Virus record (IMG/VR): IMGVR_UViG_2648501802_000002
Direction: 5' to 3' (one strand)
Source of the DNA: a virus
Lineage: Duplodnaviria > Heunggongvirae > Uroviricota > Caudoviricetes
Length of the DNA: 64,000 nucleotides
Part shown: one piece after another, positions 1-64,000 of the stretch
Layout: every line of letters begins with the position of its first letter
Numbering within the stretch: position 1 is the stretch's first letter
Notes under the pieces: generated by a model
The model's input: the letters and a program-made list of their open reading frames with translations, nothing else
Databases searched by the model: none
Told to the model about the DNA's origin: nothing
Program-made: the position numbers and the translations under genes

Positions 1-1
1 C

Positions 2-259
2 ATGCTTATCGACCTGATGGCCGCGATGTCGCATAAGGACTGGCTGAGCCGTCGCCAACGGCAACAACAGGGAATTGAACGGGCTCATACGCTGGGTAAA
101 TACCGGGGATAACAGGCCGATCAGGAACGGCATCAGAAAGTCCTGTACTACTGGCAGGTCAAGAAACTAAGTATCCATGAAACGGCAGATGCGACAGGGT
201 ACAGTCCTTCACAGATATGCCGCATTCAAGCCCTTTATAGAGAGCCTGAATCGGAATAA
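2..259 (+). pseudogene. Serine recombinase (resolvase/invertase family) 3' fragment with in-frame TAA stop at 110-112; 5' end outside window
   Basis: Frame 2 reads MLIDLMAAMSHKDWLSRRQRQQQGIERAHTLGKYRG-stop-QADQERHQKVLYYWQVKKLSIHETADATGYSPSQICRI: E-helix-like segment followed by a C-terminal HTH, as in serine recombinases, interrupted by an in-frame TAA. Confidence 0.45.
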
Positions 260-365
260 AAAGTAGCCCAGGCGTTAATGGATTACCTTTCCAGGCTAAG
301 CTCATTGCTCCTGTCAGATACGCAGCCCTGCCTGTAATAATACAGACTGGGCAATGTGTTGCCAC

Positions 366-695
366 TCAGGCTGACAACTGTCGGAGGATATCCGCTGTAT
401 TATAATGAGCCCGTTTTTCTATATATTTCCCGTCTTTCAGAGTGATCATAAACATCAGAGAAAAGCGCACTTTCCTGCCGCTGGCAGGATGCCCAAGGAA
501 TTCACGGGTCTGCACGCCTTCAAAGATAAGATAGCAGGCGACTTTATCGTCTCTGGCAAAGATTTCGTGGATACGCATTGTAAATCCCGGAAAAGCATCC
601 ATATGGCCTTTTTCCTGTACGATAAACTGCTCACTGTTCAGCGGTGTATCCACCTGAGAATAGAATTTAAAATCCGGATGGCAGAGGTTTTTCAC
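366..695 (-). CDS. SnoaL-like / ester cyclase family protein
   Basis: 109-aa ORF; small alpha+beta fold protein resembling ester cyclase / NTF2-like family; first gene of a three-gene minus-strand cluster. Confidence 0.55.
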   Translation of the reverse strand: MKNLCHPDFKFYSQVDTPLNSEQFIVQEKGHMDAFPGFTMRIHEIFARDDKVACYLIFEGVQTREFLGHPASGRKVRFSLMFMITLKDGKYIEKRAHYNTADILRQLSA

Positions 696-775
696 CTCAT
701 CATATTTATTTTCTTCAATCAGACGATAAAACTTTTTAACCGTTTTGATATTTTCTTAAACAGACATATTGCACC

Positions 776-1765
776 TCATTTTTCAGTTTCTTTACCTGCC
801 GGAATATTGCCTTCCGGCGTTCCGTTAAATGTTTTTCGCCATTCACTGGGACTGACTCCCATCCGCTGCCGGAATATCTGCCGGAAAGTAATGGTGGACT
901 GAAAGCCTGCCAGTTCGGCAACCCGCTCCACTGCAATATCTGTACTTTCCAGCAGTTCCTGACTCCGCCGGAGACGCTCTGTGGTGATCCACTCCCAGAC
1001 CGTCATTCCTGTGGCCGAATGAAAATGGCGTGTAAGCGTTCTTCGGCTCATGGAGGCTAAATGGGCCAGAGTGTCAATATCATGTGGTAATCCCAGATTT
1101 GCGGACAGGTATTCCAGCAGCTGGTTTATGCGGTTATCGGACGTACTTTTGGGAATAAGCAGTTGCCGGTACTGTGCCTGTCCGCCTTCCCGGTAAGGAG
1201 GAGCAACCATCCGGCGGGCTATTTGATTAGCCGTATATCTGCCCAGGCGTTGCCGGATCACATGGAGACAACAGTCCAGTGCTGCGGCTGTACCGGCTGA
1301 GGTGATAATCCGCTCGTCCTCAACATAAAGCACGTTCACGTCCAGATGAACCGCCGGGAAAAGCATCTGGAAATCCCGTTCAGCCTCCCAGTGCGTGGCC
1401 GCCCGTTTACCATCCAGCAGACCGGTGTAAGCCAGAACAAAACTCCCCAGGCACAGGCCCACCACCTGAGCTCCATTTTTCCAGGCTGCAACCAGGGCAC
1501 TGAGCAGAGTTTCAGAAGGCCTTTCATGGATGTGTTTCCAGAAAGGAATAATAACGATATCGGCCTCTGCCAGTGCATCAAGCCCGTATTCTGCCCTCAT
1601 CGCCGTACCTTCAGCAGACCAGATAAGCCCGGGCTCTTCCGCACATACCCGGCGGCTGAAGAGGGCCTTCCCTTCCAGTATCTCCCCGAACAGGATTAAT
1701 GGAACGGAGACATGAAATGTACTGAACCCTTCGGTGATCACTATAGCGACAGTGATGGTGGACAT
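776..1765 (-). CDS. GlxA-family transcriptional regulator (DJ-1/PfpI domain + AraC-type HTH)
   Basis: 329-aa ORF; N-terminal DJ-1/PfpI-like domain (VGLCLGSFVLAYTGLLDG) and C-terminal AraC HTH (RTLTRHFHSATGMTVWEWITTERLRRSQELL). Confidence 0.7.
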   Translation of the reverse strand: MSTITVAIVITEGFSTFHVSVPLILFGEILEGKALFSRRVCAEEPGLIWSAEGTAMRAEYGLDALAEADIVIIPFWKHIHERPSETLLSALVAAWKNGAQVVGLCLGSFVLAYTGLLDGKRAATHWEAERDFQMLFPAVHLDVNVLYVEDERIITSAGTAAALDCCLHVIRQRLGRYTANQIARRMVAPPYREGGQAQYRQLLIPKSTSDNRINQLLEYLSANLGLPHDIDTLAHLASMSRRTLTRHFHSATGMTVWEWITTERLRRSQELLESTDIAVERVAELAGFQSTITFRQIFRQRMGVSPSEWRKTFNGTPEGNIPAGKETEK

Positions 1766-1780
1766 GCCATGGCCTCCGGG

Positions 1781-2557
1781 TTAAATCGTAACTGATTCAC
1801 CATCAGCAGGAGCGACAACTGACGCCTGGATCTGGTTATCGCGGGCATATTCCAGCAGTTCCTGACGGGTCAGCAGACAGTGGTTTACGGCCTCCATGTG
1901 CGTTGCCACAATCAGTGCCTCTGGTACGATACGATGGGCTTTCAGGACATCTTCCCTGCCGAAAATAATGGGGCCGAATCCGAGAACATGCGCCCAGCCC
2001 GTATTCATAATAACGACGCCAGGATTGAACCGACGTAAATTATCCTCTACAGCCTTGATCCAGATGGTATCCCCAACCAGATAGAGCGTTTTTTCGGACG
2101 GATGCTGGAAGACCACCCCACAGGCATCCCCAAGAATTGCTGCGAGTTGCGGGTTAGCATAGGCTTCGTCCGAACCATGCTGACAAACGGTTTTAATAAG
2201 TGAAATTTCGCCAAATGTGCTTTTGTCAGACAGAATAACAAGGTTGCTGAAGCCCTGGGAACGCAGGATCTTTTCATCATGTTCATTCTGAACATAAATC
2301 AGTTTATCTTTCGGGATGTGCGCAACAGCCGCTTCATCCCAGTGGTCAGGGTGTGTGTGGGTGACAATAATGGCATCCACATCCAGCAGTACATCAAGGT
2401 CAAAAGGCAGCTCAGTCATCGGGATGCGGATATCTGACCGGGCCGTTCCTTCGAATCCCGGATAGGCTTCTTTTTTCGCAAGCATCGGATCGACAAGAAA
2501 TTTTTTACCAGCGTAAGAAATGAGTTGTGTGGCGTTACGTACCTGGATGATCTTCAT
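1781..2557 (-). CDS. MBL-fold metallo-hydrolase
   Basis: 258-aa ORF with metallo-beta-lactamase motif THTHPDHWD. Confidence 0.7.
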   Translation of the reverse strand: MKIIQVRNATQLISYAGKKFLVDPMLAKKEAYPGFEGTARSDIRIPMTELPFDLDVLLDVDAIIVTHTHPDHWDEAAVAHIPKDKLIYVQNEHDEKILRSQGFSNLVILSDKSTFGEISLIKTVCQHGSDEAYANPQLAAILGDACGVVFQHPSEKTLYLVGDTIWIKAVEDNLRRFNPGVVIMNTGWAHVLGFGPIIFGREDVLKAHRIVPEALIVATHMEAVNHCLLTRQELLEYARDNQIQASVVAPADGESVTI

Positions 2558-2772
2558 TTTAGCAAGTCCTGTATTGGTTAATAACCATCAGAGCCATATC
2601 ATGATGGCCTAATGTGATAATTATGATTAAATCAGGCCTGCCTGCCACTGAAATAATGCCATATTTGGATGATATCAGGCCATTCTTCTGGCTCTCAGGT
2701 TTCAGGAATATGTCTGCTGAAAGCGGGTACAGATCTGACGCATTGAAGGGAAGTATCGTCCTTTAAGGCTTA

Positions 2773-3162
2773 TTGATGTCAGCCAGTACAAAAAATCATC
2801 TTAACGTACAATATCTTCCGTTTCCCAAACGGAGCCCACCAACGACGGAGGAACGGCGCATCGCCAATGCTCTTGGCGCTCTCCCCTGCATTGCCTGCTA
2901 TATGCCTGGAGTAATATCTAATGAGGTGTCTCTGAACCATATCGCCGGTCGTACCGCGCCGGGTTGTCACAAAAAGCAATTGCCACTTTGTAGATGGCAC
3001 CACCAGCATGCAGCACCGGCTGAAGTAAGAGAAAAATACCCCTGGCTGGTCCCTGTTCATGCCGATGGTGTGGTTGGAGGCAAGAAAGAATTCACCTTGC
3101 TGAACAAGTCAGAGATGGAGTTGCTGGCTGACGCCTATGAAATGGCAAACGTCATGCACTAA
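2773..3162 (+). CDS. ref: Ref-like recombination enhancement function protein (HNH-type endonuclease), P1 ref-like
   Basis: 129-aa ORF with Cys/His-rich HNH-like motif (CIACYMPG...NHIAGR...CHKKQLPLCRWHH) typical of P1 Ref family. Confidence 0.55.
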   Translation: MMSASTKNHLNVQYLPFPKRSPPTTEERRIANALGALPCIACYMPGVISNEVSLNHIAGRTAPGCHKKQLPLCRWHHQHAAPAEVREKYPWLVPVHADGVVGGKKEFTLLNKSEMELLADAYEMANVMH

Positions 3163-3351
3163 TAAATATATTATTTTTAATCTTAAATGATTGACAACTG
3201 ACAAGTGACTTGAGTCAGAATCATCACACGCCCGGTACGGATGGATCCCTTTTCAAATATTCCATGGACGGCACAGTCTGAGTACCGGGCGCTACCTTCT
3301 GTTGTATTGCTAAGCCGCCGCTGGTGGCTTTTCTTTTTTATAGGGGGCGAT

Positions 3352-3996
3352 ATGGATAAGAAAATATGCGTTGTTTCGATGAGCGTCGGTAAACCGGCGT
3401 CAATGACTGCTGCATGGATCAACAACGAGCTGATAATGGCTGAGCGGACCAGCTACCCTGAACGCCGCCGCGATATGGAACTCCAGCTGCTGCGCGAATT
3501 GCGAGAAAAAGAGGAAAAGGGTTTTATCGTGCTGGTGGAAGAGGAAAACAGCTTTATTACCGGTCGAGTTGGCCAGCGTGTAAGGTTGCGCGATCCCTTC
3601 ATGAACGGCAGGCCGGTACTAATTGAAGCAATGCAGATTTACAAGGAGCTGGAACGCCAGAAAGCGATCAAGTTACCGCGCAAGGAATCCGGCAAATACA
3701 TCCTCCACCAAAGCATCTTCGATTCCGAACACGATAAAAAAGGCGATGAGTTTTTCAACATCAACTGGAGCGAAATAACGACAGAGCATGTTCTGACGTT
3801 GTTATGCTGCTTCGCAACAGAATACAACAACGTGGTAAGCGCAGACTACATCAGGACAATGACAGACACCGTTACTAAACAAGACAACGAATATTCACCA
3901 TATGAGCCATTTGTAAATATGATAAAAGCATTTTATCGGATGGAGCTCGCTAAAGTTCCTCAAGGTAAATTAACAGGTAAGGATAACATCTTTTAA
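3352..3996 (+). CDS. Hypothetical phage protein (at the position P1 mat would occupy)
   Basis: Start moved to internal ATG (MDKKICV...) preceded by AGGGGG ribosome-binding site; no recognisable domain. Confidence 0.4.
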   Translation: MDKKICVVSMSVGKPASMTAAWINNELIMAERTSYPERRRDMELQLLRELREKEEKGFIVLVEEENSFITGRVGQRVRLRDPFMNGRPVLIEAMQIYKELERQKAIKLPRKESGKYILHQSIFDSEHDKKGDEFFNINWSEITTEHVLTLLCCFATEYNNVVSADYIRTMTDTVTKQDNEYSPYEPFVNMIKAFYRMELAKVPQGKLTGKDNIF

Positions 3997-4049
3997 GCAC
4001 AGTAATGAGGTGCTTAGATGTTAATATCAATATCCTAACTCTCTGCATC

Positions 4050-4739
4050 TCATAAATCTGATAGCCACTTACTATCTATGGACTCAATCTCCGTCAGCGG
4101 AATTGATGGGAAAAAATATCCCTGAGCGCCCCATAGCCCTATTCCTTTTGATAACTTATGACAATCAATGTTTTCGACGCCTTCAGCGATGATATTCGGA
4201 CATAACTTTTTTAAATTGCTAATAATGACATCAAAATGAGGCTTAATCATATGCTCTTGAAAAAATGACTTATCAAGTTTTATTGCATGGTATTTATTTT
4301 TAATTAATGCTTTCATGGTGGCGTTACCACTTCCAAAATCATCAAGCCAAACATAGTCTGTCAAAGTCAGGAGAAAGGGTATAACGTAATCCTCATCGCT
4401 TAAATCAGGGTAGTTTTCTGATATCTCAAGAACTATAAATTTATTGTTTTTAATTAACTCTTGAGTTTGTTTATTACTGTATATATATATACATGTATCA
4501 TAATCTACATTAATAGAACATAGTATATTATGGCGTTCAAAAAAACACTTGTATTTCATTATTGTGTTAAGTTGTGATTTAAGTAAATTAATCTTCATCT
4601 TATTGGTAAACATACCCAATACTCTTTGAGTAGGAAGAGCGACACCATCTTTGGAGCGAAATCTGCTTAACACTTCTACTGCAATCAACTTGTTCGTGCT
4701 CGTAGAAATGATTGGTTCTGCAATGTAGATAACTTCCAT
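4050..4739 (-). CDS. YdiV-like degenerate EAL-domain protein (AT-rich cargo)
   Basis: 229-aa ORF; aligns by eye to E. coli YdiV blocks (FIVLEISENYPDL vs FIELLINENYPHL; DDFGSGNATMKAL...KLDKSFFQE vs GNLGAGNSTMKAV...MLDKSFIQQ); very AT-rich relative to neighbours. Confidence 0.6.
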   Translation of the reverse strand: MEVIYIAEPIISTSTNKLIAVEVLSRFRSKDGVALPTQRVLGMFTNKMKINLLKSQLNTIMKYKCFFERHNILCSINVDYDTCIYIYSNKQTQELIKNNKFIVLEISENYPDLSDEDYVIPFLLTLTDYVWLDDFGSGNATMKALIKNKYHAIKLDKSFFQEHMIKPHFDVIISNLKKLCPNIIAEGVENIDCHKLSKGIGLWGAQGYFFPSIPLTEIESIDSKWLSDL

Positions 4740-4975
4740 ATCCCCACCCTCAAGTTTTAAATTGCTTGATTTTGCTCAGATAACGAGCCCCCTATATTTA
4801 CAAGAGTTACACTCTACTTTTGTAGATTAAATGTCAATTTATTTGTTTGTGATAATATTGAAAAATATCAATTAAAACAATCAAAAAATGTGACATAAAT
4901 CAATAATTTTATTTTTACACAACTTCTTGATTTCTGAGCCTAGCTATCTCTATTCTTATTCAAAGCCTCTTTAGA

Positions 4976-5710
4976 ATGGTGGTGGCCATGTCAGCAGTTT
5001 GTTACTTCATACTCATAAAGAAACCTATAAGCTTTCAATTTCTTAAGGATTTCTTAATATTAAATTATGGTGATGTGTTGTTGCTTAAGCATTCTGAGCA
5101 TGAATGCTTAAAAATCTATTCAGACAAATATATAGAATTCGAACTCAATGATAATACCGTAAGAAACTATTTATCATGCAACAACAACCATGGAAACCAA
5201 TCGCTGGATAAGTGTCCGCATTTGCTAAAAAAGTCTTTTGCCTATCCTGATTTATTAATCAGGATGATCGATAATATAAGCGATCAAAATCATATCCATT
5301 CTGATTTTAGGGAGGCAGTAACTTTTTCATTACTCTCAATTTTTAATGATGTTGATAACTTTAGAGCATTTCTTACGTCTGGTATGCCCACTTTCTCAGG
5401 GAAAGTGCGCAGCATATTTCTTTCAGATGTATCTAAACACTGGAAACTAAGAGACCTAACCGATTATCTCTACATGAGTGAAAGCTTAATAAAGAAAAAA
5501 CTATTATTGGAAAACACCTCCTTCAGTAAGTTATTACTTGATACACGGATGGCTTTTGCTATTAAATTACTAAAGCAAAATCATCCAGTCAAACAAGTAT
5601 CAGAAAGCTGTGGCTTTAGTAGTACATCGTACTTTGTGTGCCTGTTCAGGCAATATTATAATTGCACGCCACGTGAATATGCAAAACATCAATTATTATC
5701 TGGAAAATAA
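4976..5710 (+). CDS. AraC/XylS-family transcriptional regulator (GadX/AppY-like), AT-rich cargo
   Basis: 244-aa ORF; C-terminal AraC HTH (SESLIKKKLLLENTSFSKLLLDTRM...SSTSYFVCLFRQYYNCTPREY) close to GadX/AppY pattern; divergent from the EAL gene across an AT-rich intergenic region. Confidence 0.65.
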   Translation: MVVAMSAVCYFILIKKPISFQFLKDFLILNYGDVLLLKHSEHECLKIYSDKYIEFELNDNTVRNYLSCNNNHGNQSLDKCPHLLKKSFAYPDLLIRMIDNISDQNHIHSDFREAVTFSLLSIFNDVDNFRAFLTSGMPTFSGKVRSIFLSDVSKHWKLRDLTDYLYMSESLIKKKLLLENTSFSKLLLDTRMAFAIKLLKQNHPVKQVSESCGFSSTSYFVCLFRQYYNCTPREYAKHQLLSGK

Positions 5711-5748
5711 GATGCATTTATCTCCCAGATAATATTGTAATATTAAAC

Positions 5749-5997
5749 TCAGTCAGCATTTAGTAGCAGAGCATTATCTATGATGATCTGCTCCCATTCT
5801 TCGAATGCCCGGTCACGGACGCCCTGGGGAACACTGTTTGTTTTGAAATCAACGACTGTCCGCCATTTCCCGTCCGGACGGTACATGCGCAGAGCTTTAC
5901 TTCCCCCTTCCCTACGCACCTCAACGTTATGCTTGTCAGCAAACTCTTGTAATGCTCGTAGCGTCCCATGCTTTACTGTGTAGTATCGCTTTTTCAA
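5749..5997 (-). CDS. lxc: Small phage protein, lxc-like by position
   Basis: 82-aa ORF immediately downstream of the next ORF and two genes from darB, as lxc is in P1 by my recollection of gene order; no motif-level confirmation. Confidence 0.3.
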   Translation of the reverse strand: MKKRYYTVKHGTLRALQEFADKHNVEVRREGGSKALRMYRPDGKWRTVVDFKTNSVPQGVRDRAFEEWEQIIIDNALLLNAD

Positions 5998-6434
5998 GTT
6001 TTCTCTCCAGCCTGTGCCAAGGCTTCAACTTCCAAATCGTAAGACTCAAACTCATAGTCCTGGTCGTCAACTTCTTCAGGCACTGGCAGTAAATGCCAGG
6101 CTGAGTATATCTGACCATTATCAAAACGCTCCTGGCTGTAGAGCGTCGCAGCTATGAGCGTCAGCGCCGGGCGGTCATAACGGTAAATTTTGCGAACGTC
6201 ACGGTCAACGAGACGACCGAAATTACCATAACCGCGCTCCAGTAATAATTTTTTAATTTCCGGCCAGTATGGGCCATAGCTGCGGTACAGGCGGGGATTT
6301 TTCAGTAATCGCCCGCGTAGCCCTGACAGGAAGAAATCAACGTATTCGTCTTCTGTCTTTCCTAACAACGCTGTACGGAGTACCGCCTCAAGATATGTTT
6401 TATTCGGTTTTATTGTATCAGATAGTGTGGCCAT
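5994..6434 (-). CDS. ulx: Hypothetical phage protein, ulx-like by position
   Basis: 146-aa ORF directly downstream of the darB-like gene on the same strand with 4-nt overlap to the next ORF. Confidence 0.3.
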   Translation of the reverse strand: MATLSDTIKPNKTYLEAVLRTALLGKTEDEYVDFFLSGLRGRLLKNPRLYRSYGPYWPEIKKLLLERGYGNFGRLVDRDVRKIYRYDRPALTLIAATLYSQERFDNGQIYSAWHLLPVPEEVDDQDYEFESYDLEVEALAQAGEKT

Positions 6435-6467
6435 ATTATGCGACGCCCGGCGAACCGGGCGCTCCTG

Positions 6468-9110
6468 TTATGCGTATTGTTGGATGACGGCCAGAACGTC
6501 CGCCACGTTGTGTTTTGTCTCGATAATCCACCAGTTACCCGGGAAATCGCTGTTCTTCGCCTTCGCTGGCAGCCAGCGAGCGCCGAATTTCGCCTTGATT
6601 GCGTCTTTCGCACGGAAAAGAACGCCTTTCATGCCTGAGGCTTCCTGAAGCCCAAATACCTCGCCAGCGGCGAATTTTGGTGCGTACATCATCTTCAGGT
6701 CGGCGGTGGATACGCGATAATTCAGACCTAGAGACTGAGCTATGCTGGTGGCATCACCCTGTATTGATGATAACTCTTCTTGTTTCTCGTTTCTGGCGGC
6801 AATCTCTTCCTCCGTGATGTTGCCAAGGGCCAGGTTTATCCGATCAGCGTCGGCCTGTTTCTCTTCATCGGTGCGCCCGGCAAGAACCGTGTTAATTCTC
6901 TGCAATATCTCCACATGATTCTTGCGCATGCTGAGCAATTCCGGCGTAACCTCGTTAAGATCCACCAGCCCAAGGATGGCAAGGTCGGAAAACATTGATA
7001 CCAGGTTGTAGGTCATGCGATAGCTGAGTTGACCATAGGCTGATGGCAACTTCACCGCATCCATTTGATAGGCATCCATAAATTTAGAGCCGTCGTTTAC
7101 GACATCCGCTATTGCAGGTGTGATTTTCCCTGTGGTGGCGGCCTCCCTGATTGCTGTTACCCACGATTGAGTCAGCGCGGCGACTGCATGATTCAGATTG
7201 GCTTCCCGTTCTGCTGCGATGCGCGCGCTTGCTGCGTCCATTGCCTGCTTGATCTCGGCTTTATTGCTGTAAATGCCAATGGTGCCAAACTGTGCTGTGG
7301 TGATCTCATAATCTGACGCCCGGAACTCATTGGTACCGAAAATGGCATTGGTGACTTCAAGTTCAGAATCCCCGTTACGAGTAGCCCCCTGGCTTGTTTT
7401 TTCCGGCATTCTGGCGATCGCATCCGCTATTTTCTCCTGAATTGCTTCAGGGGATAGCGTATCTCCGTATGACGCGATTACATCGCCATAATTGGAGCCA
7501 AACAATTCAACCAGGAATGTTTCTGCCGAACGGATCTGGCGGTTATTCCCTTCCGACATCATACCAAGCACCCATTTTGCAATTGACGACTTCAGCGCGA
7601 CGTCACGGCGATCCGGGTAAACCGCATGCTTCAGTGGGTCCGTATAGGTACCAACAAAATCAATGCTATAGCCTGACTCTGTAGTCTGAACGCCGTATGA
7701 GTCAGTGATTTTGATCATGCCGCGCTGCTGGAAACGGTAGAAATCGTCACAGGAAATGATGTCGTTAATCCCGGCGATGGAGACGCCGCCACTGATTTTC
7801 TGCATAACAGCATCTTCATCGGGAGTTACATCAACCTGTTTATCCAGCGTCTTCACATCCCAGTTACCCGATTTGGTACCTTTGAAGGTAAAGATAATCT
7901 CCACGTCTGCGCGCAGGCTGTCGAAGTCCAGCGACTTAATGCGAACGATATCACCGGCACAATCGTAGTATTGGCCTACACGCCATGAGCGATCGCCGAT
8001 AATAAGGAACTCACTCGCATGGTTAACCAGGTCAGGATCAACATCCAGAATGCCTTTATTTATTGCATCCTCCACCAGCGGGCGCAGGCGTTTGATATCC
8101 GTCGCGGCCTTCTGAGTACGGTTCAATAATTTCTCATAGCGGGAGATGGCTTGAGAGATATTAGCCTTGCGCTGAATGGCGCTTTTCAACGACGCGCGAT
8201 ACTGTGCTAACAACGTACGGTCTGTGTGATGGACGCTACCCCAGCGGGCTTTCCAGTCTGCGTTATCAGCTGCTTTGGCCATTACCGCCTGTTTGAATTT
8301 GGCGACGTCGGCGGTGGTCTTTTCAAGTTCCGCTTTGCTTCGCTCTAATTCAGCGGTAAGCACCTCCACATCCTCACCAGCTGCGTGCTGCGCCTTGATG
8401 TAGTTCTGAAGGTCGATAGTAGCCTGTTCTTTCTGGCGAGCGCGTTGCGCGGCTTTCGCCTTATCCATTTGAACCTGCATCATTGCCAGACGTTCGCCAT
8501 CATCCTTAGCGGTATACATCTGCATTTCGATCATATCGTTGGCGTCGGCGTTCTCCATTTCTGACTTATCTGAACGGAGGATATCGGAGATCCAACCTGC
8601 TTTACGCTTCAGCGTCTTCAGTCGGTATTCATCGAAAGAACCCTTGCCGCAGTAGTAGTGAACGCGAACGCTTGCACGGTTGGAACCAACTCGGGCACCG
8701 CGACCGTTACGCTGTGCGATACTGGCTGGTGTCCATGGCAACGTCAGATGATGGATGTCAGTCGTTCCTCGATGCAGGTTGATACCCACCTCTGCCTTTT
8801 TGTTGCAGATGATGATCGGAGTCCGGCCCTCCTGGAAGTCGGCTGCAATCTTTTCCAGACCGCCCAACGACATTTCATTTTGCTGCGCGATATAGGCGTC
8901 ATACAGAGCTATTTGCTCGTTGTATTTCGCTATCTGTGCATCTGTTGGTTCATCCGGTAACTCTTTCGGCGGTTTAACCGCTTTCAGTTTCTTACCGGTT
9001 TTACCTGCCTCGGCAACCGTCTGAGCATTCAGGATCCCCACCTTTGAAGGTTCAAGGTTAAGAGCATTGCAGATAATGCGCTTGAGCTTCTGGTGTTGCG
9101 TTTTTTTCAT
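6468..9110 (-). CDS. darB: DarB-like protein, C-terminal piece: helicase C-terminal domain and long tail
   Basis: 880-aa ORF with helicase motif VI-like segment (HHLTLPWTPASIAQRNGRGARVG); contiguous with the two upstream pieces if two single-base indels are corrected. Confidence 0.6.
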   Translation of the reverse strand: MKKTQHQKLKRIICNALNLEPSKVGILNAQTVAEAGKTGKKLKAVKPPKELPDEPTDAQIAKYNEQIALYDAYIAQQNEMSLGGLEKIAADFQEGRTPIIICNKKAEVGINLHRGTTDIHHLTLPWTPASIAQRNGRGARVGSNRASVRVHYYCGKGSFDEYRLKTLKRKAGWISDILRSDKSEMENADANDMIEMQMYTAKDDGERLAMMQVQMDKAKAAQRARQKEQATIDLQNYIKAQHAAGEDVEVLTAELERSKAELEKTTADVAKFKQAVMAKAADNADWKARWGSVHHTDRTLLAQYRASLKSAIQRKANISQAISRYEKLLNRTQKAATDIKRLRPLVEDAINKGILDVDPDLVNHASEFLIIGDRSWRVGQYYDCAGDIVRIKSLDFDSLRADVEIIFTFKGTKSGNWDVKTLDKQVDVTPDEDAVMQKISGGVSIAGINDIISCDDFYRFQQRGMIKITDSYGVQTTESGYSIDFVGTYTDPLKHAVYPDRRDVALKSSIAKWVLGMMSEGNNRQIRSAETFLVELFGSNYGDVIASYGDTLSPEAIQEKIADAIARMPEKTSQGATRNGDSELEVTNAIFGTNEFRASDYEITTAQFGTIGIYSNKAEIKQAMDAASARIAAEREANLNHAVAALTQSWVTAIREAATTGKITPAIADVVNDGSKFMDAYQMDAVKLPSAYGQLSYRMTYNLVSMFSDLAILGLVDLNEVTPELLSMRKNHVEILQRINTVLAGRTDEEKQADADRINLALGNITEEEIAARNEKQEELSSIQGDATSIAQSLGLNYRVSTADLKMMYAPKFAAGEVFGLQEASGMKGVLFRAKDAIKAKFGARWLPAKAKNSDFPGNWWIIETKHNVADVLAVIQQYA

Positions 9111-9657
9111 CGGTGAAGATGATTTGCTTACCTTCTGGGAAAAACTCCTTCAGCGTGGCAATCAGCTTCGCGTATTTGGGCGTAACGGGGTGAGTTACGG
9201 TCTGTTCGTCAATGCCAAACTTGGCCAGGCGCTTATTCACTTCCTGCTCAAATGCTTCCGGTACCTGCAACTGAATAAACTCGCCCTTATCTATCAGGGA
9301 GTATTGCGATTGCTGCGTGATTGAATCATCACTGTCGTCGTCTTCGCTGGTGGCTTGTTTGGGCAAACTGTCCGCCAGCTGCTGCACCGCATCGGCGTAC
9401 TCCGGCAGGAAACGATAGGTGATCCGGCGATAGTACAGGTCCATGTCAGTACATACGCGGTCCATATCCCTGATTATTGAGAAGATCGGACGGGCTTTCT
9501 CGTGCTCAATCACGCCGTCTTCATTGACCGAGGTCATTACGCCATTGTTGGCTTTGGCCGCCGCTTCCGCCTGCTGACGCAATTCTTCATACGCCGCCAG
9601 TTGTTCTTCAGTAAGTGGTGCATCCTGCTGGTGTTCGTCCAGCTCCGGGATCTCCAC
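9058..9657 (-). CDS. darB: DarB-like protein, middle piece (linker into helicase C-terminal domain)
   Basis: 199-aa ORF; open frame extends upstream to about 9738; ends ...KQIIFTDEK at a T7/A7 run (9101-9107) where the frame switches into the downstream piece. Confidence 0.45.
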   Translation of the reverse strand: MEIPELDEHQQDAPLTEEQLAAYEELRQQAEAAAKANNGVMTSVNEDGVIEHEKARPIFSIIRDMDRVCTDMDLYYRRITYRFLPEYADAVQQLADSLPKQATSEDDDSDDSITQQSQYSLIDKGEFIQLQVPEAFEQEVNKRLAKFGIDEQTVTHPVTPKYAKLIATLKEFFPEGKQIIFTDEKNATPEAQAHYLQCS

Positions 9658-9721
9658 GGTATCCTTAACGTCTTCCGCCGTTTTAAGCGTTACCCAGCGA
9701 TGGAATATACCGCGCAGCGCA

Positions 9722-11287
9722 TCAACCCGACAATTTCGCTATAGGACCGCGACCAGGATTACCAAAGCGGTCAATCTCTGCCTGCAAACGGGATACCAGA
9801 GAAAGGCGCTGCTGTTCGATTTGTTCAGCACTATGCCCGGCGGCCTTCATATCCTGATATTCAATTAACATCCGGCCAATCATCGCCCCGCGATACAAGC
9901 GTTCACGGTATTTTTCAGGCTGGCTGTTAATCCAGTCCACCAGCTGCACCATATCGTCGCTGATTGATGTGGTGTACTTATCGCGGACATTTGCCATCTG
10001 GGTAAATGTCATGCCGAGACGGCCTTCTGTTGTAGTCAGGTTACGCTGAAGAGCCTCCCAGCTATCCGCGCCATAACTGGCAGCATCGATCTTAAGTTCC
10101 TTCCCGGCATCAGCTTCAATCCAGCGACCACCAGCATATTTTTGCCATACGCCATTAATCAGGCGCATTTCCCCTTCACCAACAACGTCTGCGGTCGGTG
10201 ACGGTTCAGCCATATCGAGCAAAGACCAGTCGATACGGCTTTCGAAACGATGAATCAGCTTCGCTTTAAGAGCCTGGTTATCAATCTGACCGTCGGCACG
10301 AACCTCAATACGCCCCTGGAAGCCCTTTTCCTGGGTGCCATGAACAAACCGGCGGCCATCCTTTTCAAACCACTTGCCAGAAATAAACGTTGGCCAAAGC
10401 ACATTTGCCGATTCAAGAGTGCTTTCATCCACCAGGGGGATTTTCTCAGCCATCTCTGCCGGATGTTTGCGCATCAGCACCACATCAACGACTGTACTGG
10501 TCCCGTTTGCGTCAAAAGTACCGGTAGGCAAGCGGTGAGCGCCAAGAAATTCAGCTTTACGGGATAAGCGCAGGCGTAACCGCTTCATGTTTGAACCTGA
10601 AACAATGGACGGCGGCACAATCACGCACATGAATCCGCCTGGCTTTATCTTGTCCAGCATGCGGAGCATGAAGTAAGAACCCATGTCCGTTTCTTCTGCG
10701 TAAGGCTTATCGATGTTGCGTGTGTTATCACGACCGCCGAACGGAACGTTACCCACAACATGGTCGAATGAATCGTTAGGCGTGCTTATAGCCAGCTGTT
10801 CGAACGGGGAAATCTGTACGCTGTCTTCCGGGTGTAACAACTGGTTTATACGACCGGAAACACTGCTGATCTCAGTCGCGGTCATCACCGTACCAACCGG
10901 TTTTGTCTCATTAAAAACGCCGGTTCCCGCCGATGGTTCCAGAGTGTTACCTACGTCCGCGCCGTAGAGCTTCATGATCTCCCAGACACCTTCAGCGATC
11001 GGCTTTGGTGTGTAATATTCGGAGACGGACCCGCCAATGCCGCCTTCACCGGTGTACCCAGCCAGGATCTGGCGCTGTTCATCTGTCAGTGTCGCGCCGT
11101 CCACCAGCGAATTAAGCAAATCTATCGCCTTCTGATTCGCCTCCCGGCGCAGTCGGTCATAGCTTTTGCCTTCCACCTTTTCCACGCCGTATTTAATCGG
11201 CGCTCGGTGAGATGTTATTGCCCTAATGTATTTCAATATTTCGCTGACACTTGAACAGCAAAACACCCCCATAAATAGCTTGTTCAT
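9722..11287 (-). CDS. darB: DarB-like protein, N-terminal piece: N6-adenine DNA methyltransferase domain
   Basis: 521-aa ORF with amino-MTase motifs (YYTPKPIAEGVWEIM; VVGNVPFGG); reading frame continues into the next piece after a 1-nt shift near 9722-9738. Confidence 0.6.
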   Translation of the reverse strand: MNKLFMGVFCCSSVSEILKYIRAITSHRAPIKYGVEKVEGKSYDRLRREANQKAIDLLNSLVDGATLTDEQRQILAGYTGEGGIGGSVSEYYTPKPIAEGVWEIMKLYGADVGNTLEPSAGTGVFNETKPVGTVMTATEISSVSGRINQLLHPEDSVQISPFEQLAISTPNDSFDHVVGNVPFGGRDNTRNIDKPYAEETDMGSYFMLRMLDKIKPGGFMCVIVPPSIVSGSNMKRLRLRLSRKAEFLGAHRLPTGTFDANGTSTVVDVVLMRKHPAEMAEKIPLVDESTLESANVLWPTFISGKWFEKDGRRFVHGTQEKGFQGRIEVRADGQIDNQALKAKLIHRFESRIDWSLLDMAEPSPTADVVGEGEMRLINGVWQKYAGGRWIEADAGKELKIDAASYGADSWEALQRNLTTTEGRLGMTFTQMANVRDKYTTSISDDMVQLVDWINSQPEKYRERLYRGAMIGRMLIEYQDMKAAGHSAEQIEQQRLSLVSRLQAEIDRFGNPGRGPIAKLSG

Positions 11288-11353
11288 TGGTAATCCTTAA
11301 CAAGTGACTAGTGTTAAATTCCGTTCAAACACGATGCGAATTATTCTAATTAA

Positions 11354-13084
<1,731 letters not shown>

Positions 13085-14340
13085 ACGGCAAACATTCCCA
13101 ATTCACAGAGTCCGACCTAAACCACATGAAGCGGCTTAGGAATTACAGACTCTCCAAGGGCTAACACTGCCAGCCCGGCAGCTTTTATATTACGGGCCGC
13201 GTTAATATCACGATCATGCTCTGCGCCACATTCCGGGCAGTGCCATTTACGAATATTAAGAGGCATTTTTTGCATGGTGAAGCCGCAACTGCTGCAACGT
13301 TTGGAAGAAGGGAAATACTGGTCGATAGCGACAATGCTACGTCCACCCCATTCTCCTTTGTACTGGAGTTGGCGTACAAGTTCGCTCCAGCCTGCGTCAG
13401 CTATTGCTTTAGACAGCTTCGGGTTACGGATCATGTTTTTCACTTTAAGGGATTCGACGCAAACAACTTGGTTTTCGTTAATCAGTTTGCGGGACAACTT
13501 ATGCAGGTTATCCATCCGACAATCGACTATTCTCGCGTGGAGGCGGGCAACCTTTAAACGTGCTTTGGCGCGGTTCTTTGAGCCTTTTTGTTTCTTGCTC
13601 AATCTGCGCTGTAACACTGCTAATCGCTTCGCGTATTTAGCGTTGTGTCGAGGATTGCCAGTTTTAAAACCGGTATCGGTGACGAACAAATCTTTTAAAC
13701 CAATATCAATGCCGACCGTGGAAACGGTGATCGGCAGTGATACAGGCTCAAACTCGCAGAGACAGGATACAAAATATCGTCCGGCAGCATCCCTGGTGAT
13801 AGTGACAGTGGATGGAGCAGACGGCAACGGACGGCTCCAGCGAACATCTAACGGCTCTTTGCTCTTTGCCATGTACAGCTTGCCGTCACGGTATTTAAAT
13901 GCGCTGGCAGTTAGTTCTGCGGCCTGTTTATGCCGCTTGCTCTTAAAAACTGGGTATGCAGCACGCCCGGCGAAAAAGTTAGCAAAAGCCGTTTGTTGGT
14001 GGCGCAGAGACTGCTGGAGGGGGACGCAGGAAACGTCATTCAGCCAAGCGAATTCTGGTTCTTTTTTCAGTGCCGTTAATTTGGCGCTGGCTTGTGCATA
14101 GCCGACCCTCTCATGGCGTGCGTAGTACGCATCGGTGCGCCAGCGAAGGAGGCTGTTATAGACAAAACGCACACACCCAAAAGTCCGGGCTAATAGCTCG
14201 GTTTGTTCGGGAGTTGGATAGAATCGATATTTATAGGCACGCTTCATGTTCTATATAATACATTGAAACTAATGAGTATATAAATGAATACACGGACGAA
14301 AATGTTATCAAAGCCAATATACCAACAGACATTAGGTAAG
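13085..14340 (-). mobile_element. IS200/IS605-family insertion sequence (tnpB-only, IS1341-like); ends approximate
   Basis: Single TnpB ORF without tnpA, inserted between the prt-like and pro-like genes; element boundaries not mapped, taken as the flanking intergenic space. Confidence 0.4.
13117..14247 (-). CDS. tnpB: TnpB (IS200/IS605 OrfB) RuvC-like RNA-guided endonuclease
   Basis: 376-aa ORF; N-terminus MKRAYKYRFYPTPEQ typical of OrfB; C-terminal zinc finger CSSCGF...CPECGAEHDRDINAARNI. Confidence 0.8.
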   Translation of the reverse strand: MKRAYKYRFYPTPEQTELLARTFGCVRFVYNSLLRWRTDAYYARHERVGYAQASAKLTALKKEPEFAWLNDVSCVPLQQSLRHQQTAFANFFAGRAAYPVFKSKRHKQAAELTASAFKYRDGKLYMAKSKEPLDVRWSRPLPSAPSTVTITRDAAGRYFVSCLCEFEPVSLPITVSTVGIDIGLKDLFVTDTGFKTGNPRHNAKYAKRLAVLQRRLSKKQKGSKNRAKARLKVARLHARIVDCRMDNLHKLSRKLINENQVVCVESLKVKNMIRNPKLSKAIADAGWSELVRQLQYKGEWGGRSIVAIDQYFPSSKRCSSCGFTMQKMPLNIRKWHCPECGAEHDRDINAARNIKAAGLAVLALGESVIPKPLHVV

Positions 14341-14359
14341 GTAGCTGGAGGGCAATATA

Positions 14360-15379
14360 ATGACTGATGTTTTGAAAACGGTCACTGACCGCTTTTGTCT
14401 CTATAGCAATGCTCGAAAAGGTCGCCAGAACGGGCGACAGTATGTATTAAGCGCGGTTAAGACCATGCTTGAAAGCAAGGAAACTCAGGAAGGTTTACGC
14501 CTTGGAGAGCTTTTCGGCTATTACGGTCACGGTCGCCGACAGCTGACCGGCAAACTGGAAGTACCAGAAACCAGCGTAATCATGGTGGAAGGTCGCCCGG
14601 TCGTAATCGACAATGTTCCAGCGTGCCGCACAGTGGCTATATCCGTTGACGACAACGGCATCGTTACCCATACACAGGAAATTCTTAACACAGAGCCGGG
14701 TAAAATTGTCGCCGCGATGATCGAAAGCCGAGCTGGTGGCTGGAGCTGGGCCACTGGCGGGCGTGAGTCCGGGAAAATCGCTGTAACCACCAGCTTCCAT
14801 GGTGTGGATTATGTGACAACGCCGAACTATATCAGTCTGGATCATCCTGCCAGCGCCGGAATGTTTGAAAGCGCGGATTCTAAATCTTTACTGGCAGAGT
14901 CCCTGGCGGCGCATGGGTACTCCGACGAGTCAGTGCAGGCCGTTATATCCCATTACGGCAAAATGGCTGAACTGGAAATGATGGTGGAGGCGACAGAGCG
15001 TACGGCAGAACTGGAAACTGCACTACTCGAAAGCCAGGGCCGCCACCTCGAAGCAATGGCCAAGATCGCAGATGCTGAAGCGCGAATCGCTTTGCTGGAG
15101 GAAACAGCGGGTATCCGCGACGATGTGCTGGCAGCAATGCAAGACGAACTGGATAACCTCCCGATCTTCGTCTCCGCCGCCCAAAAAGACGCATTCCGCC
15201 TCAAAGAACCTGGTGATGCAAAAATCGTTGCCACACTTTTCGAATCTCTGATCAAAGTTGGCGCACGCAACTTGCCTGTCACCAAGAAAATTAAGGAGGT
15301 TCCGCAAGCGGCTAACGTCCAGGCACCGCGTGAGACAAGCATCATCACGTTTAATAATTCAATCAATCCGTTTAAATAA
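14360..15379 (+). CDS. pro: Head-processing protease/scaffold-like protein (pro-like by position)
   Basis: 339-aa ORF; globular N-terminal half followed by helical acidic C-terminal half; position after prt as in P1. Confidence 0.35.
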   Translation: MTDVLKTVTDRFCLYSNARKGRQNGRQYVLSAVKTMLESKETQEGLRLGELFGYYGHGRRQLTGKLEVPETSVIMVEGRPVVIDNVPACRTVAISVDDNGIVTHTQEILNTEPGKIVAAMIESRAGGWSWATGGRESGKIAVTTSFHGVDYVTTPNYISLDHPASAGMFESADSKSLLAESLAAHGYSDESVQAVISHYGKMAELEMMVEATERTAELETALLESQGRHLEAMAKIADAEARIALLEETAGIRDDVLAAMQDELDNLPIFVSAAQKDAFRLKEPGDAKIVATLFESLIKVGARNLPVTKKIKEVPQAANVQAPRETSIITFNNSINPFK

Positions 15380-15392
15380 CCACCAAAAATAA

Positions 15393-15417
15393 CCCCGGCA
15401 GCTGCCGGGGTTCTCGT
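15393..15417 (+). terminator. Candidate intrinsic terminator after pro-like gene
   Basis: Perfect palindrome CCCCGGCAGCTGCCGGGG followed by TTCTCGTT. Confidence 0.4.
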
Positions 15418-15423
15418 TAACTA

Positions 15424-15678
15424 TTATCGCCTTCGTGCCATATATTTGCGCACCGCGCGGCGTGGACAATCTGAAGCGGTTTCTTTCTGCTGCATCAATC
15501 TCGCAGCCATGCTCAAAAATGTCAGGCACAGCCGAAGCCCGGCATACAATAGCGGTTCCAGTGGCCACGTCTCATTGAGCACATATACCGCCATGAAAAT
15601 CGAGTCAAAAACTATCGCCGCCAGCGATAACTTCATTGTCGAAAGTCGGCGGAGCTGCCGGAGTTTATTCATTGACAA
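15424..15678 (-). CDS. Small hydrophobic protein (possible membrane protein) downstream of lyz
   Basis: 84-aa ORF with hydrophobic stretch LSLAAIVFDSIFMAVYVL; overlaps lyz stop; coding status uncertain. Confidence 0.25.
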   Translation of the reverse strand: MSMNKLRQLRRLSTMKLSLAAIVFDSIFMAVYVLNETWPLEPLLYAGLRLCLTFLSMAARLMQQKETASDCPRRAVRKYMARRR

Positions 15679-16222
15679 GCCCCGTCAGGCAAAGCTGGCG
15701 TTCTTTTTCACGGCGAATCTTTAAACCTCGCAGGGGCACGCCGTTACTGTTCACGAAATCAGGGAGATGGTTACACATATTCACCCATTCCCCTTTCTGC
15801 GCCCACTTGTGGATGGACGTTTCTACTCGCATGCCTCGCGCTTTGCTGTAGTAGGTCCGTAAGCTATTGCATCCCATATTGAATGCCGCGCTTGTCATTG
15901 CACTGAAGGCATTATCGGGCATGTCTTTGCCCCGGAAGTGCTGATTAATACAGCGTTCAGCGATCAGGATATTCTTTTCCCAATCAGCGGCGATTTGCTG
16001 GTCGGTTTTTCGCACACCCGGCGTTACCCCGTGTGTATTACCGATCCCGTCAGTCCATACCCCCGCCGGGCACATGTATGGATCACGTCGGCAACCTTCA
16101 GCGTTACCAATCTGCTCAAGCCCCGCCTGGTTGGTTCGCACATTGCCATTACCCATCACGATGGTAATCATCACCGCGATAGCGCAAATTGCACCGCCTC
16201 CTGCGGCTGTTTTTCCCTTCAT
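15665..16222 (-). CDS. lyz: P1 Lyz-type SAR endolysin (glycoside hydrolase family 24 lysozyme)
   Basis: 185-aa product from internal ATG: MKGKTAAGGGAICAIAVMITIVMGNGNVRT (signal-arrest-release domain) then ...NAEGCRRDPYMCPAGVWTDGIGNTHGV; matches my memory of P1 Lyz including the three regulatory cysteines. Confidence 0.8.
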   Translation of the reverse strand: MKGKTAAGGGAICAIAVMITIVMGNGNVRTNQAGLEQIGNAEGCRRDPYMCPAGVWTDGIGNTHGVTPGVRKTDQQIAADWEKNILIAERCINQHFRGKDMPDNAFSAMTSAAFNMGCNSLRTYYSKARGMRVETSIHKWAQKGEWVNMCNHLPDFVNSNGVPLRGLKIRREKERQLCLTGLVNE

Positions 16223-16355
16223 AAAGACCTCATAAGCGAATTTTTTACGCTCCAGGACAAACACCCATTCACAGCCAATACCGACTGACTCGATCCCTTT
16301 AGAAGGCACAGGATAATGCAAATCACTTGTTAGCTACGTTTCAAAGATATACATT

Positions 16356-16372
16356 ATTGCTCTAATTAATTT
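16356..16372 (+). promoter_or_regulatory. P1 C1 repressor operator-like 17-mer upstream of ssb
   Basis: ATTGCTCTAATTAATTT, 16/17 match to the C1 operator consensus ATTGCTCTAATAAATTT as I recall it. Confidence 0.35.
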
Positions 16373-16391
16373 ATTTTATTAGGTAAGATAA

Positions 16392-16880
16392 GTGGCACAA
16401 CGCGGTGTAAACAAAGTCATCCTGATTGGTACCCTGGGGCAAGACCCGGAGATCAGGTATATACCAAATGGCGGAGCGGTCGGAAGACTCAGCATCGCAA
16501 CGAATGAATCATGGCGCGACAAGCAAACTGGCCAACAGAAAGAGCAAACAGAATGGCATAAAGTCGTTTTGTTCGGAAAACTTGCTGAAATTGCGAGTGA
16601 ATATTTACGAAAAGGTTCTCAGGTCTACATCGAAGGGAAACTTAAAACCCGTAAGTGGACAGATGACGCCGGTGTAGAACGTTACACGACGGAAATTATC
16701 GTCAGCCAGGGCGGCACCATGCAAATGATCGGCGCTCGCCGTGACGATTCACAGTCCTCAAATGGCTGGAGGCAATCAAACCAACCTCAAAACCACCAGC
16801 AATACAGCGGTGGCGGTAAACCTCAGAGCAACGCCAATAACGAACCTCCAATGGACTTTGACGACGATATTCCGTTTTGA
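16392..16880 (+). CDS. ssb: Single-stranded DNA-binding protein
   Basis: 162-aa ORF; OB-fold N-terminus ([18 protein letters not shown]...[30 protein letters not shown]), Gly/Gln-rich linker, acidic tail DFDDDIPF. Confidence 0.85.
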
Positions 16881-17077
16881 ATGTGTAAAAAACGACTGAA
16901 AGAAAAGCGGTGGTCCAAACGCCAACAAAAGCACGAACTCGCTAAAAAACGCCAAAGTTGGCAATGGCACGCGCTTTTCACGAAAAGAACACCCCGAGAT
17001 ATTGCTTTCGCTGGTGGGAAAACATTCCTGACCCACCTGAAGGCGCAATACATCAGGTTTTAAGCAGAGGAAAGACT

Positions 17078-17755
17078 ATGAATAACATGACAACGAAAGA
17101 GCTTTTGACGGCACTTCCAAAATACAAAAGCCATAAAACAGTTCGTGCCTCAAAAATCAAAGATATCGAAATTATCGCCCTAATGGATGTGGTCCTTCTT
17201 TGCAACATCGAAGTCGTTGAGCCAGAAGGGGTAAAAGTCCATGTTGATAAAATGTTTTTGCAAAAACACCGACCAGAAATTGGCGGATATCTGGTCGCTT
17301 ACGAGGACGGATCTCTGTCCTATTCACCAGAAAAAACATTTGAAGAAGGCTTTAGTCGGACTAACGACTTCTTCGAAAATGGGGTATCGCTCAGCATTGA
17401 AGGTCACAACGGGGTGACATTCATTACAGCCAAGGACGTAACTATTTCTGCTGGCGGTATCGCTACTCTACAAGAAGAAATCGACCTTGAAGCAGCCGAC
17501 TTTTCTGACGCGCTGATGTGGCTGAAGGATGGCAAGAAAGTTGCTCGACGCGGGTGGAACGGCGAAAACCAATTCTGCTGGCTGGTTCCTGAAGGACAGT
17601 ACCCGGCACGAATGGAAGCCATTAAGGGATATTTCCCCGGCGACCTCGTTCCGTATGGTGCTTATTTCGCCTTAAAAAATGCACAAGGTGTAGTTGTTCC
17701 GTGGGTTCCTTCTGTAGGCGACTTACTGGCATGTGACTGGTTTGTAGTGGAGTGA
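17078..17755 (+). CDS. Two-domain phage protein with C-terminal DUF2829-like (Tad2-like) domain
   Basis: Start at ATG 17078 with AGAGGAAAG ribosome-binding site; C-terminal segment FSDALMWLKDGKKVARRGWNG...VVVPWVPSVGDLLACDWFVV fits the DUF2829 pattern as I remember it. Confidence 0.5.
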   Translation: MNNMTTKELLTALPKYKSHKTVRASKIKDIEIIALMDVVLLCNIEVVEPEGVKVHVDKMFLQKHRPEIGGYLVAYEDGSLSYSPEKTFEEGFSRTNDFFENGVSLSIEGHNGVTFITAKDVTISAGGIATLQEEIDLEAADFSDALMWLKDGKKVARRGWNGENQFCWLVPEGQYPARMEAIKGYFPGDLVPYGAYFALKNAQGVVVPWVPSVGDLLACDWFVVE

Positions 17756-17761
17756 TTTAAC

Positions 17762-18550
17762 GTGGAAAATACTAAAGCAATTCAATACCGCCTGCGTAAT
17801 GGCCAGAGTGTCGAAGTGACCATCAATAATGATGGTGTACCTGGCGAAAAGGTTTCTATCTCTGATCTGGCTATCGAAAAAACCATCATGTGCCACCTTG
17901 GCTTTACTGAAGAAGTGAGCAAAAAGCATGGTGTAGCTATCTGGCGAACAATGGATACTGGCATGCGCAGATTCATTACCGCTCGTACCCCAGGTATGAC
18001 CATGATGGACCTCATGCAGATTGCGCCGCTGTTTGAGTGTGAACCTTTGGATGTATTCAGCAATCCAGCTATCTGCCAGCAGTTATATGGTGAGATGAAA
18101 CTCGCGGTTACCCCCATTGTGCTGCATGAAGGATCGCTTGCTGGCGTATGGAAAGTAGAGCGAATTTCAAGCTATATGCCCTTCCACATCCATGTCAACG
18201 GCGTAATCGCAGGTGAAAATCAACCTGTTTCAGTTACAAAGTCAGACCTCAAGCGCGCAATTCTTGAAGCAAGTTGTCGAGTTATCGGCCTGGGCAAACA
18301 GTCTTATGTTTTCTTCCCGGCTGGCCCTGAAGGCCCGGCAGAAATTCTGATTATGGATGCCGATCTGCTCTGGCAAATACAGTTTCTGATTGGCAAAAGC
18401 ATCATCCGCGCTGAAGAACTCGATCAGTACATTACCTGCACGATGACGGATGAAGTCAAAAGTGTGGCTATAGCCAATGCCCGGAACCTATGTCGTGCTG
18501 CATTAACAGAACTGCAAGAAAACACCACGGAAGAAGTGGAAAGCGATTAA
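17762..18550 (+). CDS. Hypothetical protein (cargo, co-oriented with DUF2829 gene)
   Basis: 262-aa ORF starting 7 nt after the previous stop; no recognisable motif. Confidence 0.4.
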   Translation: MENTKAIQYRLRNGQSVEVTINNDGVPGEKVSISDLAIEKTIMCHLGFTEEVSKKHGVAIWRTMDTGMRRFITARTPGMTMMDLMQIAPLFECEPLDVFSNPAICQQLYGEMKLAVTPIVLHEGSLAGVWKVERISSYMPFHIHVNGVIAGENQPVSVTKSDLKRAILEASCRVIGLGKQSYVFFPAGPEGPAEILIMDADLLWQIQFLIGKSIIRAEELDQYITCTMTDEVKSVAIANARNLCRAALTELQENTTEEVESD

Positions 18551-18552
18551 AA

Positions 18553-18580
18553 AAATCCCGCCGATTGGCGGGATTTCTTC
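18553..18580. terminator. Candidate bidirectional intrinsic terminator
   Basis: AAATCCCGCC-GATT-GGCGGGATTT hairpin flanked by A-run and T-rich sequence, between convergent ORFs. Confidence 0.45.
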
Positions 18581-18887
18581 AATATACGATCTGGTCTACA
18601 TGATCACCAAAATCATCGTCGTCGTCCTCATCGCCACCATCTACTGCTGGCCAATCAACAAACCAGCCAGCGTAAAGATGCAGCGTTCGGAGAACATCAC
18701 TTGCGGGAGCATCAAGGGTGTTAACGAATCCCATATAGCTATTGGGATTTGCTCCAGCTATGGCTTCAGCGATCATGTCCTCGGTAATGTCACCGGAGAT
18801 AATGCTTAAACGCCCGGAAACTTCTTCATTATCATCAAATTCGATAATGGCATCTCCGCCTAATGGCGCTGCGATTTTAATCTGCAT
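18579..18887 (-). CDS. Small acidic hypothetical protein
   Basis: 102-aa ORF, strongly acidic C-terminal region (DGGDEDDDDDFGD); last gene downstream of ddrB-like. Confidence 0.35.
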   Translation of the reverse strand: MQIKIAAPLGGDAIIEFDDNEEVSGRLSIISGDITEDMIAEAIAGANPNSYMGFVNTLDAPASDVLRTLHLYAGWFVDWPAVDGGDEDDDDDFGDHVDQIVY

Positions 18888-21864
18888 TATTTAGCTCCTT
18901 TGCCACACCTAATAACAGTTCCAGCAATCCGTCACCATTCATCAGTGATGCGGCAGCGGCCTCTTTGTCATGATACAACTGAAGAGCCATAGAGAACACT
19001 TCCGTTGCTGACGTTTTGGAAATTGTCGGAGATTTGTGTCGAAATTTACCAGAATTACTCACTGAGACAGGCGGGTATACCTTCGCCATATAAATATCAC
19101 TCAATCGAGATCTGAAGCACCATTCAGGCTTGCCACGCCCACCGATATTAACGAAAGATGGCTTATCCCCTTCAACATTGGCCTTCAGGAATGACCTGGC
19201 TTTCTCTAACAAACCCGGGTTACTGTACTCAAGATGATGACCCAGCTCGTGCCACAGTGCATTTGCATTTTCATCGTGCAAATCGACAGCAACAACACCA
19301 TTAAGATTTGCATACGCCCTACCCTTGTGGTGAATTACCCTTGATAAGGTTGATATTTTCCCGCCGGTCAGGCGATAAATATCAGCAAGTTCCTTGCGCA
19401 GGTCTATTCCACCATTCTGTCCAGCGCGGGCTTCTTCCACTTCTTCCGTGATAAAAGAGTCGGCCCACTCAAGAGCTTTTTCTTCTGATACGGATGAGTT
19501 GGTGATCGCACTGTTCATGGCAGATAACACTTTCTCGTAGACCGAATCCATACTTCGCTGATTCATTTGCCAGCGTTTCTGCGGGATATATGAAAATCGA
19601 TTGAGTAGCTGGTCAAGCTGCTCAAGTTCTTCTTCACTGACATGCTTTTTAGCCTCACCAATAATGCTGGGGAGAATAATGCCGTTAGGATTAAACGCTC
19701 GCGAAAGGAAGAGTTTCAGCGCCCCCATGCCCTCCGATGCTTCAATATCACCAATAACACGGTTAACAATGGCCGCATTCTTCGGATTAACGTCCTCCAA
19801 CGCCCTAGCTACGATTTGCAGGGACGATACGACCTCACGCTGCATATCCGTCCTGATCTCATCAATTAACTCTGGCGTTATGCCGTGCTCTTTAAGGATA
19901 TCCCGGCCTTCCGCCGTTACCCCATCGATATCACCGACATGTTTATTAACACGACTTTGCAATGCCTTAAATGCCTTCAGAATTCCACGGGCATCATCCG
20001 CTTTACTAACGGCCTTCCTGAATGCTGGCAAGAAGTCTGAGTTAACCTCATTTTGTTGATCGGCCCACTGAATGGAGGCTTCCTTCATCTCGTCCAGAGT
20101 CAGATCACCCAACGCGGTATGGTCTGTGAATATGAGCGATAACCTCTGAACCATTTCTGCCAATGGTGATACTGATTGCGCCGCGCTAAGGAATGCTTTC
20201 ACCCTGGTTGGGCGAATGGAAAACCAGTCAATAGCTGGTGGCATATCTCCGTTTTGTATCGCCTGCGCTATCTCATCAAAGCCGTCGCGCCCAAGGGAGG
20301 ATGCGTGATTTAACAATCCGCGAAGTAACGAATTGCTGATACCGAATAATCGGCACCATTTATTCACGTCGGCAACAGGCATTCGAACAAAATGCGCAAG
20401 CACTTGTACAAGCTGTTCATCCTGGGGATCTCTACGGGAAAGCAGCCTTATCAGATGAATAATGTCTTTGATGCCGGATGACCGATGTAATAGCAAGCTG
20501 GTATATGGAGCAACACCGTTGTAACTACCGCCGGAAACGGACTCGAAAAGACCGCCTGATATCCCTTGCATGCCTTCGTTTTCCAGTTCCTGAGACACCT
20601 GGCGAAGGATATCCTGTAACGACACATCACCACCGCCAAACATATCCCCCAGCGCCTGGCCCTGGTGCTGTAACTCATCATTGATACGTTGAGCCATCAA
20701 TTTAAAGGCGGTGGCCATACGCTTCGCGCTACGGTTATTCGCGACGATGAACAACGCGAGAGCTTTCACTTCCGGGGCTGTTTCGCTGAACATATCCCCC
20801 TGAGCAATGACATCGGTAATATGCTGGCCTGACTCCTTCGATTGCCTTACCAGGTCTACCGCATCTTTCAATGCCGCCAGCGCCTTTTTATCGAGGCTAT
20901 CCGCTGTCTCAATGCCATCAACAATAGTTGTCACAGCCTGCTTGTGCGCTTCTCCTGATAAAGCCTGCATCTGGACAAAATCATTGGCTGCCGCATTAAG
21001 CGCCGTCAGAACATTACGCATATCCGGATCAGGTTCTTCTGCAACCATCCTTACCAGGCGCGCATCCTTATATGCCTTGGCAAAGATCGCGTTTTGTATA
21101 CGGTCTACAAGTTGCCGCGTTGGTCGCCCATCTTCCGTTACAAGGCCAGCAGCCTGTGTGGCACCAACTTGCGTCATGAATCCGCGAATAAACGCGTCAT
21201 TACTGCGGCTAAGCAGATCTCCACTTTCTGACGGGTTAAACAACGCCATCATCGCCGGTGTTATGCTGTCGGCATCAACAAAAGCCTTTTCACTGGCTGC
21301 CATTTCCTGGAGATCAGAAATATTTGAGTCCTTGGCAAACTGAACACGGTCAGCCTTCGTTAACCGGCGGCGCACCAGTACCGGAGCCGTCATTGATTCA
21401 ACCTTTTCAGGCCGTATGCCGAATTCGGTCGCATGTTCAATCAGGTACTCCCGATACCGATCCGCATTACCGTCCTGATAGGCTTTAATGATCCCCATGG
21501 TCCGCCCATTACCTGACTCAACGGCATTGTCCTCACCAATTATTGGCGCGCCATGGCTGGATAAACCGGAATCGGTAAGCTGGGCAGGACGCAAATCCTT
21601 GGATATCTGGTTGACCTGAAGAAGGCTGGATGCGCGGGTCCGGTCGCGCGGCTGAAGTTCCTGGGGATAGTCTGGATTAATTTTCCCATCCAGAGTATTG
21701 GATACCAAAAGAACTGAGGCATCGACGATATCAAACGCTGTTTTTACCTCGTCTCCCTTCGCTGTCACCACATACGAAACCCGCCCGTAATCGGGCAGGT
21801 TTTTTAGCAGCTCGATCAGCGTTTCTATGCTGGTGGCCATCACCACCTGATCGCTTAAGCTCAT
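18877..21864 (-). CDS. ddrB: DdrB-like large capsid-associated antirestriction protein with HExxH motif
   Basis: 995-aa ORF; contains HELGHH (zincin-like); size and position (last large gene of the lydA operon) match my recollection of P1 DdrB. Confidence 0.5.
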   Translation of the reverse strand: MSLSDQVVMATSIETLIELLKNLPDYGRVSYVVTAKGDEVKTAFDIVDASVLLVSNTLDGKINPDYPQELQPRDRTRASSLLQVNQISKDLRPAQLTDSGLSSHGAPIIGEDNAVESGNGRTMGIIKAYQDGNADRYREYLIEHATEFGIRPEKVESMTAPVLVRRRLTKADRVQFAKDSNISDLQEMAASEKAFVDADSITPAMMALFNPSESGDLLSRSNDAFIRGFMTQVGATQAAGLVTEDGRPTRQLVDRIQNAIFAKAYKDARLVRMVAEEPDPDMRNVLTALNAAANDFVQMQALSGEAHKQAVTTIVDGIETADSLDKKALAALKDAVDLVRQSKESGQHITDVIAQGDMFSETAPEVKALALFIVANNRSAKRMATAFKLMAQRINDELQHQGQALGDMFGGGDVSLQDILRQVSQELENEGMQGISGGLFESVSGGSYNGVAPYTSLLLHRSSGIKDIIHLIRLLSRRDPQDEQLVQVLAHFVRMPVADVNKWCRLFGISNSLLRGLLNHASSLGRDGFDEIAQAIQNGDMPPAIDWFSIRPTRVKAFLSAAQSVSPLAEMVQRLSLIFTDHTALGDLTLDEMKEASIQWADQQNEVNSDFLPAFRKAVSKADDARGILKAFKALQSRVNKHVGDIDGVTAEGRDILKEHGITPELIDEIRTDMQREVVSSLQIVARALEDVNPKNAAIVNRVIGDIEASEGMGALKLFLSRAFNPNGIILPSIIGEAKKHVSEEELEQLDQLLNRFSYIPQKRWQMNQRSMDSVYEKVLSAMNSAITNSSVSEEKALEWADSFITEEVEEARAGQNGGIDLRKELADIYRLTGGKISTLSRVIHHKGRAYANLNGVVAVDLHDENANALWHELGHHLEYSNPGLLEKARSFLKANVEGDKPSFVNIGGRGKPEWCFRSRLSDIYMAKVYPPVSVSNSGKFRHKSPTISKTSATEVFSMALQLYHDKEAAAASLMNGDGLLELLLGVAKELNNAD

Positions 21865-21876
21865 CCCTGTTACGCC

Positions 21877-22242
21877 TTATGCTGCCTCTTTAATGTTGGC
21901 GGCTATCCATGCCGCCGTGTGCTGTTTAACCTGGTCCAGATCGATGTATGTGCCAACATATTGACTCAAGTCCTGCAACGTACCGATAAATGCATCGGTG
22001 CTCTGATCGACGAATTTATCAGCCAGGAAATCAGCAACCAGTTTTGGCACACCATCATGTACCGAAGGTTGTTTTTCCTCGCCACTACCGCCGCCGGACG
22101 CGCCGTACCCCATCTGTTGCATGATCTGGTCAATTTCATCGCTGATATCCAGCAACTCCATGCCACTCGCGGTAGCCGCTTTGGACATCAGAGCATCCAA
22201 CTTATCGCTGAGATCCATTAACTCAATAGCTGATAGTGTCAT
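21877..22242 (-). CDS. ddrA: DdrA-like protein
   Basis: 121-aa ORF between darA-like and ddrB-like genes. Confidence 0.4.
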   Translation of the reverse strand: MTLSAIELMDLSDKLDALMSKAATASGMELLDISDEIDQIMQQMGYGASGGGSGEEKQPSVHDGVPKLVADFLADKFVDQSTDAFIGTLQDLSQYVGTYIDLDQVKQHTAAWIAANIKEAA

Positions 22243-24158
22243 GCCGCTACCCCCGCTTTCTGGATTGCTACCAGCAGATCAGCCAGGTGGCGAGCTGCGC
22301 CGTTAACCAGCTCTTCGTTTTCCTCAAAACGTCCGGCAGCCTGAAGGGCTGCAATCGCTTCCCGGACATTGCCCCGGGCGTTACGGATCTCCGCCATGTC
22401 AGTGCTTTGTATATCCATCACGTTATTGAGATATTCAATGGCTTTATTAGCCTCTGCATCTGCTTCGCTAACCGTTTCATCAGGCTGTGCCGGGGCCGGT
22501 TCTGGCTGAGTAATCTCACCGACTTCGGCCTGCAATGCATTGATCATGCTCTGCACCATTTTCTCGGTGCCAGCGCCCCCAGGAAACGCAATATTGGGGA
22601 AAGTTTTTTGAAACTGAGTTTTCAGCATTACGCGGAACTCGTCTGGTGAGCTGGTGGCCAGCTCCAGAGCTTTTTGTGCATATTTGCCAAACGGACCATT
22701 AGTAAGTGTCTTCGCCAGGAAGTCGAAAGAATCCTCGCGAGGCAATAACTTCAGGTCGTACTCACTCATTTGCTGATCAGAAAGCGGGGTATCGTAAGTA
22801 GCAATGCCGTAGCGTGCATATTCATAATACGGGTCACCTTCATCAGGGCGCGGCAGAATTGCTTTGTTACCTTCAGGTATTGCGCCAGGGGCCGCCGGAC
22901 GCATTTGCAGGGCATATCGATATGCACCTACAGAGACTTCTGGTTCAGGCGAAGAGCTACCGGTATCCTCCGCTGGTTCAGGCTCGACGTTTTCCGGTTT
23001 ATGTTCTTCTGGTTGGACCAGGTATTCCGATACATTACCCGCTTTATAGGCTTTAAACAGCTTGCCGATCGCATCTGCCATGTCCACACCCTGTATGGAT
23101 TTAGCCTTGATCATGTATACGCTGCCATCCGGATCGGTTAACTGGATATACCCTTCGCCGCCCCCAATGAATTGCTTCATTGATGCACCATTACTGAGCG
23201 TCACTTCCCCGTCCATATGCATACGATTTTTGATACTGGCAAGGCGATCCGTCAGCGCGCGAGAGTGCCCACCAGTCATCCCCGCTGGAGCAATGGTATC
23301 GCGCCCACCAGTGCGATTGAGCTGATCAATCTCCGTCTGCAAACGCTCATTCTCTTCATAAAGAGAATCCGCTTCCGATGCAACAGCGTTAATTTTCTGC
23401 TCCAGATCTGCCTTCTGCCCTTCTACCGCTGCCACCTGATCCGCGAGGTCGCTCATGGCATCCTCTTTCTGGTCACTGTCAGCCTGTAGTTGGGTTATTT
23501 CATCAACAAGGGCTTTTTTCTTCTTCTGCGCACGCTGGAATTTTGCCGAGTTTTTCTCTGCAAGGTTGGCAAGTTTCATGGTGACCTGCGCCAGCGTCAT
23601 ATCACGTCCACTCATCGGAGCAACGGTGTGAGTAACGTCTTTTTTATTCAGTAAGAACTGGAAAGCAACCAGCGTATCGCTATTGGTGATCCGGTTTTCC
23701 GCTGTCGGGCTATGAAACAGAATGCTGATAGTCTGACCATCACTGAGCGGAATAATGGCTGGCAGGACTGGCAGCCCGTTAACGTTACGTGCCCGGCCAA
23801 TTTCAGCGCCGCCGATCGCGCGCGCGCCGCTCTGGGCCACATCCCCCGTTTTATCACTCCCCGCAGAGATTCCGGTACCATTCAGCTTCTGGTTCAATGC
23901 CCGGACAAATGCCTGCATGGTCCGGTGTAACTGCAAACGAGTAGAACTAATCGCCTCCAATAAATCCGTAGCACACCAGTGGATCGGCGTGTCATAGAAG
24001 AACGTTGCCTCGATTTCCTCCAGGGTGTTGGATTCCGTCATCAGATAGCGGTCCTGACCAGCCATTAATGCGCGATATTCATCATCAGTCACCGGCGGGG
24101 GAAGCACGTCAAGCCCCGGCTTAATCGTCACCCCTTTATTGATATTGAACTGTTCCAT
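22239..24158 (-). CDS. darA: DarA-like capsid-internal antirestriction protein
   Basis: 639-aa ORF with central coiled-coil; size and order match recollection of P1 DarA precursor. Confidence 0.5.
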   Translation of the reverse strand: MEQFNINKGVTIKPGLDVLPPPVTDDEYRALMAGQDRYLMTESNTLEEIEATFFYDTPIHWCATDLLEAISSTRLQLHRTMQAFVRALNQKLNGTGISAGSDKTGDVAQSGARAIGGAEIGRARNVNGLPVLPAIIPLSDGQTISILFHSPTAENRITNSDTLVAFQFLLNKKDVTHTVAPMSGRDMTLAQVTMKLANLAEKNSAKFQRAQKKKKALVDEITQLQADSDQKEDAMSDLADQVAAVEGQKADLEQKINAVASEADSLYEENERLQTEIDQLNRTGGRDTIAPAGMTGGHSRALTDRLASIKNRMHMDGEVTLSNGASMKQFIGGGEGYIQLTDPDGSVYMIKAKSIQGVDMADAIGKLFKAYKAGNVSEYLVQPEEHKPENVEPEPAEDTGSSSPEPEVSVGAYRYALQMRPAAPGAIPEGNKAILPRPDEGDPYYEYARYGIATYDTPLSDQQMSEYDLKLLPREDSFDFLAKTLTNGPFGKYAQKALELATSSPDEFRVMLKTQFQKTFPNIAFPGGAGTEKMVQSMINALQAEVGEITQPEPAPAQPDETVSEADAEANKAIEYLNNVMDIQSTDMAEIRNARGNVREAIAALQAAGRFEENEELVNGAARHLADLLVAIQKAGVAA

Positions 24159-24159
24159 G

Positions 24160-24771
24160 TTAATTTCCTGCTTTCAGTTGCTTAAGACGGCGTTTGAGTT
24201 CGCCATTCCGTGCCTTTTCGTTATTGAGTCGGCCCGTCTCCTTATCCAACTTCGCCCGCAAATCTGTGATCTGCTGTTGATTGAAAGACACCGAATTCTG
24301 CGCGGACTTATAAGCGGCAACCACCTGAGCATTCCGCTGTTTTGCTTCTTGCAGGCGCTGAAAGTTGGATTTAACTGCCGGTTTCTTGTCTACCGGATTG
24401 GCAACACGCTTCGCTTTGGCGATCAGTGATTTCTGGAATTTCGCAGAGTTTTTGCGGGCCGCTTGCCCCATGACGGTACCAAGCGTCTTGATATCTGGCG
24501 ACTGTGCGTTAGGAATAGATTTTCCATTCAGTTTCACAGCCGATATATCACCAGTATCGTTTACCTGTATGGCAAGAATTTGTCCGTCGTTAAGAACCAG
24601 TTTTGCGGTTTTAACTTTAACGCCATCTTTCGTTGTTGCGCGGTTGCTGGAGTCAACCTCAATTACCGTAACACCGGTTTTATTGATCGCCGCGATAAGG
24701 GATTTCAGCCCCTTTTCATTAACCTGGTCAAAATCGACCGTTGCATACTTATTTTTCGTCATCTGACACAT
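24160..24771 (-). CDS. hdf: Hdf-like protein
   Basis: 203-aa ORF between lydB-like and darA-like genes. Confidence 0.4.
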   Translation of the reverse strand: MCQMTKNKYATVDFDQVNEKGLKSLIAAINKTGVTVIEVDSSNRATTKDGVKVKTAKLVLNDGQILAIQVNDTGDISAVKLNGKSIPNAQSPDIKTLGTVMGQAARKNSAKFQKSLIAKAKRVANPVDKKPAVKSNFQRLQEAKQRNAQVVAAYKSAQNSVSFNQQQITDLRAKLDKETGRLNNEKARNGELKRRLKQLKAGN

Positions 24772-25192
24772 CCTGTGCGAGATTTATTACGTAACTTCTG
24801 CGGATTTGCTGAGTAACAGGGAAAATCCGATACAACGGGTTAATGAACGAGTCGCCATGCGTAACCATGACGTTGAAATGCCACAGTCGCTCTCCTTTAC
24901 CCATATATTCAGTGGGTATGTACAACCATTCACTGTTTTCGCCCTGTTCAGCCGACGTCAGACAACGTTGTTCGCCTTCAATCACTGTCGTCGGCTTCTG
25001 AACATCGCGGATCCAATATCTGACCGTTGCGCCGCGCAAAAACGGGAATTTAGACCGGTATTTGAACGGCACCCGAATGAAACCCGGTTTAATTTCCACA
25101 TCACCAAGTTCTAAATGCGTGATGTCCTTGCGTTTTAGCAAATAGCGATCGGCTAAGGCTAACGCAAGAACGCATACACCCCAGCCAATCAT
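24749..25192 (-). CDS. lydB: LydB-like protein (putative antiholin/lysis regulator)
   Basis: 147-aa ORF with N-terminal hydrophobic segment, directly downstream of holin-like gene. Confidence 0.45.
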   Translation of the reverse strand: MIGWGVCVLALALADRYLLKRKDITHLELGDVEIKPGFIRVPFKYRSKFPFLRGATVRYWIRDVQKPTTVIEGEQRCLTSAEQGENSEWLYIPTEYMGKGERLWHFNVMVTHGDSFINPLYRIFPVTQQIRRSYVINLAQDVSDDEK

Positions 25193-25518
25193 TTCCCACC
25201 TCCCTTTTTCACCAAACTTGTAAGAACATTCAGAATGCTATCGATATTCACTCGTTTCATCCCTGAAATCACCTCATGACCGTTATTGCTGGCTATCGTT
25301 ACCATTAAGTACGTAATTGATAACTCCCAGCCTTCGTGTTGCCCCAATAGGTACGCCACCGCGCCAGCTGTCACTGCAACAAAGATCTCCGTAACCAATC
25401 CCAACAAGTTGCCAGACTGGCGACCATCTCGGACATCCATCAGGAACGTGCCTATCCCACCAATTACTGAAAGCAGGAGCGCAATAGCAACTGGAGCTAA
25501 TTCCTGTGTGTCAAGCAC
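25189..25518 (-). CDS. lydA: LydA-like holin
   Basis: 109-aa ORF with three hydrophobic helices and charged C-terminus KKGGGK. Confidence 0.55.
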   Translation of the reverse strand: MLDTQELAPVAIALLLSVIGGIGTFLMDVRDGRQSGNLLGLVTEIFVAVTAGAVAYLLGQHEGWELSITYLMVTIASNNGHEVISGMKRVNIDSILNVLTSLVKKGGGK

Positions 25519-25590
25519 AAGTTCCCTCCTACGTTGTCAGGAGGTAATGGTATGCAAAGTAACTTCTCAACCGGTCATGTTACTTGACAT

Positions 25591-25616
25591 CCTCCACGTC
25601 CTTTAGAGCGTGGAGG
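25591..25616. other. 8-bp perfect inverted repeat hairpin immediately 5' of the intron-like element
   Basis: CCTCCACG-(10 nt loop)-CGTGGAGG, 4 nt upstream of the GTGCG start at 25621. Confidence 0.4.
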
Positions 25617-25620
25617 ATGT

Positions 25621-26460
25621 GTGCGCCCAGCATGGGCGCGATCTTGGAGGTGAAAGCCCTCCCGCGAGCTGACCACAGCGAGCGAAAGGAAGTGCAACTG
25701 CGTGAGGGCGGCTAGGCGTGGGGAGGAAGCACGGAATGAACCCGTGAGCCGATGAACAAGAATCGGATATGAGGCGCGATGGAGCAAGGCGAGCAGGCAC
25801 ATCACTGCGAAGCTTTCGTGACAAAGTCGCGTAGATCCGACGGTTGTGCGGGGAAGGATCGCGTTCTTACCTGGGGAGTTCTCGCCTCATGCCTGAAAGG
25901 GCAACGTCGTAAGACGGAGCGAGAAGTCAGCAGAGGCCGTAGTAGTCAGGACTCCGACGAAGGGCCGAACGAGAAGGAAAGCCAAAAGATATGACTCTTG
26001 ACAGGACATTGCGTCAGAAGCCGGGGAAGCCCGGTACGGACCCGCATGCCGGGTGGTGTGGCAGGGGCGCAGCCTTGTGCTCCCCCCTATGCCGATCAAG
26101 CAGAACATTGTGCTGGGCCTCTGACGCATCTCCTTGATGGTCTTGGCATCGTGCTTAAGTGGATTGGTGTCGTCTCTGATAGGCTCATGGAGGCAGAATG
26201 AAACTCAAAAATCCGGGACAGCACGCAAAACAGGCTGCACAAAAAGCGCAGGTTGCGTAGGAGTGGAATCCCGCTCCCAAAAAATGGTGCAGAAGTTGCG
26301 GCAGTGGTCATCCGACGCACTGGAAAATAACAAACCCGCCGTGACCAGAATCGGAGGCCTGAGGGAGTGACCGTAAAACCGGATAACCCAGGCAGCAAAT
26401 ACCCGCTGGATGAGGCATGGTTCCGGCAGATAATACCGAAAACCGCCAGACACACTGGAT
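25621..26460 (+). mobile_element. Group II intron 5' fragment (domains I-III-like RNA, no intact maturase ORF); 3' boundary approximate
   Basis: Starts GTGCGCCCAGCATGGGCG (compare Ll.LtrB GTGCGCCCAGATAGGGTG); shares motifs GCGAAAG, AATCGG, GTCGC and CGTAGTAGTC...GAAGGG with LtrB domains I-III; GNRA-rich; only short ORFs on either strand. Confidence 0.5.
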
Positions 26461-26516
26461 AATCAGTAGAAATAACCCATTAAAATCATTATAATAATTG
26501 GGCACATTATTATATT

Positions 26517-27080
26517 ATGCTGAATAATAGAGACATGAATATTAATGAACTTAAAGACTGTATTCACTATGAAGTAATCGGTAGCGAGCGTCCTTTCTCC
26601 TGGCGAAAGGCAATTGTTCGCGCAATAAAACATAGAAGAGTTCGTTATTTATTTTGGTGGCGCATAGCCAAATACCTTTTTGATAAAGGCGGATACTGTC
26701 GGAAGATTGCGGGGAAAATGGAACGTTTCATTCTTGATAAATATAGTGTAACAGTCCCTTTAACTGTAAATATAGGGAAAGGCTTTGATATTTCTTATCT
26801 CAACGGTGTTGTTATCGGTCACAAAGTAACCATTGGTGAAAATTGTTCAATAAAACCAGGGGTAACTATTGGGCTACGTGGTGATTTTAATGATATGGAT
26901 ATTGTTATAGGACATAATGTGACCATTGGTTGTAATGCCACCATTCTTGGTGGCAAAGTGCGTATAGGAAACAATGTCACAATAGGTGCTCATGCATTGG
27001 TATTGCATGATATTCCTGATGATTCAACATTCATCACTAAATTTCAGTCTGAAGTTATCTGCTCGTCCTCTTGCACATAA
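26517..27080 (+). CDS. Hexapeptide-repeat (left-handed beta-helix) acetyltransferase, AT-rich cargo
   Basis: 187-aa ORF with tandem hexapeptide repeats ([23 protein letters not shown]...[34 protein letters not shown]); 3' end overlaps the convergent tfa stop by 37 nt. Confidence 0.7.
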
Positions 27081-27661
27081 CCCTGATTCATCAGCTCTGG
27101 CCATACGATATCCGGAGCTGTACTGGTGTCAATTCGACTCACTAATACTCTGTATTTTCTCCAGGAATCCAGTTGTGAATTTTCCTCGGTTGTTGCTATT
27201 TCAAGATTAACTGCATCCTGCAGAATTGCGATGTTATCTGTTGCCTCCTGAATCAACCTTGCCTTTTTCTCTTCCGCTTCCCGTATCCGAAACAGTTTTT
27301 CTGCTTCCTCATCCTTCACCCAGGATACGCCGTCCCACTTCTGATACTCCCCTGCTGGCGACAACCAGGTGACATTCTCTGGTAACGGTCCGAGTTCAGA
27401 AATAAACAACGCGTCCCCCGATGCCACGTCATAGACCGTTTTACCACGATGGTCTTCAACAATAATCCATGATTCATTTTCACTGTTAAAAACTGCCACA
27501 AAGCCAGCAGGAATTTCCGGTGGGGCGATATCTGTAGAATTAGCTGGTAGCCCTGTATGAGGTGGAATATATGCGTCACCTTCACCAATAAACTCATTAG
27601 TTCCGGCGAGCAGGTTATAAATTTTTACAGTACGTGATTGTTCACTCATTCTGAATGCCAT
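27044..27661 (-). CDS. tfa: Tail fibre assembly protein (lambda Tfa-like) with altered C-terminal tail
   Basis: 205-aa ORF; [60 protein letters not shown]... nearly matches lambda Tfa; last about 16 residues differ. Confidence 0.8.
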
Positions 27662-28552
27662 TATGCAAGCCTCACAATATAATTAAATGCGATGTTTTTA
27701 ACGGTGTTTTCCGAGTTACCAGCAGCGTTAACGGTGATGGTGTGTCCATGTGAACCAATCGCAACAGAGTGCGTATGAGCGCCAATATCAACTGTATGTG
27801 CATGCGCCCCTGCACTTGCAGCGGTGCCTGATACTGAGTGGGTGTGTGCACCAGAAGAAGGCACAGTTCCATTCCCCACCACAGTGCCGCTTGATGAGCC
27901 ATCAAGCCAGTCGAAATTCATACCGCCACCATCTGGTCTCCTTAATGGAACGGTATGAGTATGTGCGCCAGCACTATTTGCAGTACCAGATACATTGTGG
28001 GTATGTGCACCTGTGTTATTCGTTGATTTAGTACCGTAATCAAACGAAGATGTGGTTTTCGTACCCAAATCCGTATTGGATGCGCTGGCGCTGTGGGTGT
28101 GCGATTTAATGCCATCCTGTTCCAGAGACAATACGTCCCGACCACTGGCGGGTTTGCCCTTGATTGTCCAGCCACGCATATCCGGGATCACGCCTGACGG
28201 ATAAGCGGCTGCAAGTTTCGGGTATGCAGATTTGTCAAAAGTCTGTCCCTGCATCAGGGCGTAACCAGACGGCACAGTATCTGATGGCCACGGATGCGGA
28301 ACACCAACAGGAAGGACCTCAATATCCCCGGAACCATCAAACGAAACGTTATTAATTTTACGGGCTGTTTTCAGCTTTGTAGCCGTTGAGGCATTGCCGG
28401 ACAGCTCACCAGAAATGCCACCAACAACTGTTAGATCACCAGTTATTGTGCCGCCTGAACTTTCCAGTTTTTTAGCAACATCACTCTTAATAGAGTCGAT
28501 TTCTTTTTTTCAGATTAGTTATATCTGCTGGTATCGTTGTCACTGTTGCCAT
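27661..28552 (-). CDS. Tail fibre receptor-binding protein (lambda Stf C-terminal domain-like); frame broken at an A7/T7 run
   Basis: ATG at 28552 ([16 protein letters not shown]) then frame switch at T7 run 28504-28510 into ...[40 protein letters not shown]...[11 protein letters not shown], which matches lambda Stf C-terminus. Confidence 0.6.
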
Positions 28553-28725
28553 ATTAATTCCTTACGCCCATTCCCGCAGCGGTTGTTCTAATTGAACTTC
28601 AAAACCATCAAACATTTGTTGTTTCAAACTGTTGTTTAAAATACGAACATTAACGAAGAAGCCATCATTTTTAATCACTGTTGGTTCTTCGTTCTCGCCG
28701 TTTGGTATTTCGGTATATGTAACAC

Positions 28726-30153
28726 CTACAACATCAAGAAGAATGTTGTTTTGCAGCTCTTCATTATCGTGGTGCCGAGTTCTCTTAAACCAAGGTATTG
28801 GATAACAGCAAGGACGCTTGTTTTGGACAGAATATCGCGACCGACTGACGTTAAGTCAGTCTGAGAAACAGTGTCTGTACCGGTAAAGTACGGCAGTTTA
28901 TTTGCGCCTGTAGCAAGACCAGCAAGCGCGGTTAAAGTTGCATCCAGAGGCTGTTTGCCTGCCAGCGCATTTGTCATTGTTGTCGCAAAGTTCGGGTCAT
29001 TACCAAGTGCTGCGGCAAGCTCATTCAGGGTATCAAGAGCTTCTGGTGATGAACCAACCAATGCGGATATGGCAGCTCTTACATAAGCAGTCGTAGCAAT
29101 CTGCGTATTATTTGTGCCCTGCGCAGCCGTAGGCGCAGTAGGGACTCCCGTTAATGCAGGGCTTGCCAAAGGCGCTTTGAGGGCTAGGGCATTGTTGATA
29201 GTTGTGCTGAAATTCGGGTCGTTATTGATCGCAGCAGCTATTTCTTTAAGCGTATCCAGTGTGCCAGGTGCACCGTTGATAAGTGCCGTTATAGCTGACT
29301 TAACAAAGGCTGTATTTGCGATCTGCGTGCTATTTGTACCTTGCGCTGCCGTCGGCGCGGTTGGCGTTCCTGTCAGACTCGGGCTTTCTATTGGCGCTTT
29401 GGTATCAGCAAGACCTTTTACAGACTTAACGGCTTTAGGGGTAGCCGCCATTGTTTCGCTGTCGCTGTTAGTTTCGCTACTGAGCTGAACTAATCCCTTT
29501 TGCGTTGTGCTTGCATCCTGTGCCGTATACTTGCTTTTCGCCAGATCGTAGGCTTTTTTAGCTGCCAGCGAACTTGCAGCAACATCACTTCTGCTACTGG
29601 TTACAGAGTCTGAAATATCAATGCCGATCGTGCGGTTAATACGCTCGGATGTATCAATCATCTCCTGGGTAATGGCTGATACGCCAGCAGGGATATTCAC
29701 CGTACAAACAAGCAGCTCTCCATCTCCTAACTGATATGAATCGGTATAGGTTCTGGCAACAAATTCAGCCGCATGAATATGTGACGCGGTATTAACCTGA
29801 TAGGTATCCTCTCCAAGGAGGTATCTTCCCTTCAGCACAATTGCATATTTCTTGCCTTCACTAAGTGCAAGAGAAATATCCTTACGGTGCCGAATAGTTA
29901 CCTGGTAGAATTCACCAATATCCACTGACGCAGCGCCAGCAGTTTTATCACCATCCACTGAGGTGATTAACAGGTTCATACCACCGCCAGGCTTCGGCAG
30001 GAAACCGGCATAAAACCCAGGATCAACAATTCCCCTGAATTTTCGGTTTAGCGCGGCTGACAGATATGGTTCGTGGTATTGCACATCAGCCACCAGAGCC
30101 AGTGACTCGGGCGATGGGTAAGTAACTGATGTAACAACTGTAACGTCATTCAT
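28726..30153 (-). CDS. Tail fibre protein, constant part (P1 S / lambda Stf middle-region-like)
   Basis: Start at ATG 30153 (MNDVTVV...); contains fibre repeats GTPTAPTAAQGTN.TQIANTAFV and ...TALAGLATGANKLPYF...GRDILSKTSV as in lambda Stf; frame ends 12 codons after the crossover site. Confidence 0.6.
   Translation of the reverse strand: MNDVTVVTSVTYPSPESLALVADVQYHEPYLSAALNRKFRGIVDPGFYAGFLPKPGGGMNLLITSVDGDKTAGAASVDIGEFYQVTIRHRKDISLALSEGKKYAIVLKGRYLLGEDTYQVNTASHIHAAEFVARTYTDSYQLGDGELLVCTVNIPAGVSAITQEMIDTSERINRTIGIDISDSVTSSRSDVAASSLAAKKAYDLAKSKYTAQDASTTQKGLVQLSSETNSDSETMAATPKAVKSVKGLADTKAPIESPSLTGTPTAPTAAQGTNSTQIANTAFVKSAITALINGAPGTLDTLKEIAAAINNDPNFSTTINNALALKAPLASPALTGVPTAPTAAQGTNNTQIATTAYVRAAISALVGSSPEALDTLNELAAALGNDPNFATTMTNALAGKQPLDATLTALAGLATGANKLPYFTGTDTVSQTDLTSVGRDILSKTSVLAVIQYLGLRELGTTIMKSCKTTFFLML
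28773..28798. other. Din-family DNA invertase crossover site (gix/cix/hix-like 26-bp dyad) inside tail fibre gene
   Basis: TTCTCTTAAACCAAGGTATTGGATAA: 12-bp inverted half-sites around a central AA; lies where the fibre constant region ends. Confidence 0.5.
28885..29420. repeat. Tandem repeats of about 180 bp within tail fibre gene; coordinates approximate
   Basis: Protein-level repeat (...PTAPTAAQGTN.TQIA.TA.V..AI.AL...P..LDTL.E.AAA..NDPNF.TT..NALA.K.P) occurs twice, with matching DNA repeats. Confidence 0.4.
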
Positions 30154-30164
30154 CAAGCATATCC

Positions 30165-30599
30165 TTATGCTATAGTCGTGTTGATGGCCATAACTGCGGT
30201 ATATGTTTTTCCCACATACAGCGAGTCTTCCTGAACACAAATAATTGCGATGGGCTTATTCTCGTTATCCAGAACAACCAGAGTGTTGAATGGATAGTTT
30301 TTCCCTTCCTGCAACTGGCTTTGATCAAGGTCCATTCGGACAGTAATTATCCCGCCAGAGTAGGTTGGGACGAGGTTGATGGTGCAAAATTGACTGGTCA
30401 GTTCTGCCAACTCGAAAGTCTTTGGCAGTTCTCCAATGTCATAAGTACCATCTTCATTTTTGGTAACCAGCGAACTGGTGCCGAAAACGGCCTTGCTGAT
30501 TAAAAATCGAGAGCCTTTGTTAATGGACGATTCAGCGCGTCGCTGATAGTAATAATCCAACAACTGACTCTTATAGAGATTTGTTGAGACGTCAGACAT
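30165..30599 (-). CDS. Tail fibre-associated protein (P1 R-like by position)
   Basis: 144-aa ORF immediately upstream of the fibre gene. Confidence 0.35.
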   Translation of the reverse strand: MSDVSTNLYKSQLLDYYYQRRAESSINKGSRFLISKAVFGTSSLVTKNEDGTYDIGELPKTFELAELTSQFCTINLVPTYSGGIITVRMDLDQSQLQEGKNYPFNTLVVLDNENKPIAIICVQEDSLYVGKTYTAVMAINTTIA

Positions 30600-30677
30600 G
30601 ATTTTCCCTAATCAATGTTGTGAAGCCTCATTGTAAGAGAAGTAACTTGTCACCCCGCCCTGCGGACGGGGTAATTG

Positions 30678-31517
30678 TCAGGCATCGCTATCCAGCAGCA
30701 AATCATCTGCGCGGGAGCGATCAAACGTAGGCGTTGCTTTCACAATAGTGCCGCCCGGCGTTGCAGTGATCGGGGCACTAATCGACGTAACTCCGGCAAG
30801 CGAAGTTGTATCCGAAGTTTCAAACCAGCAGTACGCTTTTTCGGTATCAGAAATCTCGTTCAAAGTGATCATGTCGGCCTGTTCATTTACAACAACCGAC
30901 AAATAGAGCGTAAGCCCATCAAACACTATATGCAGTGGCAGTAGAGGCTTTACGAACTGATTAAACTTTCTGAGAATTTCTTCTGTAATTGCGGACTGAT
31001 CTATCGTGCCAGTAATACCCATTGTCCTGGCCAGGTCGTTTATGGGAATACTGATCATCCCTCTGGAAGTCAGAAACATCTCGCCGAATGTGCCGCCAGT
31101 AGTCTCCAGTGTGCTTTCTGGTATTAGAACTGTGCCATAGGGATGACGCTCAAGGTCCACCGGTGCATATATCGGATCCCATAAAACAGAAATACCGTTA
31201 AATTCGCGGTAAATTGTCTGGTTTATAGGACGTTCAGTTCCCTTAAAGTGGATCTCATCAAGCCGCTGTTGTAACAACATCGGAACGGAAGATGAGTTCG
31301 AGGTTCTGATAGTAAAGAACTGGCCAAGTTCATTTGTCCTGGTCTCCAGATCCTCCTTGCTCATGGAGAAAATAGACTTCCGGTTGGTAATTCGCTCCAA
31401 CCATGGGTCAACAAAGGTGTCCATCATTGACTGAACCAAATCAGCCAATGATTTATAGAGCAATGACTTTTGCTTAGCTGATGTAAGCCGGTTATTAAAC
31501 CAGGAACGCTGCATCAC
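30678..31517 (-). CDS. Baseplate/tail structural protein
   Basis: 279-aa ORF in tail module, overlapping stop/start with upstream gene. Confidence 0.35.
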   Translation of the reverse strand: MMQRSWFNNRLTSAKQKSLLYKSLADLVQSMMDTFVDPWLERITNRKSIFSMSKEDLETRTNELGQFFTIRTSNSSSVPMLLQQRLDEIHFKGTERPINQTIYREFNGISVLWDPIYAPVDLERHPYGTVLIPESTLETTGGTFGEMFLTSRGMISIPINDLARTMGITGTIDQSAITEEILRKFNQFVKPLLPLHIVFDGLTLYLSVVVNEQADMITLNEISDTEKAYCWFETSDTTSLAGVTSISAPITATPGGTIVKATPTFDRSRADDLLLDSDA

Positions 31518-32947
31518 TCCTCCTCATACGAAATATTAAAGGTGGAGCTTTCTGTATCCAGATAAACGAAATCGTAAAAGCCGTTGGACTCATTCCACTC
31601 GACAAATTCCAGATAAAAGTCGCGGAAATAACCCAGCGTTTCGATAAACGCCCAAACGTCTTTTTTCTTAATCAGGATGTACTTTCCGACGCGGTTCGGA
31701 TCAAAGAAAGTTGAGTCGCGCCCAAATTTTGTTTCCAGTGCCGACTTCAGCTCATCGGTCACATTCTCAATGGTCAGGCTTGCCGATATCCGTCCGGTGA
31801 TGGTTATCTTAAATGGTAGTTTTCTGACCTCTTTATAAGAGAATTTCTTGTTCAGTTCATTCGGTACCTTCTTAAAGGCAGTCAGGATCATTTCTTCAAG
31901 CTCTGACTGGCTTTTATTTGGATGCCATCCTGAAATAAATATCTTATTGATATTCTGAACATTATAAGCACCATCTAATTTCTCTTGCTGGCCTTCGCCC
32001 CATGCCTTTACCCAGGACAGCCCCGGGATGTTACGAACCAGAAAATACGTATAGTCCCCGCCCCATACGACCTGATCATCATAGGCAAGGTAATATTGTG
32101 CACGGTTACGTGTGATCTCCGTTGTTTCAGCATCGGTACCTGCGGTTATAGGTGTCGTTGTCTTAACTGAAATCAAATTAGCTAAATCAGCCGCAGAATC
32201 GACAGGCGTCAGGTTTTGGCCAGCAACCAGGGTTATATCGCCGTTGGTGCACCATACCTTAAGCGTAATTGTCGAACCTTCTGGCGGTATTTGCCCAATT
32301 AGCCCATCGCCGAATCGAACCCCCAACTGCTCGGATGGTTTATAAAACTCAACGTAGACCTGGCTTTTACTACCGGCTAACCGGAACATAGTGCTGGAAG
32401 ACCACTGCGTGGTCTTCCCATCGGTTGTCACGAATACTTCCAGCTTATAGCAGACAGCAGTAAGAGCCTTTGATAACACGACTTCCAGAAATTCTTTGGC
32501 TGCCGTAACGGTATATGTCACCTCCTGGATTTCCAACTGTGCCACTTCTACCGTACCGGTGCCGTCAACCAACCTGCATACATCCATAGTCATGTAAGGG
32601 TACTGGTCGTCAGATATTAAAGGCATGTTTTTGGGGATTACCGCTGGGGCATCTTCACTTGTGGCGGTGATCTCAATCATCCCCGATGACGGTGTTGGCT
32701 TGGTACCAACATAACTGTTCGTTTCTGCCGCAGCCAGGATAGAGGAACGCCGCGTCGCGGTCGATATAAAGCCTTCAGCCAGCGCCGCATCGGCATACTG
32801 AAAGCACCTGTAGACAATCTGGGTAATAAACAATGTCAGCATCGAGACAAATTGAGAGCCGACAAACTTCGACCAGAATGAATCTTTCTCGACAAGCTCT
32901 TCAAACTCTGCACGAATACTGTCTTTAGTCGGTGTTGTTTTACTCAT
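31514..32947 (-). CDS. Baseplate protein (J-like)
   Basis: 477-aa ORF in tail module between sit-like and fibre genes. Confidence 0.4.
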   Translation of the reverse strand: MSKTTPTKDSIRAEFEELVEKDSFWSKFVGSQFVSMLTLFITQIVYRCFQYADAALAEGFISTATRRSSILAAAETNSYVGTKPTPSSGMIEITATSEDAPAVIPKNMPLISDDQYPYMTMDVCRLVDGTGTVEVAQLEIQEVTYTVTAAKEFLEVVLSKALTAVCYKLEVFVTTDGKTTQWSSSTMFRLAGSKSQVYVEFYKPSEQLGVRFGDGLIGQIPPEGSTITLKVWCTNGDITLVAGQNLTPVDSAADLANLISVKTTTPITAGTDAETTEITRNRAQYYLAYDDQVVWGGDYTYFLVRNIPGLSWVKAWGEGQQEKLDGAYNVQNINKIFISGWHPNKSQSELEEMILTAFKKVPNELNKKFSYKEVRKLPFKITITGRISASLTIENVTDELKSALETKFGRDSTFFDPNRVGKYILIKKKDVWAFIETLGYFRDFYLEFVEWNESNGFYDFVYLDTESSTFNISYEEE

Positions 32948-33303
32948 AGCACCACGTCCTGTGTGATAGTTATATCCCTGATACGAATGGATATTTTCAA
33001 CTTATCAAAAGCATCTCCCTCGGCTACTGACAAGCCAGAAATCGGTATGTCAGGTAAATCTACCGTCAGTTTTTGCAACAGCATTGCCTCAACCGCAATT
33101 TGAACATGCGACAAGTTGGTCGGTTCGTGTTTAAACTGCGGTAAAACATTGCCCCATGACGGATCTCCGTATACCTCACCCTGATAAGTGTTTAGCCACT
33201 CATATAAACGAGCGCCCCAGGCCTCCTCCTGGGACTCATACGTTTTTACGCCGGATAACTCCAGCGTCAGCAAAGGATCAATTTCGTTATTGTTGGCCAT
33301 CAA
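32944..33303 (-). CDS. Small baseplate-associated protein
   Basis: 119-aa ORF translationally coupled between sit-like and baseplate genes. Confidence 0.35.
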   Translation of the reverse strand: MMANNNEIDPLLTLELSGVKTYESQEEAWGARLYEWLNTYQGEVYGDPSWGNVLPQFKHEPTNLSHVQIAVEAMLLQKLTVDLPDIPISGLSVAEGDAFDKLKISIRIRDITITQDVVL

Positions 33304-36300
33304 TCAACTCTCGCGTAGTCATTCATCAACGGATCATCAATTGACAGTGGCACCGTGCGCATAACGCCCGGTTGAGGCGTGCTGACCTTTACGACAGTTC
33401 CCTGGCCTTTCGCCGAGTCTTTAGTGTGCTCTTCAATCCTGGCAAGCAATGAGGTCATCTGCGCAAACAGCCGCTTCGTTTCACCATCAAGTGAAACGGT
33501 ATTATCAGCCAACTGCATTGTCGGCTTGGCACCAGAGCCGCCAAGGTCACTAATAACCTGTCCGTCTATCTGCATACGACCGGTTGGTTGCTGCAAATCG
33601 TTGGCGGCAGTCGTCACCTGGGACGTGGAGGCTGGTTGAGGAGAGTTATTTGAGCGCATTCCCCGGGCATTAATGAGTTTGTCATACAGCCCATCAATCC
33701 CCATTTGTGCACCGAGTTGGTCAAAGTAACTTGAGTTGTTTGCTACCGGACGTGCCTCTTCAACTGGCATAGGTGTATCAACATACACATTGCCAGCAGC
33801 CGTTGCGGTTCCCCTTCCTCGTGCACGTTCTTCGAGGGTTCCCTGAACGACTTCCCGACGCATCCCCCGACCATTCATGAATTTGTTGACCAGATCGTTA
33901 ACGCCAACAGCATTACCGATTTTGTCTACCAAACCGCCTTTCTCAAACGGGCTATCACCAGGGGTAAACGCCAGACCAGTAGACTGATCGATAACGGCGT
34001 TATCAGGCAGTGGTCCCCTCACTCCATATTGCGCCCCACCCTGTGCTCCTGCTCCAGGTGTATAGATTTCACCACCTAAATAGCGAGCACGATGAGTATT
34101 GACCTTGATCGCGTACTCACGGTTTTCTTTCGATAAGTCACCTGTGCCTTTTTTCCACTTATTGATAGTGCCAAACCCAGCATTATATGCAGTGATGGCC
34201 TCGTTTAAGTCTCCATTGGCTTGCTTCAGATACTTGCTCATGAGAAGAGCCGCAGCTTCTGCCGATTTCACAGGATCAAATGCATCCTGTTCCGATATCC
34301 CTGTCTCTTTACGAGCAATACTCGTGAACTGGAACATCCCGAGTGCGCCACCACTTAACTTTCCATCTGGTGATCTTGTAAGCGGAGACTTTGCGTTAGG
34401 ATCCCCTCCTGATTCAGTTGCCGCAATCGAGTAAAGAGTGCCTTCAGGAAGGCCATATTTATTCTCTAGTTCAGCAAAATACGGAGCCAGCTTATCCAGA
34501 TTTGCCTTACCTTCAGCGCCAAGGCTTCCGACTTTTACATCTAAGTTGCCATTGTTGTAGGTATCCGCAGCTTTCTGAATGTCATTCCTAGTGCCAGTAG
34601 TATTAAGCGACGATGATGATGAGCTATTTTGACCAATAGCATTATCAATTTTCTGCAACGCTCGATTGCCCGTTTCTACGGCATTTGCATTGATAATCTG
34701 ATTGGCAGTTTCTTTAACTGTTTTATTGCTATCTTTCGCCGTCTCTAGGGATGCATTTACAACACGAGTGACAATATTAGCCTTTTTAGGGGTATATTCA
34801 GTCTTAGGAGCATTGTCCTCCTGACTTTCTTTAGCTGGTGTTTTTAATTCAGGTGTAACCTCTTTCGCATCCGCTTTGTTGACTAGCTTTGATGCAACCC
34901 AGGCCACAGGGGTGCTCTGAACAGCGGCATCGGCAACCTTACCAGGAAGCTCTTTTGCGGCATTCCATAGATTACTACCAGCCTCTTTAATGTATTTTCC
35001 CGGGTTCTTAATGAAATCAATTGCACTATCAATTGCATCACTGAAAACCTTTTTCAGGTTATCGACAGTAAAGAAGTCTTTGATGGCGTCTAATTTTTCG
35101 TTCAGACTCTTGGTTGTGTCACTGAACCAGGCTGAAATAGCATCGCCAATCTTGGCTGTGTAATCGTTGAATGTTGTGGATATGGTGTCACCAAGGTTAG
35201 AAATATATGTTTCTAAATTGGTAATCCCACTATCAATGGCCTGGGCAATACTTTCCGTCGAAAATGATTGCAACATATTGCCGATATCCTCAAATCCAAG
35301 TGATTTGAGAACGCCACCAATGGCATTGCTAATACCAGATACCAGTCCTCCCATATCGAGAACGTTAGCCAGTGTATAAGCCGCTTTTTGCTGAAAAGAT
35401 GGATCTTCCCCATCCTTAAGCCCAAAGGTCCGACGTTGTGCTTCTGTATCATTCCAACCGGTTACCGCATCATAGATACCTCCAGCCACCGTGCCGACTA
35501 GCGGAATTGCGCGTAAAGCCCCCTTTGCAAAAGCCTTAACACCTAGTTTCTCCAATCCCTTAGTTGCAAGTTTTCCGGCACCGCGAGTAGCCAATTCGCC
35601 AGCTTCTTTGGCAGCAGCTTTTTTCCCACCAAAGCCCAATAAGCTTGCAACTTTTTTTATACCTAAAGCGCCTAGTGCCATCGAGCCAACTTTCTTTAGT
35701 GCCCCACGGCAAAAAATAAGGGAAGCAATACCACCGGCCCCCTTCCCTAACAGGCTAAATAATTTGGACAGCAAGCCGCCCTTCTTTTTCCCGGTGTTTT
35801 TGGCTATCTGATCAAGGGCGCTGAGAATCTTGTCATTGCCCTCTTTAATTTCGCTGGTCTGATCCTGAAGTTCCTGAACCGTCCGTTTTTGGGTGTTAAC
35901 CTGAACGACATCGGCACTACTTTGCGATTTACGCCTAAAAAAACCTTTTCTACGGCTGTTATCGTCATTGCCACGAATCACATCGGCAATTGACTTTCTG
36001 GCACCATTAAGCGAACCGCCAACTTCTTTTGATATTCCGCCAAGCTCCTTTCCTGCTGCCCACAATGGACCAGCAACGGCATAACCTAAAGCATCGACGG
36101 CACGAGTCTCTGAAGGGTTACCTATGCCTTCAGCTACTTTTGACAGTTTTTTTAATAAACCCGATTCAGCATTTAGACGCTCATCATCCTCTTTGCGCCT
36201 AGCTTTTTCAGCACGTTCAGCACGGGCATCTTCCGCTGCGGCCTTACTCCCTGACTTCCCAATAAAACGACCACGCGCATCGCGTTGGTTTTGGCTTTTT

Positions 36301-36728
36301 TGCGCACCGCCTTTTTGACCGAACATTTCGCGAGCGTGTTCGGCTGCTTCGGTCCGTTGTGCCTTTACATCCTCTGGTATAGCCTTCCTGCGTCGTTTTT
36401 TACCCTTTGGTGTGGTTGATTTGGCCCGCTGTTCCTGTTGAGCAACATCTTCCTGAACTACACGAGAAACGTCCCCTAAGTTAAGCCGTTTCATTGCCTC
36501 AACAATAGGGTCCACTGATGGCGCATTGGCCACAAAGTCTGGCCGTGAATTTTCGATTGTGCGATTTAATGCCGACACACTGCGAGAGACAGGATCAACA
36601 GTTGCAACGCGCCCCCCTTTCAAATCTTCAACAGCTTCCCGGATACCTGCAAGCTCTTCCAGCTCTTTTGCGCTGGCGGTTTCAACTGTCCTTATAACAT
36701 CGTCAATGTTGGCGTTTTTTCGTTCCAT
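33300..36728 (-). CDS. sit: Sit-like tape-measure/injection protein with soluble lytic transglycosylase domain
   Basis: 1142-aa ORF; Gly/Ala/Lys-rich repetitive centre; SLT motifs ATESGGDPNAKSP...GALGMFQF...AYNAG; size matches recollection of P1 Sit. Confidence 0.6.
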   Translation of the reverse strand: MERKNANIDDVIRTVETASAKELEELAGIREAVEDLKGGRVATVDPVSRSVSALNRTIENSRPDFVANAPSVDPIVEAMKRLNLGDVSRVVQEDVAQQEQRAKSTTPKGKKRRRKAIPEDVKAQRTEAAEHAREMFGQKGGAQKSQNQRDARGRFIGKSGSKAAAEDARAERAEKARRKEDDERLNAESGLLKKLSKVAEGIGNPSETRAVDALGYAVAGPLWAAGKELGGISKEVGGSLNGARKSIADVIRGNDDNSRRKGFFRRKSQSSADVVQVNTQKRTVQELQDQTSEIKEGNDKILSALDQIAKNTGKKKGGLLSKLFSLLGKGAGGIASLIFCRGALKKVGSMALGALGIKKVASLLGFGGKKAAAKEAGELATRGAGKLATKGLEKLGVKAFAKGALRAIPLVGTVAGGIYDAVTGWNDTEAQRRTFGLKDGEDPSFQQKAAYTLANVLDMGGLVSGISNAIGGVLKSLGFEDIGNMLQSFSTESIAQAIDSGITNLETYISNLGDTISTTFNDYTAKIGDAISAWFSDTTKSLNEKLDAIKDFFTVDNLKKVFSDAIDSAIDFIKNPGKYIKEAGSNLWNAAKELPGKVADAAVQSTPVAWVASKLVNKADAKEVTPELKTPAKESQEDNAPKTEYTPKKANIVTRVVNASLETAKDSNKTVKETANQIINANAVETGNRALQKIDNAIGQNSSSSSSLNTTGTRNDIQKAADTYNNGNLDVKVGSLGAEGKANLDKLAPYFAELENKYGLPEGTLYSIAATESGGDPNAKSPLTRSPDGKLSGGALGMFQFTSIARKETGISEQDAFDPVKSAEAAALLMSKYLKQANGDLNEAITAYNAGFGTINKWKKGTGDLSKENREYAIKVNTHRARYLGGEIYTPGAGAQGGAQYGVRGPLPDNAVIDQSTGLAFTPGDSPFEKGGLVDKIGNAVGVNDLVNKFMNGRGMRREVVQGTLEERARGRGTATAAGNVYVDTPMPVEEARPVANNSSYFDQLGAQMGIDGLYDKLINARGMRSNNSPQPASTSQVTTAANDLQQPTGRMQIDGQVISDLGGSGAKPTMQLADNTVSLDGETKRLFAQMTSLLARIEEHTKDSAKGQGTVVKVSTPQPGVMRTVPLSIDDPLMNDYARVD

Positions 36729-36809
36729 GATCTTATCGCCTACCGTTTCGGTTTAAGTTTTTCTTCCAGTTTCTCCAACAGGAAAAACGCATAGGATTCA
36801 GTAAGCCTT

Positions 36810-37550
36810 TCAGCGTCCTGAATCGGTATACCCCCATACAAAACCAGGTTGGACACTAAGGTCTGATAGCTTTTCAATCCCCACCTGTGGAATGAAGTCG
36901 GTAGCCCGAAAGGGCACCCACAGACGGGTATATGCACCCTCTGTGGACTCCTTTTTATCCTGATTTGGGCATTTATGCGGCGGGAGACGAAGACGCATTT
37001 CACCTTTATCGATGTAGCACGGCAAACCATGTTCGAGCTTTTCATGAGCCAGTCGGATGTGTGCCGCCAGCTTCATAAATTCAGTATCAATGGCCATCCG
37101 TTTAATCGTTTCATAACGACGCTCAGCCTGATCTTCACGAGTACCGCTAACATCGTTATAAAGCTCACACTGATAAGCGAATTCCCAAAAACGCAAATCA
37201 ACGATCGCTTCTTTGAATTCCGCGTCGTCTTCAGGTGGCAATGCTGCACGGCGCATCTCCAGCATTTCCATTGCCCAACCATCAAGCGGCACGATACGCC
37301 ATTGATAAGGCACTCCCTCTACAGACACCTCAATATCGTCAATGAACGGTTCCGCTTCCAGGACCTGGATATCTTCAGCCAGGGCATTCATATCGCAATC
37401 GTAATAATGCTCTTTACCGCAATGTTTACAGGTGTAGGTGAATGTCTCGACCGGTGTTTCACGGGAGCCGGTAAATATCCACCATAACGCGGTAATCCGG
37501 TCCTGCGCCGTCCATGTCAGGGGATCATGTTTCGCGGGTTCAGCCAGCAA
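36810..37550 (-). CDS. Hypothetical protein at the lambda/P1-like junction; no ATG start as sequenced
   Basis: 246-aa ORF begins at TTG directly after the truncated stf stop; contains CKHCGKEHYYDC; may be 5'-truncated. Confidence 0.3.
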   Translation of the reverse strand: MLAEPAKHDPLTWTAQDRITALWWIFTGSRETPVETFTYTCKHCGKEHYYDCDMNALAEDIQVLEAEPFIDDIEVSVEGVPYQWRIVPLDGWAMEMLEMRRAALPPEDDAEFKEAIVDLRFWEFAYQCELYNDVSGTREDQAERRYETIKRMAIDTEFMKLAAHIRLAHEKLEHGLPCYIDKGEMRLRLPPHKCPNQDKKESTEGAYTRLWVPFRATDFIPQVGIEKLSDLSVQPGFVWGYTDSGR

Positions 37551-37555
37551 GGCTT

Positions 37556-38036
37556 TTAAATACGCGCTGCCGCCTGTGCGCTGTTAGCTGCATTCGTTTC
37601 TGAGGTTTTCGCCGCGTTCTTTCGATGATGCCGCTGCAGTTTCGGATTTCTTTGCCGCCGCTGCGCTCTGAGAGGCGGCTTCAGCGTTGCGTGCCGCTTC
37701 TTCCACCATTTCCTCAAAACGACGCAATGCCTCCGGCATGACATCATCTTCCGTCATGGCACCGAGAAAATCATTCAGCGTACCTGGTCTGGAACCTTCA
37801 TAGACGGTAATGGTCCCGGCATGTGAAGGCGGAAAACCTTCAACCAGCAGGGTGACGCTGTACTGACCATACTCAACATCCATGCTGTAACGCCCGGCTT
37901 CATCCGGATTTTCAGAGGCCACCGTGTTCACCAGTACCGTGGTGCTGTTACGCTTTGCCTTCAGTTGAATAGTGCAGTTCTGTATTGGTTTTCCCGCACC
38001 ATCTTTCAGCACACCTGAGATTTTTACTGCTGCCAT
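37556..38036 (-). pseudogene. stf: Side tail fibre stf, N-terminal fragment only, truncated and frameshifted
   Basis: MAAVKISGVLKDGAGKPIQNCTIQLKAKRNSTTVLVNTVASENPDEAGRYSMDVEYGQYSV... matches lambda Stf N-terminus; frame breaks after ...AAASSKE and an alternative frame ends ...KTSETNAANSAQAAARI-stop at 37556. Confidence 0.6.
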
Positions 38037-38046
38037 ATCCACTCCA

Positions 38047-38073
38047 CAAAAAAGCCGCCTGAACCGGCGGGCT
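38047..38073 (-). terminator. Candidate intrinsic terminator after lom
   Basis: Minus-strand hairpin CCGCC-GGTTCAG-GCGG followed by CTTTTTTGTGG. Confidence 0.35.
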
Positions 38074-38099
38074 GTCATAACACTGTGTTACCTGGCTAA

Positions 38100-38700
38100 T
38101 CAGAACTTATAACCGACACCACCGATGAAACCGTCAGTGCGCCAGTCGCCACTGCCGGAGCCTTCATAAGCAATATCAATGGCCACGGATTCGGTCGGGT
38201 TAAACTGCACGCCAGCTCCCCACGCCAGAGACGTGTTGCTGTGGCGATCGTCATCACTTCCGGTCAGCACATCGTGCGTTTTCCCCTTGTTGTCAGTTAC
38301 GCGGAGATAATCCCCGGAGAACGTCGAAACACGGCTGTAAGCCACACCTGCCATCGCATAAGCACTGAACCATTCATTCACGCGTACAGATGGCCCCGCC
38401 ATCATGCTGAACCAGCGGTTACGCACTGAATCTTCATGCCAGCGGGTATCGCTGTAATGCGTTTTTTGCTCATCTTTGGCATTGGCATAACTGAATGACG
38501 TCACCAGCCCCAGCGTGTCCGTAAATTCATAACGGTATTTCACGTTAATGCCCTTCAGGTCATCACTGCCTGGCATATCAGTATGGGCCCTGAAGATACC
38601 CGGCGCTTAGTGTGGACTGATGCTCTGCTGCGCTCGCTGGCGTACCAGCGGCAACCAGCCAGACTACTGCGGACAGAATAACAGCACATAATTTACGCAT
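38100..38700 (-). pseudogene. lom: Lom outer-membrane protein gene, frameshifted after the signal peptide
   Basis: ATG at 38700 gives MRKLCAVILSAVVWLVAAGTPASAAEHQSTLSAGYLQGPY-stop (38578-38580); remainder MPGSDDLKGINVKYRYEFTDTLG... in another frame matches lambda Lom; break at a G3 run. Confidence 0.75.
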
Positions 38701-38702
38701 AA

Positions 38703-41700
38703 TTACCTCTCGCTTTTCTGCAATAAAAAAGGCGTCATTTCTGACGCCCGTATTGGGGTTATAAAATTCAGCTGATACTGATGCCTGCGGTGGCTTTCTT
38801 CATCACCACAACCAGCAAATCGCTGATACTTGCTGTGGGATACCAGCCATTTACCCACCATGCTGATACCGAAAACTCCAGTGTCATTACCACTGCCTGC
38901 AGGCATATCAATAACACCCGTGTATATCAGAGTATTATCCAGAGCCGTTCGGTTATAAATTTCAGCCCCCGTTTTTTCTCCTATCAGACGGCATGACGAA
39001 TAAGTATCGCTATTTCTCCGTTCATCGTCTGGCACCGCTGAAAGCCACCGCCGGATAACAATTTGCCGGTCAAACGGCTGATCGTCATAAACCCTGACGG
39101 TAATGGTCCCTGATGGCCACCGTTCCGGTGCACGGGAGTCACGGGGGAAAGCTTTGCCCACTGTTTTAACGAGATCGCCTTCAATCTGGTTCGCGGACAG
39201 TTTTCCCAGAACCCGGCAGTTCTCGTTAATCGTGACGTTGTTGAGCGTCCCGGAGTTCGCATTCACGTTACCGCTGATATCGGCATTTTTTGCCGTCAGC
39301 CGCCCGTCCGGTGTCAGGGAAAATGCCGGAGGATTACCGCCGCTGGTAATGGTGGGAGCCGTCAGATATTTCAGGAACACTTCATTCATAAATATCTGAT
39401 CGCCCTGACCAACAAACATCGGCTTTGTGTTGCCATTCGCAGGATTAATCATCGCAATCCTGTCCGCCGCCAGCAGCACCTGACTCTGCATACCGTCAGG
39501 GGTATTCTCAATACCGGCACCAATACCCGCGATATAAAGGCGTCCGTCCTGCATCTGCTGCAGCTTCACAGCCCACATGCTGTTCAGGTTATTATTTGTA
39601 TCAACCTGAACCTTCTGTATCTGCTGAATTGCCGCACTCTGGTCTTCCAGTTTCTTATTGACGGTCTGCGTGATTTCATTGCTGACATCCGTAATGGACG
39701 TCCTGATTTCAGCCAGGTCAGGCGCAAGCTGACCGTTATCAATCTGCGTCCACAGCTCCTGAGCCAGATGGCTTTTCCCTATCTCTCCTTTGAAAAAATC
39801 CAGATAGCCGGATGCATCATCACTCGGCTGGCCAACAGCCTCCACAAATGCCGATTTGCCAACGGTGTTCACACTGCGGATGTAAAAATAATAATCATGG
39901 CCCGGTTTGATATTGATACTGGCGGCTATCCAGTACAGCGCCGTGCCAAGATAGCGGGCTGTGGTTTCAACCTGCCTGATATCGGTAATCCGCTTTTCCG
40001 AGAACCAGAACTCAAACTGTACCGTCGGGTCATAAATGGCAAGATGCGGCGTGGCGGTTATCTGAAAATAGCCCGGCGTCAGCTCAATCCTCGACGGTGC
40101 TGCCGGTGCGGCAATCCGGAACGATACCGACGCCGCATCGCCCTGCTGCCCCCACGCATTTACCGCCCGGACTGTCAGCCTGTAGTTCCCCAGCGCCAGT
40201 TGCGTGAAGCGGTATGTGGTTTCCGTCGTCCGGGCCGTGCTGACCAGCCGCTCACTGCCGTCGTCCGCTGTTACGGTCAGACGGAGCAGGAAGCTCACGC
40301 CCTTCACCACCTTCGGTGTGTCCCATCGCGCCAGCACCTGATATTCCCCGCTGTCTGCAGTGACTTCTGCGGTCAGGTGCTGCACCGCTGGCGGCGTGAC
40401 ACCATTCACCGTGCCACTCTGTTCGCCGTCAAAGTGCGCCCCGTTATCCACGATGGCCTCTTTTTCCGGCACATGCTGCACGGCGGTGATGGCATACGTG
40501 CCGTCGTCGTTCTCACGGATACTCACGCAGCGGAACAGGCGCTGGCGCAGCGTCGGCAGCTTCAGCCCCCATACGCTGTATTCAGCAACACCCTCAGGAA
40601 CACGGCTCACTTTTACCTTCACGCCGTCGTTGACGGACTGAACCTCCACGCTGACCGGATTGCCACTTCCGTCAACCAGGCTTATCAGCGTGGTACCGGA
40701 GGATGGCAGCGTGATTTCACGGTCGAGCGTCAGCGTCCGGGTCTGGCTGTTCACCGCCAGCACACGACCACCGGTGCTGATACCGGCATAGTCATCATCG
40801 CAGATTTCAATAACATCGCCCGGTACATGGCGAAGCCCTTCTGCGCCGACGCTGAAATCCACGGTCTGCGTCTCCAGCAGCTCCGTTTTAATCAGCCACA
40901 GCCCGGCGCGGTGTGCCTGCCCCCGGCTGGTACAGCCAAAGGCATCCATCTTCGTAACATTACGACCGTAACGGGCAATGGCCTGCGTATCTTCAACAAG
41001 CTCTGTCGCCGTCTCCCAGCCGTTGTCCGGGTCAATCCAGTTCACCTCAACGGCATTATGGCGGTCTTTCAGGGCGCTGAAGCTGTAGCGGAACGGCGCG
41101 CCATCATCCGGCATCACCACATTACTGCGGTTATAGGTCCACGCCTTATCCGACGGTCGGTCCTGCACGAACGTCAGCGTCTGCCCGTTCCATACCGGCA
41201 TACAGCGCATCGCCGAGCAGAAATCACTGAGAACGTCCCACGCCTTGCGCTGTGTGGTCAGGTACGCATTACAGGTGATGCGCGGCTCCGTGCCGCCAAA
41301 GCCGTCCGGCACTGACTGGTCGCAGTACTGGCCGATGACATACAGCGCCCATTTGTCCACATCCGCCGCACCAAGACGTTTCCCCATGCCGTAGCGCGGA
41401 TGGGTCAGCATATCCCACAGACACCAGGCCATGTTGTTGCTGTATGCTGGCTTAAACGTTCCGTCCCAGATACCGCTGTATTGTCGCGTCTGCGGGTTAT
41501 AGTTCGACGGCACCTGCAGAATGCGCCCGCGAAGATGATAATTACGACTCACCTGCTGGCTGCCGAACTGCTCCGAGTCCACCTGTACGCCGACCAGTGC
41601 CGTGTTCGGGTAGCACTGTTTCACATCGATGATTTCGGTGTATGACGACCAGAGCGTTTTGTTCTGCAGCTGGTCTGTGGTGCTGTCCGGCGTCATCCTG

Positions 41701-42245
41701 CGCATCCGGATATTAAACGGGCGCGGCGGCAGGTTATCCACCACCACCGAGGCCAGATACTGCGAGGTGGTTTTGCCTTTAATGGTGATGTCTTTTTCCG
41801 TCACCCAGCCACCGTTACGCTGTATCTGAACCAGCAGGCGGACTTCCGACGGATTCCGGTCCCCCTTTGAGGTGGTTTCCACCAGTGCCTGCACACCGAA
41901 GGTAAAGCGCAGACGGTCGATGTTTGCAGACGTGATGGTCCGGGTAATCGGCGTGTCGTACTTCACTTCCGTACCCAGCACCGTCTCGGAGCCGGAGGAT
42001 TCAAACCCCTCCGGCGGTGTCTGCTCCTGCTCACCGGCACGGAACACCACCGTGACACCGGAGATGTTGGTATTCCCCTCAGTGTCCAGCACCGGCGTAC
42101 TGTTCAGCAGCACGCTTTTTAATCCATCCACCGGACCTTCAACCGGCCCTTCGCTGATGGCATCGATCACACTCAGCAACTGCGTGGACTTCAGGTTGTC
42201 CTTCGCTTCGCGCGGGGTATGCCCCTTACTGCTTCCTTTACTCAT
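38703..42245 (-). CDS. J: Tail tip host-specificity protein J
   Basis: 1180-aa ORF following I; lambda J-like throughout. Confidence 0.85.
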
Positions 42246-42305
42246 TCCTCACGCTCCATAAATGACAAAACCGCCCGCAGGCGGTTTCACATAAAACATT
42301 TTGCA

Positions 42306-42977
42306 TCAGCGACCAATCACCACAACCTGACCACCGTCCCCTTCGTCTGCCGTGCTGATCTCCTGAGAAACCACGCGTGACCCCACGCGCATTTCCCCGT
42401 ACAGAACAGGCAGAACATTGCCCTGGGCAACCATGTTATCCAGTGAGGAGAAATAGGTGTTCTGCTTACCGTTATCCGTTGTCTGTGTACGGGGAGTTCT
42501 GGCTTTCGGTGCCAGCATCTGCGCCACACCACCGAGGACCATACTGGCACCGAGAGAAAACAGGATGCCGGTCATACCACCGGCCCCAATGGCTGCCCCC
42601 CATGCTGCAAGGGTGGCTCCGGCGGTAAAGAATGATCCGGCAATGGCGGCAGCCCCCAGGACAATCTGGAATACGCCACCTGACTTGGCCCCGGCGACTC
42701 TGGGAACAATATGAATCACAGCGCCATCAGGCAGAGTCTCATGTAACTGCGCCGTTAACCCGGACGTGCTGACGTCCCGCCCGGCAATCCGTACCTGATA
42801 CCAGCCGTCGCTCAGTTTCTGACGAAACGCCGGGAGCTGTGTGGCCAGTGCCCGGATGGCTTCAGCCCCCGTTTTCACACGAAGGTCGATGCGGCGACCA
42901 AATCGTTGTAAATCCCCGTAAAGGCAGATGCGCGCCATGCCCGGTGACGCCAGAGGGAGTGTGTGCGTCGCTGCCAT
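42306..42977 (-). CDS. I: Tail assembly protein I
   Basis: 223-aa ORF; lambda I-like, Gly/Ala-rich hydrophobic centre. Confidence 0.8.
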   Translation of the reverse strand: MAATHTLPLASPGMARICLYGDLQRFGRRIDLRVKTGAEAIRALATQLPAFRQKLSDGWYQVRIAGRDVSTSGLTAQLHETLPDGAVIHIVPRVAGAKSGGVFQIVLGAAAIAGSFFTAGATLAAWGAAIGAGGMTGILFSLGASMVLGGVAQMLAPKARTPRTQTTDNGKQNTYFSSLDNMVAQGNVLPVLYGEMRVGSRVVSQEISTADEGDGGQVVVIGR

Positions 42978-43619
42978 TTGTCGGTGTACCTCTCTCGTTT
43001 GCTCAGTTGTTCAGGAATATGGTGCAGCAGCTCACCGTCACCACAGTAAATGGCGGCATGATTCGGCACCGATGAACCAAAACAGCACAGCAGCACATCG
43101 CCCGGCTGCGCCGCTGACAACGGCACCTGATACAGCCCTGTGGCCTCCAGATTATCCAGATAGAGATTCTGACCGTGACGCCACCAGTCATCCCCGCGAT
43201 GAAAATCCGGCATCTCAATCCCCGCCAGATGATAAGCATCCCGGAACAGCGTGTAACAGTCCGTCACCCCCGTGCTCAAAGCGCCGCCCGGTGAGATGCG
43301 GCACACAGCGGAACTTATGAATCGCCCCCCGGCAGACCAGCCACCACGGCAAATCACTCTGCACCTGCAGCCGCCGGTCAGCCTCACTCAGCCAGGGCAG
43401 ACCACCGGGGTGGCTGTGGACCAGCGCCACAATCTCACCCTGCATTTCTGCCTGCAGCCAGTCCTCCGGAGCCATCCGGAAATAATCCTCCGGCTCACCG
43501 GAAATATTCACGCCGGGAAAATATCTTTCCCCCTCCGGCGTGCTTACCACGAAGCCGCACGACTCCGCTGGCGCACATCGCCGGGCGTGCGCCAGAATCG
43601 CTGATTCTGTCTGTGTCAT
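42875..43619 (-). CDS. K: Tail assembly protein K (MPN/JAB + NlpC/P60); frame broken at a C5/G5 run as sequenced
   Basis: Upstream ORF MTQTESAILAHARRCAPAESCGFVVSTPEGERYF...HSHPGG...TGRRFEH switches frame at 43267-43271 into GVTDCYTLFRDAYHLAGIEMPDF...NHAAIYCGDGELLHH; together this is near-identical to lambda K. Confidence 0.8.
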
Positions 43620-43624
43620 GGGAT

Positions 43625-44323
43625 TTACTGCGAAAGTTTGTTAATGGAAAGGAAGCCGCCAAAGTTGCCGACGTTATTGCGAAACTTACAGCCACTCAGG
43701 CATTTGCTGCATTTATCCTTCGTGATATCGGACGTCGGCTGGTCATATTCATCCGCGACCGCCGGACCGCTATAACCGCACTCATCGCCGCGATAGGTCC
43801 AGGTGCAGGTGTTGGCCAGCATGATACGTCCCGGAAAAACAGCGCCATCCGTTTCAGTCGGCGTGGACAGTACAAAAGAGGCACTGACCGCGCTCAGTTC
43901 GCTGCACTGCTCGATGCGCCAGCGGCTGATCACCTCCTGCTCCGGATCGGCTTCGCTGTTTCCGTTGACGAAGTTCACCGCATCCAGAAAGCGGGCGTAA
44001 ACCTTACGCCGGACCACCGTTCCGCCGACCAGACTCTGCAGATCTTCCGCCATCCCGGTGATCATGCCGTGCAGGTTAGAGACCGTCAGTGTCGGACGGG
44101 CAGCACTGCCCTTGCCGTTCATCTCAAATCCACTCCCCTGAATGGGATAGGCCTGATACTGCCGACTCTGCCAGGTGACAGACTCACCTTTTTCGTTCTG
44201 CTCATTACAGAAAAAGTAGCGATCCCCGTCTACCTCTGTCAGGTCGATTTCCCAGAGCACCACGCTGGCAGACTGCTCCGCACGAATGCATTCATTCAGC
44301 GTTTCCTGTTGTATGTCCTGCAT
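43625..44323 (-). CDS. L: Minor tail protein L
   Basis: 232-aa ORF; lambda L-like with C-terminal Cys cluster. Confidence 0.85.
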   Translation of the reverse strand: MQDIQQETLNECIRAEQSASVVLWEIDLTEVDGDRYFFCNEQNEKGESVTWQSRQYQAYPIQGSGFEMNGKGSAARPTLTVSNLHGMITGMAEDLQSLVGGTVVRRKVYARFLDAVNFVNGNSEADPEQEVISRWRIEQCSELSAVSASFVLSTPTETDGAVFPGRIMLANTCTWTYRGDECGYSGPAVADEYDQPTSDITKDKCSKCLSGCKFRNNVGNFGGFLSINKLSQ

Positions 44324-44661
44324 CAGATCACCACTTCGTCAAACTGACACGAAAAATCGGTATAGGTGATATGTTCTGTCGCTGACCACGTTCGACACAC
44401 CACTCTGATTTTTCTGTTAATACCCGGCGGGCGCCAAAAAAAAGATTTATAGCCTTCATGCCGGGCTAAAAATTTTTCAAATGAATCACGTTCATTCGCC
44501 TCAACTTTGAAATCACAGGTGAAAACGCGCAGAGAATGATTAAGTCCATTTGGACTTCGTTGCTCATAACCATCGCCAAATCTTACAGTTTTTATCGATG
44601 GTTTATTTTCTGTTTTCATTCCATCCTCTGGTAACCAGTGAAATTCTTCCGTATTAGCCAC
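44323..44661 (-). CDS. M: Minor tail protein M
   Basis: 112-aa ORF between H and L, lambda M-like size and position. Confidence 0.8.
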
Positions 44662-47600
44662 TTAACATTCCCCCATCACGTCGCATATTTAACAGATTGC
44701 CCTGCACCCGCTGATCAACCATCCCCATAAGTGCTTTTATTGCCTGAGGGCCAATCTCTCCATTCTGGCCGTCATTTTGAATAGTGATTTGGTATACAGG
44801 GGCATAGGTAATATCTCCGCCTCCATTACCACTTTTACTATTAATAGCTCTGACACCAAGAGAACCATCGGAAGTTCGTGTTAATGGCATAATGGCTTCC
44901 GGACCAGCCTCACCAAAAACACCAGCCCCTCTTGCAAAAGCAAAAAATTGCGGGGAATCATAAATACCGTTCGAATACGTGTTCAATGACGGAGACTCAT
45001 AAACACCGCCCTTTGCATTCGGAATAAATTTACTAATAGCACTCCCGATAGTTCCTAAAATCCCCCCAGAAGAACTGTTACTAATGCTGTCGAAAATCCC
45101 AGTAATTGAAGCCTTTAATGCTATTCGACTAAGATCCGAAATCACGGAAGTAGCGAAAGAACGAAAATTTGCCTTGCCTGTCGTGACAAAATCACCCAGC
45201 GCATCGGTCATTCCATCAAACATCTGAGTCGTGGTTGATTTTATCTGCTCACTGATATCCTTAGTGTCATCCAGCCAGTTATTGAATCCCTGGGAGGCAC
45301 CACTAACCCAGTCTCCTGCCTGAATATCGAGCTGCTCGTTTTTCTGTCTGACAATTTCTTTTTCTCGTTCCAGAGCATCATTCAGAGCCTGCATTTTCTC
45401 CTGAAAAACATGATTTGACATCCCACGGGATTTATCTGCATAGTCACGTTCAAGTTGCAGACGCTGATTGTTATATTCACGTTCAATCCGCAGTAATTCC
45501 TGCTGGCGTTGCTGATTTTTATCGCCAACCCCATAACCAGCAATCTGAATATCATACCCCTGTTGACGATTATCAATCGAAGCCTGCAATGAATCACGCC
45601 ATGCAGCTATTTCGGCGGATTCCTTGATTAGCCTGTTATTTTTTTCAATCGCAACATTTTTCTCCATCAACGCGGTTATTTCTTCCAGGTGTAAGAGAAG
45701 CGATTTCTGATCCTGGGTTAATTTCGATGACGGTCGTGACTCCAGGTCGGCAATCTGCTGACGCCACTTAACCAGTTCCTGTTCAGAGGAACTTAATTTA
45801 ACGGTTAATTCAGTTTGTGAACTTAGTAACGCATTCTGTTGATTCAGATGATCAATCATTCGTTGGGCAGCATCATCCGAATAACCTTTCGCCTTTGGTT
45901 GCTTTGGATCTTTATAACGCTCATTTATTTGAGCGATAAAATTATTATATTCTTCCTTTGAATACTGACTCTTTAGCTTTTCCAGTTTTGCAAGTTCACT
46001 AGCTCTCTGCTGCTCCCGGGTCTGATATTGTTTTGAAAAGGCATCTGCTCTCTGTCTGAGTTCAATTCCTTCCTGTTGTCGCTTGTTGTAATCGTTTATT
46101 GATGAATTTAGGACGTCCTGAGCAATTTTTTCTGCTTGAAGTACGCCCAATTGCTGCTTTAATCGTGCCAGCCTTTTATTTTGAGCTCCGCCATCTCCAA
46201 TGCCACCTAACCCGAAAACTCCGGGTCGGGTATTTTTTTCTATTTCATCAATTTGACGGAGAACATCTGAGATTTTTTGATCAAGGGAGGCCTCACGGCC
46301 AATGTCCAGCATGGAATCCCATGCCCATTTTGCGGAGTCTGCGACAGCTTTCCATGCAGTCTCAAGATAACCAAGATTTTCTTTAATCTGGTTGGTGCGC
46401 TGGATCATTGAGGATGAGTATTCTTCTGTCGCAATGCGGGCGGCCTCCTGCTGGTTCCCTTCATCCTGTAGCGCCTTAATCTGGTTATAAGTCGCAAGTG
46501 TCAGAAAATGGTACTGATCATTAAGTTTTGATATGGCACTGACAGGATCCTTTGCAATTTCATTGAAGTCATTAACCAGTTGTTCGGTTGATATTCCTGT
46601 TACTTCGCTCGTTTTTACTATCGCTGTCGTCACTTGCTCCAGCGAACTGCTCGCTACCTTTCCCGAACGCACAAGCTGATTTAATACTGCCGCCGCAGCA
46701 CCAGTTGTCGAATCAGCCGCATTCCCGGCACGTTGAGCTATATCGCCCAATTGCCCGCTGGTTGTCCCCAACTGATTTCCGGTAAGAATAAGAGATTTAT
46801 TAAATTCGTCCTGCTCCTGAGAGCCTTTATAGTAAGCCAGTCCTAAGACCCCAACGGCTGCTGCGGCCAGGGTAAAAGGATTAATTAATCCCAGCACATA
46901 AGAACCTACACCTTTGATCGCCGGGCCAATCCCACCGAACATATCTTTTAGCTGGCCGCCCTGCTGCATTAACACCATAAATGGCGACTGACCAGTGGAC
47001 AACCCAACAACAATATCCGTCATTTGTGCAGGCAACATGCGCATAGCAAAAGCCGTTTGTTTTGCCGACATTCCGGTTTTGCTTAATTGTGATTGAGTAA
47101 CCTCAAGCTCACTCCGCATAGCACGAAGTTTTCCAGAAAGCTCCTCATACATTTCAGGAGAAAGCATCCCCTTAGCTTTTGCTTCATTGAGCTGTTTCTG
47201 TTGTTCTACCAGACGATTAAAAGCAGTTCCGACAGGATCAAGTTGAGCAATCAGACGTTGCAAAGCAACAACCTGTTCATCATGCGCTTTTGCTGCTTCT
47301 CGCTCTGCCTGAGCCTCTCCGGTAAGCTCTCGCCGTGTTTCCTGTATTTTTCGGCTATAATTCTCAAACTGAGAACCATTTATTTTCCCGGATGCAAACG
47401 CAGCATTAAGTTCATCATGCTGTTGTTCAAGATTTCTTAGCGCCGCAGCCAGAGGGTCGATCTTGTCCAGCATTCTTTGAAAGGCCTGAGCCTGCGCTTC
47501 CTGCTGGGCGGCAGCAAGTTTTCCGGCCTTCTCGGCTTCTCTCTGCGCTTGCGCAACCCCGCTCAATTCCTCTGTGGTTTCATTAAGTTTACGGACAAGA

Positions 47601-47887
47601 AATTCATATTCTTCTTTATCAATAAGCCCTTTATCGAAAAATTTCTTTAATTCAGAATAGCGTCGACCGACAGTATCAATTGCGGCACCAACTGGATCAA
47701 TAGCTGCTTTTAATTTTGCGAGCGCGTTCTTCTCATCTTCTGTTGCCTTAGTCACTTTCCCTGCGCTATTTGCAGCAGTTTCCCCAGCCTGCGTCATTTT
47801 GACTAATGAGGAGGTCAGATTGTCAGCATTATTTTTCGCTCCAGTGCTATCAATAATTATTGCGAGACGCGAGGTTTGCTCTGCCAT
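44654..47887 (-). CDS. H: Tail tape measure protein H
   Basis: 1077-aa coiled-coil-rich ORF downstream of G/T. Confidence 0.85.
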
Positions 47888-47902
47888 TTATTAAAACTCC
47901 TG

Positions 47903-47932
47903 ACAACAAAAAACCCACCGCGAAGTGGGTTT
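47903..47932 (-). terminator. Candidate intrinsic terminator between G/T and H
   Basis: Minus-strand hairpin AAACCCAC-TTCGCG-GTGGGTTT followed by TTTGTTG. Confidence 0.35.
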
Positions 47933-48052
47933 CAGGCGACATAATAGTAGATATAGCGATTACGAGGCCACGCAATGCTTTTCTCCAGGAGCATCATCGA
48001 TTTAATTAAAGACACCATCACATCTCTGTAACAGAGTGTACGTAATTAACAA

Positions 48053-48373
48053 CTACACACACTGCTCCTGAAAATACTGGTCATCCAGTGCAAAGATCAC
48101 TGCTTCAAATTCATCGCGCTCAATCAATACCGGATGAGTGGCTAAATATTCATTTATCTCTGTCAGAGATAAAGGCAAAGGCACCCCAGCCATTCCAGCA
48201 TAACGTCGGGCACGGGATATTACCGAATAGGCGTACAACAACTCCTTAAGCACCGGGTCTATTTCTGGTTCCGGTATCGGTGGCAACCTGAGTTTTTCTC
48301 GCTTCCATCTTGCCTTTTCCCCCCTTTCTCCCCCGAACTCCGATAACCACCGCTGGGCAGCTATGGCTTTTTT
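48053..48373 (-). CDS. T: Tail assembly chaperone T-extension (expressed as G-T fusion by -1 frameshift)
   Basis: -1 frame downstream of the slip site is open to 48053 (...KKAIAAQRWLSEF...PEPEIDPVLKELLYAYSV...); no independent start. Confidence 0.6.
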   Translation of the reverse strand, partial: KKAIAAQRWLSEFGGERGEKARWKREKLRLPPIPEPEIDPVLKELLYAYSVISRARRYAGMAGVPLPLSLTEINEYLATHPVLIERDEFEAVIFALDDQYFQEQCV

Positions 48374-48756
48374 ATCGTATCCTGCTTCTGCTGCTCTTTA
48401 CCCTGGGCGATGCTGGCTGCTTCTGCAAGGATCTGCCAGTACAACTCTGGATTCTGCTTAAGCAGCGCGATCCCTCGTTCTGCCGTATATTCCAGTGCAA
48501 CCTCAACACCATTAACCAGTTCACCAACCCCTTTCCAGTCTTTCAGCAGATAACGAGCGGCATTATCAATGAGTAAATCATCAACAGAATCCACCTCGGA
48601 AACCTTTGAAATATCAAACTCCTTCGTTCCGACGTGCAAACTGGCATCCATTTTCTCAATGTGGCGACGGATTAATGCATTACGGGAGCGATACTGATCG
48701 TTATCGCTGCTTGCCACCAACAGTTTTAACCCGTCTACAGGTTTTAAGTCCTTCAT
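48361..48756 (-). CDS. G: Tail assembly chaperone G
   Basis: Start set at internal ATG (MKDLKPVDG...) preceded by GGAGAA; ends ...KEQQKQDTIKKP immediately after the slippery site. Confidence 0.65.
   Translation of the reverse strand: MKDLKPVDGLKLLVASSDNDQYRSRNALIRRHIEKMDASLHVGTKEFDISKVSEVDSVDDLLIDNAARYLLKDWKGVGELVNGVEVALEYTAERGIALLKQNPELYWQILAEAASIAQGKEQQKQDTIKKP
48367..48373 (-). other. Programmed -1 ribosomal frameshift slippery heptamer A-AAA-AAG (G/T)
   Basis: Minus strand ...GAT ACG ATA AAA AAG CCA TAG: heptamer AAAAAAG three codons before the G stop; -1 frame continues open. Confidence 0.55.
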
Positions 48757-48883
48757 TGGCGTAAACCAGCGTTCTCCACCAATGATAATTTTCTGATTAA
48801 GAATAAACATCCATAACCTCATTCAATGCGTCCCCCTGTAGGGCAGTACCACAGGAGGAATAACGGAAAATCAACTAATCGCC

Positions 48884-49834
48884 TCAGCACTGGCTTTTGC
48901 GATCACGGCAGCCGGGGAATTTTTTTTTTCTGGTTATCGTAGGTGCTTCATCTGCTGCGGTAATGCTCAATTGAACCTGGATAATGTCGCTATTACCCCC
49001 ATCAGGCCATTCACCTGACACCTGAACCTTCGGGAAACTGAAAGTGTATGCCCCCTCTCCATTCGAAAGCGTGAAGCTGAACGGAACTGTTTCTCCAGTC
49101 AGTGTTTTACTCCAGATTTCCCACGCGGCTTTAGACCATGAAAGCGTCACCGTACCGGACGGTGTAAAAGTAGTCGGAATATTTGCTCCTGCATAAGGCG
49201 AGCCAGTCCCGATACAACGCTGTGTCTGGAGTTTGTTATCGAACTGAATATCAAAACTGTCGATACAAAAACCGTTACCTCCGGCAACACCATTCAGGCT
49301 TACTGCTGAAACCTCCTTAAACGAATAACGTAGCTTTCCTGCACTATCCACAGGTTCGCCTTTGATAAAATTCGTATCATCGGCCTTTGATTCCCAGTCC
49401 AGTCCGGCAAAGGTTACGGTCGCTGTAATATCGCCGTCGTTAGGGATCTGCATTTTCCATGAGCCAACCTGCGCTCCTCTGACGACAGAGGCAATTCCGA
49501 CATCGGACGCATAGGTCGCCAGAGAAAATGTTATTCGCTCATTCCCCATTGTCAGAGAATCGCCTGACCATTCCGCGCCGAAACAGGATGCAAGAAAATC
49601 ATCATGTTGACCCCAGCGAAATTTGGTACCAACATCACCGCCGACATCCACAGTGCCAGGCGTCGCCCCCTGAGCCATCCGGGAGCCACCAATCTCATTA
49701 TTTTCGCCTTTATTATGGGTGGGTTTTACTCCCCAGCTTGTGCGTTTTAATAAACTCCAGTCACCACTTGCTGGCGTAGTGCCTGCAACCGTCTCCCGGA
49801 TAAATGCCGAGATAACCTTTGCACCTGAACTCAC
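48884..49834 (-). CDS. V: Major tail protein (V-like); 3' end probably shifted by an A10 run
   Basis: 316-aa ORF; A10 run at 48925-48934 near 3' end; with one fewer A the product would end ...SPAAVIAKASAEAIS rather than ...FPGCRDRKSQC. Confidence 0.7.
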   Translation of the reverse strand: MSSGAKVISAFIRETVAGTTPASGDWSLLKRTSWGVKPTHNKGENNEIGGSRMAQGATPGTVDVGGDVGTKFRWGQHDDFLASCFGAEWSGDSLTMGNERITFSLATYASDVGIASVVRGAQVGSWKMQIPNDGDITATVTFAGLDWESKADDTNFIKGEPVDSAGKLRYSFKEVSAVSLNGVAGGNGFCIDSFDIQFDNKLQTQRCIGTGSPYAGANIPTTFTPSGTVTLSWSKAAWEIWSKTLTGETVPFSFTLSNGEGAYTFSFPKVQVSGEWPDGGNSDIIQVQLSITAADEAPTITRKKKFPGCRDRKSQC

Positions 49835-49860
49835 AGGAGCCTCCTATGTCATTAATTGCG

Positions 49861-50253
49861 CTAGAGCGCGCGATATGGAATTTGAAGATTAAGCTGGAAC
49901 CAGCCATTCTTTTCGCCAACGGCTATTGAGGAAACAGCCTGGTAACTGAGACGATCGTCATCCTGAAACTCAAACAGTTCCCGCAATTTATCGGCTGTCT
50001 CAGTAATGAGTTTTGAACCAGAACCTGCGGGGACAAATAACTGAATAATGATTATCCCCGTGCGATAAACAATCGGCCCCGCGCCAATTTCATTAACTCC
50101 AGCCTGCCCGGGAATATTACTTAACCGCGCCCAGATTAACTTACCGGAAGGATCGAACGTTGGCGCGTTCGGATACAATACGTCTTTTCCATCAATAATC
50201 GTCTGTGCCGTCATTCTGGAAATAACCGTATTTCTGATTTCAGTAAACGTCAT
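49861..50253 (-). CDS. Tail completion/terminator protein (U-like)
   Basis: 130-aa ORF immediately upstream of major tail gene. Confidence 0.5.
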   Translation of the reverse strand: MTFTEIRNTVISRMTAQTIIDGKDVLYPNAPTFDPSGKLIWARLSNIPGQAGVNEIGAGPIVYRTGIIIIQLFVPAGSGSKLITETADKLRELFEFQDDDRLSYQAVSSIAVGEKNGWFQLNLQIPYRAL

Positions 50254-50630
50254 TTGTAAGCCTGTAAAACACCATGAAAAGCGTTGGCATACACGCCAGT
50301 TGGCGCTTGTTGTGAATGACCGTTTTCAAGAGCCTCTGCATAAGGAAGGTTATTCTGGATATAAATAACTCCGTAATTTGCAGCTTTCGAAATAACCCCG
50401 ATCCCACGCTGAACAGCAATCGTACCGTTCGGATCCACGTTATCAGATATACCAAAATCGGGATGCTGTAACGACACCAGGTTGTTATTTCTGAAACGTC
50501 CGGTATCAACCGGAGCAGCAATATCAATAGCAGTAAGAATCTGAATAGCGATGTAGCGAATCTTCAGCCCTACATCTTCCTCAATCATCCCGGCAAATAT
50601 TGACGGTTCTATATCCCATGCCTTTGCCAT
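50250..50630 (-). CDS. Head-tail adaptor/tail attachment protein
   Basis: 126-aa ORF, translationally coupled within head-tail joining cluster. Confidence 0.45.
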   Translation of the reverse strand: MAKAWDIEPSIFAGMIEEDVGLKIRYIAIQILTAIDIAAPVDTGRFRNNNLVSLQHPDFGISDNVDPNGTIAVQRGIGVISKAANYGVIYIQNNLPYAEALENGHSQQAPTGVYANAFHGVLQAYK

Positions 50631-51014
50631 TTACGCTCTCCTTAACTGGATAGAGTAAACTGATGCGGAAGGATCTACACTTGCTGTAATTACCTCGTAT
50701 CGTTGTAACTGCCTTGATACAGGATCATAAATCTCAATAATATGGTCGACAGCTGGTTTATCCGTAACCTCGCATACCAGAGCGGTTAATTTAAGGTCAC
50801 CATGCAAAATATTAATCCCATCAATTCTGCCCAGCTTATAACGTGTCAACACGCCTCGCCCGGTATAGATTGCGGTGGATTCGCCGCCAGTTTCCGTCAC
50901 AGGATCCCAGTGCCGGTGCGTAACGTAAGAACCAGAAAAATCACTCACGGCGTCCGCTAAATCCTCATCAAAAGCAGCGGCAACCTCTGACTGAATCTCT
51001 TCACGAAGCCCCAT
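50631..51014 (-). CDS. Head-tail connector protein
   Basis: 127-aa ORF in head-tail joining cluster. Confidence 0.45.
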   Translation of the reverse strand: MGLREEIQSEVAAAFDEDLADAVSDFSGSYVTHRHWDPVTETGGESTAIYTGRGVLTRYKLGRIDGINILHGDLKLTALVCEVTDKPAVDHIIEIYDPVSRQLQRYEVITASVDPSASVYSIQLRRA

Positions 51015-51409
51015 TATCCCCCCCTCACAACCCTGACTTGTGAGCGACTAAGTCCGTACGGTTTCAGCAGTGCTATCGCAAGCTGTAAATCGGGTTCAAG
51101 CAATGCAGTGCTGTTTGCTGGCAACTCAGAAAATGATTTCGATACACTGACCCCGTCAGCCGACACGGCTTTACTGATAACAACGCCAGAATCATTTTTC
51201 TGCTGAAACAACTTACCGAATGAGGCAATTCTGGCTGCATATGCTCCCGCAAGTTTTACCTCTTCCGGAATACGGGATGGGTTAATTTTCAGGTTGAAGC
51301 CATTAAGCCAGGCATTAGCCATTAAAACAGCTTTATTTTTAGCGTTCTCACTCGTCCAGGCGTTCCCAAACGCATTATCAACGTCATCACAGGTCACGTA
51401 AGTGATCAT
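51014..51409 (-). CDS. Head completion/DNA-packaging connector protein
   Basis: 131-aa ORF downstream of capsid gene. Confidence 0.45.
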   Translation of the reverse strand: MITYVTCDDVDNAFGNAWTSENAKNKAVLMANAWLNGFNLKINPSRIPEEVKLAGAYAARIASFGKLFQQKNDSGVVISKAVSADGVSVSKSFSELPANSTALLEPDLQLAIALLKPYGLSRSQVRVVRGG

Positions 51410-51412
51410 GTG

Positions 51413-51589
51413 TTACTCCTGAGTTTTCCAGCCCATAGCCTTCCAGTTGTCAACTTCATCAGGATGAACATTAGCGATAGTTGGTGCGCCGGGAAACATC
51501 TGATAATCGGTCACCATAACCACTAACTCAATTTGCGTTTTTTGTGCGGCTTCACGCTGTGCTCTTTGCTCTTTAGTTAATCCGGCCAT
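51413..51589 (-). CDS. Small phage protein (58 aa) between capsid and connector genes
   Basis: ORF not in supplied track (<60 aa): MAGLTKEQRAQREAAQKTQIELVVMVTDYQMFPGAPTIANVHPDEVDNWKAMGWKTQE; fills the gap exactly. Confidence 0.3.
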   Translation of the reverse strand: MAGLTKEQRAQREAAQKTQIELVVMVTDYQMFPGAPTIANVHPDEVDNWKAMGWKTQE

Positions 51590-51631
51590 ATGCCCCCCAT
51601 TAAAAATGGGGCCGAAGCCCCGTTTGAATGT

Positions 51632-52771
51632 TTAACCAAGAATCAGACAACCATGTGCCGGCTTCACTGATGAAACACCCCATGCCAGTCCAACTTCATA
51701 GCGCACCTGGCGATACTGACGATACAGTGCAATCTGGAACGTAATCCCTGAAATCGGGTCCGTAACATTCATTACATCATCAGCATTATCGCCACCTTCC
51801 GGCATTGCCGGAGTACGGGATGCCAGCAGAAACGCGTTGCGATCAAACGCCATATTTGCCGTAAAGGCCCCAACAACTGTGATGGCAGTATCATCGGCCA
51901 GATCCTGACGCAGTCCGGGCGCTGCAAGAGTAATCAGATTGCTGGTCGCTGCTGCCACAACATACTGATTCGGATCACCAGCGAACGTAACAATCTGACC
52001 TGCAGAAATACTCCCCGAACCAGTATCAATGGAAATAAGAACATCGCCTTCTTTTTTCTCTCCATTCACGAGATAACCAGTTGCAGCAACCTTTGGCGCT
52101 CGTTTCACACCTGCCGAACTGTGAATATTGAATCCCTCCAGACGCCCCAACACGCCCTCACGCAGTAGCTGTTCAGTGCCGGATTCATTCACTTTAAACA
52201 ATACAGACTGTTTTCCGCGCAAATTAGCAATGGCAGTGGAGCCAAGCACCATCTGCAGATCGGTTGTCGGTGCGCCGTTATCCTCCAGAACCTGACGAGC
52301 CAGAGCAGCATCAGAAAGATCATCTTTAACACCAAACGGCGTTGTCCCTGCGGTTCCCACGGCGCGGGAAGCACCGAAATACAACGCACCAAGATCAGCC
52401 TCAACCTCGTTTGCAAGGGCGCGAAAAGCCTGCTTGAACTGATCAGCCAGAATGGTGTTGTAAGTCCCTGAAGGGCCAAGAGCCAGTTGTTCTTCACCAT
52501 TCCATTTAACCGGTGCCATTTTGGATTTAGTAATTTTTACATCAACAGTGCCAATATTTTGATCACCGGTATTCGGAGCTGACGGCCCCGGTACGATATC
52601 TTCGGTTTTCGCCTCAGGCGCAACTGGCGCGGTTACCGTCTGATCTTTTGCTGCGGCGTCAGCTTTTGCGTTTTTTGCTACCGCAGGGATAAAACCTACC
52701 TGCTCACGGGATACAACATCCAGGGCGGTATAAATAGTCGGGATCAACCCGGTCAGGGTATTTCCAGCCAT
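51632..52771 (-). CDS. Major capsid protein
   Basis: Start moved to internal ATG (MAGNTLTGLIP...) with AAGGA ribosome-binding site; about 380 aa, follows scaffold gene. Confidence 0.7.
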   Translation of the reverse strand: MAGNTLTGLIPTIYTALDVVSREQVGFIPAVAKNAKADAAAKDQTVTAPVAPEAKTEDIVPGPSAPNTGDQNIGTVDVKITKSKMAPVKWNGEEQLALGPSGTYNTILADQFKQAFRALANEVEADLGALYFGASRAVGTAGTTPFGVKDDLSDAALARQVLEDNGAPTTDLQMVLGSTAIANLRGKQSVLFKVNESGTEQLLREGVLGRLEGFNIHSSAGVKRAPKVAATGYLVNGEKKEGDVLISIDTGSGSISAGQIVTFAGDPNQYVVAAATSNLITLAAPGLRQDLADDTAITVVGAFTANMAFDRNAFLLASRTPAMPEGGDNADDVMNVTDPISGITFQIALYRQYRQVRYEVGLAWGVSSVKPAHGCLILG

Positions 52772-52869
52772 AATTAAATATTCCTTAAAAATTTGCGTAA
52801 TTGTGAATAGATGGAGTAATGAGCTATCCAGCCCTGACACCAGCTCCCATCCGGAAGCTGACAAATGTG

Positions 52870-53634
52870 TTAATCAACGATTGTGATACCGTCTTTCAAT
52901 GCGTTTTGCTTACCTGCAACATCCAGTGCATCAAAAGCAGAGCGTTTCATCGTTTTCTGACCAATATCATGCTGTGTCGGACGGGAGCCGCCGCCATTGT
53001 TGCCACTGGCTTTCAGGATGTAGTCTTTCTGAGGGTAATTTTCGACAAGGAACTCCAGCGCCTCATCAAACTGCGCCAGTTCGCCAGGCTTCGCGCGGGA
53101 ATAAATTTTGTTGCCGGAAGCGTCATAAGCAACGATCCTCCCTTCTTCCACTTTGAATGCCTGCCCGAAGCGGGCTTGTAATAAATCTGCCGGGATCGCA
53201 ATTTTATCGGCAATATATTTTGAACCCGCAAAACTACCGCCAATCATAGAATCGTAAAGCTGCTTCTCCAGCATCTGAGAGCGTTGCTTTTCTTCATCTA
53301 ATTGCTGCTGAAAATTTTTCGTAATTTCTGCCTTAACCTGGTCAACCTGTCCCGCATCGAGCAGCTTTTTCTGGTCGATTTTTGACAGCATTTCCAGTGC
53401 CTCGATCGCCTTCTTCGGGTCTTCGATAGCGGCAAACTTAGCCAGTTTTTCCTCTGCAGCTTCTTTAGCCAGGCGATGATTTTTTGCCTCGCCATTAAGC
53501 TCTGTAATTTTTTTTGTCGCCAGCGGTGCATCGAAGCCAATTTCTTTACCATCGTCGTGCACATAAACTGGCAGGCCAGCAGTATCAATTTCTGCGTATT
53601 GTTTTCCGTTAATCTCGACCGTTTTCAGTTTCAT
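52870..53634 (-). CDS. Capsid scaffolding protein
   Basis: Start moved to internal ATG (MKLKTVEINGKQYAEID...); helical, charged, between head-morphogenesis and capsid genes. Confidence 0.6.
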   Translation of the reverse strand: MKLKTVEINGKQYAEIDTAGLPVYVHDDGKEIGFDAPLATKKITELNGEAKNHRLAKEAAEEKLAKFAAIEDPKKAIEALEMLSKIDQKKLLDAGQVDQVKAEITKNFQQQLDEEKQRSQMLEKQLYDSMIGGSFAGSKYIADKIAIPADLLQARFGQAFKVEEGRIVAYDASGNKIYSRAKPGELAQFDEALEFLVENYPQKDYILKASGNNGGGSRPTQHDIGQKTMKRSAFDALDVAGKQNALKDGITIVD

Positions 53635-53738
53635 ATTAGTACCTGGTTTAAGTCTTCCGACAGTTACGCTGCTCACCATCCGGATCGCAGCAATAAAAAA
53701 GGCCACCCGAAGGTAGCCTGTTGTAATAAATGATTTAT

Positions 53739-54854
53739 TTAAATCCCTGCTTTTCTGAATACCTGTGCATCACGCTCACGGAGCTGCTTCAGCGTCAGCC
53801 ATTCGCCTTTATCGGTGTAAAATTCATCTGGCGACATACCACCATCCCGAATCAGCTTTGCTCGGGTTTCCCCCACAATCTGTTTTTGTCTGGTGTAAGG
53901 CTGACGCAAAAACCATTCCCTGTAGGTTGTATCTCCGGCCACCACGCCATCCATGCTGGCCCGCTCAGCCGGGGAAATATCGCGAACATCAATACCCAGT
54001 TCCTTCGCTGATTTCAGAATGAACGTTTCCGTTGAGCGGCAGCAGAAATGAATTTTTCCCGGCCCCTGCAAATAAGGCACGCTGTGACCTACAGGTTTAT
54101 TATTCAGCGTATATTTGAGGCGATCCCTGATTCGACATTGTGGCGTAGTACGATTATCAAGCGTTGATAACCATTGCTTACCCTTAATCAAATCATTATT
54201 CGCGCTGGCAAAACTCTCACGGGCAGTAGCAGCAAGATGTCCAACCGCTGTTTTTGCAATGCTGGCCGCATTAGCCCGGCTCATCTGCAATGCACCATCC
54301 TGAAATCCCTTACTGACATGTCCCCGAATTTTTCTTGCGATCTGCTCATTGGTATCCCCCAGCAAAAAACCCTGACGCACTGTATTTGTTATGCGTCTGA
54401 GCCGATCCGCCTCAAGATCTGAGGCCCACTCACTGAGCAGTCGTCCCTGGAATGGTCGCGCCATTGCAGCGGCATAAAGTGCATCAGGAGAGATACCAAC
54501 CAGAGGGTGAACATCAGCAACAAAATCAGGTAGCATAGAATCAAACAGACTTAACTGATAACCAGCCTCATAAATTGCCAGCTCGTTCAGCTCTCCGGAG
54601 AGACTGGTAAACATGCTGTTAATAGCAGTGCGGTTAACCTTTCTGACGCTCGCCAGAAGTGACTCCAGGCGCTTAACGGTAAAATTACCTGGATCGAGGC
54701 TGTCCAGTGCTATCAGCAGGCGAGCAGTAAGTTCCGCATCGCTGTCATTCAGTATTTTCACCATTCTGGCAGCCACGCCAGTGCTATAGCGGGATATCCA
54801 GACTGCATGAGCAATTGATTCATCACGCAGCCGTTCATTCACGGTTTGCATCAT
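53739..54854 (-). CDS. Head morphogenesis protein (Mu F / SPP1 gp7-like)
   Basis: 371-aa ORF directly downstream of portal. Confidence 0.7.
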   Translation of the reverse strand: MMQTVNERLRDESIAHAVWISRYSTGVAARMVKILNDSDAELTARLLIALDSLDPGNFTVKRLESLLASVRKVNRTAINSMFTSLSGELNELAIYEAGYQLSLFDSMLPDFVADVHPLVGISPDALYAAAMARPFQGRLLSEWASDLEADRLRRITNTVRQGFLLGDTNEQIARKIRGHVSKGFQDGALQMSRANAASIAKTAVGHLAATARESFASANNDLIKGKQWLSTLDNRTTPQCRIRDRLKYTLNNKPVGHSVPYLQGPGKIHFCCRSTETFILKSAKELGIDVRDISPAERASMDGVVAGDTTYREWFLRQPYTRQKQIVGETRAKLIRDGGMSPDEFYTDKGEWLTLKQLRERDAQVFRKAGI

Positions 54855-56241
54855 TGATTTCCATCAGCATTACACTCTGATTTTTTAATTCATCGATCAC
54901 TTCCTCTGGACGGGAATCCTGATCGATAAATTTCAACGCCTGCAACACCCGAACCGCATCAATCTGACGTATATCACCGCCCTGACGCAATGACTGAACA
55001 GCCAGCGCGGAGGATGAGTCAAACACCTGGGCAGATACATCCAGTTCAGTGCGCACATCCACATTGCCACCGCAACTCTCTCCGATCCATTCCGCCATTA
55101 TCTGGAGAATATTATCGAGGGCATCTTCGAGGGAGTTCGCCATTGTATAAAGCGGCGAGTTTTCCTGCATTCGCTCTTCATTAGTCTGATCAACAGATTT
55201 GGTGGATGTATTTTCAGCACGCAGAAGTTTAGCGCCGGCATGACGCATCTGATTTTCCAGCTTCTCAAGTGATGTTTCGCCAGATTCTATCGCTGCGCCA
55301 CTATGTTCAACATATTCGAGGCCATTTTTTGTTCTGTCCTCAAAAATCGTAGCGGTGGATGCACCAACCGTCAGTTCTTCATTCCTGTCCAGCCCGTAGG
55401 CCACCAGCAATGGAACGCGGGTAACATGAAGAATATTGTCCTGCTCGCTCTGGCTTTGCCAGTGCTTGATATTCAGCAAGCCAAGATTAAGCAATGGCGG
55501 TGTACCACGCATAAATCCTGTTTTCTTCGTGTACAGTGTTACCAGAGGAATATCATCACGGCTGGTATTCCATGACTCATGAAGCGTCCAGACAGATTCG
55601 CCATTAGTGCCTTCGCTACGTCGATAAATTTCAACTCGACGGGGCATAATATGGCGGATCTGCTCCACCTTCTTCTGCCCGAAATCATCACCATCAATAA
55701 TGATGACCTCTTTTATACGCAAATCAGTGAGAACAACTTTCCCTTTTTCAACTTTCGATTTCCATCCAATAACCTGGCGTGGATTCAGCATCGTAACGTA
55801 CGGACGACCACCGGTCGCGTTTTCATCGGCTTTTGTACGAATCTCTTTCATATCCGTTCGTGGATAGTCCACCAGCGCATGTGCCACACCATACTGAAAT
55901 GCGAGGCTGAAAAATTGCTGGGCCCACACATCCAGTCGGCTCCCCTCCATGTCGATATTTTCTGCATATTCCCTGATTTTTGCCGGCGTTTCCTCACTCA
56001 ATACTGTCGGCTCTGCAAATATGCGCCCAATATTTTGCTTGATGCTTTCTTCATACACAGGAAGTAGCGTAGCCACAGACAGGCGTTTTTTATAAGCGTC
56101 TTCATCTTCGTTAGGCCATTTTGGGAGATAATTTTCCCCCTGCCTGCGCATTTCAAGCGTACCGCCCATCAGTGCGTCGTTAATATCCCACGCCTCCAGC
56201 ATATCGTTATAGTCGAGGTTGGGTGTTGATATATCAGCCAT
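54835..56241 (-). CDS. Portal protein
   Basis: 468-aa ORF immediately downstream of terminase large subunit. Confidence 0.75.
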   Translation of the reverse strand: MADISTPNLDYNDMLEAWDINDALMGGTLEMRRQGENYLPKWPNEDEDAYKKRLSVATLLPVYEESIKQNIGRIFAEPTVLSEETPAKIREYAENIDMEGSRLDVWAQQFFSLAFQYGVAHALVDYPRTDMKEIRTKADENATGGRPYVTMLNPRQVIGWKSKVEKGKVVLTDLRIKEVIIIDGDDFGQKKVEQIRHIMPRRVEIYRRSEGTNGESVWTLHESWNTSRDDIPLVTLYTKKTGFMRGTPPLLNLGLLNIKHWQSQSEQDNILHVTRVPLLVAYGLDRNEELTVGASTATIFEDRTKNGLEYVEHSGAAIESGETSLEKLENQMRHAGAKLLRAENTSTKSVDQTNEERMQENSPLYTMANSLEDALDNILQIMAEWIGESCGGNVDVRTELDVSAQVFDSSSALAVQSLRQGGDIRQIDAVRVLQALKFIDQDSRPEEVIDELKNQSVMLMEINDANRE

Positions 56242-56243
56242 AA

Positions 56244-57554
56244 TTAAATCCGAAGTGATGTGACTCTTCCGGTCGGTTTGACAATAGGGAATTGCTTAAC
56301 GATGAAATAACCTCCTGCATCATTCGGGTGATCATTGCCAGATTTTTTATCAGGCTCCCCCTTCTCATCCCAGACCTGTTGCTCCAGAGATTCGGCATAT
56401 AACGGGCAACGCTTCACATTAACTTTATAGCGACGCTCACCATTGGCATTGCAGAACATTGCATTCATTGAGTTAACGCGATCTTTTACTGGCGGGTTCG
56501 AGCTGTTCACCACAACGTTAAAACCAGCCTGCTTAAGCTGGGCTATATCCGTCGTACTTGCGTTACTTGATTTTCTGGAATCCCCGGAAGCATCTGGATA
56601 AATATAAATTTCCCTCACTTTCCGGTAATCATTCCCATCATACAGCCAGAAGCGTTCTTTAATGATGCGGATCATATCCGGCGTATCGTAGGCATTGATG
56701 ATTTCAGTTACCGCACATGGAAGCCCCAAACGCAGCACATGGACGATTCCCGCCATCTTTCCAACGTTAAAATCCATCCCAATATAAATCGGCTCCCCTG
56801 GCTGCTCCACTTCTTCGCAATTATTCAGTTTCCGGTCAAACTGATGGTAAACAGTACCACTTGTCAGGTTAGTAAACTGTCCTCGAAGATAGGCTTTAAT
56901 CAGCTCTGGAGGGTATGATTCAAGAAGCGAAGGAATGTAATCTGCTGGCAGGTTCTTTTCATTATCGAAAGTAGATGCCTGCACCAGACCATACAGTGAG
57001 GCCAGCTCTGTTTTTTCACGCACGGCTTTAACAAACTGCTCGTAGACAAATTTGAATCCTTCCGGCGTGGTTGTAACGTCAATACCGTTGCGAAGTCCAT
57101 CAATCTTATAACGCATACGTGCAATTATCTTGCGCCACGCCGTTCTGGCTTTTTCCTTCGGCAAAATGTCCAGTTCATCCACCAACGCATTACCAATTTT
57201 GAAACCGACGATCGTTTGTGGCTTCTCCATCGATCTGCAGATAGTGGTTCCCCGATACTGGCGTCCGTAATAAAAGTGAACCTCTTTATTTCCCTCATTA
57301 ATTTTTACGTTCAATCCCCAGTCAGCAGCAACTTCTTCCACTGTAGGGTAAAAAATATCGCGAATTTGGGGATACGTTGGCGCAAAATATCCCTGATTTA
57401 TACCTGGATGCTCCCAAATCCCCTTGCATATGCCGCCACACCCAACCCATGTTTTGCCCGAGCCAAAACCAGCAATATAGGCTTTAAATTTATGGGGCAT
57501 TGAAAGAAATCGCGCCTGAGGCACATTAAGCGTCGGAGAGATCATCTTCATCAC
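56244..57554 (-). CDS. Terminase large subunit
   Basis: 436-aa ORF with Walker A AGFGSGKTW and C-terminal nuclease-like region. Confidence 0.85.
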   Translation of the reverse strand: MMKMISPTLNVPQARFLSMPHKFKAYIAGFGSGKTWVGCGGICKGIWEHPGINQGYFAPTYPQIRDIFYPTVEEVAADWGLNVKINEGNKEVHFYYGRQYRGTTICRSMEKPQTIVGFKIGNALVDELDILPKEKARTAWRKIIARMRYKIDGLRNGIDVTTTPEGFKFVYEQFVKAVREKTELASLYGLVQASTFDNEKNLPADYIPSLLESYPPELIKAYLRGQFTNLTSGTVYHQFDRKLNNCEEVEQPGEPIYIGMDFNVGKMAGIVHVLRLGLPCAVTEIINAYDTPDMIRIIKERFWLYDGNDYRKVREIYIYPDASGDSRKSSNASTTDIAQLKQAGFNVVVNSSNPPVKDRVNSMNAMFCNANGERRYKVNVKRCPLYAESLEQQVWDEKGEPDKKSGNDHPNDAGGYFIVKQFPIVKPTGRVTSLRI

Positions 57555-58620
57555 TCCTTACTCTGGCATCAACCACATTAATATTGATCGCCACAGGCTG
57601 GGGATGTTCATTATCTTCCACCGTTTCGATCTCTTTGCGCAGCTTCTGGTTTTCCATTCTGCGCCGTTCAATTTCCAGTTCCTGTAGCCGTTTATCTGCA
57701 CATAAAGCCCCGCCAGCAGAAAACAAACGCAACAATTCACGCCGGGCGGCAGCCTTATCCTCCAGCAGGATCTCAACGCCGAATTTTCCGAATTTTGCCC
57801 CTGCATATAATTGCCGCGCATCCCCATCAAGCAGAGTGGTATCAGCCATATAAAGCTGTCCCGTTCCCTCACCGCAGCACTTCGGGCAGTCCGGATTGGG
57901 TATGGCGTTATCAACAAAGCCGAGGCCTCCATATTCCGGTTCGGGTTTGCCATCTCTGGAAGCCTGCGCCGCTGCCTTGTCGAATTCTGCTATATCGCGC
58001 CACTGGTAGAGATGATTCTCGCCCCAGCAATAACGGCAGTTAACACGGCGAAATTGTGCAAGCTGATTGGGGTCGGCCAGGACAATAGCCATCAACTGAC
58101 TCACTAGTAAATCCAGGTCTGCGGTATAGCGTTTCTGGTACTGATTGCGGAAGTAGCTGATAGCGCGAAAAACCCTGGCATTTCTAAGCATACGACTGGC
58201 GTTGCTGTTAGCTGTCGCACCTTGCCCCTCATAACCGGCTAGTCGGTACGCCTCTGTCGGCTTTTTACCCTGAGCAACAAGCATCGCAAACTTAGCCTGC
58301 TGGTCAGAAATGCCGAATTCATCGGGACAGAACGAAAATTCCTCCGCGTCGCCCTCATTCAGGCCCGCATCGAATACTGGCTTTTTTTCCTGAGATTTTT
58401 CGTTCCGCTTTTGTGCAGTCTGCGCAGATTTTTTCTGCGCACTTTTTTGCGCAGTTTTGCACATTTCTGTCTGCGCATTTTTCGGAGTTTTTTTGATGTA
58501 ACGACGGGCTGTTGCGTAATTCAGTCCCCTTGCTTCACACCATGCCACCGGAGATATACCGGAGCGGGTGTATTCAGCAATATACTCCTGCTGCAACGCC
58601 CCCCAGTCCGGTCTGCTCAT
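57526..58620 (-). CDS. Terminase small subunit
   Basis: 364-aa ORF; N-terminal HTH (MSRPDWGALQQEYIAEYTRSGISPVAWCEARGLNYATARRY); overlaps terminase large start. Confidence 0.65.
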   Translation of the reverse strand: MSRPDWGALQQEYIAEYTRSGISPVAWCEARGLNYATARRYIKKTPKNAQTEMCKTAQKSAQKKSAQTAQKRNEKSQEKKPVFDAGLNEGDAEEFSFCPDEFGISDQQAKFAMLVAQGKKPTEAYRLAGYEGQGATANSNASRMLRNARVFRAISYFRNQYQKRYTADLDLLVSQLMAIVLADPNQLAQFRRVNCRYCWGENHLYQWRDIAEFDKAAAQASRDGKPEPEYGGLGFVDNAIPNPDCPKCCGEGTGQLYMADTTLLDGDARQLYAGAKFGKFGVEILLEDKAAARRELLRLFSAGGALCADKRLQELEIERRRMENQKLRKEIETVEDNEHPQPVAININVVDARVRSDEDDLSDA

Positions 58621-58623
58621 CAG

Positions 58624-58875
58624 TTAGTCCTGATTTTTATCCACCCTGAGTAGTTCGCGCAGAGCAAAGGCATCCCCTTTTCTGGCAAGCTTAAACAATG
58701 CCGCTCGTAACTCGGCTTCACCTTTCGCTCTGCCCTTACGGATGGCCGCATAAAAATCTGTCATTGCTTCCCGATTTTCTTTCAGTCGGTTCAGATCAAC
58801 ATCCAGAACGTCAGCGATTTGTTGTGCAGTCATCCGGCACGCTGCCAGAGACTCGACTTTCGAATACGGAATCAT
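58624..58875 (-). CDS. Small hypothetical protein upstream of terminase
   Basis: 83-aa helical ORF; overlaps upstream ORF by 65 nt so true start uncertain. Confidence 0.3.
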   Translation of the reverse strand: MIPYSKVESLAACRMTAQQIADVLDVDLNRLKENREAMTDFYAAIRKGRAKGEAELRAALFKLARKGDAFALRELLRVDKNQD

Positions 58876-59764
58876 TTGTCACCCCCATTGATATGCAGGG
58901 TGTCTTCTTCCTGTATTTTTCGTGAAGGATTTTTACTGCAGCGTTGTTCCAGGTGACCTGATGGTGAATGCGTTTATGGCTGGCACCCATCAGTGAGATT
59001 TTTACGCACGACGGCGCATACATGACGGAGTAAAAACTTTTAACGTAGGTTCCGGAATCCAGATACAGCTCGGTCATTCCGCCGCTGTTTTTCTGCGTCT
59101 GTTTCTGCCCTAACTGGACAGCACCGATCGTCATAAACAATTCACCACAGCGACCGAGATTCGTGTACGTATTCACATCCTCGTTAATGCGCCCCATGAA
59201 TGAGAACGGTCGATCAACCGAACAGATAAAGCTGTTCATTGCCTTGCGTTTCACCCACGAAGCATGGCCGCCATTGTCACCAAGAAAATCCCCGCCCTGC
59301 GACATAGCGATGGAAAGAGCAGGTATTGATTCGTAGTACGCCAGCATTTCAGAAAGGATCGCATCCAGTTTCCTTATCGGAAAATAGGCCTGGTCATAGT
59401 TGCGATCCACCCGAAACTGGAACTCGTGATAATCATCATCGAGCTGAATGAAGTATTTACACCCGACCAGTTTTGCCAGGTCGAAACAGGCATTACGGGC
59501 GTAAAAAATTGAGCGGCGGTCACAGAAATTATCGGCTTCGTCAAAACGACTGGCGATATCGGCTTTGGAAAACACCAGCACCTGTTCACCAAATTCAGCC
59601 ATGTACTGATTCCGTGTCTTATCTTCATCATCAACAACGATAAAAATTTTCCCGGTATAGCCAGCACGACGCAACGTCCGGTAAGTCAGAACTTTGTCCG
59701 GTCGCCCGTGAGTCAGAATAAAGGCGCAAAAATCATCACGCATATTCCTCCTCCTCACCACCAT
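58811..59764 (-). CDS. Hypothetical protein with GT-A-like fold features (DXD-type motifs)
   Basis: 317-aa ORF; FILTHGRPDKVL...IFIVVDDED and FIQLDDDY resemble nucleotide-sugar transferase motifs; function unverified. Confidence 0.4.
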   Translation of the reverse strand: MVVRRRNMRDDFCAFILTHGRPDKVLTYRTLRRAGYTGKIFIVVDDEDKTRNQYMAEFGEQVLVFSKADIASRFDEADNFCDRRSIFYARNACFDLAKLVGCKYFIQLDDDYHEFQFRVDRNYDQAYFPIRKLDAILSEMLAYYESIPALSIAMSQGGDFLGDNGGHASWVKRKAMNSFICSVDRPFSFMGRINEDVNTYTNLGRCGELFMTIGAVQLGQKQTQKNSGGMTELYLDSGTYVKSFYSVMYAPSCVKISLMGASHKRIHHQVTWNNAAVKILHEKYRKKTPCISMGVTNDSVFESRVSGSVPDDCTTNR

Positions 59765-60527
59765 GCATGATCTCCACCATGCGCTGCGTCATCCGGACAA
59801 ATCCATTTTCAATAGCCTGCTGATAATCAATGATCACCAGCGCCGACTCCTCGAAAAAACACTGAATTTCAGAGGGGGCGTGAGCGTAATAGTCCGCAAT
59901 TCTGCTGAAATTAAACACCGTGTGACGTTCTGCCGCACACAGGAGGAATTTCTCAATATCAGGCTCAAGGGACGCCGAACGTATCCGGCTGATCAGCTCC
60001 TGAGTTTTCGTATCGTCGTACAGTTCACTGATATCCGGTTTACCGCCCGACGGCTCATAAACAGGCGTATCAATTTTCGTCGCATACGGCTCCTCCTCAT
60101 TTCCTGTACCGGGCAAAACATCCGTCAACAGTTCATCAATTTCTGTCGGGATGAAGCCTGTCAGGGAGACATCAAAATCAGCATTGATTAGGTCCGACAG
60201 CTCCATCCGCAACAGATCTTCATCCCAGCCAGCATTCATCGGCAGGCGATTATCTGCCAGGCGGTACGCCTTTTTCTGCTCATCCGTCAGGCCAGACAGA
60301 ACAATGACCGGAACAGAATCCATTTTGAGCATTTCAGCCGCCATAACACGACCGTGACCCGCAATAATTTCGCCCTTTTCGTCAATCAGCACCGGATTAG
60401 TCCAGCCGAATTGCTTAATACTTTCTACCAGTTGTGCCACCTGCTCAGGGCTGTGCGTCCTGGCGTTGTGCGCATACGGTGACAATTCTTGTAATGGGCG
60501 ATAGACTATCTTTAATTTCTCGCTCAT
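59736..60527 (-). CDS. ParB-like nuclease domain protein (YnaK-like)
   Basis: 263-aa ORF; ParB N-terminal domain motif (VLIDEKGEIIAGHGRVMAAEML). Confidence 0.7.
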   Translation of the reverse strand: MSEKLKIVYRPLQELSPYAHNARTHSPEQVAQLVESIKQFGWTNPVLIDEKGEIIAGHGRVMAAEMLKMDSVPVIVLSGLTDEQKKAYRLADNRLPMNAGWDEDLLRMELSDLINADFDVSLTGFIPTEIDELLTDVLPGTGNEEEPYATKIDTPVYEPSGGKPDISELYDDTKTQELISRIRSASLEPDIEKFLLCAAERHTVFNFSRIADYYAHAPSEIQCFFEESALVIIDYQQAIENGFVRMTQRMVEIMHGGEEEEYA

Positions 60528-60664
60528 ACAGCCTTGCTTTATGAATAAAACGCACCCCAGCAGCCAGTGCTACTGGGGACGGAGGGGTTGCTGGTAAAGT
60601 TAGGTATTGGATCAATGAGTGAGTCAACATAATATTAAACTCACAATTATAAATCAGCCATATA

Positions 60665-62140
60665 TTAGGAGCGCCAAAAAAAACCTGAAAACAATATAAT
60701 AACAGGATAAATTTCAAGGCGACCAAGAATCATAGCTATGCACATTAAACATTTTGCAATGTCATTAAGCACTCCGAATGACGATGCAGTAGCCCCAAAA
60801 CCTAATCCCATATTATTAATACATGCAGCCACTGTTGCAAATGATGTAAGAAAATCATATCCCATACCATTTAACACCAGTATAAAAAACACCGTGAAGA
60901 GAGTATAAAGAAAAAAGAAACTCCATACAGACCTCATTACACGATCTGTAACTATCTTCCCTCCTACATTTACACTCAACAACGCTCTGGGATGAGAAAG
61001 CTGATTTATCTCGTGTTTGCTTTGTTTGAAAAGTATAAGAAATCGAAGTGACTTAATTCCACCACAAGTTGAACCTATACATCCCCCAAAGAAACTTGAC
61101 AACAGCAAAAACACTATCGTGTGCGTGGGCCAACTTGCATAATCCTGCGTAGCTAAACCATTATCAGTGAGCATGGAGCTGGCAAGAAAAAACGAATGAA
61201 TAAAACTTCCATGCAAGTCATACATACCTATATGCCAGACCTGGAAAGAGGTAACAATGATCACCCCTAAGGCTATTAACAGAAAGAAACGAAGTTCAAT
61301 ATCTCTGATTAAAGGTTTTATCGTTTTCCTGCTAATAACAATATACCAAAGAGTGAAGTTGAAAGCCGATAGCAGGGAAAAAGAACCAGCCACCAGCTCA
61401 ACCAAATAGTTATTAAAATATCCGATACTCTCGCTATGAGTTGAGAAACCACCAAGCGAAACTGTGGAAATCCCGTGACAAATAGCATCAAACAAAGGCA
61501 TTCCTGCAAGTCTATAACAGACAATACAAGCAATACCTAATAAAGAATAAGTTATCCACAGTGTCCGTGACGTATCGGCCAGGCGGGGAGTGAGTTTGTC
61601 ATCCTTAAATGGCCCCGGCATTTCTGACTGATAAAGCTTTGCACCACCAATACCCAATAATGGCAATACAGCAACCGCCAGAACAATAACTCCTAAACCA
61701 CCTATAAAATTTAACTGTGACCGATAGTACAAATATGCCCGAGGTAATGAACTAACATCATCAATTACAGTTGCTCCTGTTGTTGTTATTCCAGAAACCC
61801 CTTCAAACAGAGCATCAATGAACGTTAAATTAAGTTCTGAGTCAATCCATAAAGGGAATGCACTAATAACAGAAAACAAAATCCAAAACATTACAATTAT
61901 AATAAACCCATCACGGGTACGTAATTGAATGCCAGATTTCTTAGTTGTATACCACGCTCCGCCACCAATGCAAAAAAATATAACGAAAGTTATAAAGAAA
62001 ACGAACAGGCTTTTTTCTTTATAAAACAATGCTACAACCATTGGTGGCAACATTGAAAGACTATAGAGCCAAACCAGGAACCCACACATATGAGTAACAA
62101 CTCTTACATGAGATGTATTCATATCTAAATATTCTTTCAA
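60665..62140 (-). CDS. trkG: TrkH/TrkG-family potassium uptake membrane protein (Rac trkG-like cargo)
   Basis: 491-aa polytopic membrane ORF, AT-rich; N-terminus MNTSHVRVVTHMCGFLVWLYSLSMLPP as I recall for E. coli TrkG; sits between lysis cassette and packaging genes as in Rac. Confidence 0.8.
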   Translation of the reverse strand: MKEYLDMNTSHVRVVTHMCGFLVWLYSLSMLPPMVVALFYKEKSLFVFFITFVIFFCIGGGAWYTTKKSGIQLRTRDGFIIIVMFWILFSVISAFPLWIDSELNLTFIDALFEGVSGITTTGATVIDDVSSLPRAYLYYRSQLNFIGGLGVIVLAVAVLPLLGIGGAKLYQSEMPGPFKDDKLTPRLADTSRTLWITYSLLGIACIVCYRLAGMPLFDAICHGISTVSLGGFSTHSESIGYFNNYLVELVAGSFSLLSAFNFTLWYIVISRKTIKPLIRDIELRFFLLIALGVIIVTSFQVWHIGMYDLHGSFIHSFFLASSMLTDNGLATQDYASWPTHTIVFLLLSSFFGGCIGSTCGGIKSLRFLILFKQSKHEINQLSHPRALLSVNVGGKIVTDRVMRSVWSFFFLYTLFTVFFILVLNGMGYDFLTSFATVAACINNMGLGFGATASSFGVLNDIAKCLMCIAMILGRLEIYPVIILFSGFFWRS

Positions 62141-62259
62141 TTATAACCACCTTGCTGCAATATTATGATTATACTGTATAAAATTTAACTCCTCTTAGAT
62201 CTTACTTCACTGTTCCTTATGAAACAATCATCAAAATGAATCATATTGTAGTTAAGATT

Positions 62260-62724
62260 TTACTTTAAACACTGCTCGGTTATGTATTGCTGAGCACCTT
62301 CAAGTTGGGCCTGCATCATTACCAGTCGTTCCCGGAGGGTGAAATAATCCCGTTCAGCGGTGTCTGCCAGTCGGGGGGAGGCTGCATTATCCACGCCGGA
62401 GGCGGTGGTGGCTTCACGCACTGACTGACAGACTGCTTTGATGTGCAACCGACGACGACCAGCGGCAACATCATCACGCAGAACATCATTTTCAGCTTTC
62501 GCATCAGCTAACTCCTTCGTGTATTTTGCATCGAGCGCAGCAACATCACGCTGACGCATCTGCATGTCAGTAATTGCCGCGTTCGCCAGCTTCAGTTCTC
62601 TGGCATTTTTGTCGCGCTGTTCTTTGTAGGCGATGGCGTTATCACGGTAATGATTAACACCCCATGACAGGCAGACGACGATGCAGATAACCAGAGCGGA
62701 GATAATCGCGGTTACTCTGTTCAT
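62260..62724 (-). CDS. Rz: Spanin inner-membrane subunit Rz
   Basis: [55 protein letters not shown]... near-identical to lambda Rz; start set at MNRV. Confidence 0.8.
62319..62504 (-). CDS. Rz1: Spanin outer-membrane lipoprotein subunit Rz1 (embedded in Rz, +1 frame)
   Basis: 61-aa ORF with lipobox LVVVGC and proline run [15 protein letters not shown]. Confidence 0.75.
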
Positions 62725-63218
62725 TGCTGACCCCACAAACAGATTTCACGCTCAATCTCACGACGAGTCATGAGACCTTTCCATTGCTTACCGCCAGCAT
62801 ATGTCCAGCGACGTAGCTGATCACATGCGCCTTTGATATCGCCCTGGTTTATTTTGCGAAGAAGCGTCGATGTTCTGAAATTGCCAGCACCCACGTTGTA
62901 AACGAATGAGTAAAGAGCGCCGCGCGTTGTTTCCGGTATATCGACTTTGATGTACGGGTTAATTTGTCTGGCGACCGTGGCAAGGTCTTTATTCAAGAGT
63001 GTTTTGCATTCTGCTTTGGTATACGTTTTACCGAGCATGATGTCTTTTCCTGTATGCCCGTGACATACAGTCCATACACCAACAATATCTTTGTATGGTA
63101 TGTAGCTGACACCTTCCAGACCATCGTTACCACTTGGGCCAGTGATTAACACTGATGCTATAGCAATTGCTCCGCCACCAATAGCAGCAGCAACGACTTT
63201 TCGTAATGATGGAGGCAT
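62721..63218 (-). CDS. R: P21 R-type SAR endolysin (GH24 lysozyme)
   Basis: 165-aa ORF; [27 protein letters not shown] signal-arrest-release domain and lysozyme core; matches remembered P21 R. Confidence 0.85.
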
Positions 63219-63433
63219 TATTCACCTCTCGCAGCCTTGCGCTTATCTTCTTTAATCTTGAAATAAAGGTTTGTCAGGTACGTCAGCAGGCCAAATACCA
63301 GACTACCCAGCACACCGATTGCAGCCCACTGTGACGGAGTTACTCTATCGAGCAACTGTAAAAACCAGTAGCCAGCACTGCCTGCGGAGGTGCCGTAGGC
63401 AATGCCTGTTGAAATTTTGTCCATGGATTTCAT
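63218..63433 (-). CDS. S: Pinholin S21 (dual-start holin/antiholin)
   Basis: [71 protein letters not shown], 71 aa; dual-start MKSMDK; matches remembered S21. Confidence 0.8.
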
Positions 63434-63535
63434 AGCCTCACCTCCGCACGGAACGGATGGCATAGTTATTATGTGTAGGCTTTCAGACACATCAATCAGA
63501 GCCTTAATTGATATATATGCTGGAGACGATGCAAT

Positions 63536-63562
63536 ATAAAAAGCTCGCCGTAGCGAGCTAAT
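63536..63562 (-). terminator. Candidate intrinsic terminator upstream of lysis cassette
   Basis: Minus-strand hairpin AGCTCGC-TACG-GCGAGCT followed by TTTTTAT. Confidence 0.4.
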
Positions 63563-63684
63563 AAAATGTATTTCTCTGATATTATGTTTATTTGTATTAG
63601 CTCAGACTTGACATCACAGGTTTCGTATATAGAACATCATCAAATCTGTCAGTTTGCTATGAATGAGATATAGTAACTGAAGAG

Positions 63685-64000
63685 CTAACCTCGCATGTCA
63701 AAGCCAGATTTCTGAAAATCTCTGTAGACTTCCGGATTGTTGAAGGCCGGAAATTTGGCTTTATGAGCTGCGGACTTTATCGCTTCGCAATAGGCTTTAT
63801 CACCGTTACTGGTAGATATTTTTAACGCCGTACCATCCTGAGAGAATTCCATATGCAACCTGCATTTTTTCCCTTTCCAGTTATGCGGCTCATCAAGTTT
63901 GGCATTAATTGCAGCTCTGATTCCCCGCGCTTGCGCCCCCCATTCATCCTGATCATCCCAGCGTCCTGAACTGCAACTACCTGTAGCAGTAGTTTTGTGG
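63685..64000 (-). CDS. Partial ORF (3' end only; 5' end beyond window), TolA C-terminal-domain-like protein
   Basis: Minus-strand frame reads ...NWKGKKCRLHMEFSQDGTALKISTSNGDKAYCEAIKSAAHKAKFPAFNNPEVYRDFQKSGFDMRG-stop (stop at 63685-63687); weak resemblance to TolA domain III. Confidence 0.3.
   Translation of the reverse strand, partial: HKTTATGSCSSGRWDDQDEWGAQARGIRAAINAKLDEPHNWKGKKCRLHMEFSQDGTALKISTSNGDKAYCEAIKSAAHKAKFPAFNNPEVYRDFQKSGFDMRG

Follow-up and report, generated by a model that had tools for sequence, protein, structure and literature searches.

P1-like phage-plasmids occur widely in E. coli, Salmonella and E. albertii, where they spread resistance genes, and RD-1 is a known low-GC variable region of these elements (Venturini 2019, PMC6906374; Zhang 2022, PMC9603915). 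The region is bounded by mat and lxc and in P1 contains the restriction-modification genes res and mod. The stretch of phage DNA analysed here, 64,000 nucleotides long and referred to as the window, has at this place two divergent genes, one for an EAL-domain protein and one for an AraC/XylS regulator, which raises the question of what such a pair does in the position of a restriction-modification system. Venturini 2019 recorded the cassette as "2 orfs", and a search of the literature on the function of the P1 cassette returned nothing past that description.

Results

Boundaries and composition of the module

Alignment to P1 (NC_005856) matched window positions 2831-3861 to P1 2306-3336 and positions 5753-9725 to P1 9754-13725. 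Since the P1 homology stops at 3861/3862 and restarts at 5753, the 1,891 bp from 3862 to 5752 replace P1 3337-9753, which contains res and mod::IS5; this confirms the mat-lxc position that an earlier note on this DNA had claimed for the pair. The features of the region are as follows.

3241-3996, plus strand: mat-like gene, 251 aa (phrog_1837, 1.3e-104)
3862-5752, no strand: AT-rich variable module in the P1 res-mod (RD-1) slot (P1 homology gap and GC minimum)
4050-4739, minus strand: stand-alone EAL-domain protein, 229 aa (Pfam EAL, residue table, AF2 model)
4740-4987, no strand: divergent intergenic control region (allele alignment, promoter scans)
4988-5710, plus strand: AraC/XylS regulator, 240 aa (Pfam HTH_18 and HTH_AraC, NCBIfam, BLASTP, Foldseek)
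5694-5734, no strand: terminator-like hairpin with 17-nt arms, overlapping the AraC stop and lying between the convergent AraC and lxc genes
5749-6434, minus strand: lxc and ulx, P1 backbone genes bounding the module on the right (98% identity to P1 9754 onward)

The module begins with a variant 3' end of mat and further contains the EAL and AraC genes, the divergent promoter region separating them, and the hairpin. The last ~45 codons of the mat-like gene (3862-3996) fall within it and are unlike P1 mat. Genes for Ref-like (RecA_dep_nuc), Mat-like, Lxc, Ulx and DarB-like proteins neighbor the pair. The EAL ORF (4050-4739, minus strand) and the AraC ORF (244 aa when called mechanically from 4976 to 5710, plus strand) are separated by 236 bp, or by 248 bp with the AraC start at 4988, where the homologues begin at an ATG preceded by GGTGG. 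The GC content of 3997-5748 is 0.326 compared with 0.484 for the whole window and is lower than in any other 1,752-bp segment of the 64 kb, in agreement with the sharp AT-richness, as well as the divergent arrangement, described earlier. Placement between mat and lxc on a P1 backbone, low GC and recurrence in other P1-like elements are the marks of P1-like RD-1 cargo, and all are found here.

Re-examination of the window for res or mod homologues, by blastn with the P1 res-mod segment and by tblastn with the Res protein, found none. The earlier statement that the pair is present instead of res-mod holds in the window and in almost all carriers; it does not extend to three E. albertii plasmids in which the pair and res-mod are adjacent. 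Flanking repeats were sought as a footprint of transposition, and only short repeats at chance level were seen. At 37565 the window has an apparent P1-Rac junction, which may be genuine or an assembly chimera.

The EAL-domain protein

The product of the minus-strand gene matches Pfam EAL (PF00563) over residues 4-210 with 65.6 bits (cut-off 31.3; 5.5e-18), and a Shine-Dalgarno sequence, GAGGGTGGGG, is located just 5' of its ATG. The AF2 model is a confidently predicted TIM barrel with a pLDDT of 92.4. The best PDB sequence matches are STM1697 (1.5e-29) and YdiV (6e-22), with YahA far lower at 5e-9. By fold, YdiV and STM1697 are again the nearest (TM 0.87 and 0.82, with an rmsd of 2.0 for YdiV), followed by YahA, which superimposes less well (rmsd about 3.5 Å), so that the resemblance to YdiV pointed out earlier holds at both levels. 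YdiV (RflP) of E. coli and Salmonella and STM1697 of Salmonella (PDB 3TLQ, 4ES4, 5HXG) are likewise stand-alone proteins of ~230 residues with a compact EAL fold, and they have the loop-6 form GxGN(A/S)T in common with the window protein, although at an identity of only about 28%.

The description of the protein as a degenerate EAL domain has to be abandoned, as inspection of the active-site residues found the catalytic set complete: E22-V-L-x-R26, N77, E105/E108, D133/D134, K154, E186-G-V-E189 and Q206-G207. Position by position, E22, R26, N77, E105, E108, D133, D134, K154, E186, E189 and Q206 correspond to PdeL E141, R145, N200, E232, E235, D262, D263, K283, E319, E322 and Q339, and the full signature matches both of the active E. 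coli phosphodiesterases PdeH (YhjH), also a stand-alone protein, and PdeL (YahA, EAL domain). Across 25 family members, whose identity falls to as little as 24%, the residues E22, E105, E108, D133, D134, K154, E186 and Q206 do not vary. The members compared include, as a distant one, SfaY/PdeY, which according to its citation in PMC5635171 is functional on overexpression in V. cholerae. YdiV, on the other hand, lacks the R, the first E of ExxE, the DD, the K and the EGVE (8 of 10 catalytic residues lost), all of which the window protein keeps. STM1697 has lost the same residues, and both proteins, which lack most of the catalytic set, fail to bind c-di-GMP as well as to cleave it (PMC3510510, PMC5622320).

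The protein differs from PdeH and PdeL in being ~25 residues shorter, in sequence (26-28% identity), and in loop 6 and the QP motif. Loop 6 reads DDFGSGNAT and is of the YdiV/STM1697 type (GNST/GNAT), the canonical form being DFG(T/A)GYSS, and the N-terminal "QP" is replaced by "EP" in all family members including SfaY. The top NCBIfam model is the PdeH equivalog PRK11596, which the protein matches with 95.4 bits and whose cut-off of 190 is not reached.

The "xeal" gene of the IncX1 plasmids pOLA52 and pIS15_43 is a true homologue, with 67% identity over residues 93-226. Its overexpression reduced Congo-red binding, the only effect recorded, with no change in motility or crystal-violet biofilm (Madsen et al. 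2016, PMC5023117). The xeal that was tested encodes only a C-terminal remnant of 135 aa that lacks E22, R26 and N77, and the AraC partner is missing as well, which is why it was called degenerate; full-length IncX1 alleles with a divergent AraC partner exist, adjoining hns-hha-topB. The PdeS of Pantoea described in a preprint is a different protein.

The AraC/XylS regulator

The regulator consists of a small N-terminal β domain and a C-terminal double HTH, the latter matching Pfam HTH_18 (50.3 bits, cut-off 33.6) and HTH_AraC (37.1 bits, cut-off 26.6). In BLASTP it is 35% identical to YdeO over residues 1-233 and 34% identical to GadW over residues 1-234, whereas the matches to AppY (40%) and GadX (37.5%) are confined to the C-terminal half. 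The NCBIfam model for YdeO, PRK09940, is matched over the full length at 2e-44 with 152 bits, below its equivalog cut-off of 348, and the protein scores below all NCBIfam equivalog cut-offs. These results place it in the YdeO/GadW/GadX/AppY group (34-40% identity; AppY is encoded by DLP12), as expected from its earlier assignment to regulators of the acid-resistance and virulence type. PatE, PsrA and PsrB of EHEC prophages, likened here by description, are of the same subgroup. All of these regulators, including the one in the window, are found on AT-rich, horizontally acquired DNA, but only the latter is paired with a divergent EAL gene. The AppY motif ATGSCWGM is too short to be informative.

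Among solved structures, the closest full-length relatives by both sequence and fold are Rns, CsvR and ToxT, which have the same two domains with a small N-terminal one. CsvR and Rns are matched at ~1e-20 in the PDB sequence search and at 1e-12 by Foldseek, and the GadX DNA-binding domain superimposes with TMt 0.90 and rmsd 1.3. Identity to the Rns/CsvR/ToxT proteins is about 22%, and the gene in the window has no adjoining adhesin operon. In Rns, H20 and R75 belong to a fatty-acid pocket (PMC8329261).

Compared with alleles at dS up to >2, dN/dS is 0.04-0.15 for the AraC gene and 0.09-0.2 for the EAL gene; at such depth of synonymous divergence these values show that both are real genes under purifying selection.

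Control signals

The spacer contains a block at 4889-4934 (GTGACATAAATCAATAA...CTTGATTTC) that is kept in all alleles, including those of IncX1 and IncF plasmids. No strong sigma-70 promoter was detected in the spacer at the threshold of the tool, and a relaxed scan gave 8-of-12 candidates only, with weak hexamers; TTGATT-18-TATTCT at 4927-4956 is a candidate promoter of the AraC gene. The hairpin at 5694-5734 is also kept in the E. albertii allele. The window has two operator-like sites for the C1 repressor, at 11217 and 16356, and none in the module. Control of the module by C1 was rejected on this ground, and a prophage can therefore express it, which would make it a lysogenic-conversion function.

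Distribution of the pair

Positions 1-9725 of the window correspond to 2560-12269 of pJIE250-3 at 96.8%, and both have one and the same cassette at one and the same locus (RD-1). The RD-1 papers (Venturini 2019; Zhang 2022) left the EAL protein and its intact active site unidentified, and they do not cover how widely the pair is distributed or that replicons of other types carry it. In PLSDB the pair is present on 127 (megablast) to 164 (blastn) plasmids. The lower figure is a minimum and amounts to about 19% of P1-backbone plasmids, taking the roughly 670 plasmids with an lxc-ulx backbone as denominator; 108 have a P1-type res. About one in five P1-like elements has the pair rather than restriction-modification, and at least one P1vir stock in laboratory use (the sequenced OP279344) has it too. 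Among complete E. coli genomes it is present in 124 of 5,426, and 171 of the 175 places are on plasmids, which rules out that these are ordinary core-genome genes in a chromosomal context.

A divergent pair with 71-74% nucleotide identity is found on IncX1 and IncF plasmids; at the amino-acid level, with 68%/81% identity, it persists on these and also beside fimbrial usher genes. A scan of IMG/VR returned six close relatives, each on a contig of P1 size, and otherwise only distant EAL proteins that are unrelated. Frameshifts affect the EAL gene of the closest phage record and both genes on an ETEC plasmid, and IS5, IS3 or IS903B interrupts certain copies; the great majority of the copies listed are intact and uninterrupted. 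The pair is not peculiar to the element in the window but a frequent allele that also occurs on non-phage plasmids. It is a common, ordinary and moderately interesting accessory module, and its sequence is not new.

Discussion

On balance we lean towards the view, drawn from the residues and the models, that the module is a mobile, AT-rich, two-gene regulatory cargo, a common alternative at the mat-lxc position, in which an active EAL phosphodiesterase would be combined with a YdeO/GadW/AppY-like AraC regulator. The EAL protein would be a compact member of the YdiV/STM1697 structural lineage that, unlike those two proteins, has retained the whole catalytic machinery, and it most likely hydrolyzes c-di-GMP. 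A loss of c-di-GMP in the lysogen would then lead to less curli and cellulose matrix and relieve the YcgR brake on flagella. The regulator, divergently transcribed and predicted to adopt an Rns/ToxT-type fold, most likely activates the weak promoters of the module, presumably silenced by H-NS, through the conserved intergenic block. It may also cross-regulate acid-resistance or motility genes of the host, and expression of the module from the prophage would amount to lysogenic conversion. For prophage AraC regulators such effects have precedent in AppY (PMC10057817) and PatE/PsrA/PsrB (PMC10877973), which switch on gadE/hdeA acid resistance and reduce motility or type III secretion.

The resemblance to YdiV, the anti-FlhDC factor to which the earlier note likened the protein, also suggests a different function, namely that the EAL protein is an anti-FlhD4C2 factor that binds FlhD and stops flagellar synthesis in the lysogen, catalysis being irrelevant. 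The ranking of STM1697 and YdiV far above YahA, the best fold matches to YdiV and the STM1697 chain of the complex with FlhD, the shared GNAT of loop 6, and a homologue labelled ydiV in one phage record are in its favor, and of the central STM1697 contacts (PMC5622320) F160, K167, L172 and L173 correspond to F159, K166, V171 and I172. However, F159 is part of the generic KxDxxF motif and so is not diagnostic, and the polar STM1697 contacts K175, H176 and Y180 are replaced by S, N and L. The FlhD contacts of YdiV are not conserved, F155, H175, E179, F181, R183, A184 and Q188 being replaced by I, K, a gap, H, D (a charge reversal), V and N. Retention and family-wide invariance of the catalytic residues would also be unexpected in a pure binding protein, and we regard this function as unlikely. 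With the catalytic residues all kept and the YdiV contacts not conserved, the protein looks like an active rather than a dead enzyme, and a stand-alone c-di-GMP phosphodiesterase is the better reading. It is also quite improbable that hydrolysis of c-di-GMP and engagement of a host partner such as FlhD are combined in the one protein, which together with the regulator would form a switch removing c-di-GMP-dependent or flagellar phage receptors such as the NfrB/N4 glycan. If so, the protein would be a phage-plasmid-borne "trigger" enzyme, a living intermediate between enzymes and dead anti-FlhDC factors, and receptor-level superinfection exclusion would replace restriction-modification in about a fifth of P1-like elements.

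A role in defence or superinfection exclusion for the module as a whole, by stripping c-di-GMP-dependent or flagellar receptors or by degrading a cyclic-nucleotide immune signal, is suggested by its place in the slot of a restriction-modification system, adjoining the anti-restriction genes ulx and darB, and by the dependence of the E. coli receptor glycan for phage N4 on c-di-GMP (DgcJ-NfrB; PMC8669469, PMC8669472). Neither protein matches a PADLOC model (0.0089, chance level only, for the EAL protein and nothing for the AraC protein), and on conjugative plasmids the pair adjoins hns/hha or fimbrial genes, not defence islands. EAL domains are specific for c-di-GMP, which is not known as a CBASS-type signal in E. 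coli, and we consider defence very improbable. A further possibility is a displaced adhesin-control unit, in which a Rns-type fimbrial activator and a SfaY-like EAL partner would link adhesion with motility, with no cognate target in P1. Among solved full-length structures the regulator is nearest to CsvR and Rns, SfaY is a distant member of the EAL family, and related pairs or single genes adjoin usher, K88-type, PapB or SPATE genes on virulence plasmids; yet the pair is intact without a fimbrial operon in well above 100 P1-like elements and on IncX1, and over its full length the regulator is matched best in sequence by YdeO/GadW, not by Rns, so that this origin too is improbable. It is no more probable that the pair is neutral hitch-hiking DNA in a recombination hot spot, silenced by H-NS, decaying, and useless to phage and host. 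The low-GC locus is known to be variable (PMC6906374, PMC9603915), several copies have frameshifts or IS5, IS3 and IS903B insertions, the 135-aa xeal remnants are essentially without phenotype, and the P1-like segment of the window is itself damaged. Against this, dN/dS is 0.04-0.2 over deep synonymous divergence in both genes, the catalytic residues are invariant, the gene pair and the intergenic block are kept across unrelated replicons, and most listed copies are intact.

Several observations count against an active enzyme. Of the solved structures, those closest to it belong to the catalytically dead anti-FlhDC factors; loop 6 has the GNAT form, "EP" stands for "QP", and the PdeH model is matched at half its cut-off; the truncated xeal had an effect on Congo-red binding only, and frameshifted or IS-disrupted copies exist.

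If the EAL protein is active and the regulator acts like AppY, PatE or the Psr proteins, lysogeny would alter how the host forms biofilm and moves, and possibly how it resists acid, and results obtained with some P1 stocks could be affected by a hidden variable. For the biology of c-di-GMP, a protein of the YdiV lineage with its catalytic site under strong selection is a readily testable case. The module overturns no current view and adds to the known examples of prophages whose cargo regulates host behavior. As a minor point of structure, the E. albertii allele carries a 94-bp duplicate of the 3' end of lxc, an informative feature of that allele that is distinct from flanking repeats.

Position of the EAL–AraC pair and its relation to res-mod

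The earlier note had placed two AT-rich divergent ORFs at the position of the P1 type III restriction-modification (res-mod) genes. This finding is genuine and correctly placed. The features of the locus are:

4050–4739, minus strand: EAL ORF, 229 aa
4976–5710, plus strand: AraC ORF as called mechanically, 244 aa, divergent from the EAL ORF
5694–5734: hairpin with 17-nt arms, between the convergent AraC and lxc genes

The GC content of 3997–5748 is 0.326 against 0.484 for the whole window, the minimum among all 1,752-bp windows of the 64 kb, and the neighboring genes are Ref-like, Mat-like, Lxc, Ulx and DarB-like. In the alignment to P1 (NC_005856), window 2831–3861 corresponds to P1 2306–3336 and homology picks up again at window 5753 (P1 9754), with window 3862–5752 occupying the place of P1 3337–9753 (res plus mod::IS5). 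The final ~45 codons of mat fall inside the replaced stretch. Re-examination by blastn and tblastn found no res or mod homologue anywhere in the window.

That the pair stands instead of res-mod holds for the window and for nearly all other carriers, in which the two modules are mutually exclusive, but not for three E. albertii plasmids that carry both in the order mat, EAL, AraC, a 94-bp copy of the lxc 3′ end, res, mod; the modules are therefore separable units and not strict alternatives. In the pEA18_2 locus (NZ_CP117639) this duplicate lies at 4856–4949 between the AraC gene and res, so that res-mod has a direct repeat of lxc sequence on either side, and loss of res-mod across the repeat could produce exactly the arrangement of the window. 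The same lxc′–res junction is shared by other P1-like plasmids, which have res-mod but not the EAL–AraC pair.

The EAL protein

The EAL protein scores 65.6 bits against the Pfam EAL model (cut-off 31.3). Its closest solved structures in sequence are STM1697 (1.5e-29) and YdiV (6e-22), followed by YahA/PdeL (5e-9), and BLASTP against K-12 proteins gives YdiV (27.6% identity, 88 bits), PdeH (26%, 77 bits) and PdeL (28%, 56 bits). The top NCBIfam model is of the PdeH type, at 95 bits under a cut-off of 190. An AlphaFold2 model calculated from a family alignment of 25 sequences (pLDDT 92.4) superimposes best on YdiV (TM 0.87, rmsd 2.0 Å) and STM1697 and then on YahA (TM 0.77, rmsd ~3.5 Å), and the description “YdiV-like” is therefore apt for lineage and fold.

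The same protein had been called degenerate, and this was not borne out. In an alignment with PdeL, PdeH and YdiV, residues E22-V-L-S-R26, N77, E105/E108, D133/D134, K154, E186-G-V-E189 and Q206-G207 match PdeL position by position (E141, R145, N200, E232, E235, D262, D263, K283, E319, E322 and Q339), whereas in YdiV these catalytic positions are occupied by H, L, G-N, M and G-x-x-D. Residues E22, L24, E105, E108, D133, D134, F135, G136, K154, E186, G187, Q206 and G207 are invariant in 25 family members, down to 24% identity, and the members aligned include SfaY/PdeY, cited as functional in PMC5635171. The domain departs from the canonical EAL signature in loop 6, which reads DDFGSGNAT as in YdiV/STM1697, and in the N-terminal QP motif, which is EP throughout the family. 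Judged from these alignments the EAL domain is intact, which is one important correction to the earlier interpretation; the protein most probably works as a stand-alone c-di-GMP phosphodiesterase, and it may also have a binding function.

The AraC regulator

Homologues of the regulator start at the second ATG (MSxVCYF), with GGTGG just before it, and therefore the gene likely starts at 4988 and encodes 240 aa. Both Pfam models, HTH_18 (50.3 bits) and HTH_AraC (37.1 bits), exceed their cut-offs. The top curated profile is YdeO (2e-44, residues 5–237 against profile positions 1–232 of 253), under the equivalog cut-off. BLASTP over the full length gives YdeO (35%) and GadW (34%), and over the C-terminal half AppY (40%) and GadX (37.5%); “GadX/AppY-like” is thus supported, with YdeO/GadW as the closest match. 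Among solved structures, CsvR and Rns (~1e-20), the GadX DNA-binding domain and ToxT come closest; the AF2 model (pLDDT 87.7) matches Rns/CsvR (1e-12) and, with a TMt of 0.90, the GadX DNA-binding domain.

The spacer is 236 bp with the AraC start at 4976. A block at 4889–4934 (GTGACATAAATCAATAA...CTTGATTTC) is kept in all alleles aligned and overlaps the sole plausible promoter of the AraC gene, the candidate TTGATT-18-TATTCT; outside the block, the spacer is shared by the P1-type alleles, and this conservation does not extend to the IncX1 and IncF alleles. A promoter scan found no strong sigma-70 promoter in the spacer, which is what one would expect if the promoters depend on an activator. 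The module lacks a C1 operator and so has no tie to the lytic programme.

Distribution and prior records

At a coverage of at least 80%, the cassette is found on 127 PLSDB plasmids by megablast and 164 by blastn; for comparison, ~670 carry the lxc–ulx backbone and 108 carry P1-type res (72 of these in Escherichia or Salmonella). It occurs in 124 of 5,426 complete E. coli genomes, on plasmids in 171 of 175 places, and in six close relatives in IMG/VR, all on P1-size contigs. Phage vB_EcoM-Ro157c2YLVW carries it at 97.4% identity and OP279344, which is the sequence of a P1vir laboratory stock from Argonaute work, at 88%. The OP279344 record bears the name “P1 isolate del res del mod”, the pair replacing res-mod, and its cassette is 99.4–99.6% identical to that of pJIE250-3; P1 lineages kept in laboratories are therefore not all alike here. 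Window 1–9725 is itself 96.8% identical to pJIE250-3, in which the cassette had been recorded as “2 orfs” (Venturini et al., PMC6906374).

The divergent pairing is conserved elsewhere, at 68%/81% amino-acid identity and with a spacer of ~240–260 bp, in three settings:

conjugative IncX1 plasmid, adjoining topB-hha-hns
IncFIC/IncK plasmid
large plasmids, beside a chaperone-usher operon

Both proteins are already in PHROGs as families of unknown function, and their NCBI annotations read “EAL domain-containing” and “helix-turn-helix domain-containing”. Res-mod is low-GC variable region 1 of Zhang et al. 2022 (PMC9603915). The sole experiment on a relative is that of Madsen et al. 2016 (PMC5023117), in which the IncX1 “xeal” reduced Congo-red binding only when overexpressed, and had no effect on motility or crystal-violet biofilm; this “xeal”, of pOLA52 and pIS15_43, is a 135-aa C-terminal remnant with neither EAL motif nor AraC partner. 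The module is a common allele of a known hot spot, noticed before and functionally uncharacterised. It is made of two well-known protein families, and prophage-borne regulators of host behaviour have precedent.

Proposed role and alternatives

We lean slightly towards reading the module as one of lysogenic conversion of host behaviour. The EAL protein would hydrolyse c-di-GMP and the AraC protein would switch on the weak, AT-rich promoters of the module, for which H-NS silencing is presumed from the analogy with Psr- and Rns-type regulators (PMC10877973). The regulator may in addition cross-activate the host's GAD acid-resistance genes or affect motility, like AppY, PatE and PsrA/B (PMC10057817, PMC10877973), the net outcome being a converted host in the lysogen.

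It is unlikely that the EAL protein is purely an anti-FlhDC factor, for all its likeness to YdiV: of the YdiV contacts with FlhD (PMC3510510), F181H, R183D and A184V are changed and E179 falls in a gap, and of those of STM1697 (PMC5622320) the hydrophobic core is partly conservative and the polar contacts are lost. Slightly less probable is a neutral, decaying hitch-hiker. Decayed copies do exist, with the EAL gene frameshifted in vB_EcoM-Ro157c2YLVW, as are both genes on an ETEC eatA plasmid, and with insertions of IS5, IS3 and IS903B in several plasmids; both genes are nevertheless under purifying selection (pairwise dN/dS 0.09–0.2 for EAL and 0.04–0.15 for AraC, with dS from 0.3 to >2), and their divergence is far deeper than that of the flanking P1 backbone (95–98% identity). 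Module alleles are mosaic: the O111 plasmid allele, with 99% AraC but just 89.5% EAL identity, indicates recombination inside the module. We give an equally low probability to a displaced fimbrial-control unit, a reading that recalls the chaperone-usher setting. Least probable is a defence or exclusion function; PADLOC gave no match, but the c-di-GMP-dependent N4 receptor pathway (PMC8669469, PMC8669472) makes a receptor-level effect conceivable.

Other observations

More distant relatives of the pair (EAL 46–56%, AraC 59–68% identity) lie on large E. coli virulence-type plasmids, next to PapB/fimbrial, usher, K88-type fimbrial subunit or SPATE autotransporter genes and often near IS66 or IS110; in one of them (P0015) the C-terminus is degenerate or frameshifted. 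Upstream of a 5′-truncated ref gene, window 1–2830 holds non-P1 cargo, a segment that pJIE250-3 has between c8 and mat (Venturini 2019, PMC6906374):

366–695, minus strand: SnoaL-type ester cyclase
776–1765, minus strand: AraC regulator with a DJ-1/PfpI domain
1781–2557, minus strand: MBL-fold hydrolase

The darB-like gene (6468–11287) is broken into three ORFs of 880, 199 and 521 aa, with a frame break near 9058–9110 and with 1,949 bp lost from its interior compared with P1 and pJIE250-3 (junction 9725/9726, P1 13726–15674 absent). Within the P1-like part, megablast finds no P1 counterpart (OP279344 or NC_005856) for 13070–14347, 17082–17765 and 25579–28769, which coincide approximately with other known P1 variable regions (IS1/isa and cin/tail-fibre areas). 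P1 homology stops inside pmgB at 37565/37566, with only 2–3 nt of microhomology, and from 37566 onward the sequence continues in the N-terminal part of a tail-fibre gene of a Rac-type chromosomal lambdoid prophage. This junction may mark an integrated defective P1 remnant or an assembly chimera. The Rac-type segment (37566–64000) carries J, tape measure, tail tube, capsid, portal, terminase, TET-associated glycosyltransferase and trkG genes and matches the E. coli FDAARGOS_1279 chromosome at 99.9% identity.

Follow-up and report, generated by a model that had tools for sequence, protein, structure and literature searches.

We analyzed a window of 64,000 nt of phage DNA in which several genes are interrupted by one-base frameshifts. 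We are highly confident that these frameshifts are consensus errors of an unpolished low-coverage PacBio CLR assembly and not mutations. Judged by sequence comparison, the broken phage genes have almost certainly not decayed, since a second assembly of the strain lineage reads them intact.

The window originates from the 4,998,910-bp "chromosome" of E. coli ST2747, and the link rests on its 316-aa tube protein, which corresponds to AHM48147.1 (locus tag CF59_13300), and on the length of the contig encoding it. This size is one of three given for ST2747 chromosomes by Xavier et al. 2014 (PMC3983296). According to that study, sequencing was performed on PacBio RS II with C2 chemistry at ~28x and without short reads; the HGAP assembly of ~14 scaffolds was map-ordered and then joined without gaps. 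An exact-sequence lookup of ten ORF products of the window recorded only the 316-aa tube protein and a truncated pmgB, in one contig each, which was that of the source genome. The main control was NZ_CP007394.1 (here referred to as the sibling), assembled independently in the same study from the same strain lineage. It lacks the darB and fibre region, and the comparison with it covers lom, K, tube, J and stf. The genome FDAARGOS_1279 (FDA-ARGOS), which is 99.9% identical, was used as second comparison sequence. The arrangement of the window had no match among 5,426 complete E. coli genomes.

From 2831 to 37565 the window is colinear with P1 2306-45247 at 94-98% identity, as in P1-like phage-plasmids. 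Unlike in P1, prt and pro are separated by an IS200/IS605-type TnpB insertion, and its presence in the sibling shows it to be real. Furthermore, a fixed fibre module that includes an acetyltransferase gene takes the place of cin and the C-segment. The lambdoid part shares its site and its gene order (ompN-ydfK-pinR-stf-lom-J-I-K-L-M-H-tube-head-trkG) with the cryptic lambdoid prophages of the Rac site. The lesions and junctions are located as follows:

6468-11287, minus strand: darB of the P1-like phage-plasmid, with one +1 run insertion and an internal deletion of 1,949 bp
9101-9107, minus strand: T7 run in darB (A7 on the coding strand), +1 compared to T6, 620 bp from the 9725 junction
9725/9726: blunt deletion junction in darB, with loss of P1 13726-15674 and without end repeats
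27661-28552, minus strand: distal tail-fibre gene, a 296-aa ORF restored by removing one T
28504-28510, minus strand: T7 run in the fibre gene, +1 compared to T6, 267 bp from the 28771 junction
28771/28772: fibre-locus junction, at which the N-terminal part of a P1-type S runs out of frame into the middle portion of a small gene of the fibre module
37565/37566: P1/lambdoid join, interior of the P1-like pmgB blunt-joined to that of the lambdoid stf
37620-39055, minus strand: error-dense stretch beside the join, with +T at 37620 (stf), -C at 38055, +C at 38588 (lom) and a scrambled J C-terminus
38588-38590, minus strand: frameshift in lom, CCC (GGG on the coding strand) compared to CC, +1
43267-43271, minus strand: frameshift in K (C40 peptidase), C5 compared to C4
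48920-48929, minus strand: T10 run (coding strand A10) in the tube gene (48884-49834), ~50 nt ahead of its stop

The original prediction had listed six sites of one-base indels in runs. Five of them, namely the darB T7, the fibre T7, the K C5, the tube run of ten and lom, do carry one base more than every relative fetched. The lom insertion had been placed near 38578 and the tube run at 48925-48934, which is 5 off. The remaining site, a G3 near 9730 in darB, is not a one-base indel and coincides with the blunt junction of the 1,949-bp deletion. Removal of one base restores every ORF. With one base removed, 199 of 200 residues were identical in lom, 320 of 321 in the tube protein and all 248 in K when compared to FDAARGOS_1279, and the 12 stops in the C-terminal part of darB were reduced to the terminal one. 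Overall, the corrected lambdoid proteins were 99.5-100% identical to their counterparts in the intact prophage. The run in K was C4 in all four references (both sibling copies, FDAARGOS_1279 and CP159141).

The following had been overlooked: the additional base in stf at 37620, the missing base at 38055, the scrambled C-terminus of J and the blunt junctions at 28771/28772 and 37565/37566. In J, seven indel events and four mismatches were found within 38890-39055. All changes in the stretch 37620-39055 were private to the window, and the sibling agrees with FDAARGOS_1279 there.

The comparison with close relatives that had been suggested as a check was run on NZ_CP007394.1 and FDAARGOS_1279. 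The insertions in lom, K and tube were absent from both, which supports the original view of homopolymer sequencing errors leading to false pseudogenes. The extensively decayed prophage that had been proposed for the case of genuine mutations is refuted for the lambdoid part.

From 43057 to 64000 (20.9 kb) there was not a single mismatch between the window and the sibling. Every substitution of the window is also present in the sibling, six lineage SNPs in J are common to both, and the real indels compared to P1 are shared as well (T6 at 16241, a 6-bp deletion at 15434 and the TnpB insertion at 13069-14348). Since SNPs and real indels are reproduced, the sibling is a valid control. None of the frameshifts of the window was found in it, and its annotation shows lom, J, K and stf as intact genes; genuine pseudogenes are expected to be inherited by a clonal relative. 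The sibling carries its own, different set of private one-base indels. Wherever one of the two assemblies deviates, the other one matches FDAARGOS_1279. Additionally, the sibling contains two overlapping copies of a stretch of the prophage, which differ from each other by one-base indels only. Signs of neutral decay, be it nonsense changes or increased divergence, were not found: 15 mismatches separate 26.4 kb of the window from an intact prophage, and none of them creates a stop. These aligned assemblies show the lesions in lom, K, tube, J and stf to be erroneous. However, the isolated errors of the window are all insertions and those of the sibling almost all deletions, which counts against this reading.

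The tube run deserves separate consideration. It was T10 in the window, T9 in one copy of the sibling (L014), T8 in the other (L013) and T9 in FDAARGOS_1279 and CP159141. Reading through T10 replaces only the last 16 residues by 12 (316 aa compared to 320), and to call the gene broken was overstated. Runs of nine A promote transcriptional slippage in E. coli, and three run lengths are recorded at this site, as might be expected if this or other runs served a programmed frameshift, transcriptional slippage or phase variation. However, the tails in the alternative frames comprise only 5 or 12 residues and are unconserved, some alleles interrupt the run (RKKAS, RKKCS), the three lengths stem from noisy-read assemblies of one strain lineage, and the other runs count just 2-6 bases in the correct sequence. 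Conservation of a slippery run together with that of a functional alternative-frame product was not found at the tube site, and a function of this kind is extremely unlikely. There is a slight chance that the A9 run is truly unstable, in which case the T8, T9 and T10 calls and the A8 variant of other public genomes would in part be due to real length heterogeneity or slippage (tube proteins of 320, 316 or 309 aa), and, separately, that the P1-like plasmid of ST2747 carries a real darB deletion.

On the P1-like side, the window's darB is 98-99% identical to its counterparts in P1 and in plasmids, and its best match in IMG/VR reached 99.1% identity at most. The darB run was T6 in all five fetched references and in 65 of 66 IMG/VR contigs. 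For the fibre run, T6 (L008, L081) or AT5 (L009, L082) was found in four of four relatives. The sibling lacks these regions, and for both T7 runs we infer an error like the lambdoid ones. A T7 in darB is also present in one unrelated IMG/VR contig (L019), and the A8 variant of the tube run occurs in other deposited genomes (P0005). Both variants count against the error reading, and such runs may also vary in nature.

No repeats or microhomology were found at the three blunt junctions (9725, 28771 and 37565). Homologous recombination or Cin-mediated exchange is therefore disfavoured; the 28771 junction does not coincide with the crossover of a cix-like site but is located 8 bp outside this site. 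Neither RefSeq (E. coli records) nor IMG/VR contained a sequence that spans the darB deletion, and no record spanning the 28771 junction was found. In the sibling the prophage runs on through stf to pinR and ompN and the join at 37565 is not reproduced; most likely it represents a contig concatenation. Within stretches that are uninterrupted in the window, the P1 pieces of the sibling have equally blunt internal gaps (3246-13014 and 18120-18556), which means that gaps of this kind arise in the same pipeline. The two assemblies also have their junctions at different positions. We regard those at 9725 and 28771 as probable joins made during assembly.

The private indels were concentrated next to such ends. 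Between 37565 and 64000, 10 of the 12 indel events private to the window were located within 1.5 kb of the 37565 join. The 21 and 10 events private to the sibling were no further than 2.5 kb from the blunt ends of that assembly (window 43057 and 49158). The errors in K and tube count against the error reading, as the closest visible join is 5.7 and 11.4 kb away, respectively.

Genuine decay would mean that the insertions arose by real strand slippage and accumulated in defective prophages on which selection had been relaxed. Runs are a type of sequence prone to replication slippage, the darB T7 and the tube A8 recur in other public sequences, and the P1 side carries large lesions (the 1,949-bp deletion, the truncated pmgB and a truncated S). 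However, the sibling is only a few laboratory platings apart and shares all substitutions but none of the five checkable lesions. The absence of nonsense substitutions at 99.9% identity to an intact prophage and the clustering of the lesions at junctions that are not reproduced argue in the same direction, and 10 indel events in 1.5 kb near the join without a matching excess of clean substitutions are not biological. For lom, K, tube, J and stf decay is refuted by the comparison with the sibling sequence, and as an explanation for the insertions in general we regard it as very unlikely. Mutagenesis by nitrofurantoin during selection of the derivative was rejected as well, since only indels were found, these clustered at junctions, and the two copies of the sibling disagree.

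A mixed case, with erroneous lambdoid frameshifts and a truly defective P1-like element (darB deletion, fibre-locus junction and perhaps both T7 runs), is unlikely but has to be taken seriously. The deletion and the T7 runs lie outside the coverage of the sibling, the deletion preserves colinearity and orientation, as expected of a real one, and P1-like plasmids with a damaged darB exist, e.g. with an internal stop in CH427. On the other hand, the equally blunt gaps in the P1 pieces of the sibling speak against it, both T7 runs are located at most 620 bp from a junction like the proven errors, and neither the 9725 nor the 28771 junction is present in any public record.

If the frameshifts are consensus errors, thin read depth, chiefly in the last 1-2.5 kb of contigs, would have caused the consensus to miscount bases in runs, and scaffold joining would have produced blunt junctions that resemble deletions or phage fusions. 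The window would then consist of pieces of a P1-like phage-plasmid abutting a chromosomal Rac-site lambdoid prophage which is intact in reality. This resembles the residual homopolymer indels of PacBio CLR assemblies (RS II, C2, HGAP/Quiver), which are likewise one-base run changes private to an assembly, dense at contig ends, responsible for false pseudogenes and gone in an independent assembly; apart from the direction of the isolated errors mentioned above, nothing essential is different. Misjoined "finished" genomes with plasmid contigs in the chromosome share the blunt, homology-free junctions between P1-like plasmid and prophage at positions differing between two assemblies and the duplicated overlapping contig ends seen in the sibling, and we infer each individual join here. 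Cryptic Rac-site prophages with true pseudogenes differ from the present case, in which both the sibling and FDAARGOS_1279 carry intact tail genes and the apparent decay is not real.

The value of these results lies in caution only and not in new biology. In a genome deposited as "complete", there are pseudogenes and a P1-lambdoid fusion that are false, and probably false deletions as well; searching it for prophage decay, P1 integrated in the chromosome or phage chimeras would yield false positives.

The window was composed of two parts. Positions 2831-37565 were colinear with phage P1 (NC_005856 2306-45247, ref to pmgB) at 94-98% identity, and P1-like E. coli plasmids were nearer to this part than P1 itself. 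Positions 37565-64000 represented a Rac-site lambdoid prophage with the gene order stf, lom, J, I, K, L, M, H, tube, head genes, terminase, trkG and lysis genes, sharing 99.89% identity with the chromosome of the E. coli genome FDAARGOS_1279. No sequence was common to both sides of the junction, and the arrangement was found in no complete E. coli RefSeq genome. The P1-like lineage lacked cin and the invertible C segment (window 25578-28771); its fibre module was fixed and included a gene for a serine acetyltransferase (26517-27080), as on plasmid NZ_CP083486.1. The distal fibre gene was mosaic: at the N-terminus it resembled a short, separate fibre gene of 48-kb and 96-kb plasmids, at the C-terminus the long S gene of NZ_CP083486.1.

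Lesions and junctions in the window (genes on the minus strand; runs read on the given strand)
9101-9107, darB: T7; T6 in all five fetched references and 65 of 66 IMG/VR contigs
28504-28510, fibre gene: T7; T6 or AT5 in all four relatives
28771/28772: blunt junction truncating the P1-type S gene
37565/37566: blunt junction, pmgB interior to stf interior
37620, stf: +1
38055: one-base -1
38588-38590, lom: CCC; CC in relatives
38890-39055, J: C-terminus scrambled by seven indel events and four mismatches
43267-43271, K: C5; C4 in relatives
48920-48929, tube gene: T10; T9 in relatives

The original prediction listed six run indels, and one-base insertions were real at five of these; the lesions at 28771, 37620, 38055 and 38890-39055 had not been listed. 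The indels proposed for both T7 runs and for the C5 run of K were borne out, as insertions. Without the extra base, K matched FDAARGOS_1279 at 248 of 248 residues, the fibre gene formed a 296-aa ORF and the C-terminal 1,084 codons of darB were open. Insertions were also confirmed in lom (199 of 200 residues identical after removal) and the tube gene (320 of 321), at positions about 10 and 5 bases, respectively, from those proposed. The tube gene was hardly broken, 12 residues standing in place of the last 16. The sixth site, a G3 run near 9730 in darB, was misread: a 1,949-bp deletion within darB has its blunt junction here. Among the 66 IMG/VR P1-like contigs only IMGVR_UViG_2645727715_000008 carried T7 in the darB run; it differed from the window by 5 gaps in 4 kb and may be another low-quality sequence.

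The frameshifted 316-aa tube protein matched a single record in a 15-billion-protein collection, AHM48147.1 (CF59_13300). The ST2747 genomes were sequenced to a depth of about 28-fold on PacBio RS II (C2 chemistry) and assembled with HGAP (Xavier et al. 2014, PMC3983296), without short-read polishing (PMC3983296); the scaffolds, about 14 for the source of the window, were put in order by means of a map and joined without gaps. As the six genomes of that study comprise two parents plus derivatives of them made nitrofurantoin-resistant in vitro (PMC3983296), the three ST2747 genomes are near-isogenic. By a query across lineage-specific SNPs we found one sibling, NZ_CP007394.1 (RefSeq), in which the prophage occurred twice, as a pair of contig ends that overlap. 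The left copy (L013) comprised nifJ-ompN-pinR followed by stf, lom, J and K up to the mid-tube gene (window 37565-49158), with stf, lom, J, I, K, L and M annotated as intact. The right copy (L014) spanned window 43057-64000 with 23 one-base gaps and no mismatches. In this region (L014 22557-27366 and L013 23754-29100) a 6-kb stretch of the prophage from K to tube was duplicated, scrambled pieces of P1-like plasmid, about 37 kb in all, separated the copies, and many genes were annotated as frameshifted or incomplete. NZ_CP007394.1 is misassembled here.

Six J SNPs separating the window from FDAARGOS_1279 were common to the sibling, as were indels against P1 (T6 at 16241, a 6-bp deletion at 15434, a change at 14356) and a TnpB insertion of 1.28 kb that separates prt from pro. 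Real differences were therefore reproduced between the assemblies. None of the frameshifting indels of the window was present in the regions covered by the sibling, which equalled FDAARGOS_1279 at each. The comparison with close relatives suggested by the original prediction was run, and the sibling and FDAARGOS_1279 both lacked the lom, K and tube insertions. The sibling had 31 private indel events, deletions except one, and at all 31 the window equalled FDAARGOS_1279. The tube run was T10 in the window, T9 in L014, T8 in L013 and T9 in two unrelated clean genomes. Biology cannot account for two copies of a single-copy locus that differ from each other by about 30 indels yet by no substitution.

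The TnpB insertion (13069-14348) held a 376-aa minus-strand ORF, annotated in the sibling as an InsQ/TnpB family RNA-guided endonuclease. It was absent from the other P1-like references aligned, and is real since both assemblies carry it.

Private indel events and their distance from blunt ends
Window 37565-64000: 12 events, 10 of them no more than 1.5 kb from the 37565 join
Sibling right copy L014: 21 events, all no more than 2.5 kb from its blunt end, at which K abuts P1-like ddrB (window 43057)
Sibling left copy L013: 10 events, all no more than 2.3 kb from its blunt end, at which tube abuts P1-like parB (window 49158)

Thin coverage towards the ends of contigs would be expected to give such clustering.

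The darB and fibre region, with both T7 runs, the 1,949-bp deletion and the 28771 junction, lies outside the sibling sequence. The T7 runs are located 620 bp (darB) and 267 bp (fibre) from blunt junctions, are private among all relatives save the one unrelated IMG/VR contig, and are of one kind with the proven errors; both are probably errors. The P1 pieces of the sibling, ordered unlike the window, covered window 108-3245, 13015-18119 and 18557-22108, separated by blunt gaps where the window runs unbroken. The pipeline therefore also makes false internal deletions, and we would lean towards an assembly join for the darB deletion.

Homopolymer sequencing error producing artefactual pseudogenes, the reading originally preferred, was right, the frameshifts being absent from the sibling where covered. 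Its alternative, an extensively decayed prophage, was refuted for the lambdoid genes by the same comparison. Nitrofurantoin mutagenesis cannot yield indels only, crowded at junctions and without substitutions. Nor was there support for the A9 run of the tube gene as a functional slippery site: alternative-frame tails were short and unconserved, and other tube alleles interrupt the run (RKKAS, RKKCS). An A8 variant exists in other deposited genomes, e.g. E. coli OW1E2 (protein P0005; 309 aa, ending RKKIPRLP), so the run may be naturally unstable too; this variant could reflect a natural slippage hotspot or recurrent sequencing error. In the reference genome CP159141 the "protein singed" gene (L003 19574-19968) is annotated as frameshifted at a place where the window ORF (51014-51409) is intact; the indel, one A, falls within a short run (window 51297). 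Frameshifts of this sort, false or real, are common in records of this prophage family.

The sibling lacked the pmgB-stf join, and P1-like pieces there adjoin K and the tube gene instead. Because the join positions differ between both assemblies, the P1/lambdoid joins are concatenation artefacts and not integrated P1. CP007393 was named as a chromosome with P1-like sequence in a paper on P1-like elements (PMC6906374). The original observation was largely right, and the frameshift feature is an artefact without biological interest, its sole value being a warning on this genome record. Chromosomally integrated P1 in the ST2747 records is not to be trusted.

Follow-up and report, generated by a model that had tools for sequence, protein, structure and literature searches.

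Why would a P1-type phage-plasmid carry a tnpB gene that runs against the portal gene prt and the head-processing gene pro on either side of it, with no tnpA gene to mobilize it? The gene lies within a 64-kb stretch of DNA (hereafter the window). A preliminary description had read the locus as a tnpB-only element of the IS200/IS605 family, without tnpA, whose 376-aa TnpB carries RuvC and zinc-finger motifs and lies antisense between prt-like and pro-like genes. Pfam and NCBIfam matches, the catalytic and cysteine residues described below and the failure to find a Y1 TnpA anywhere in the 64 kb bore out this reading, and the gene order was as described, with prt at 11363-13084 and pro at 14360-15379 (both plus strand). 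The limits had been placed at 13085-14340, which is 20 nt short on either side. The match of the window to P1 runs to 13064 and resumes at 14360; this alignment with the empty P1 site, together with a right end shared across the family, sets the element at 13065-14359 on the minus strand. It is a non-autonomous IS200/IS605-family element of 1295 bp, with its left end on the 14359 side, its right end on the 13065 side and no target duplication. In uninterrupted P1, prt and pro overlap, reading AAC GAT A before the insertion point and ATG ACT GA after it, so that the empty site can be written as GGGAAACGATA followed by ATGACTG. The right-end terminus GTCAA, which fixes the right limit of the element, was common to 39/39 aligned relatives, and the relatives ranged in size from 1284 to 1329 bp.

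The element is a tnpB-only (IS1341-type), degenerate member of the known IS200/IS605 family. It encodes a split RuvC D-E-D triad and a CxxC..CxxC zinc finger, has a subterminal hairpin in its right end and a guide RNA over the tnpB 3′ end and right end, and is inserted 3′ of a specific tetranucleotide without target-site duplication, as judged from the empty-site comparison and 42 TCAT loci. A further hallmark of IS1341-type elements, a subterminal hairpin in the left end, was absent from the window copy. Because this hairpin is present in the left ends of relatives, we regard the window copy as a degenerate member and not as a separate family. By sequence, the element belongs to the GipA/ISEc42-like group and is kin to gipA of Gifsy-1: its TnpB is 84.5% identical to Gifsy-1 GipA at the amino acid level (about 80% in DNA), and one phage record gives the element the label ISEc42-like. 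The gene already bears the label TnpB in RefSeq, and the element itself is of a known kind.

We assigned tnpB (13117-14247, minus strand, 376 aa) from the list of open reading frames, from domain models and from alignment with ISDra2 TnpB. The protein matched PF12323 (HTH_OrfB_IS605), PF01385 (OrfB_IS605) and PF07282 (Cas12f1-like_TNB) above the Pfam cut-offs, and passed the NCBIfam model NF040570 (guided_TnpB) with 358 bits against a cut-off of 100. The exception-level model NF038281 (IS200_TnpB) gave 393.7 bits, below its curated cut-off of 425, and models of the type V CRISPR effectors Cas12f and C2c8 gave 89 and 45 bits, below cut-offs of 350 and 450. The closest solved relative was ISDra2 TnpB (8bf8, 8ex9 and 8h1j; E 6.6e-77). 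Catalytic residues D181, E265 and D347 aligned residue by residue with D191, E278 and D361 of that protein (8bf8), and the zinc finger comprises the two CxxC pairs C318/C321 and C337/C340. In a search of 5.8 billion proteins, the nearest TnpB outside P1-type replicons was 88% identical, and the window lineage differs from every other by 12% or more in protein sequence. Comparison with eight relatives gave a dN/dS of 0.08-0.12 at a dS of 0.6-1.2, which points to purifying selection on tnpB. A consensus scan picked out a promoter-like site facing tnpB (TTTATA-18-TATTAT, 14255-14284, minus strand) and an outward one toward pro (TTTATA-18-TATAAT, 14230-14259, plus strand); both calls are weak, because such sites were no more numerous than in shuffled sequence. 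In the window (14245-14284), the -10 box of the inward site stops only about 8 nt short of the tnpB start codon, which itself lacks a preceding Shine-Dalgarno motif. The left-end alignments of relatives have the same layout, suggestive of a tnpB mRNA without a leader.

No Y1 TnpA was found in the 64-kb window, either by tblastn with three TnpA sequences (IS200C, Paenibacillus and archaeal) or with an HMM built from the same three and run against 771 six-frame ORF segments. The preliminary description had named an adjacent tnpA as one observation that would contradict it; with all 64 kb covered, none lies within or beside the element, which is thus not an autonomous IS605 element with both tnpA and tnpB. 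The distance from the left end to the tnpB ATG, only 112 nt, leaves no room for one. In a sister plasmid, NZ_CP033882, an IS200C (tnpA only) lies between lyz and pro (locus L083, 7959-8417), 1.2 kb from a tnpB insert identical to that of the window; this IS200C is a separate IS that the window does not have.

Does the element still encode a guide RNA? From an alignment of the final 175 nt in 39 family members, RNAalifold returned 33 base pairs in seven helices, with compensatory changes in 19 of the 33. The share of paired cells was 96%, against 85% in shuffles (0 of 500 as high) and 36-46% when partners were slid. This covariation places the guide-RNA (omega RNA) scaffold at approximately 13065-13182 on the minus strand, overlapping the 3′ end of tnpB and the right end; a long-range 3-bp helix would stretch it to 13209. 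The fold of the window scaffold RNA had a z score of -3.4. A fold and covariance search at the tnpB 3′ end had been proposed beforehand as a check, and the compensatory pairs, set against both shuffle and slide controls, passed it. The origin of the guide RNA from the 3′ end of the element was upheld, but the range given for it (12950-13120) was shifted: only the guide of about 20 nt reaches into prt. We found no second copy of the guide RNA or of the left end within the window. No Rfam family matched the element above threshold; RAGATH-18 gave a weak match, its 21.8 bits falling below the gathering value of 44.9. In 14 related loci, Rfam gave nothing relevant save a weak HgcC match (30 bits against a gathering value of 50) in a Nonomuraea relative (L052, 2606-2730), where it falls on the 3′ end of tnpB; this hints that RNAs of the HgcC type may serve related TnpBs as guides.

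The last stem of the guide RNA, helix 7 of the covariation model, is the terminal hairpin of the right end (TGTTTGCCG-TTTA-TGGCGGACA, 13073-13094, minus strand). Seven positions of the window copy depart from the consensus without the loss of a single pair, two pairs being kept by compensatory and two by wobble changes. This hairpin folds as single-stranded DNA with a z score of -2.2 and is presumed to be the TnpA-binding hairpin of the right end. In IS200/IS605 elements, the guide is the DNA directly 3′ of the right end. By this rule, the predicted guide is TATCGTTTCCCTCTTTAAAG (13045-13064, minus strand), taken from a flank that holds the last prt codons. The deduced TAM, TCAT (14360-14363, minus strand), reads on the plus strand as ATGA, that is, the pro start codon plus one base. 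With left-end boundaries called by HMM and the TAM deduced from insertion sites, the motif before the left end was TCAT in 42 loci (the window and 41 others), TTAT in 10 and TTAC in 9. The target tetranucleotide, which the preliminary description had left to be located, is TCAT by the empty-site comparison. Within the window, the only perfect match to the guide is its own template site, preceded by GTCAA and not by the TAM, and no other near-match with a TAM was found there. Because the right-end terminus GTCAA is one base away from GTCAT, the occupied allele lacks a TAM before the target. The TAM and 20-nt target were matched exactly by 63 empty-site contigs of IMG/VR.

The left end has fared differently. 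Together with the tnpB leader it spans 112 nt (14248-14359, minus strand), and its subterminal hairpin, the defining substrate of TnpA, has decayed. In relatives, the left end folds into a hairpin in which GCCTCC...GGAGGC encloses a GC-rich inner stem, and a T-run comes after it. The window left end folded as single-stranded DNA with only -2.5 kcal/mol (z = +0.95), and a left-end HMM run against the whole window returned no match at E <= 10. It is homologous to a Klebsiella type (locus L007), with which the 5′ arm is identical at 21/29 positions and the 3′ arm at about 6/23. Of the two end hairpins that had been expected, therefore, the right one was found (13073-13094) and the left one was not, having decayed. 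Outside P1-type replicons, we found no relative closer than 88% protein identity with an intact left end. Loss of the left-end hairpin alongside retention of tnpB and the guide RNA leads us to favour a TnpA-independent role in homing or in cutting competitors. We infer that TnpA-dependent mobility has been lost and that TnpB and its guide RNA are still under selection. Three contigs of 94-96 kb considered as P1-type carriers were rejected, being chromosomal or prophage contexts.

What does the insertion do to its host? Sequence comparison identifies the host as a P1-type phage-plasmid: most of the window can be aligned collinearly with P1 at 94-98% identity, prt and pro are 98.2-98.5% identical in DNA to their P1 counterparts, and comparison with P1 revealed an exact copy of the late promoter LPpro (11302-11320, plus strand). 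Late transcripts from LPpro must traverse the element antisense to reach pro, which the insert has parted from prt. The right end supplies the last 20 nt of prt (13065-13084) and closes the gene in frame, so that the encoded C terminus changes from GNDND-stop to GNDIDNCPP-stop. The left end contributes a GGAGGG motif, read from the sequence (14347-14352, plus strand), at a distance of 7 nt before the pro ATG. This motif is likely to act as a replacement Shine-Dalgarno site and, unlike in relatives, it is free of hairpin in the host-sense RNA of the window. The suggestion that the insertion uncouples prt from pro was right in that the overlap ATGACTGA is split, but the in-frame closure of prt and the motif before the pro ATG point to an insertion built to be tolerated. 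The same description had spoken of a decaying island. Neither term is borne out, and 'island' is the wrong word: the window is collinear with P1, LPpro is kept, the same insert occurs in 35 complete E. coli replicons, and sister elements are likewise placed in Gifsy-1 and a Klebsiella phage.

Between 12900 and 14500, a scan of both strands picked out eight terminator-like hairpins, where shuffled sequence would be expected to yield 2.0. Seven of the eight are on the plus strand, the direction of late transcription toward pro, where they are weak; those inside the insert could lower pro expression. One terminator-like hairpin, at 13167-13181, is the antisense of a guide-RNA helix. Elsewhere in the window, darB (6468-11287) has an internal deletion of 1949 bp relative to P1 (junction 9725/9726; P1 13726-15674 missing) and is split into three ORFs; the gene is intact, at 6768 bp, in the sister plasmid NZ_CP033882. 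Two Rfam group II intron D1-D4 matches of 95.5 and 46.8 bits, above gathering, lie at 25702-25965 (plus strand), in a stretch missing from P1 1-50 kb. With hexapeptide acyltransferase and tail-fibre genes after it in place of a reverse-transcriptase ORF, the stretch resembles an intron fragment. Beside ssb, a gene for a 265-aa protein (16958-17755, plus strand) matched a Tad2-like (Thoeris anti-defence 2) domain at E 2e-22, and its region differs from P1 isaA.

We then asked how widely the insert is distributed. At 99% identity or more, it was present in 35 full and three truncated copies among 5426 E. coli genomes and in 3/3 IMG/VR contigs, every one at prt/pro, and the window element was found at no other site in either collection. 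The 35 full copies reside in complete E. coli replicons of 94-103 kb from varied sources, and identical stretches of 1.9 kb were found in E. coli plasmids of 94-103 kb. The only carrier record named as a phage, vB_EcoM-673R5, stems from a genome survey of phage-like plasmids. About 449 E. coli records or replicons had an empty prt/pro junction, to which the predicted guide and TAM correspond exactly; approximately 8% of P1-type replicons carry the insert and approximately 92% are without it. The flanks of the insert are common alleles of empty-site P1 relatives, and comparison with 38 empty-site loci revealed no co-conversion tract, so any homing left no visible scar. An old, diverged element with a dead left end in modern flanks fits spread or homogenisation by homologous recombination, not recent TnpA transposition; such a fit falls short of proof of homing. 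The copies at prt/pro were 98.8-100% identical, and their distribution could also be accounted for by descent alone in a single successful plasmid lineage.

Comparison of the TCAT loci uncovered a pattern in the insertion sites. In 35/42 loci (30/36 unique sites), an ORF on the opposite strand starts at the ATG complementary to the TAM, counting ORFs of at least 68 aa that begin exactly there (relatives L004-L086 and L157). For four of these genes the annotated start falls on this ATG, namely pro (in the window and in P1), the gpU homologue of Gifsy-1, ybhB of CFT073 and the capsid gene of a Klebsiella phage from sewage. The called gene start of kdpD coincides as well, and there the insert splits the overlapping stop/start ATGAATAA. 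This last copy (L157; E. coli JAODPF010000020, 2892-4163) is a CFT073-type element with an identical left end, lying between kdpC and kdpD. With bioA/ybhB and kdpC/kdpD, the CFT073-type element occupies no fewer than two sites in E. coli and has accordingly been mobile. Reconstructed empty sites had a native ribosome-binding site in 20/31 cases, and upstream in-frame extensions were mostly short. In 50 kb of an annotated sister plasmid, start codons made up 3.5% of ATGA sites overall and 27% of start-codon and non-coding sites. The binomial P for 35/42 is accordingly about 2e-44 under random insertion and about 3e-14 under a model that tolerates non-coding sites alone, with loci that are not fully independent. 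TTAT and TTAC relatives lie off start codons, in intergenic DNA, often directly after terminator-like hairpins. A Shine-Dalgarno-like motif supplied by the left end at the right spacing was found in 24/31 TCAT elements against 0/11 TTAT/TTAC elements, and Halomonas-type TCAT elements are at start codons although they have no such motif. In host-sense RNA, the GGAGG of most relatives is paired within the left-end hairpin, very strongly so in Gifsy-1 (-58 kcal/mol).

Either insertion bias or survivorship could give rise to this pattern. The insertion-site rule for the TCAT class is possibly new: in the literature that we searched on TnpB, gipA and ISEc42, we found no description of start-codon targeting or of the P1 insert. 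If it reflects insertion bias or adaptation, it would be a new means by which a transposon avoids doing harm and would explain the presence of these elements in phage structural operons. We tentatively put forward a wider reading in which TCAT elements would be 'start-codon-seeking' ISs and the P1 copy would owe its survival solely to a role as an RNA-guided nuclease for homing or exclusion. The TAM, as the complement of ATGA, would bring the element to land antisense between the ribosome-binding site and the ATG, and the GGAGG built into most left ends would allow tight operons and phage late genes (prt/pro, gpZ/gpU, kdpC/kdpD and capsid) to be colonised without killing. The P1-type copy, lacking the TnpA substrate, would be left with a nuclease aimed at the approximately 92% of P1 relatives that are without the insert. 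We hold this combined reading as a possibility and no more firmly than that.

The explanation of the window copy that we consider probable is narrower: an old tnpB-only element in a P1-type phage-plasmid, immobile with respect to TnpA, that may persist by RNA-guided homing or by cutting competitors. TnpA would have lost the ability to move the element, and TnpB loaded with a guide RNA whose guide is TATCGTTTCCCTCTTTAAAG would cut the empty prt/pro junction of P1 relatives that share the cell. Repair of the break from the occupied copy would then copy the element in, a TnpA-independent form of homing; alternatively, the break may disable the competitor. The occupied allele would be spared, the TAM being absent before its guide match, and pro would still be translatable from the GGAGGG that the left end supplies 7 nt before its ATG. 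From its antisense orientation, we would expect expression of tnpB chiefly in the plasmid-prophage state, with LPpro silent. A recent review (PMC13565253) describes the spread of an IS605 insertion through a plasmid population, dependent on TnpB and independent of TnpA, and also discusses homing into co-infecting phages or plasmids, and restorative homing has been described elsewhere (10.1101/2023.03.14.532601).

Several of the distribution data can be read in another way. Nearly identical copies at a single site, with no co-conversion signature and with an occupancy of about 8% of P1-type replicons that indicates no sweep, are also what an inert passenger would leave: one old TnpA insertion, tolerated at the pro start and riding one lineage, whose TnpB and guide RNA are inconsequential. 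Set against this is the selective nature of the decay, in which the left-end hairpin is gone while tnpB is intact (dN/dS about 0.1) and the hairpin shared by the right end and guide RNA is kept by compensatory substitutions. The predicted target is, moreover, perfectly conserved in the relatives that the element would meet, and on balance we regard an inert insertion as unlikely.

Recent arrival by peel-and-paste is harder to reconcile with these data. If the odd left end still worked for a cognate TnpA elsewhere in the host, the element would be a non-autonomous IS that remains mobile, in keeping with the 4-5 copies of relatives in Serratia proteamaculans CBSDS_009, the three in Klebsiella MISC125, the occurrence of the same E. 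coli element at bioA/ybhB and kdpC/kdpD, and flanks that resemble modern P1. We judge this improbable, because the window element has no second site in 5426 E. coli genomes or IMG/VR, its left end has no hairpin at all as single-stranded DNA, and no relative closer than 88% turned up in 5.8 billion proteins. It is also conceivable that TnpB here acts as something other than a nuclease, either an RNA-guided repressor like TldR or a host-benefit factor like the 84.5% identical GipA, annotated as a virulence factor of Peyer's patches; phage-borne repressors derived from TnpB are known (PMC10705468). The intact RuvC triad and zinc finger, the full length of the protein and the lack of any other TAM-flanked near-match to the guide in the window make such domestication very improbable. 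This locus is a natural case in which a transposase substrate has decayed and the nuclease and its guide RNA have been conserved, with a guide that matches hundreds of related phage-plasmids. These features make TnpA-independent, RNA-guided homing or inter-phage competition directly testable in the well-developed P1 system.

The window element shares its main features with several known systems. ISDra2 of Deinococcus radiodurans has the same TnpB domain order and an aligned D-E-D triad and zinc finger (E 6.6e-77), a guide RNA (omega RNA or reRNA) over the tnpB 3′ end and right end, and insertion 3′ of a short motif without duplication; ISDra2, however, has tnpA and the TAM TTGAT, whereas the window element has neither tnpA nor a left-end hairpin and its deduced TAM is TCAT. 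Gifsy-1 gipA and the ISEc42-like elements of E. coli (CFT073 bioA/ybhB) are like it in the right-end terminus GTCAA, in the TAM TCAT and in their antisense placement, in which the left end directly adjoins the ATG that opens the following gene (gpU homologue, ybhB and kdpD), but they keep a strong left-end hairpin and T-run that the window copy has lost. TldRs, the nuclease-dead repressors of prophages, are likewise phage-borne TnpB relatives with a guide RNA; they lack RuvC catalytic residues or are truncated at the C terminus, whereas the window protein is complete and retains these residues. The free-standing homing endonuclease genes of T-even phages, and the 'transposon non-restorative homing' of TnpB (PMC13565253), offer a parallel in that conserved phage genes flank a nuclease gene, the nuclease is aimed at the uninterrupted allele in kin and the split site makes the occupied allele immune. 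Unlike in T-even phages, recognition by the window element would be RNA-guided, with a guide copied from the flank, and its homing is a proposal.

Follow-up and report, generated by a model that had tools for sequence, protein, structure and literature searches.

The window, by which we mean the whole 64,000-nucleotide stretch of DNA that was analysed, contains two unrelated mobile elements abutting at position 37565, and not the one region proposed in the first-pass annotation. Positions 1 to 37565 correspond to a P1-like phage-plasmid, with ~97-98% identity to and collinearity with phage P1 and free P1-like plasmids (e.g., elppa9 unnamed5, 94 kb). This block carries cargo genes, lxc, ulx, darB, prt, pro, the lyz operon, ssb, ddrB-ddrA-darA-hdf-lydB-lydA, tail fibre genes, R, 16, bplA, pmgA, sit, and a 5'-truncated pmgB. 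Positions 37565 to 64000 correspond to the late region of a Rac-type lambdoid prophage, with 99.9% identity to the Rac locus of FDAARGOS_1279, and carry stf', lom, J, I, K, L, M, the tape measure gene, ydaY, tail tube, head and terminase genes, a ynaK-like ParB gene, trkG, Rz/Rz1, R, and S. All lysis genes named in the first-pass annotation are present and intact where it placed them. Its gene identifications and the signal-arrest-release (SAR) domains that it assigned to both endolysins are borne out by identities to P1 and PDB proteins and by Pfam matches, and both SAR strings that it quoted occur verbatim.

The lyz gene (15665-16222, minus strand) encodes a P1-type SAR endolysin of 185 amino acids that matches P1 lysozyme (PDB 1XJT) at 184 of 185 positions, the sole change being L37Q, and carries a Phage_lysozyme domain (Pfam PF00959, 2e-22). 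The mechanical ORF extends to 16321, and the true start is MKGKTAAGGGAICAIAVMITIV. Residues 6-23 form the SAR helix, AAGGGAICAIAVMITIVM, in which 56% of residues are G/A/S/T/C and Kyte-Doolittle hydropathy peaks at 2.07 (19-residue window); judged from its composition, the helix is probably of the weakly hydrophobic, Gly/Ala/Ser-rich, uncleaved type. Residues C13, E42, C44, C51, and T57 are all present. We take Cys13 in the SAR helix, together with Cys44 and Cys51, to undergo the activating disulfide isomerization and Glu42 to be catalytic, which are the roles that Xu et al. reportedly described for P1 Lyz in 2005. The near-identity of Lyz to a characterized protein suggests that it would be exported in a Sec-dependent manner and released upon membrane depolarization.

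The direct operon partners of lyz are lydD and the small overlapping gene lydE. lydD (15424-15672, minus strand) overlaps the end of lyz at 15665, and its product has 82 residues identical to those of P1 LydD (84 amino acids), from which it differs by an in-frame 6-nucleotide deletion that shortens the basic C-terminal tail by two arginines, to RRR from RRRRR. LydD is the pinholin of the P1 lyz operon (PMC9025707), and the gene in the window probably has this role also. lydE (15359-15568, minus strand) encodes 69 residues, 68 of which match P1 LydE (71 amino acids), and has a 2-amino-acid deletion. The Lpa-dependent late promoter LPlyz (16310-16328, minus strand) is identical to the annotated P1 promoter; an alignment of 116 nucleotides with P1 has one mismatch, outside the promoter, and the C1 operator Ossb beside LPlyz is also conserved.

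The holin gene lydA (25189-25518, minus strand; Pfam Phage_holin_3_3) encodes a product identical to that of P1 at 109 of 109 positions, and the gene for its antagonist, the antiholin LydB (24749-25192, minus strand; Pfam LydB, 8e-104), agrees with P1 at 145 of 147. The two genes overlap and open the dar operon behind the late promoter LPdar (25547-25565, minus strand), which serves lydA-lydB and the dar operon and is identical to the annotated P1 LPdar. lydC is absent from this variant. Lyz had previously been paired with LydA/LydB as its holin system; these proteins are indeed encoded, but they lie 9 kb from lyz, as in P1, and the adjacent lydD and lydE had been omitted. The more general claim, of a separate holin system for each endolysin, holds.

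The lysis cassette of the Rac-type block begins with S (63218-63433, minus strand), which encodes 71 amino acids, contains the Pfam domain PF04971 "Bacteriophage P21 holin S" (2e-35), and matches the annotated EssD of FDAARGOS_1279 with 100% identity. The protein starts MKSMDK, 52% of residues in TMD1 are G/A/S/T/C, and G40, S44, and G48 are present. In S21, M1 is presumably the antiholin start and M4 the holin start, and we take G40xxxS44xxxG48 to be the corresponding motif in TMD2. A P21 holin domain, a length of ~70 amino acids, two transmembrane helices, a SAR-like TMD1, a dual start at M1/M4, and the TMD2 motif together suggest that S is an S21-type pinholin. The next gene, R (62721-63218, minus strand), encodes an R21-type SAR endolysin of 165 amino acids (Pfam PF00959, 2e-45) that matches R21 (PDB 3HDE) over its full length (E 3e-110), and contains the catalytic triad E35/D44/T50 and a cysteine-free SAR helix that is 60% G/A/S/T/C. 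The i-spanin gene Rz (62260-62724, minus strand; 154 amino acids; Pfam Phage_lysis PF03245, 4e-53) encodes a protein with an N-terminal membrane helix and is 100% identical to the lysis protein of FDAARGOS_1279. Wholly within it, in another frame, lies the gene for the o-spanin lipoprotein Rz1 (62319-62504, minus strand; 61 amino acids; Pfam Rz1 PF06085, 2e-19), with a VVGC lipobox followed by PPPPP, so that Rz/Rz1 form an embedded two-component spanin. Directly downstream is the Rac prophage marker trkG (60665-62122, minus strand), 100% identical to annotated TrkG.

This cassette resembles those of phage 21 and of DLP12 (essD-rrrD-rzpD-rzoD) in its S-R-Rz(Rz1) order, overlapping stop and start codons, embedded Rz1, and S gene with dual start and P21 holin domain, and R is identical at 162 of 165 positions to the crystallized RrrD (PDB 4ZPU). 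Unlike those cassettes, it belongs to a Rac-type prophage, where trkG follows it directly. The Rac prophage of K-12 is not known to retain more than remnants of an S-R-Rz/Rz1 cassette; the cassette is intact in the window and in 703 other complete genomes, each with 80% or more of the 12-kb stretch 52001-64000 in which the cassette lies.

The first system is most probably that of a P1-like plasmid prophage, whose lysis genes are dispersed: Lyz, LydD, and LydE are encoded behind LPlyz, LydA and LydB behind LPdar, and the spanins (mlp/ppfA) outside the window. The second is most probably the compact S-R-Rz/Rz1 cassette of a chromosomal Rac prophage, with a pinholin, a SAR endolysin, and an embedded spanin. 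Both endolysins are predicted to be exported by Sec, to be tethered in inactive form to the inner membrane by their weakly hydrophobic N-terminal helices, and to be freed and activated once their own holin or pinholin depolarizes the membrane. Firing of a holin or pinholin collapses the proton motive force, and any depolarization frees SAR endolysins (PMC9025707). The cross-triggering previously suggested for these two systems is therefore mechanistically sound and already part of a published model, and so is not new. Such an effect would act in trans through the membrane and, therefore, would be independent of whether the genes share a replicon. Cross-triggering requires joint expression of both sets of late genes, and the expression behaviour of both systems is something that we infer. 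P1 late promoters need Lpa, and the lambdoid late set needs its own antiterminator; neither the Lpa gene nor the lambdoid antiterminator gene is within the window. Co-residence of the two systems in one cell is real and commonplace. Given that E. coli with a P1-like plasmid and at least one S21-type cassette in cryptic lambdoid prophages is common, co-residence carries little biological weight.

The P1-like block retains the gene order and operon context of P1 (pro / lydE-lydD-lyz / ssb, and hdf-lydB-lydA) and its late promoters, but a group II intron fragment and a hexapeptide acetyltransferase gene take the place of lydC and the cin/C-segment inversion module of P1. Free P1-like plasmids of E. 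coli, such as elppa9 unnamed5 and those of the pJIE250-3 family, are 98% identical to the block and collinear with it over most of 1-37565, and share its acetyltransferase/intron variant of the tail-fibre region; other such plasmids have the GlxA/MBL/EAL cargo block in common with it. This collinearity with free plasmids of ~95 kb does not fit the idea that the "P1-derived genes" are a chromosomal remnant. The copy in the window differs from these plasmids in a darB deletion, a TnpB insertion, a shorter S gene, and its abrupt end in pmgB, and several of its features might be read as signs of a decayed, non-inducible remnant whose lysis genes are transcriptionally silent relics on whatever replicon they occupy. 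darB has lost 1.9 kb internally and is frameshifted in a T run at 9101, a TnpB element separates prt from pro, the S tail-fibre gene falls ~1 kb short of that of the closest plasmid, pmgB is truncated where it abruptly meets Rac DNA, and lydC and cin are absent. However, free P1-like plasmids also lack lydC and cin and carry the TnpB insertion, the pmgB truncation is the join itself, and the T-run frameshift resembles consensus errors elsewhere in the assembly. darB is an anti-restriction gene that is dispensable for lysis, according to P1 annotation. Moreover, every lysis gene is intact, as are the two late promoters, all of them nearly identical to their P1 counterparts, and a related record, described below, carries replication and partition genes. 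We therefore regard decay of the P1-like block as extremely doubtful.

The two elements meet at position 37565 in a blunt join with a 1-nucleotide overlap, which is probably a point of scaffold concatenation. On one side, P1 homology stops at 37565 within pmgB (36810-37565, minus strand), which lacks its first 36 codons (tblastn covers query residues 37-293 only). On the other side is a 5' stub of the side tail fibre gene stf (37565-38036, minus strand) with a frameshift at 37620, for which the tblastn match takes in residues 1-139 of the 791-residue query; FDAARGOS_1279 and the E. coli ST2747 record CP007394.1 both carry stf at full length. Apart from the 1 nucleotide in common, the join shows neither an IS end nor a lox site, nor any homology between its two sides. 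The join is spanned in none of the 5,426 complete E. coli genomes, and exact-match scans for it returned no hits in species-representative genomes or in metagenome contigs. Within 1.5 kb of the join, at 37620-39054, the alignment differs in 17 columns (10 are single-base gaps), and these differences are private to the window, being absent from both CP007394.1 and FDAARGOS_1279. The stf 5' region is multi-copy, occurring at a median of 3 places per genome. Two observations count against concatenation: the P1 side has no such error cluster, with no indels in its last 1.8 kb relative to a plasmid of 97% identity, and the join, at stf query position 976, falls between common stf homology boundaries (865/871 and 1091/1094) and not exactly on either. 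In FDAARGOS_1279, the Rac locus adjoins pinR-uspF-ompN.

Comparison with CP007394.1 bears directly on the join. The window and this record have no substitutions and differ only by indels over 32.7 kb, and the exact Lyz protein with L37Q is on record only in CP007394.1, whereas proteins specific to the window have no entry on record. We infer that the window derives from a sister assembly of ST2747, and the strain of origin is almost certainly ST2747 or a laboratory derivative of it. The two assemblies nonetheless differ in layout. In CP007394.1, the P1 pieces are in another order and lie between Rac tail genes that are duplicated and frameshifted, neither stf nor lom is disrupted, and lydA/lydB were not found in the 88-kb stretch examined. 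Its P1 pieces include genes for a RepB-family initiator, a ParA-like protein, and ParB, and the record has its own cluster of missing T's beside its own breakpoint. Both assemblies therefore set P1 DNA beside Rac tail genes, in mutually incompatible placements. The ST2747 genomes were put together from ~14 PacBio scaffolds that were ordered into a "gapless chromosome", with no plasmids reported (PMC3983296).

That P1 DNA lies beside Rac tail genes in both assemblies could reflect something real. A P1-like phage-plasmid might have integrated into the Rac stf gene by illegitimate recombination, producing a composite chromosomal prophage with two SAR-endolysin systems. The given sequence runs continuously across 37565, P1-like genes occur in a few multi-megabase contigs of public data, and the P1-like cargo has been cited as being "in the chromosome of E. 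coli ST2747 (CP007393.1)" (PMC6906374). The event might have happened in a nitrofurantoin-selected derivative, as nitrofurans damage DNA and induce prophages. The citation takes the record at face value, however, and the join is blunt and lacks a recombination signature, a consensus-error cluster abuts it, the sister assembly has intact stf and lom with a different, internally duplicated placement and keeps plasmid replication and partition genes, and the published assembly joined scaffolds without reporting plasmids (PMC3983296). On this evidence, we consider a real join very unlikely. It is highly improbable, too, that a true stf integration, possibly under nitrofurantoin selection, brought a disulfide-caged Lyz and a conformationally caged R21 together to be co-inherited in a chromosomal composite; if it did, inducing either prophage could cause premature lysis of cells in which the other is being produced.

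The arrangement described earlier as "both on one chromosome" is instead most likely an assembly artefact, because the join is unique to the window, the sister assembly conflicts with it, the published method concatenated scaffolds (PMC3983296), and errors cluster near the join. A scaffold of the ~95-kb plasmid was probably concatenated to a chromosomal scaffold ending in the multi-copy stf when the "gapless chromosome" was ordered. The window thus very probably represents two ordinary, characterized lysis systems that belong to different mobile elements within a single E. coli strain, with an adjacency at 37565 that is most likely non-biological. Both are textbook phage systems that are already known, and the observation is ordinary, since known P1 and Rac lysis genes most likely stand side by side only through the stitching of scaffolds.

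The result has value for curation, in that the "complete chromosome" records of ST2747 appear to hold a concatenated P1-like plasmid, whose cargo at least one paper cites as chromosomal (PMC6906374). Analyses of plasmid or prophage location that use ST2747 records call for caution in this region. In strain HZ13, the Rac lysis region is chromosomal, and a P1-like plasmid with the cargo block of the window (1-7000) is a separate replicon.

The window is made up of two different mobile elements, P1-like phage-plasmid DNA and Rac prophage DNA, which meet at position 37565. Positions 1-37565 are collinear with phage P1 at 97-98% identity, and are closer to free P1-like plasmids of ~95 kb. Positions 37565-64000 are 99.9% identical to the Rac late region found at the chromosomal locus beside pinR-uspF-ompN, and include the Rac markers trkG and ynaK. 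The YnaK protein encoded beside trkG (59736-60527) is ParB/Srx-like and full-length at 263 amino acids; the copy in FDAARGOS_1279, an independent strain that serves as reference for the Rac locus, is a pseudogene.

The first-pass annotation had proposed two SAR-endolysin lysis systems, and the P1-type genes lyz, lydA and lydB all lie where it placed them. The lyz gene (15665-16222, minus strand) encodes 185 amino acids beginning MKGKTAAGGGAICAIAVMITIV at 16222. Its product is identical at 184 of 185 positions to PDB 1XJT, the crystallised P1 lysozyme, and L37Q is the sole change. The functionally important residues C13, E42, C44, C51 and T57 are all conserved. As in P1, lydA and lydB stand at the head of the dar operon, 9 kb from lyz. 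LydB (24749-25192, minus; Pfam LydB, 8e-104) shares 145 of 147 residues with its P1 counterpart, and LydA (25189-25518, minus), which matches the LydA holin family, shares all 109. Protein look-ups with LydA and LydB yielded numerous P1-like contigs, a few of them multi-megabase, and none of these bears on the join. The late promoters LPlyz (16310-16328, minus) and LPdar (25547-25565, minus) are identical to those annotated in P1. Overlooked in the initial account were lydD (15424-15672, minus) and lydE (15359-15568, minus), the downstream genes of the lyz operon, a late operon whose order in P1 is lyz-lydD-lydE with lyz first. Bednarek et al. 2022 (PMC9025707) showed LydD to be the pinholin with the dominant effect on the morphology of P1 lysis. 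Compared with P1, lydD/lydE carry an in-frame 6-nt deletion, and the arginine tail of LydD has three residues here rather than five. The P1 spanin genes mlp and ppfA and the late activator gene lpa all fall beyond the window limits.

The claimed phage-21-type genes S, R, Rz and Rz1 are likewise in place, close to the right end of the window, in a compact minus-strand cassette with overlapping boundaries. S (63218-63433; 71 amino acids) matches the Pfam family 'Bacteriophage P21 holin S' (2e-35). R (62721-63218; 165 amino acids) is identical to RrrD (PDB 4ZPU) at 162/165 positions and matches R21 (PDB 3HDE) with an E-value of 3e-110. Rz occupies 62260-62724, with Rz1 (62319-62504) embedded in it. 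Functionally important features that are conserved include E35, D44 and T50 of R, the M1/M4 dual start and G40, S44 and G48 of S, and the VVGC lipobox of Rz1. Both SAR strings quoted earlier are present in the window sequence, and the SAR helices of Lyz and R consist of 56-60% Gly/Ala/Ser/Thr/Cys. A terminator-like hairpin with a trailing T run (63542-63559, minus) is placed ~110 nt before the start of S, a position compatible with a tR'-type terminator that a Q-dependent late antiterminator would read through. It was the one hairpin in a promoter and terminator scan upstream of S, and counts in that scan were no higher than the shuffled expectation. An ORF encoding a TolA C-terminal domain is also found upstream of the cassette (63685-63858).

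Judged by sequence, every component is a near-identical member of a characterised family, and the likely behaviour of the two systems can be proposed from their relatives. Lyz and R would be exported without cleavage of their weakly hydrophobic N-terminal helix, and would build up in inactive form, tethered in the inner membrane, until collapse of the proton motive force frees them. Freed Lyz would then be activated by a disulfide isomerisation in which Cys13 from the released helix takes part, and the R21-type enzyme by refolding. For the P1 system, depolarisation is predicted to depend on LydD and LydA, with LydB delaying LydA; LydC would also contribute, but its gene is absent from the P1-like block of the window. 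In the Rac cassette, the S pinholin would depolarise the membrane, with its M1 form acting as antiholin, and Rz and Rz1 would subsequently fuse the membranes. SAR endolysins respond to 'any temporal membrane depolarization' (PMC9025707). Since a holin of either kind dissipates the proton motive force when triggered, the proposed cross-triggering is expected from the mechanism. It should act in trans, independently of a shared replicon, and would require that both late-gene sets be expressed in the same cell. P1 late promoters depend on Lpa, and the lambdoid late set depends on its own antiterminator.

The presence of both systems in one cell is commonplace. The Rac late/lysis region is matched in nearly all E. 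coli genomes, and 703 complete E. coli genomes hold at least 80% of a 12-kb stretch containing the Rac cassette. Closely related P1-like plasmids are found in dozens of E. coli genomes. HZ13, for example, has the Rac lysis region on its chromosome and, as a separate replicon, a P1-like plasmid with the cargo block seen in the window. The finding is already known biology; adjacency, its only unusual element, is most likely an artefact.

The earlier interpretation holds up only in part: the genes and SAR strings are real observations, but the physical adjacency of the two systems, taken there as presence on one chromosome, is most likely artefactual, given that the blunt join occurs in 0 of 5,426 complete E. 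coli genomes and has an error cluster beside it. At 37565 the P1 and Rac blocks share one base. P1 pmgB loses its first 36 codons at the join, and only ~470 nt of Rac stf are left. No IS end, lox-like site or shared homology was found there. Exact-match scans for the junction among species-representative genomes and metagenome contigs gave no hits, which shows that the join is not widespread and nothing more. An alignment of the Rac block with FDAARGOS_1279 over 26.4 kb has 28 differing columns. Of these, 17 (10 of the 13 gap columns) are concentrated in 37620-39054, at most 1.5 kb from the join, and they put stf, lom and the end of J out of frame. The 5' region of stf is multi-copy (median three places per genome), and would therefore be a natural stopping point for a contig. 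The common homology boundaries in stf fall at query positions 865/871 and 1091/1094; the join is at 976, ~100 nt from either and so does not coincide with one. Elsewhere in the Rac block, single-base homopolymer insertions at 43267 (C run) and 48920 (T run) frameshift K (C40 peptidase) and the tail tube gene relative to FDAARGOS_1279; these are probably consensus errors and not pseudogenes.

The exact L37Q form of Lyz is on record in one assembly only, CP007394.1 of E. coli ST2747; protein look-ups for the stf stub, DarA and the DarB N-terminal fragment gave no record. The part of CP007394.1 examined first aligns with the window over 32.7 kb, with no substitutions and only single-base indels, so the two sequences derive from the same strain or clone. 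The window most likely comes from one of the sister records, CP007392 or CP007393. CP007394.1 is arranged differently. The Rac tail genes tube-ydaY-tape measure-M-L-K are present twice, both copies full of frameshifts. Between them lies ~37 kb of shuffled P1-like DNA with replication initiator, ParA-like and ParB genes, and beyond the second copy come I, J and lom, then stf, which is full-length and intact. The 88-kb stretch of CP007394.1 examined lacks two segments of the window, 3246-13014 and 22109-37564, the latter with lydA and lydB. Many CDSs in NZ_CP007394.1 2133102-2183216 are flagged as frameshifted or partial, and this region looks like concatenated scaffolds whose overlapping ends were left unmerged.

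At every position in 37620-39054 where the window differs from FDAARGOS_1279, CP007394.1 agrees with the latter. Conversely, CP007394.1 has a missing-T cluster of its own (2177174-2179144) adjoining its own breakpoint, where the window matches FDAARGOS_1279. Error clusters private to each assembly and beside its breakpoint resemble low-coverage contig ends. According to the genome announcement (PMC3983296), which reports no plasmids, PacBio C2 data at ~28x were obtained for each of three strains, the ST2747 parent and two derivatives resistant to nitrofurantoin. HGAP assembly gave ~14 scaffolds, which were then ordered into a 'gapless chromosome'. We attribute the differing arrangements to this published procedure, and consider it very probable that 37565 marks the concatenation of a plasmid scaffold with one from the chromosome. 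CP007393.1 is said to hold P1-like cargo 'in the chromosome' (PMC6906374), but a true joining of P1-like DNA to Rac by illegitimate integration seems to us improbable. The ST2747 'complete chromosome' records call for caution.

Degradation of the P1 block to a remnant was rejected as the main reading: it has intact copies of the lysis genes and of the late promoters, and the apparent lesions mostly come down to natural variants that are shared, to the join as such or to likely errors of the consensus. P1 homology ends at 25578, just upstream of LPdar/lydA. In 25579-28769, P1 lydC, cin and the invertible C-segment are replaced by a group II intron D1-D4 fragment (25702-25965; Rfam RF02001 at 25702-25866, 95.5 bits, and RF01998 at 25884-25965), without an ORF for reverse transcriptase in its vicinity, and by a hexapeptide-repeat acetyltransferase gene (26517-27080) standing where P1 has cin. 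This variant is common to free P1-like plasmids such as elppa9 unnamed5. The S tail-fibre gene (27661-30240), split into two ORFs, is ~1 kb shorter than that of the closest plasmid and lacks residues 466-925, which could reflect natural variation or collapse of an internal repeat. A 1.28-kb insertion between prt and pro (13070-14347) encodes a 376-aa TnpB/InsQ on the minus strand, an IS200/IS605-family OrfB with a Cas12f-like TNB domain. P1, in which prt overlaps pro, does not have this insertion, but some other P1-like plasmids and CP007394.1 do. darB, whose product has 2255 amino acids in P1, is broken into three ORFs (6468-11287). A ~1.9-kb deletion at 9725/9726, next to a short stretch alignable on either side, could be genuine or result from collapse during assembly. 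A T run at 9101 carries a +1 frameshift, possibly an error of the PacBio consensus. Finally, a cargo block at 1-5740 takes the place of P1 res/mod. It encodes a GlxA-type DJ-1/AraC regulator (776-1765), an MBL-fold hydrolase (1781-2557), an EAL-domain protein (4050-4739) and a second AraC-type regulator (4976-5710). Its G+C content falls to 34.5% at 4-6 kb, and the same block is carried by many P1-like plasmids (pJIE250-3 family).

Follow-up and report, generated by a model that had tools for sequence, protein, structure and literature searches.

The lysogeny repressor C1 of bacteriophage P1 acts through about twenty dispersed operators, which are scattered over approximately 94 kb with the c1 gene at one end, and Op21 is one of them. 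Velleman et al. 1987, Eliason & Sternberg 1987 and Lehnherr et al. 1999 are reportedly the primary footprinting papers. The asymmetric consensus of the C1 operator reads ATTGCTCTAATAAATTT, and the co-repressor Lxc strengthens the binding of C1 to its operators (PMC8546580). The operators Obana/Op72a, which carries the exact consensus, Oc4/Op51 and OrepL/Op53 have the core ATTGCTCTAAT and an AT-rich tail in common with Op21 and, like Op21, overlap a sigma-70 promoter and respond to the same repressor acting together with Lxc (PMC8546580). Op21 differs from the other P1 C1 operators in its target gene and in having a T at position 12, where the consensus has an A, and it is monovalent, whereas Oban and Oc1 are bivalent. 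The gene ssb has been listed among the C1-controlled genes that are induced upon heat inactivation of C1.100 (PMC4713147), and the operator motif in front of it is an ordinary, long-known feature of P1.

Comparative analysis of the stretch of viral DNA presented here (the window, 64 kb in full length) revealed that positions 2831-37565 are colinear with P1 2306-45247 (7 blastn blocks, 94-98.5% identity), so that this part of the window is Punavirus-like; its best overall matches are P1-like plasmids. Upstream of the ssb gene of this segment, the sequence-only reading had noticed a 17-mer that departs from the C1 operator consensus at a single position. This observation was borne out: the 17-mer ATTGCTCTAATTAATTT occupies positions 16356-16372 on the plus strand, within the interval 16340-16392, and matches the consensus at 16 of 17 positions with T in place of A at position 12 as the sole mismatch. 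It is separated by 19 nt (16373-16391) from the GTG start codon of ssb at 16392. The features of the region are as follows.

15665-16222, minus strand: lyz, divergent lysozyme gene
16310-16328, minus strand: LPlyz, Lpa-dependent late promoter of lyz (19/19 match to P1 20969-20987)
16327-16355, plus strand: P2ssb (former Pr21), sigma-70 promoter (29/29 match to P1 20986-21014), with the -35 element TTGTTA at 16327-16332, a 17-nt spacer and the -10 element TACATT at 16350-16355
16356-16372, plus strand: operator Op21/Ossb, its first base directly after the -10 element of P2ssb
16362-16389, plus strand: P1ssb, predicted second promoter (28/28 match to P1 21021-21048)
16392-16880, plus strand: ssb, phage single-stranded DNA-binding protein, GTG start, 162 aa

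The resemblance to the consensus is far beyond the level given by chance, as a window of 64 kb, counted on both strands, should by chance contain about 5e-4 sites with no more than one mismatch. A scan with an operator weight matrix, which the sequence-only reading had suggested, was performed with a matrix trained on the 19 other annotated P1 operators, Op21 being excluded from training. The 17-mer obtained the highest score of the window (26.0 bits), compared with a top score of 21.0 and a mean maximum of 13.1 in shuffled controls (n=100). Scores of the annotated P1 operators range from 6.2 to 28.1, and the Op21 17-mer ranks sixth among all hits of the matrix in P1. An accidental similarity in an AT-rich promoter region, devoid of regulatory meaning, might be proposed for a site in whose surroundings a generic scan finds no strong promoter. 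This idea was rejected as extremely improbable in view of the expected number of sites per window and of the identity of the 17-mer, in sequence and in position, with a named and annotated operator of P1 and P7, which stays invariant while its flanks vary.

Judged by sequence and position, the 17-mer is the P1 operator Op21/Ossb itself and not merely an operator-like sequence. It is identical to and aligned with P1 NC_005856 21015-21031, annotated as the monovalent C1-controlled operator Ossb (formerly Op21), and with AF125376 5683-5699, annotated as operator 21 (Op21), the binding site of the major P1 repressor C1. In P7 the same 17-mer is annotated as Op(ssb) (AF503408 24773-24789) and aligns column for column. 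The 189-nt intergenic region between lyz and ssb shares 99% identity with P1, rising to 100% from 16307 through the ssb start. Against P1 Op21/Ossb with Pr21/P2ssb (also M25412), all 17 bases are the same and no difference is seen at the site; the distance of the operator to the -10 element, the ribosome-binding region, the GTG start, the divergent lyz and LPlyz are shared as well. The sequence-level hallmarks of the P1/P7 C1 operator set, i.e., consensus match, orthology and promoter overlap, are all present.

In a megablast search with positions 15600-17100, 19 phages of the P1 type aligned to at least 80% of the query with 95-99% identity; two unrelated phages of Salmonella were also hit, over just 3% of its length. 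The 17-mer shows no variation among 8 P1-like elements, including P1, P7, SJ46, RCS47, vB_EcoM-813R1, the CH427 plasmid and the chromosomal copy of NCCP 15734, while some of the flanking positions vary. In phage P7 and in the Punavirus phage-plasmids SJ46 and RCS47 both the 17-mer and the promoter are identical to those of the window, with a few substitutions between operator and start codon; for example, P7 shows an A to G and a T to A exchange, and SJ46 has ATG in place of the GTG start. A search for more distant, diverged copies of the intergenic region found none between 500 plasmids at 95% identity or more and matches of 60-80% confined to the ssb coding sequence; the evidence of conservation is hence restricted to close relatives.

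The gene and its promoters are equally well preserved. Over its 162 aa, the encoded Ssb shares 99.4% identity with P1 Ssb, and it matches the Pfam SSB family with an E-value of 6.6e-40. The -35 element of P1ssb lies within the operator, and the P1 record marks this promoter as predicted only. A generic sigma-70 consensus scan of positions 16150-16950 called no promoter, a silence that is uninformative because P2ssb fits merely 8 of 12 consensus positions.

The sequence-only reading had made its proposal depend on the presence of other operator-like sites in the island, and one is indeed present. P1 2306-45247 contains just two annotated C1 operators, Omat/Op2b and Ossb/Op21, and both are intact in the window. 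The orthologue of Omat/Op2b and the genes associated with this part of the regulatory circuit are located as follows.

3153-3169, plus strand: Omat/Op2b orthologue CATGCACTAATAAATAT, 17/17 match to P1 2628-2644, second-best hit of the weight matrix (21.1 bits)
3241-3996: mat, downstream of Omat
5749-5997, minus strand: lxc (bof), gene of the C1 co-repressor, its product 100% identical to P1 Lxc (82 aa)

Two of the three lxc promoters, P1lxc and P2lxc, are unchanged from P1. Five Lpa-type late promoters (LPmat, LPpro, LPlyz, LPdar and LPs) are retained with 0-1 mismatches, which indicates that most genes of the segment depend on Lpa and not directly on C1; a tblastn search of the window gave no match for lpa. 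Relative to P1, the segment lacks Oref and LPsit. A third operator-like 17-mer, ATTGCCCTAATGTATTT, was observed on the plus strand at 11217-11233 (16.3 bits, 3 mismatches), within the 5' end of darB and about 85 nt upstream of LPpro. P1 has the same 17 bases at 17166-17182, where they are not annotated as an operator, and its conservation is uninformative because the site lies in coding sequence.

Taken together with what is established for P1, the arrangement very probably represents ordinary immunity in cis, in which the Op21/Ossb operator would serve to repress ssb under the control of a C1 repressor encoded by the element's own c1 gene just outside the window. C1 bound at Op21 would cover the region of the P2ssb transcription start and the -35 element of P1ssb, and by blocking RNA polymerase it would keep ssb silent in the lysogen, with the Lxc co-repressor encoded in the window presumably tightening the binding. 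Upon induction, inactivation of C1 would permit early transcription of ssb and possibly of the genes downstream of it, and the derepressed gene would provide phage SSB for lytic replication. In this scheme, binding of C1 to the 17-mer is assumed from the annotation of the identical P1 sequence, and control of ssb by C1 is transferred from the literature on P1 (PMC4713147).

Directly downstream of ssb, a plus-strand gene at 17078-17755 encodes a protein of 225 aa with a Pfam Tad2-like/DUF2829 domain (Thoeris anti-defense 2, E-value 1.6e-22); Tad2 corresponds to DUF2829 (bioRxiv 10.1101/2023.05.01.538930). P1 is devoid of this stretch of about 685 bp, and a deletion that fused the two flanking ORFs seems to have given rise to P1 isaA. 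No terminator-like site was detected on the plus strand between the ssb stop codon and position 18550. The Tad2-like gene may therefore share the C1-controlled promoter of ssb and be transcribed together with it, as an anti-defence gene of the early phase.

Outside the immunity sites, our comparison with P1 revealed several differences, which mark the element as damaged or rearranged. The differences comprise replacement of res/mod, a cargo insert between c8 and ref, a broken darB, a TnpB element between prt and pro, the additional Tad2-like gene after ssb, the absence of cin and the C-segment, and an end of homology inside pmgB. An EAL-domain protein and an AraC-type regulator (approximately 3861-5753) occupy the place of EcoP1 res/mod, and with the cargo replacement at 1-2768 both Oref and the initial 60 codons of ref have been lost. 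The gene darB, coding for an anti-restriction methylase/helicase, is a pseudogene on the minus strand at 6468-11287, split into three ORFs of 880, 199 and 521 aa as compared with 2255 aa in P1, and lacks about 1.9 kb of the P1 sequence (P1 13725-15663). The insertion of approximately 1.28 kb between prt and pro (13070-14347) is of the IS200/IS605 type and contains only a TnpB/OrfB_IS605 gene (13117-14247, minus strand) and no tnpA. Both prt and pro stay open, and about 18 nt of P1 sequence (19001-19018) are present on both sides of the insertion. Similar IS609 insertions have been reported in P1-like plasmids (PMC6906374).

The stretch of P1 from lydC through cin and the invertible C-segment (P1 31243-36458) was found to be replaced at window positions 25578-28770, where P1 cin gave no blastn match. 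The replacement contains a 5' fragment of a group II intron, recognized at 25702-25965 by Rfam D1-D4 hits of 95.5 and 46.8 bits, a gene for a hexapeptide acetyltransferase (26517-27080) and, where relatives have annotated tail fibre/tail fibre assembly genes, two ORFs at 27044-28275. This arrangement is common to 35 PLSDB plasmids.

On the right-hand side, homology to P1 ends abruptly inside pmgB at 37565, pmgB being matched from aa 37 only. Beyond this point lie an N-terminal fragment of a truncated lambda-type stf and then, up to the end of the window, a lambdoid siphovirus late region with lom, J, tail, head, terminase and lysis genes. Across the junction, the baseplate/tail-fibre genes of P1 and the late operon of the lambdoid part both run in the minus orientation. 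Three-way alignment showed that the junction at 37565/37566 is blunt, with an overlap of 1 nt and no IS. A 63-nt pattern spanning it had no exact match in the genome, viral or metagenome contig collections, the junction was absent from all complete E. coli genomes and PLSDB plasmids searched, and exact-protein look-ups for the junction ORF (with two start choices), Sit and J found nothing on record. Either illegitimate recombination, as a rare event, or a chimeric assembly would account for the junction. Within the lambdoid late region, between the lysis genes and terminase, an additional cargo was observed on the minus strand at 58811-62140.

58811-59764, minus strand: TET-associated glycosyltransferase (TAGT)
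59736-60527, minus strand: ParB_N-domain protein
60665-62140, minus strand: TrkH-family cation transporter

The ParB_N-domain protein and the TAGT are a hint of a DNA-modification module.

The sequence-only reading had also stated that the window holds no c1 gene, and this was confirmed. A tblastn search with P1 C1 gave no significant match, and phmmer --max against all six-frame segments of the window gave nothing better than an E-value of 3.8; a diverged C1 homologue hidden in the window was rejected on the latter ground. Coi, Ant1, Lpa, RepA, RepL, ParA/B, Cre, PacA, gp23, gp22 and Tub likewise had no tblastn match in the window, and genes for the major capsid and sheath proteins are missing from it. 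A full P1-like (Punavirus) backbone would comprise immC, immI, repL, repA/par, lpa, pac and the head, sheath and tube genes, of which the window represents only the part corresponding to P1 2306-45247. The backbone genes absent from the window could lie outside it, and the element is rearranged but not necessarily dead. The description of the element as a remnant is partly justified by the truncation of P1 homology within pmgB on the right, by the decayed darB and by the IS element between prt and pro, and is not supported as far as it was deduced from the missing c1.

The left edge of the window falls inside the cargo insert between c8 and ref, and the left end of the window has the following content.

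1-2830: cargo insert, with a resolvase pseudogene and genes for an ester cyclase, a GlxA-type regulator and an MBL-fold hydrolase

P1-like plasmids have been described that carry this insert between c8 and mat (PMC6906374). In the best-matching CH427 plasmid and in the NCCP 15734 chromosome, c1 is found 3.3-4.1 kb to the left of the base aligned to position 1, with c8, cre, cra and coi in between. Among 10 distinct contexts encoding the exact GlxA protein of the window, a C1 gene (PF27008) is present on the left side in 8. It lies 4.05-4.9 kb past the GlxA gene in 7 of these contexts and approximately 6.6-7.5 kb past it in the remaining one, where an IS21 insertion shifts c1 outward by about 2.6 kb, i.e., to approximately 5.9-6.7 kb beyond the equivalent of window position 1. 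In the other 2 of the 10 contexts the c1 side has been lost to transposon/IS replacements. The context L016, in which c1 has its usual distance, shows 100% identity to window positions 1-2768. Every relative with an uninterrupted backbone on this side thus carries c1 at 3.3-4.1 kb, once at approximately 5.9-6.7 kb, further left. Since most relatives carry c1 on this side at a short distance from the insert, its absence from the window is best explained by the window boundary and is most likely an edge effect of where the window stops; with c1 only about 3.3 kb beyond the edge in the closest relatives, the absence is uninformative about the element. We infer that the cognate c1 is situated just beyond the window, approximately 3.3-4.1 kb to the left of position 1.

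The position of c1 in the relatives also bears on the proposal of the sequence-only reading that a P1-like prophage elsewhere in the cell controls the remnant in trans. According to this proposal, the element would be a c1-less remnant whose ssb and mat genes are repressed by the C1 of another P1-like plasmid prophage in the same cell. As a diffusible protein, C1 can reach operators on other replicons, and operator-bearing plasmids alter the lysogeny decision (PMC8546580). The 64 kb hold no c1, the segment is degraded and cut off on the right, and the window is without repA/par, so that such a remnant would be compatible with a resident P1. However, the window is cut off within the P1 backbone, and in the closest relatives c1 follows only about 3.3 kb beyond this point, no sign of a second P1-like element was seen, and with only two directly C1-controlled promoters the remaining expression would hinge on lpa. 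Control in trans is physically possible but not needed for the explanation, and we regard it as very unlikely. The 2 of 10 related contexts in which the c1 side was lost to transposons, together with the broken darB and the right-hand truncation, could instead suggest a cell without C1, in which the site would be vestigial and ssb and the genes behind it would be transcribed constitutively from P2ssb. The operator, both promoters and the ssb frame are nevertheless untouched, which fits recent decay or continued selection, and c1 is adjacent in most relatives; an orphan operator of this kind appears very unlikely.

A related scenario takes the junction at 37565 into account. A c1-less P1 fragment may have been fused there to a lambdoid prophage, leaving the unit of Op21 and ssb, possibly with the Tad2-like gene, either constitutive or switched by the C1 of a co-resident P1-like plasmid, which it would at the same time slightly titrate. 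This scenario is unlikely; if true, a constitutive Op21-ssb unit would supply the host with extra SSB and an anti-Thoeris sponge. Repression of ssb in cis by the element's own C1 through Op21 is the reading we prefer over these alternatives.

The value of the present finding is mostly that of correct annotation, as Op21 belongs to the well-established parts of the immunity circuit of P1. It also carries a lesson about window edges: with operators dispersed over approximately 94 kb and c1 at one end, a 64-kb window of P1-like DNA will often show operators without the repressor. Should the element truly be without c1, it would provide a small case of prophage-remnant genes wired to the repressor of another phage, which would be a modest curiosity.
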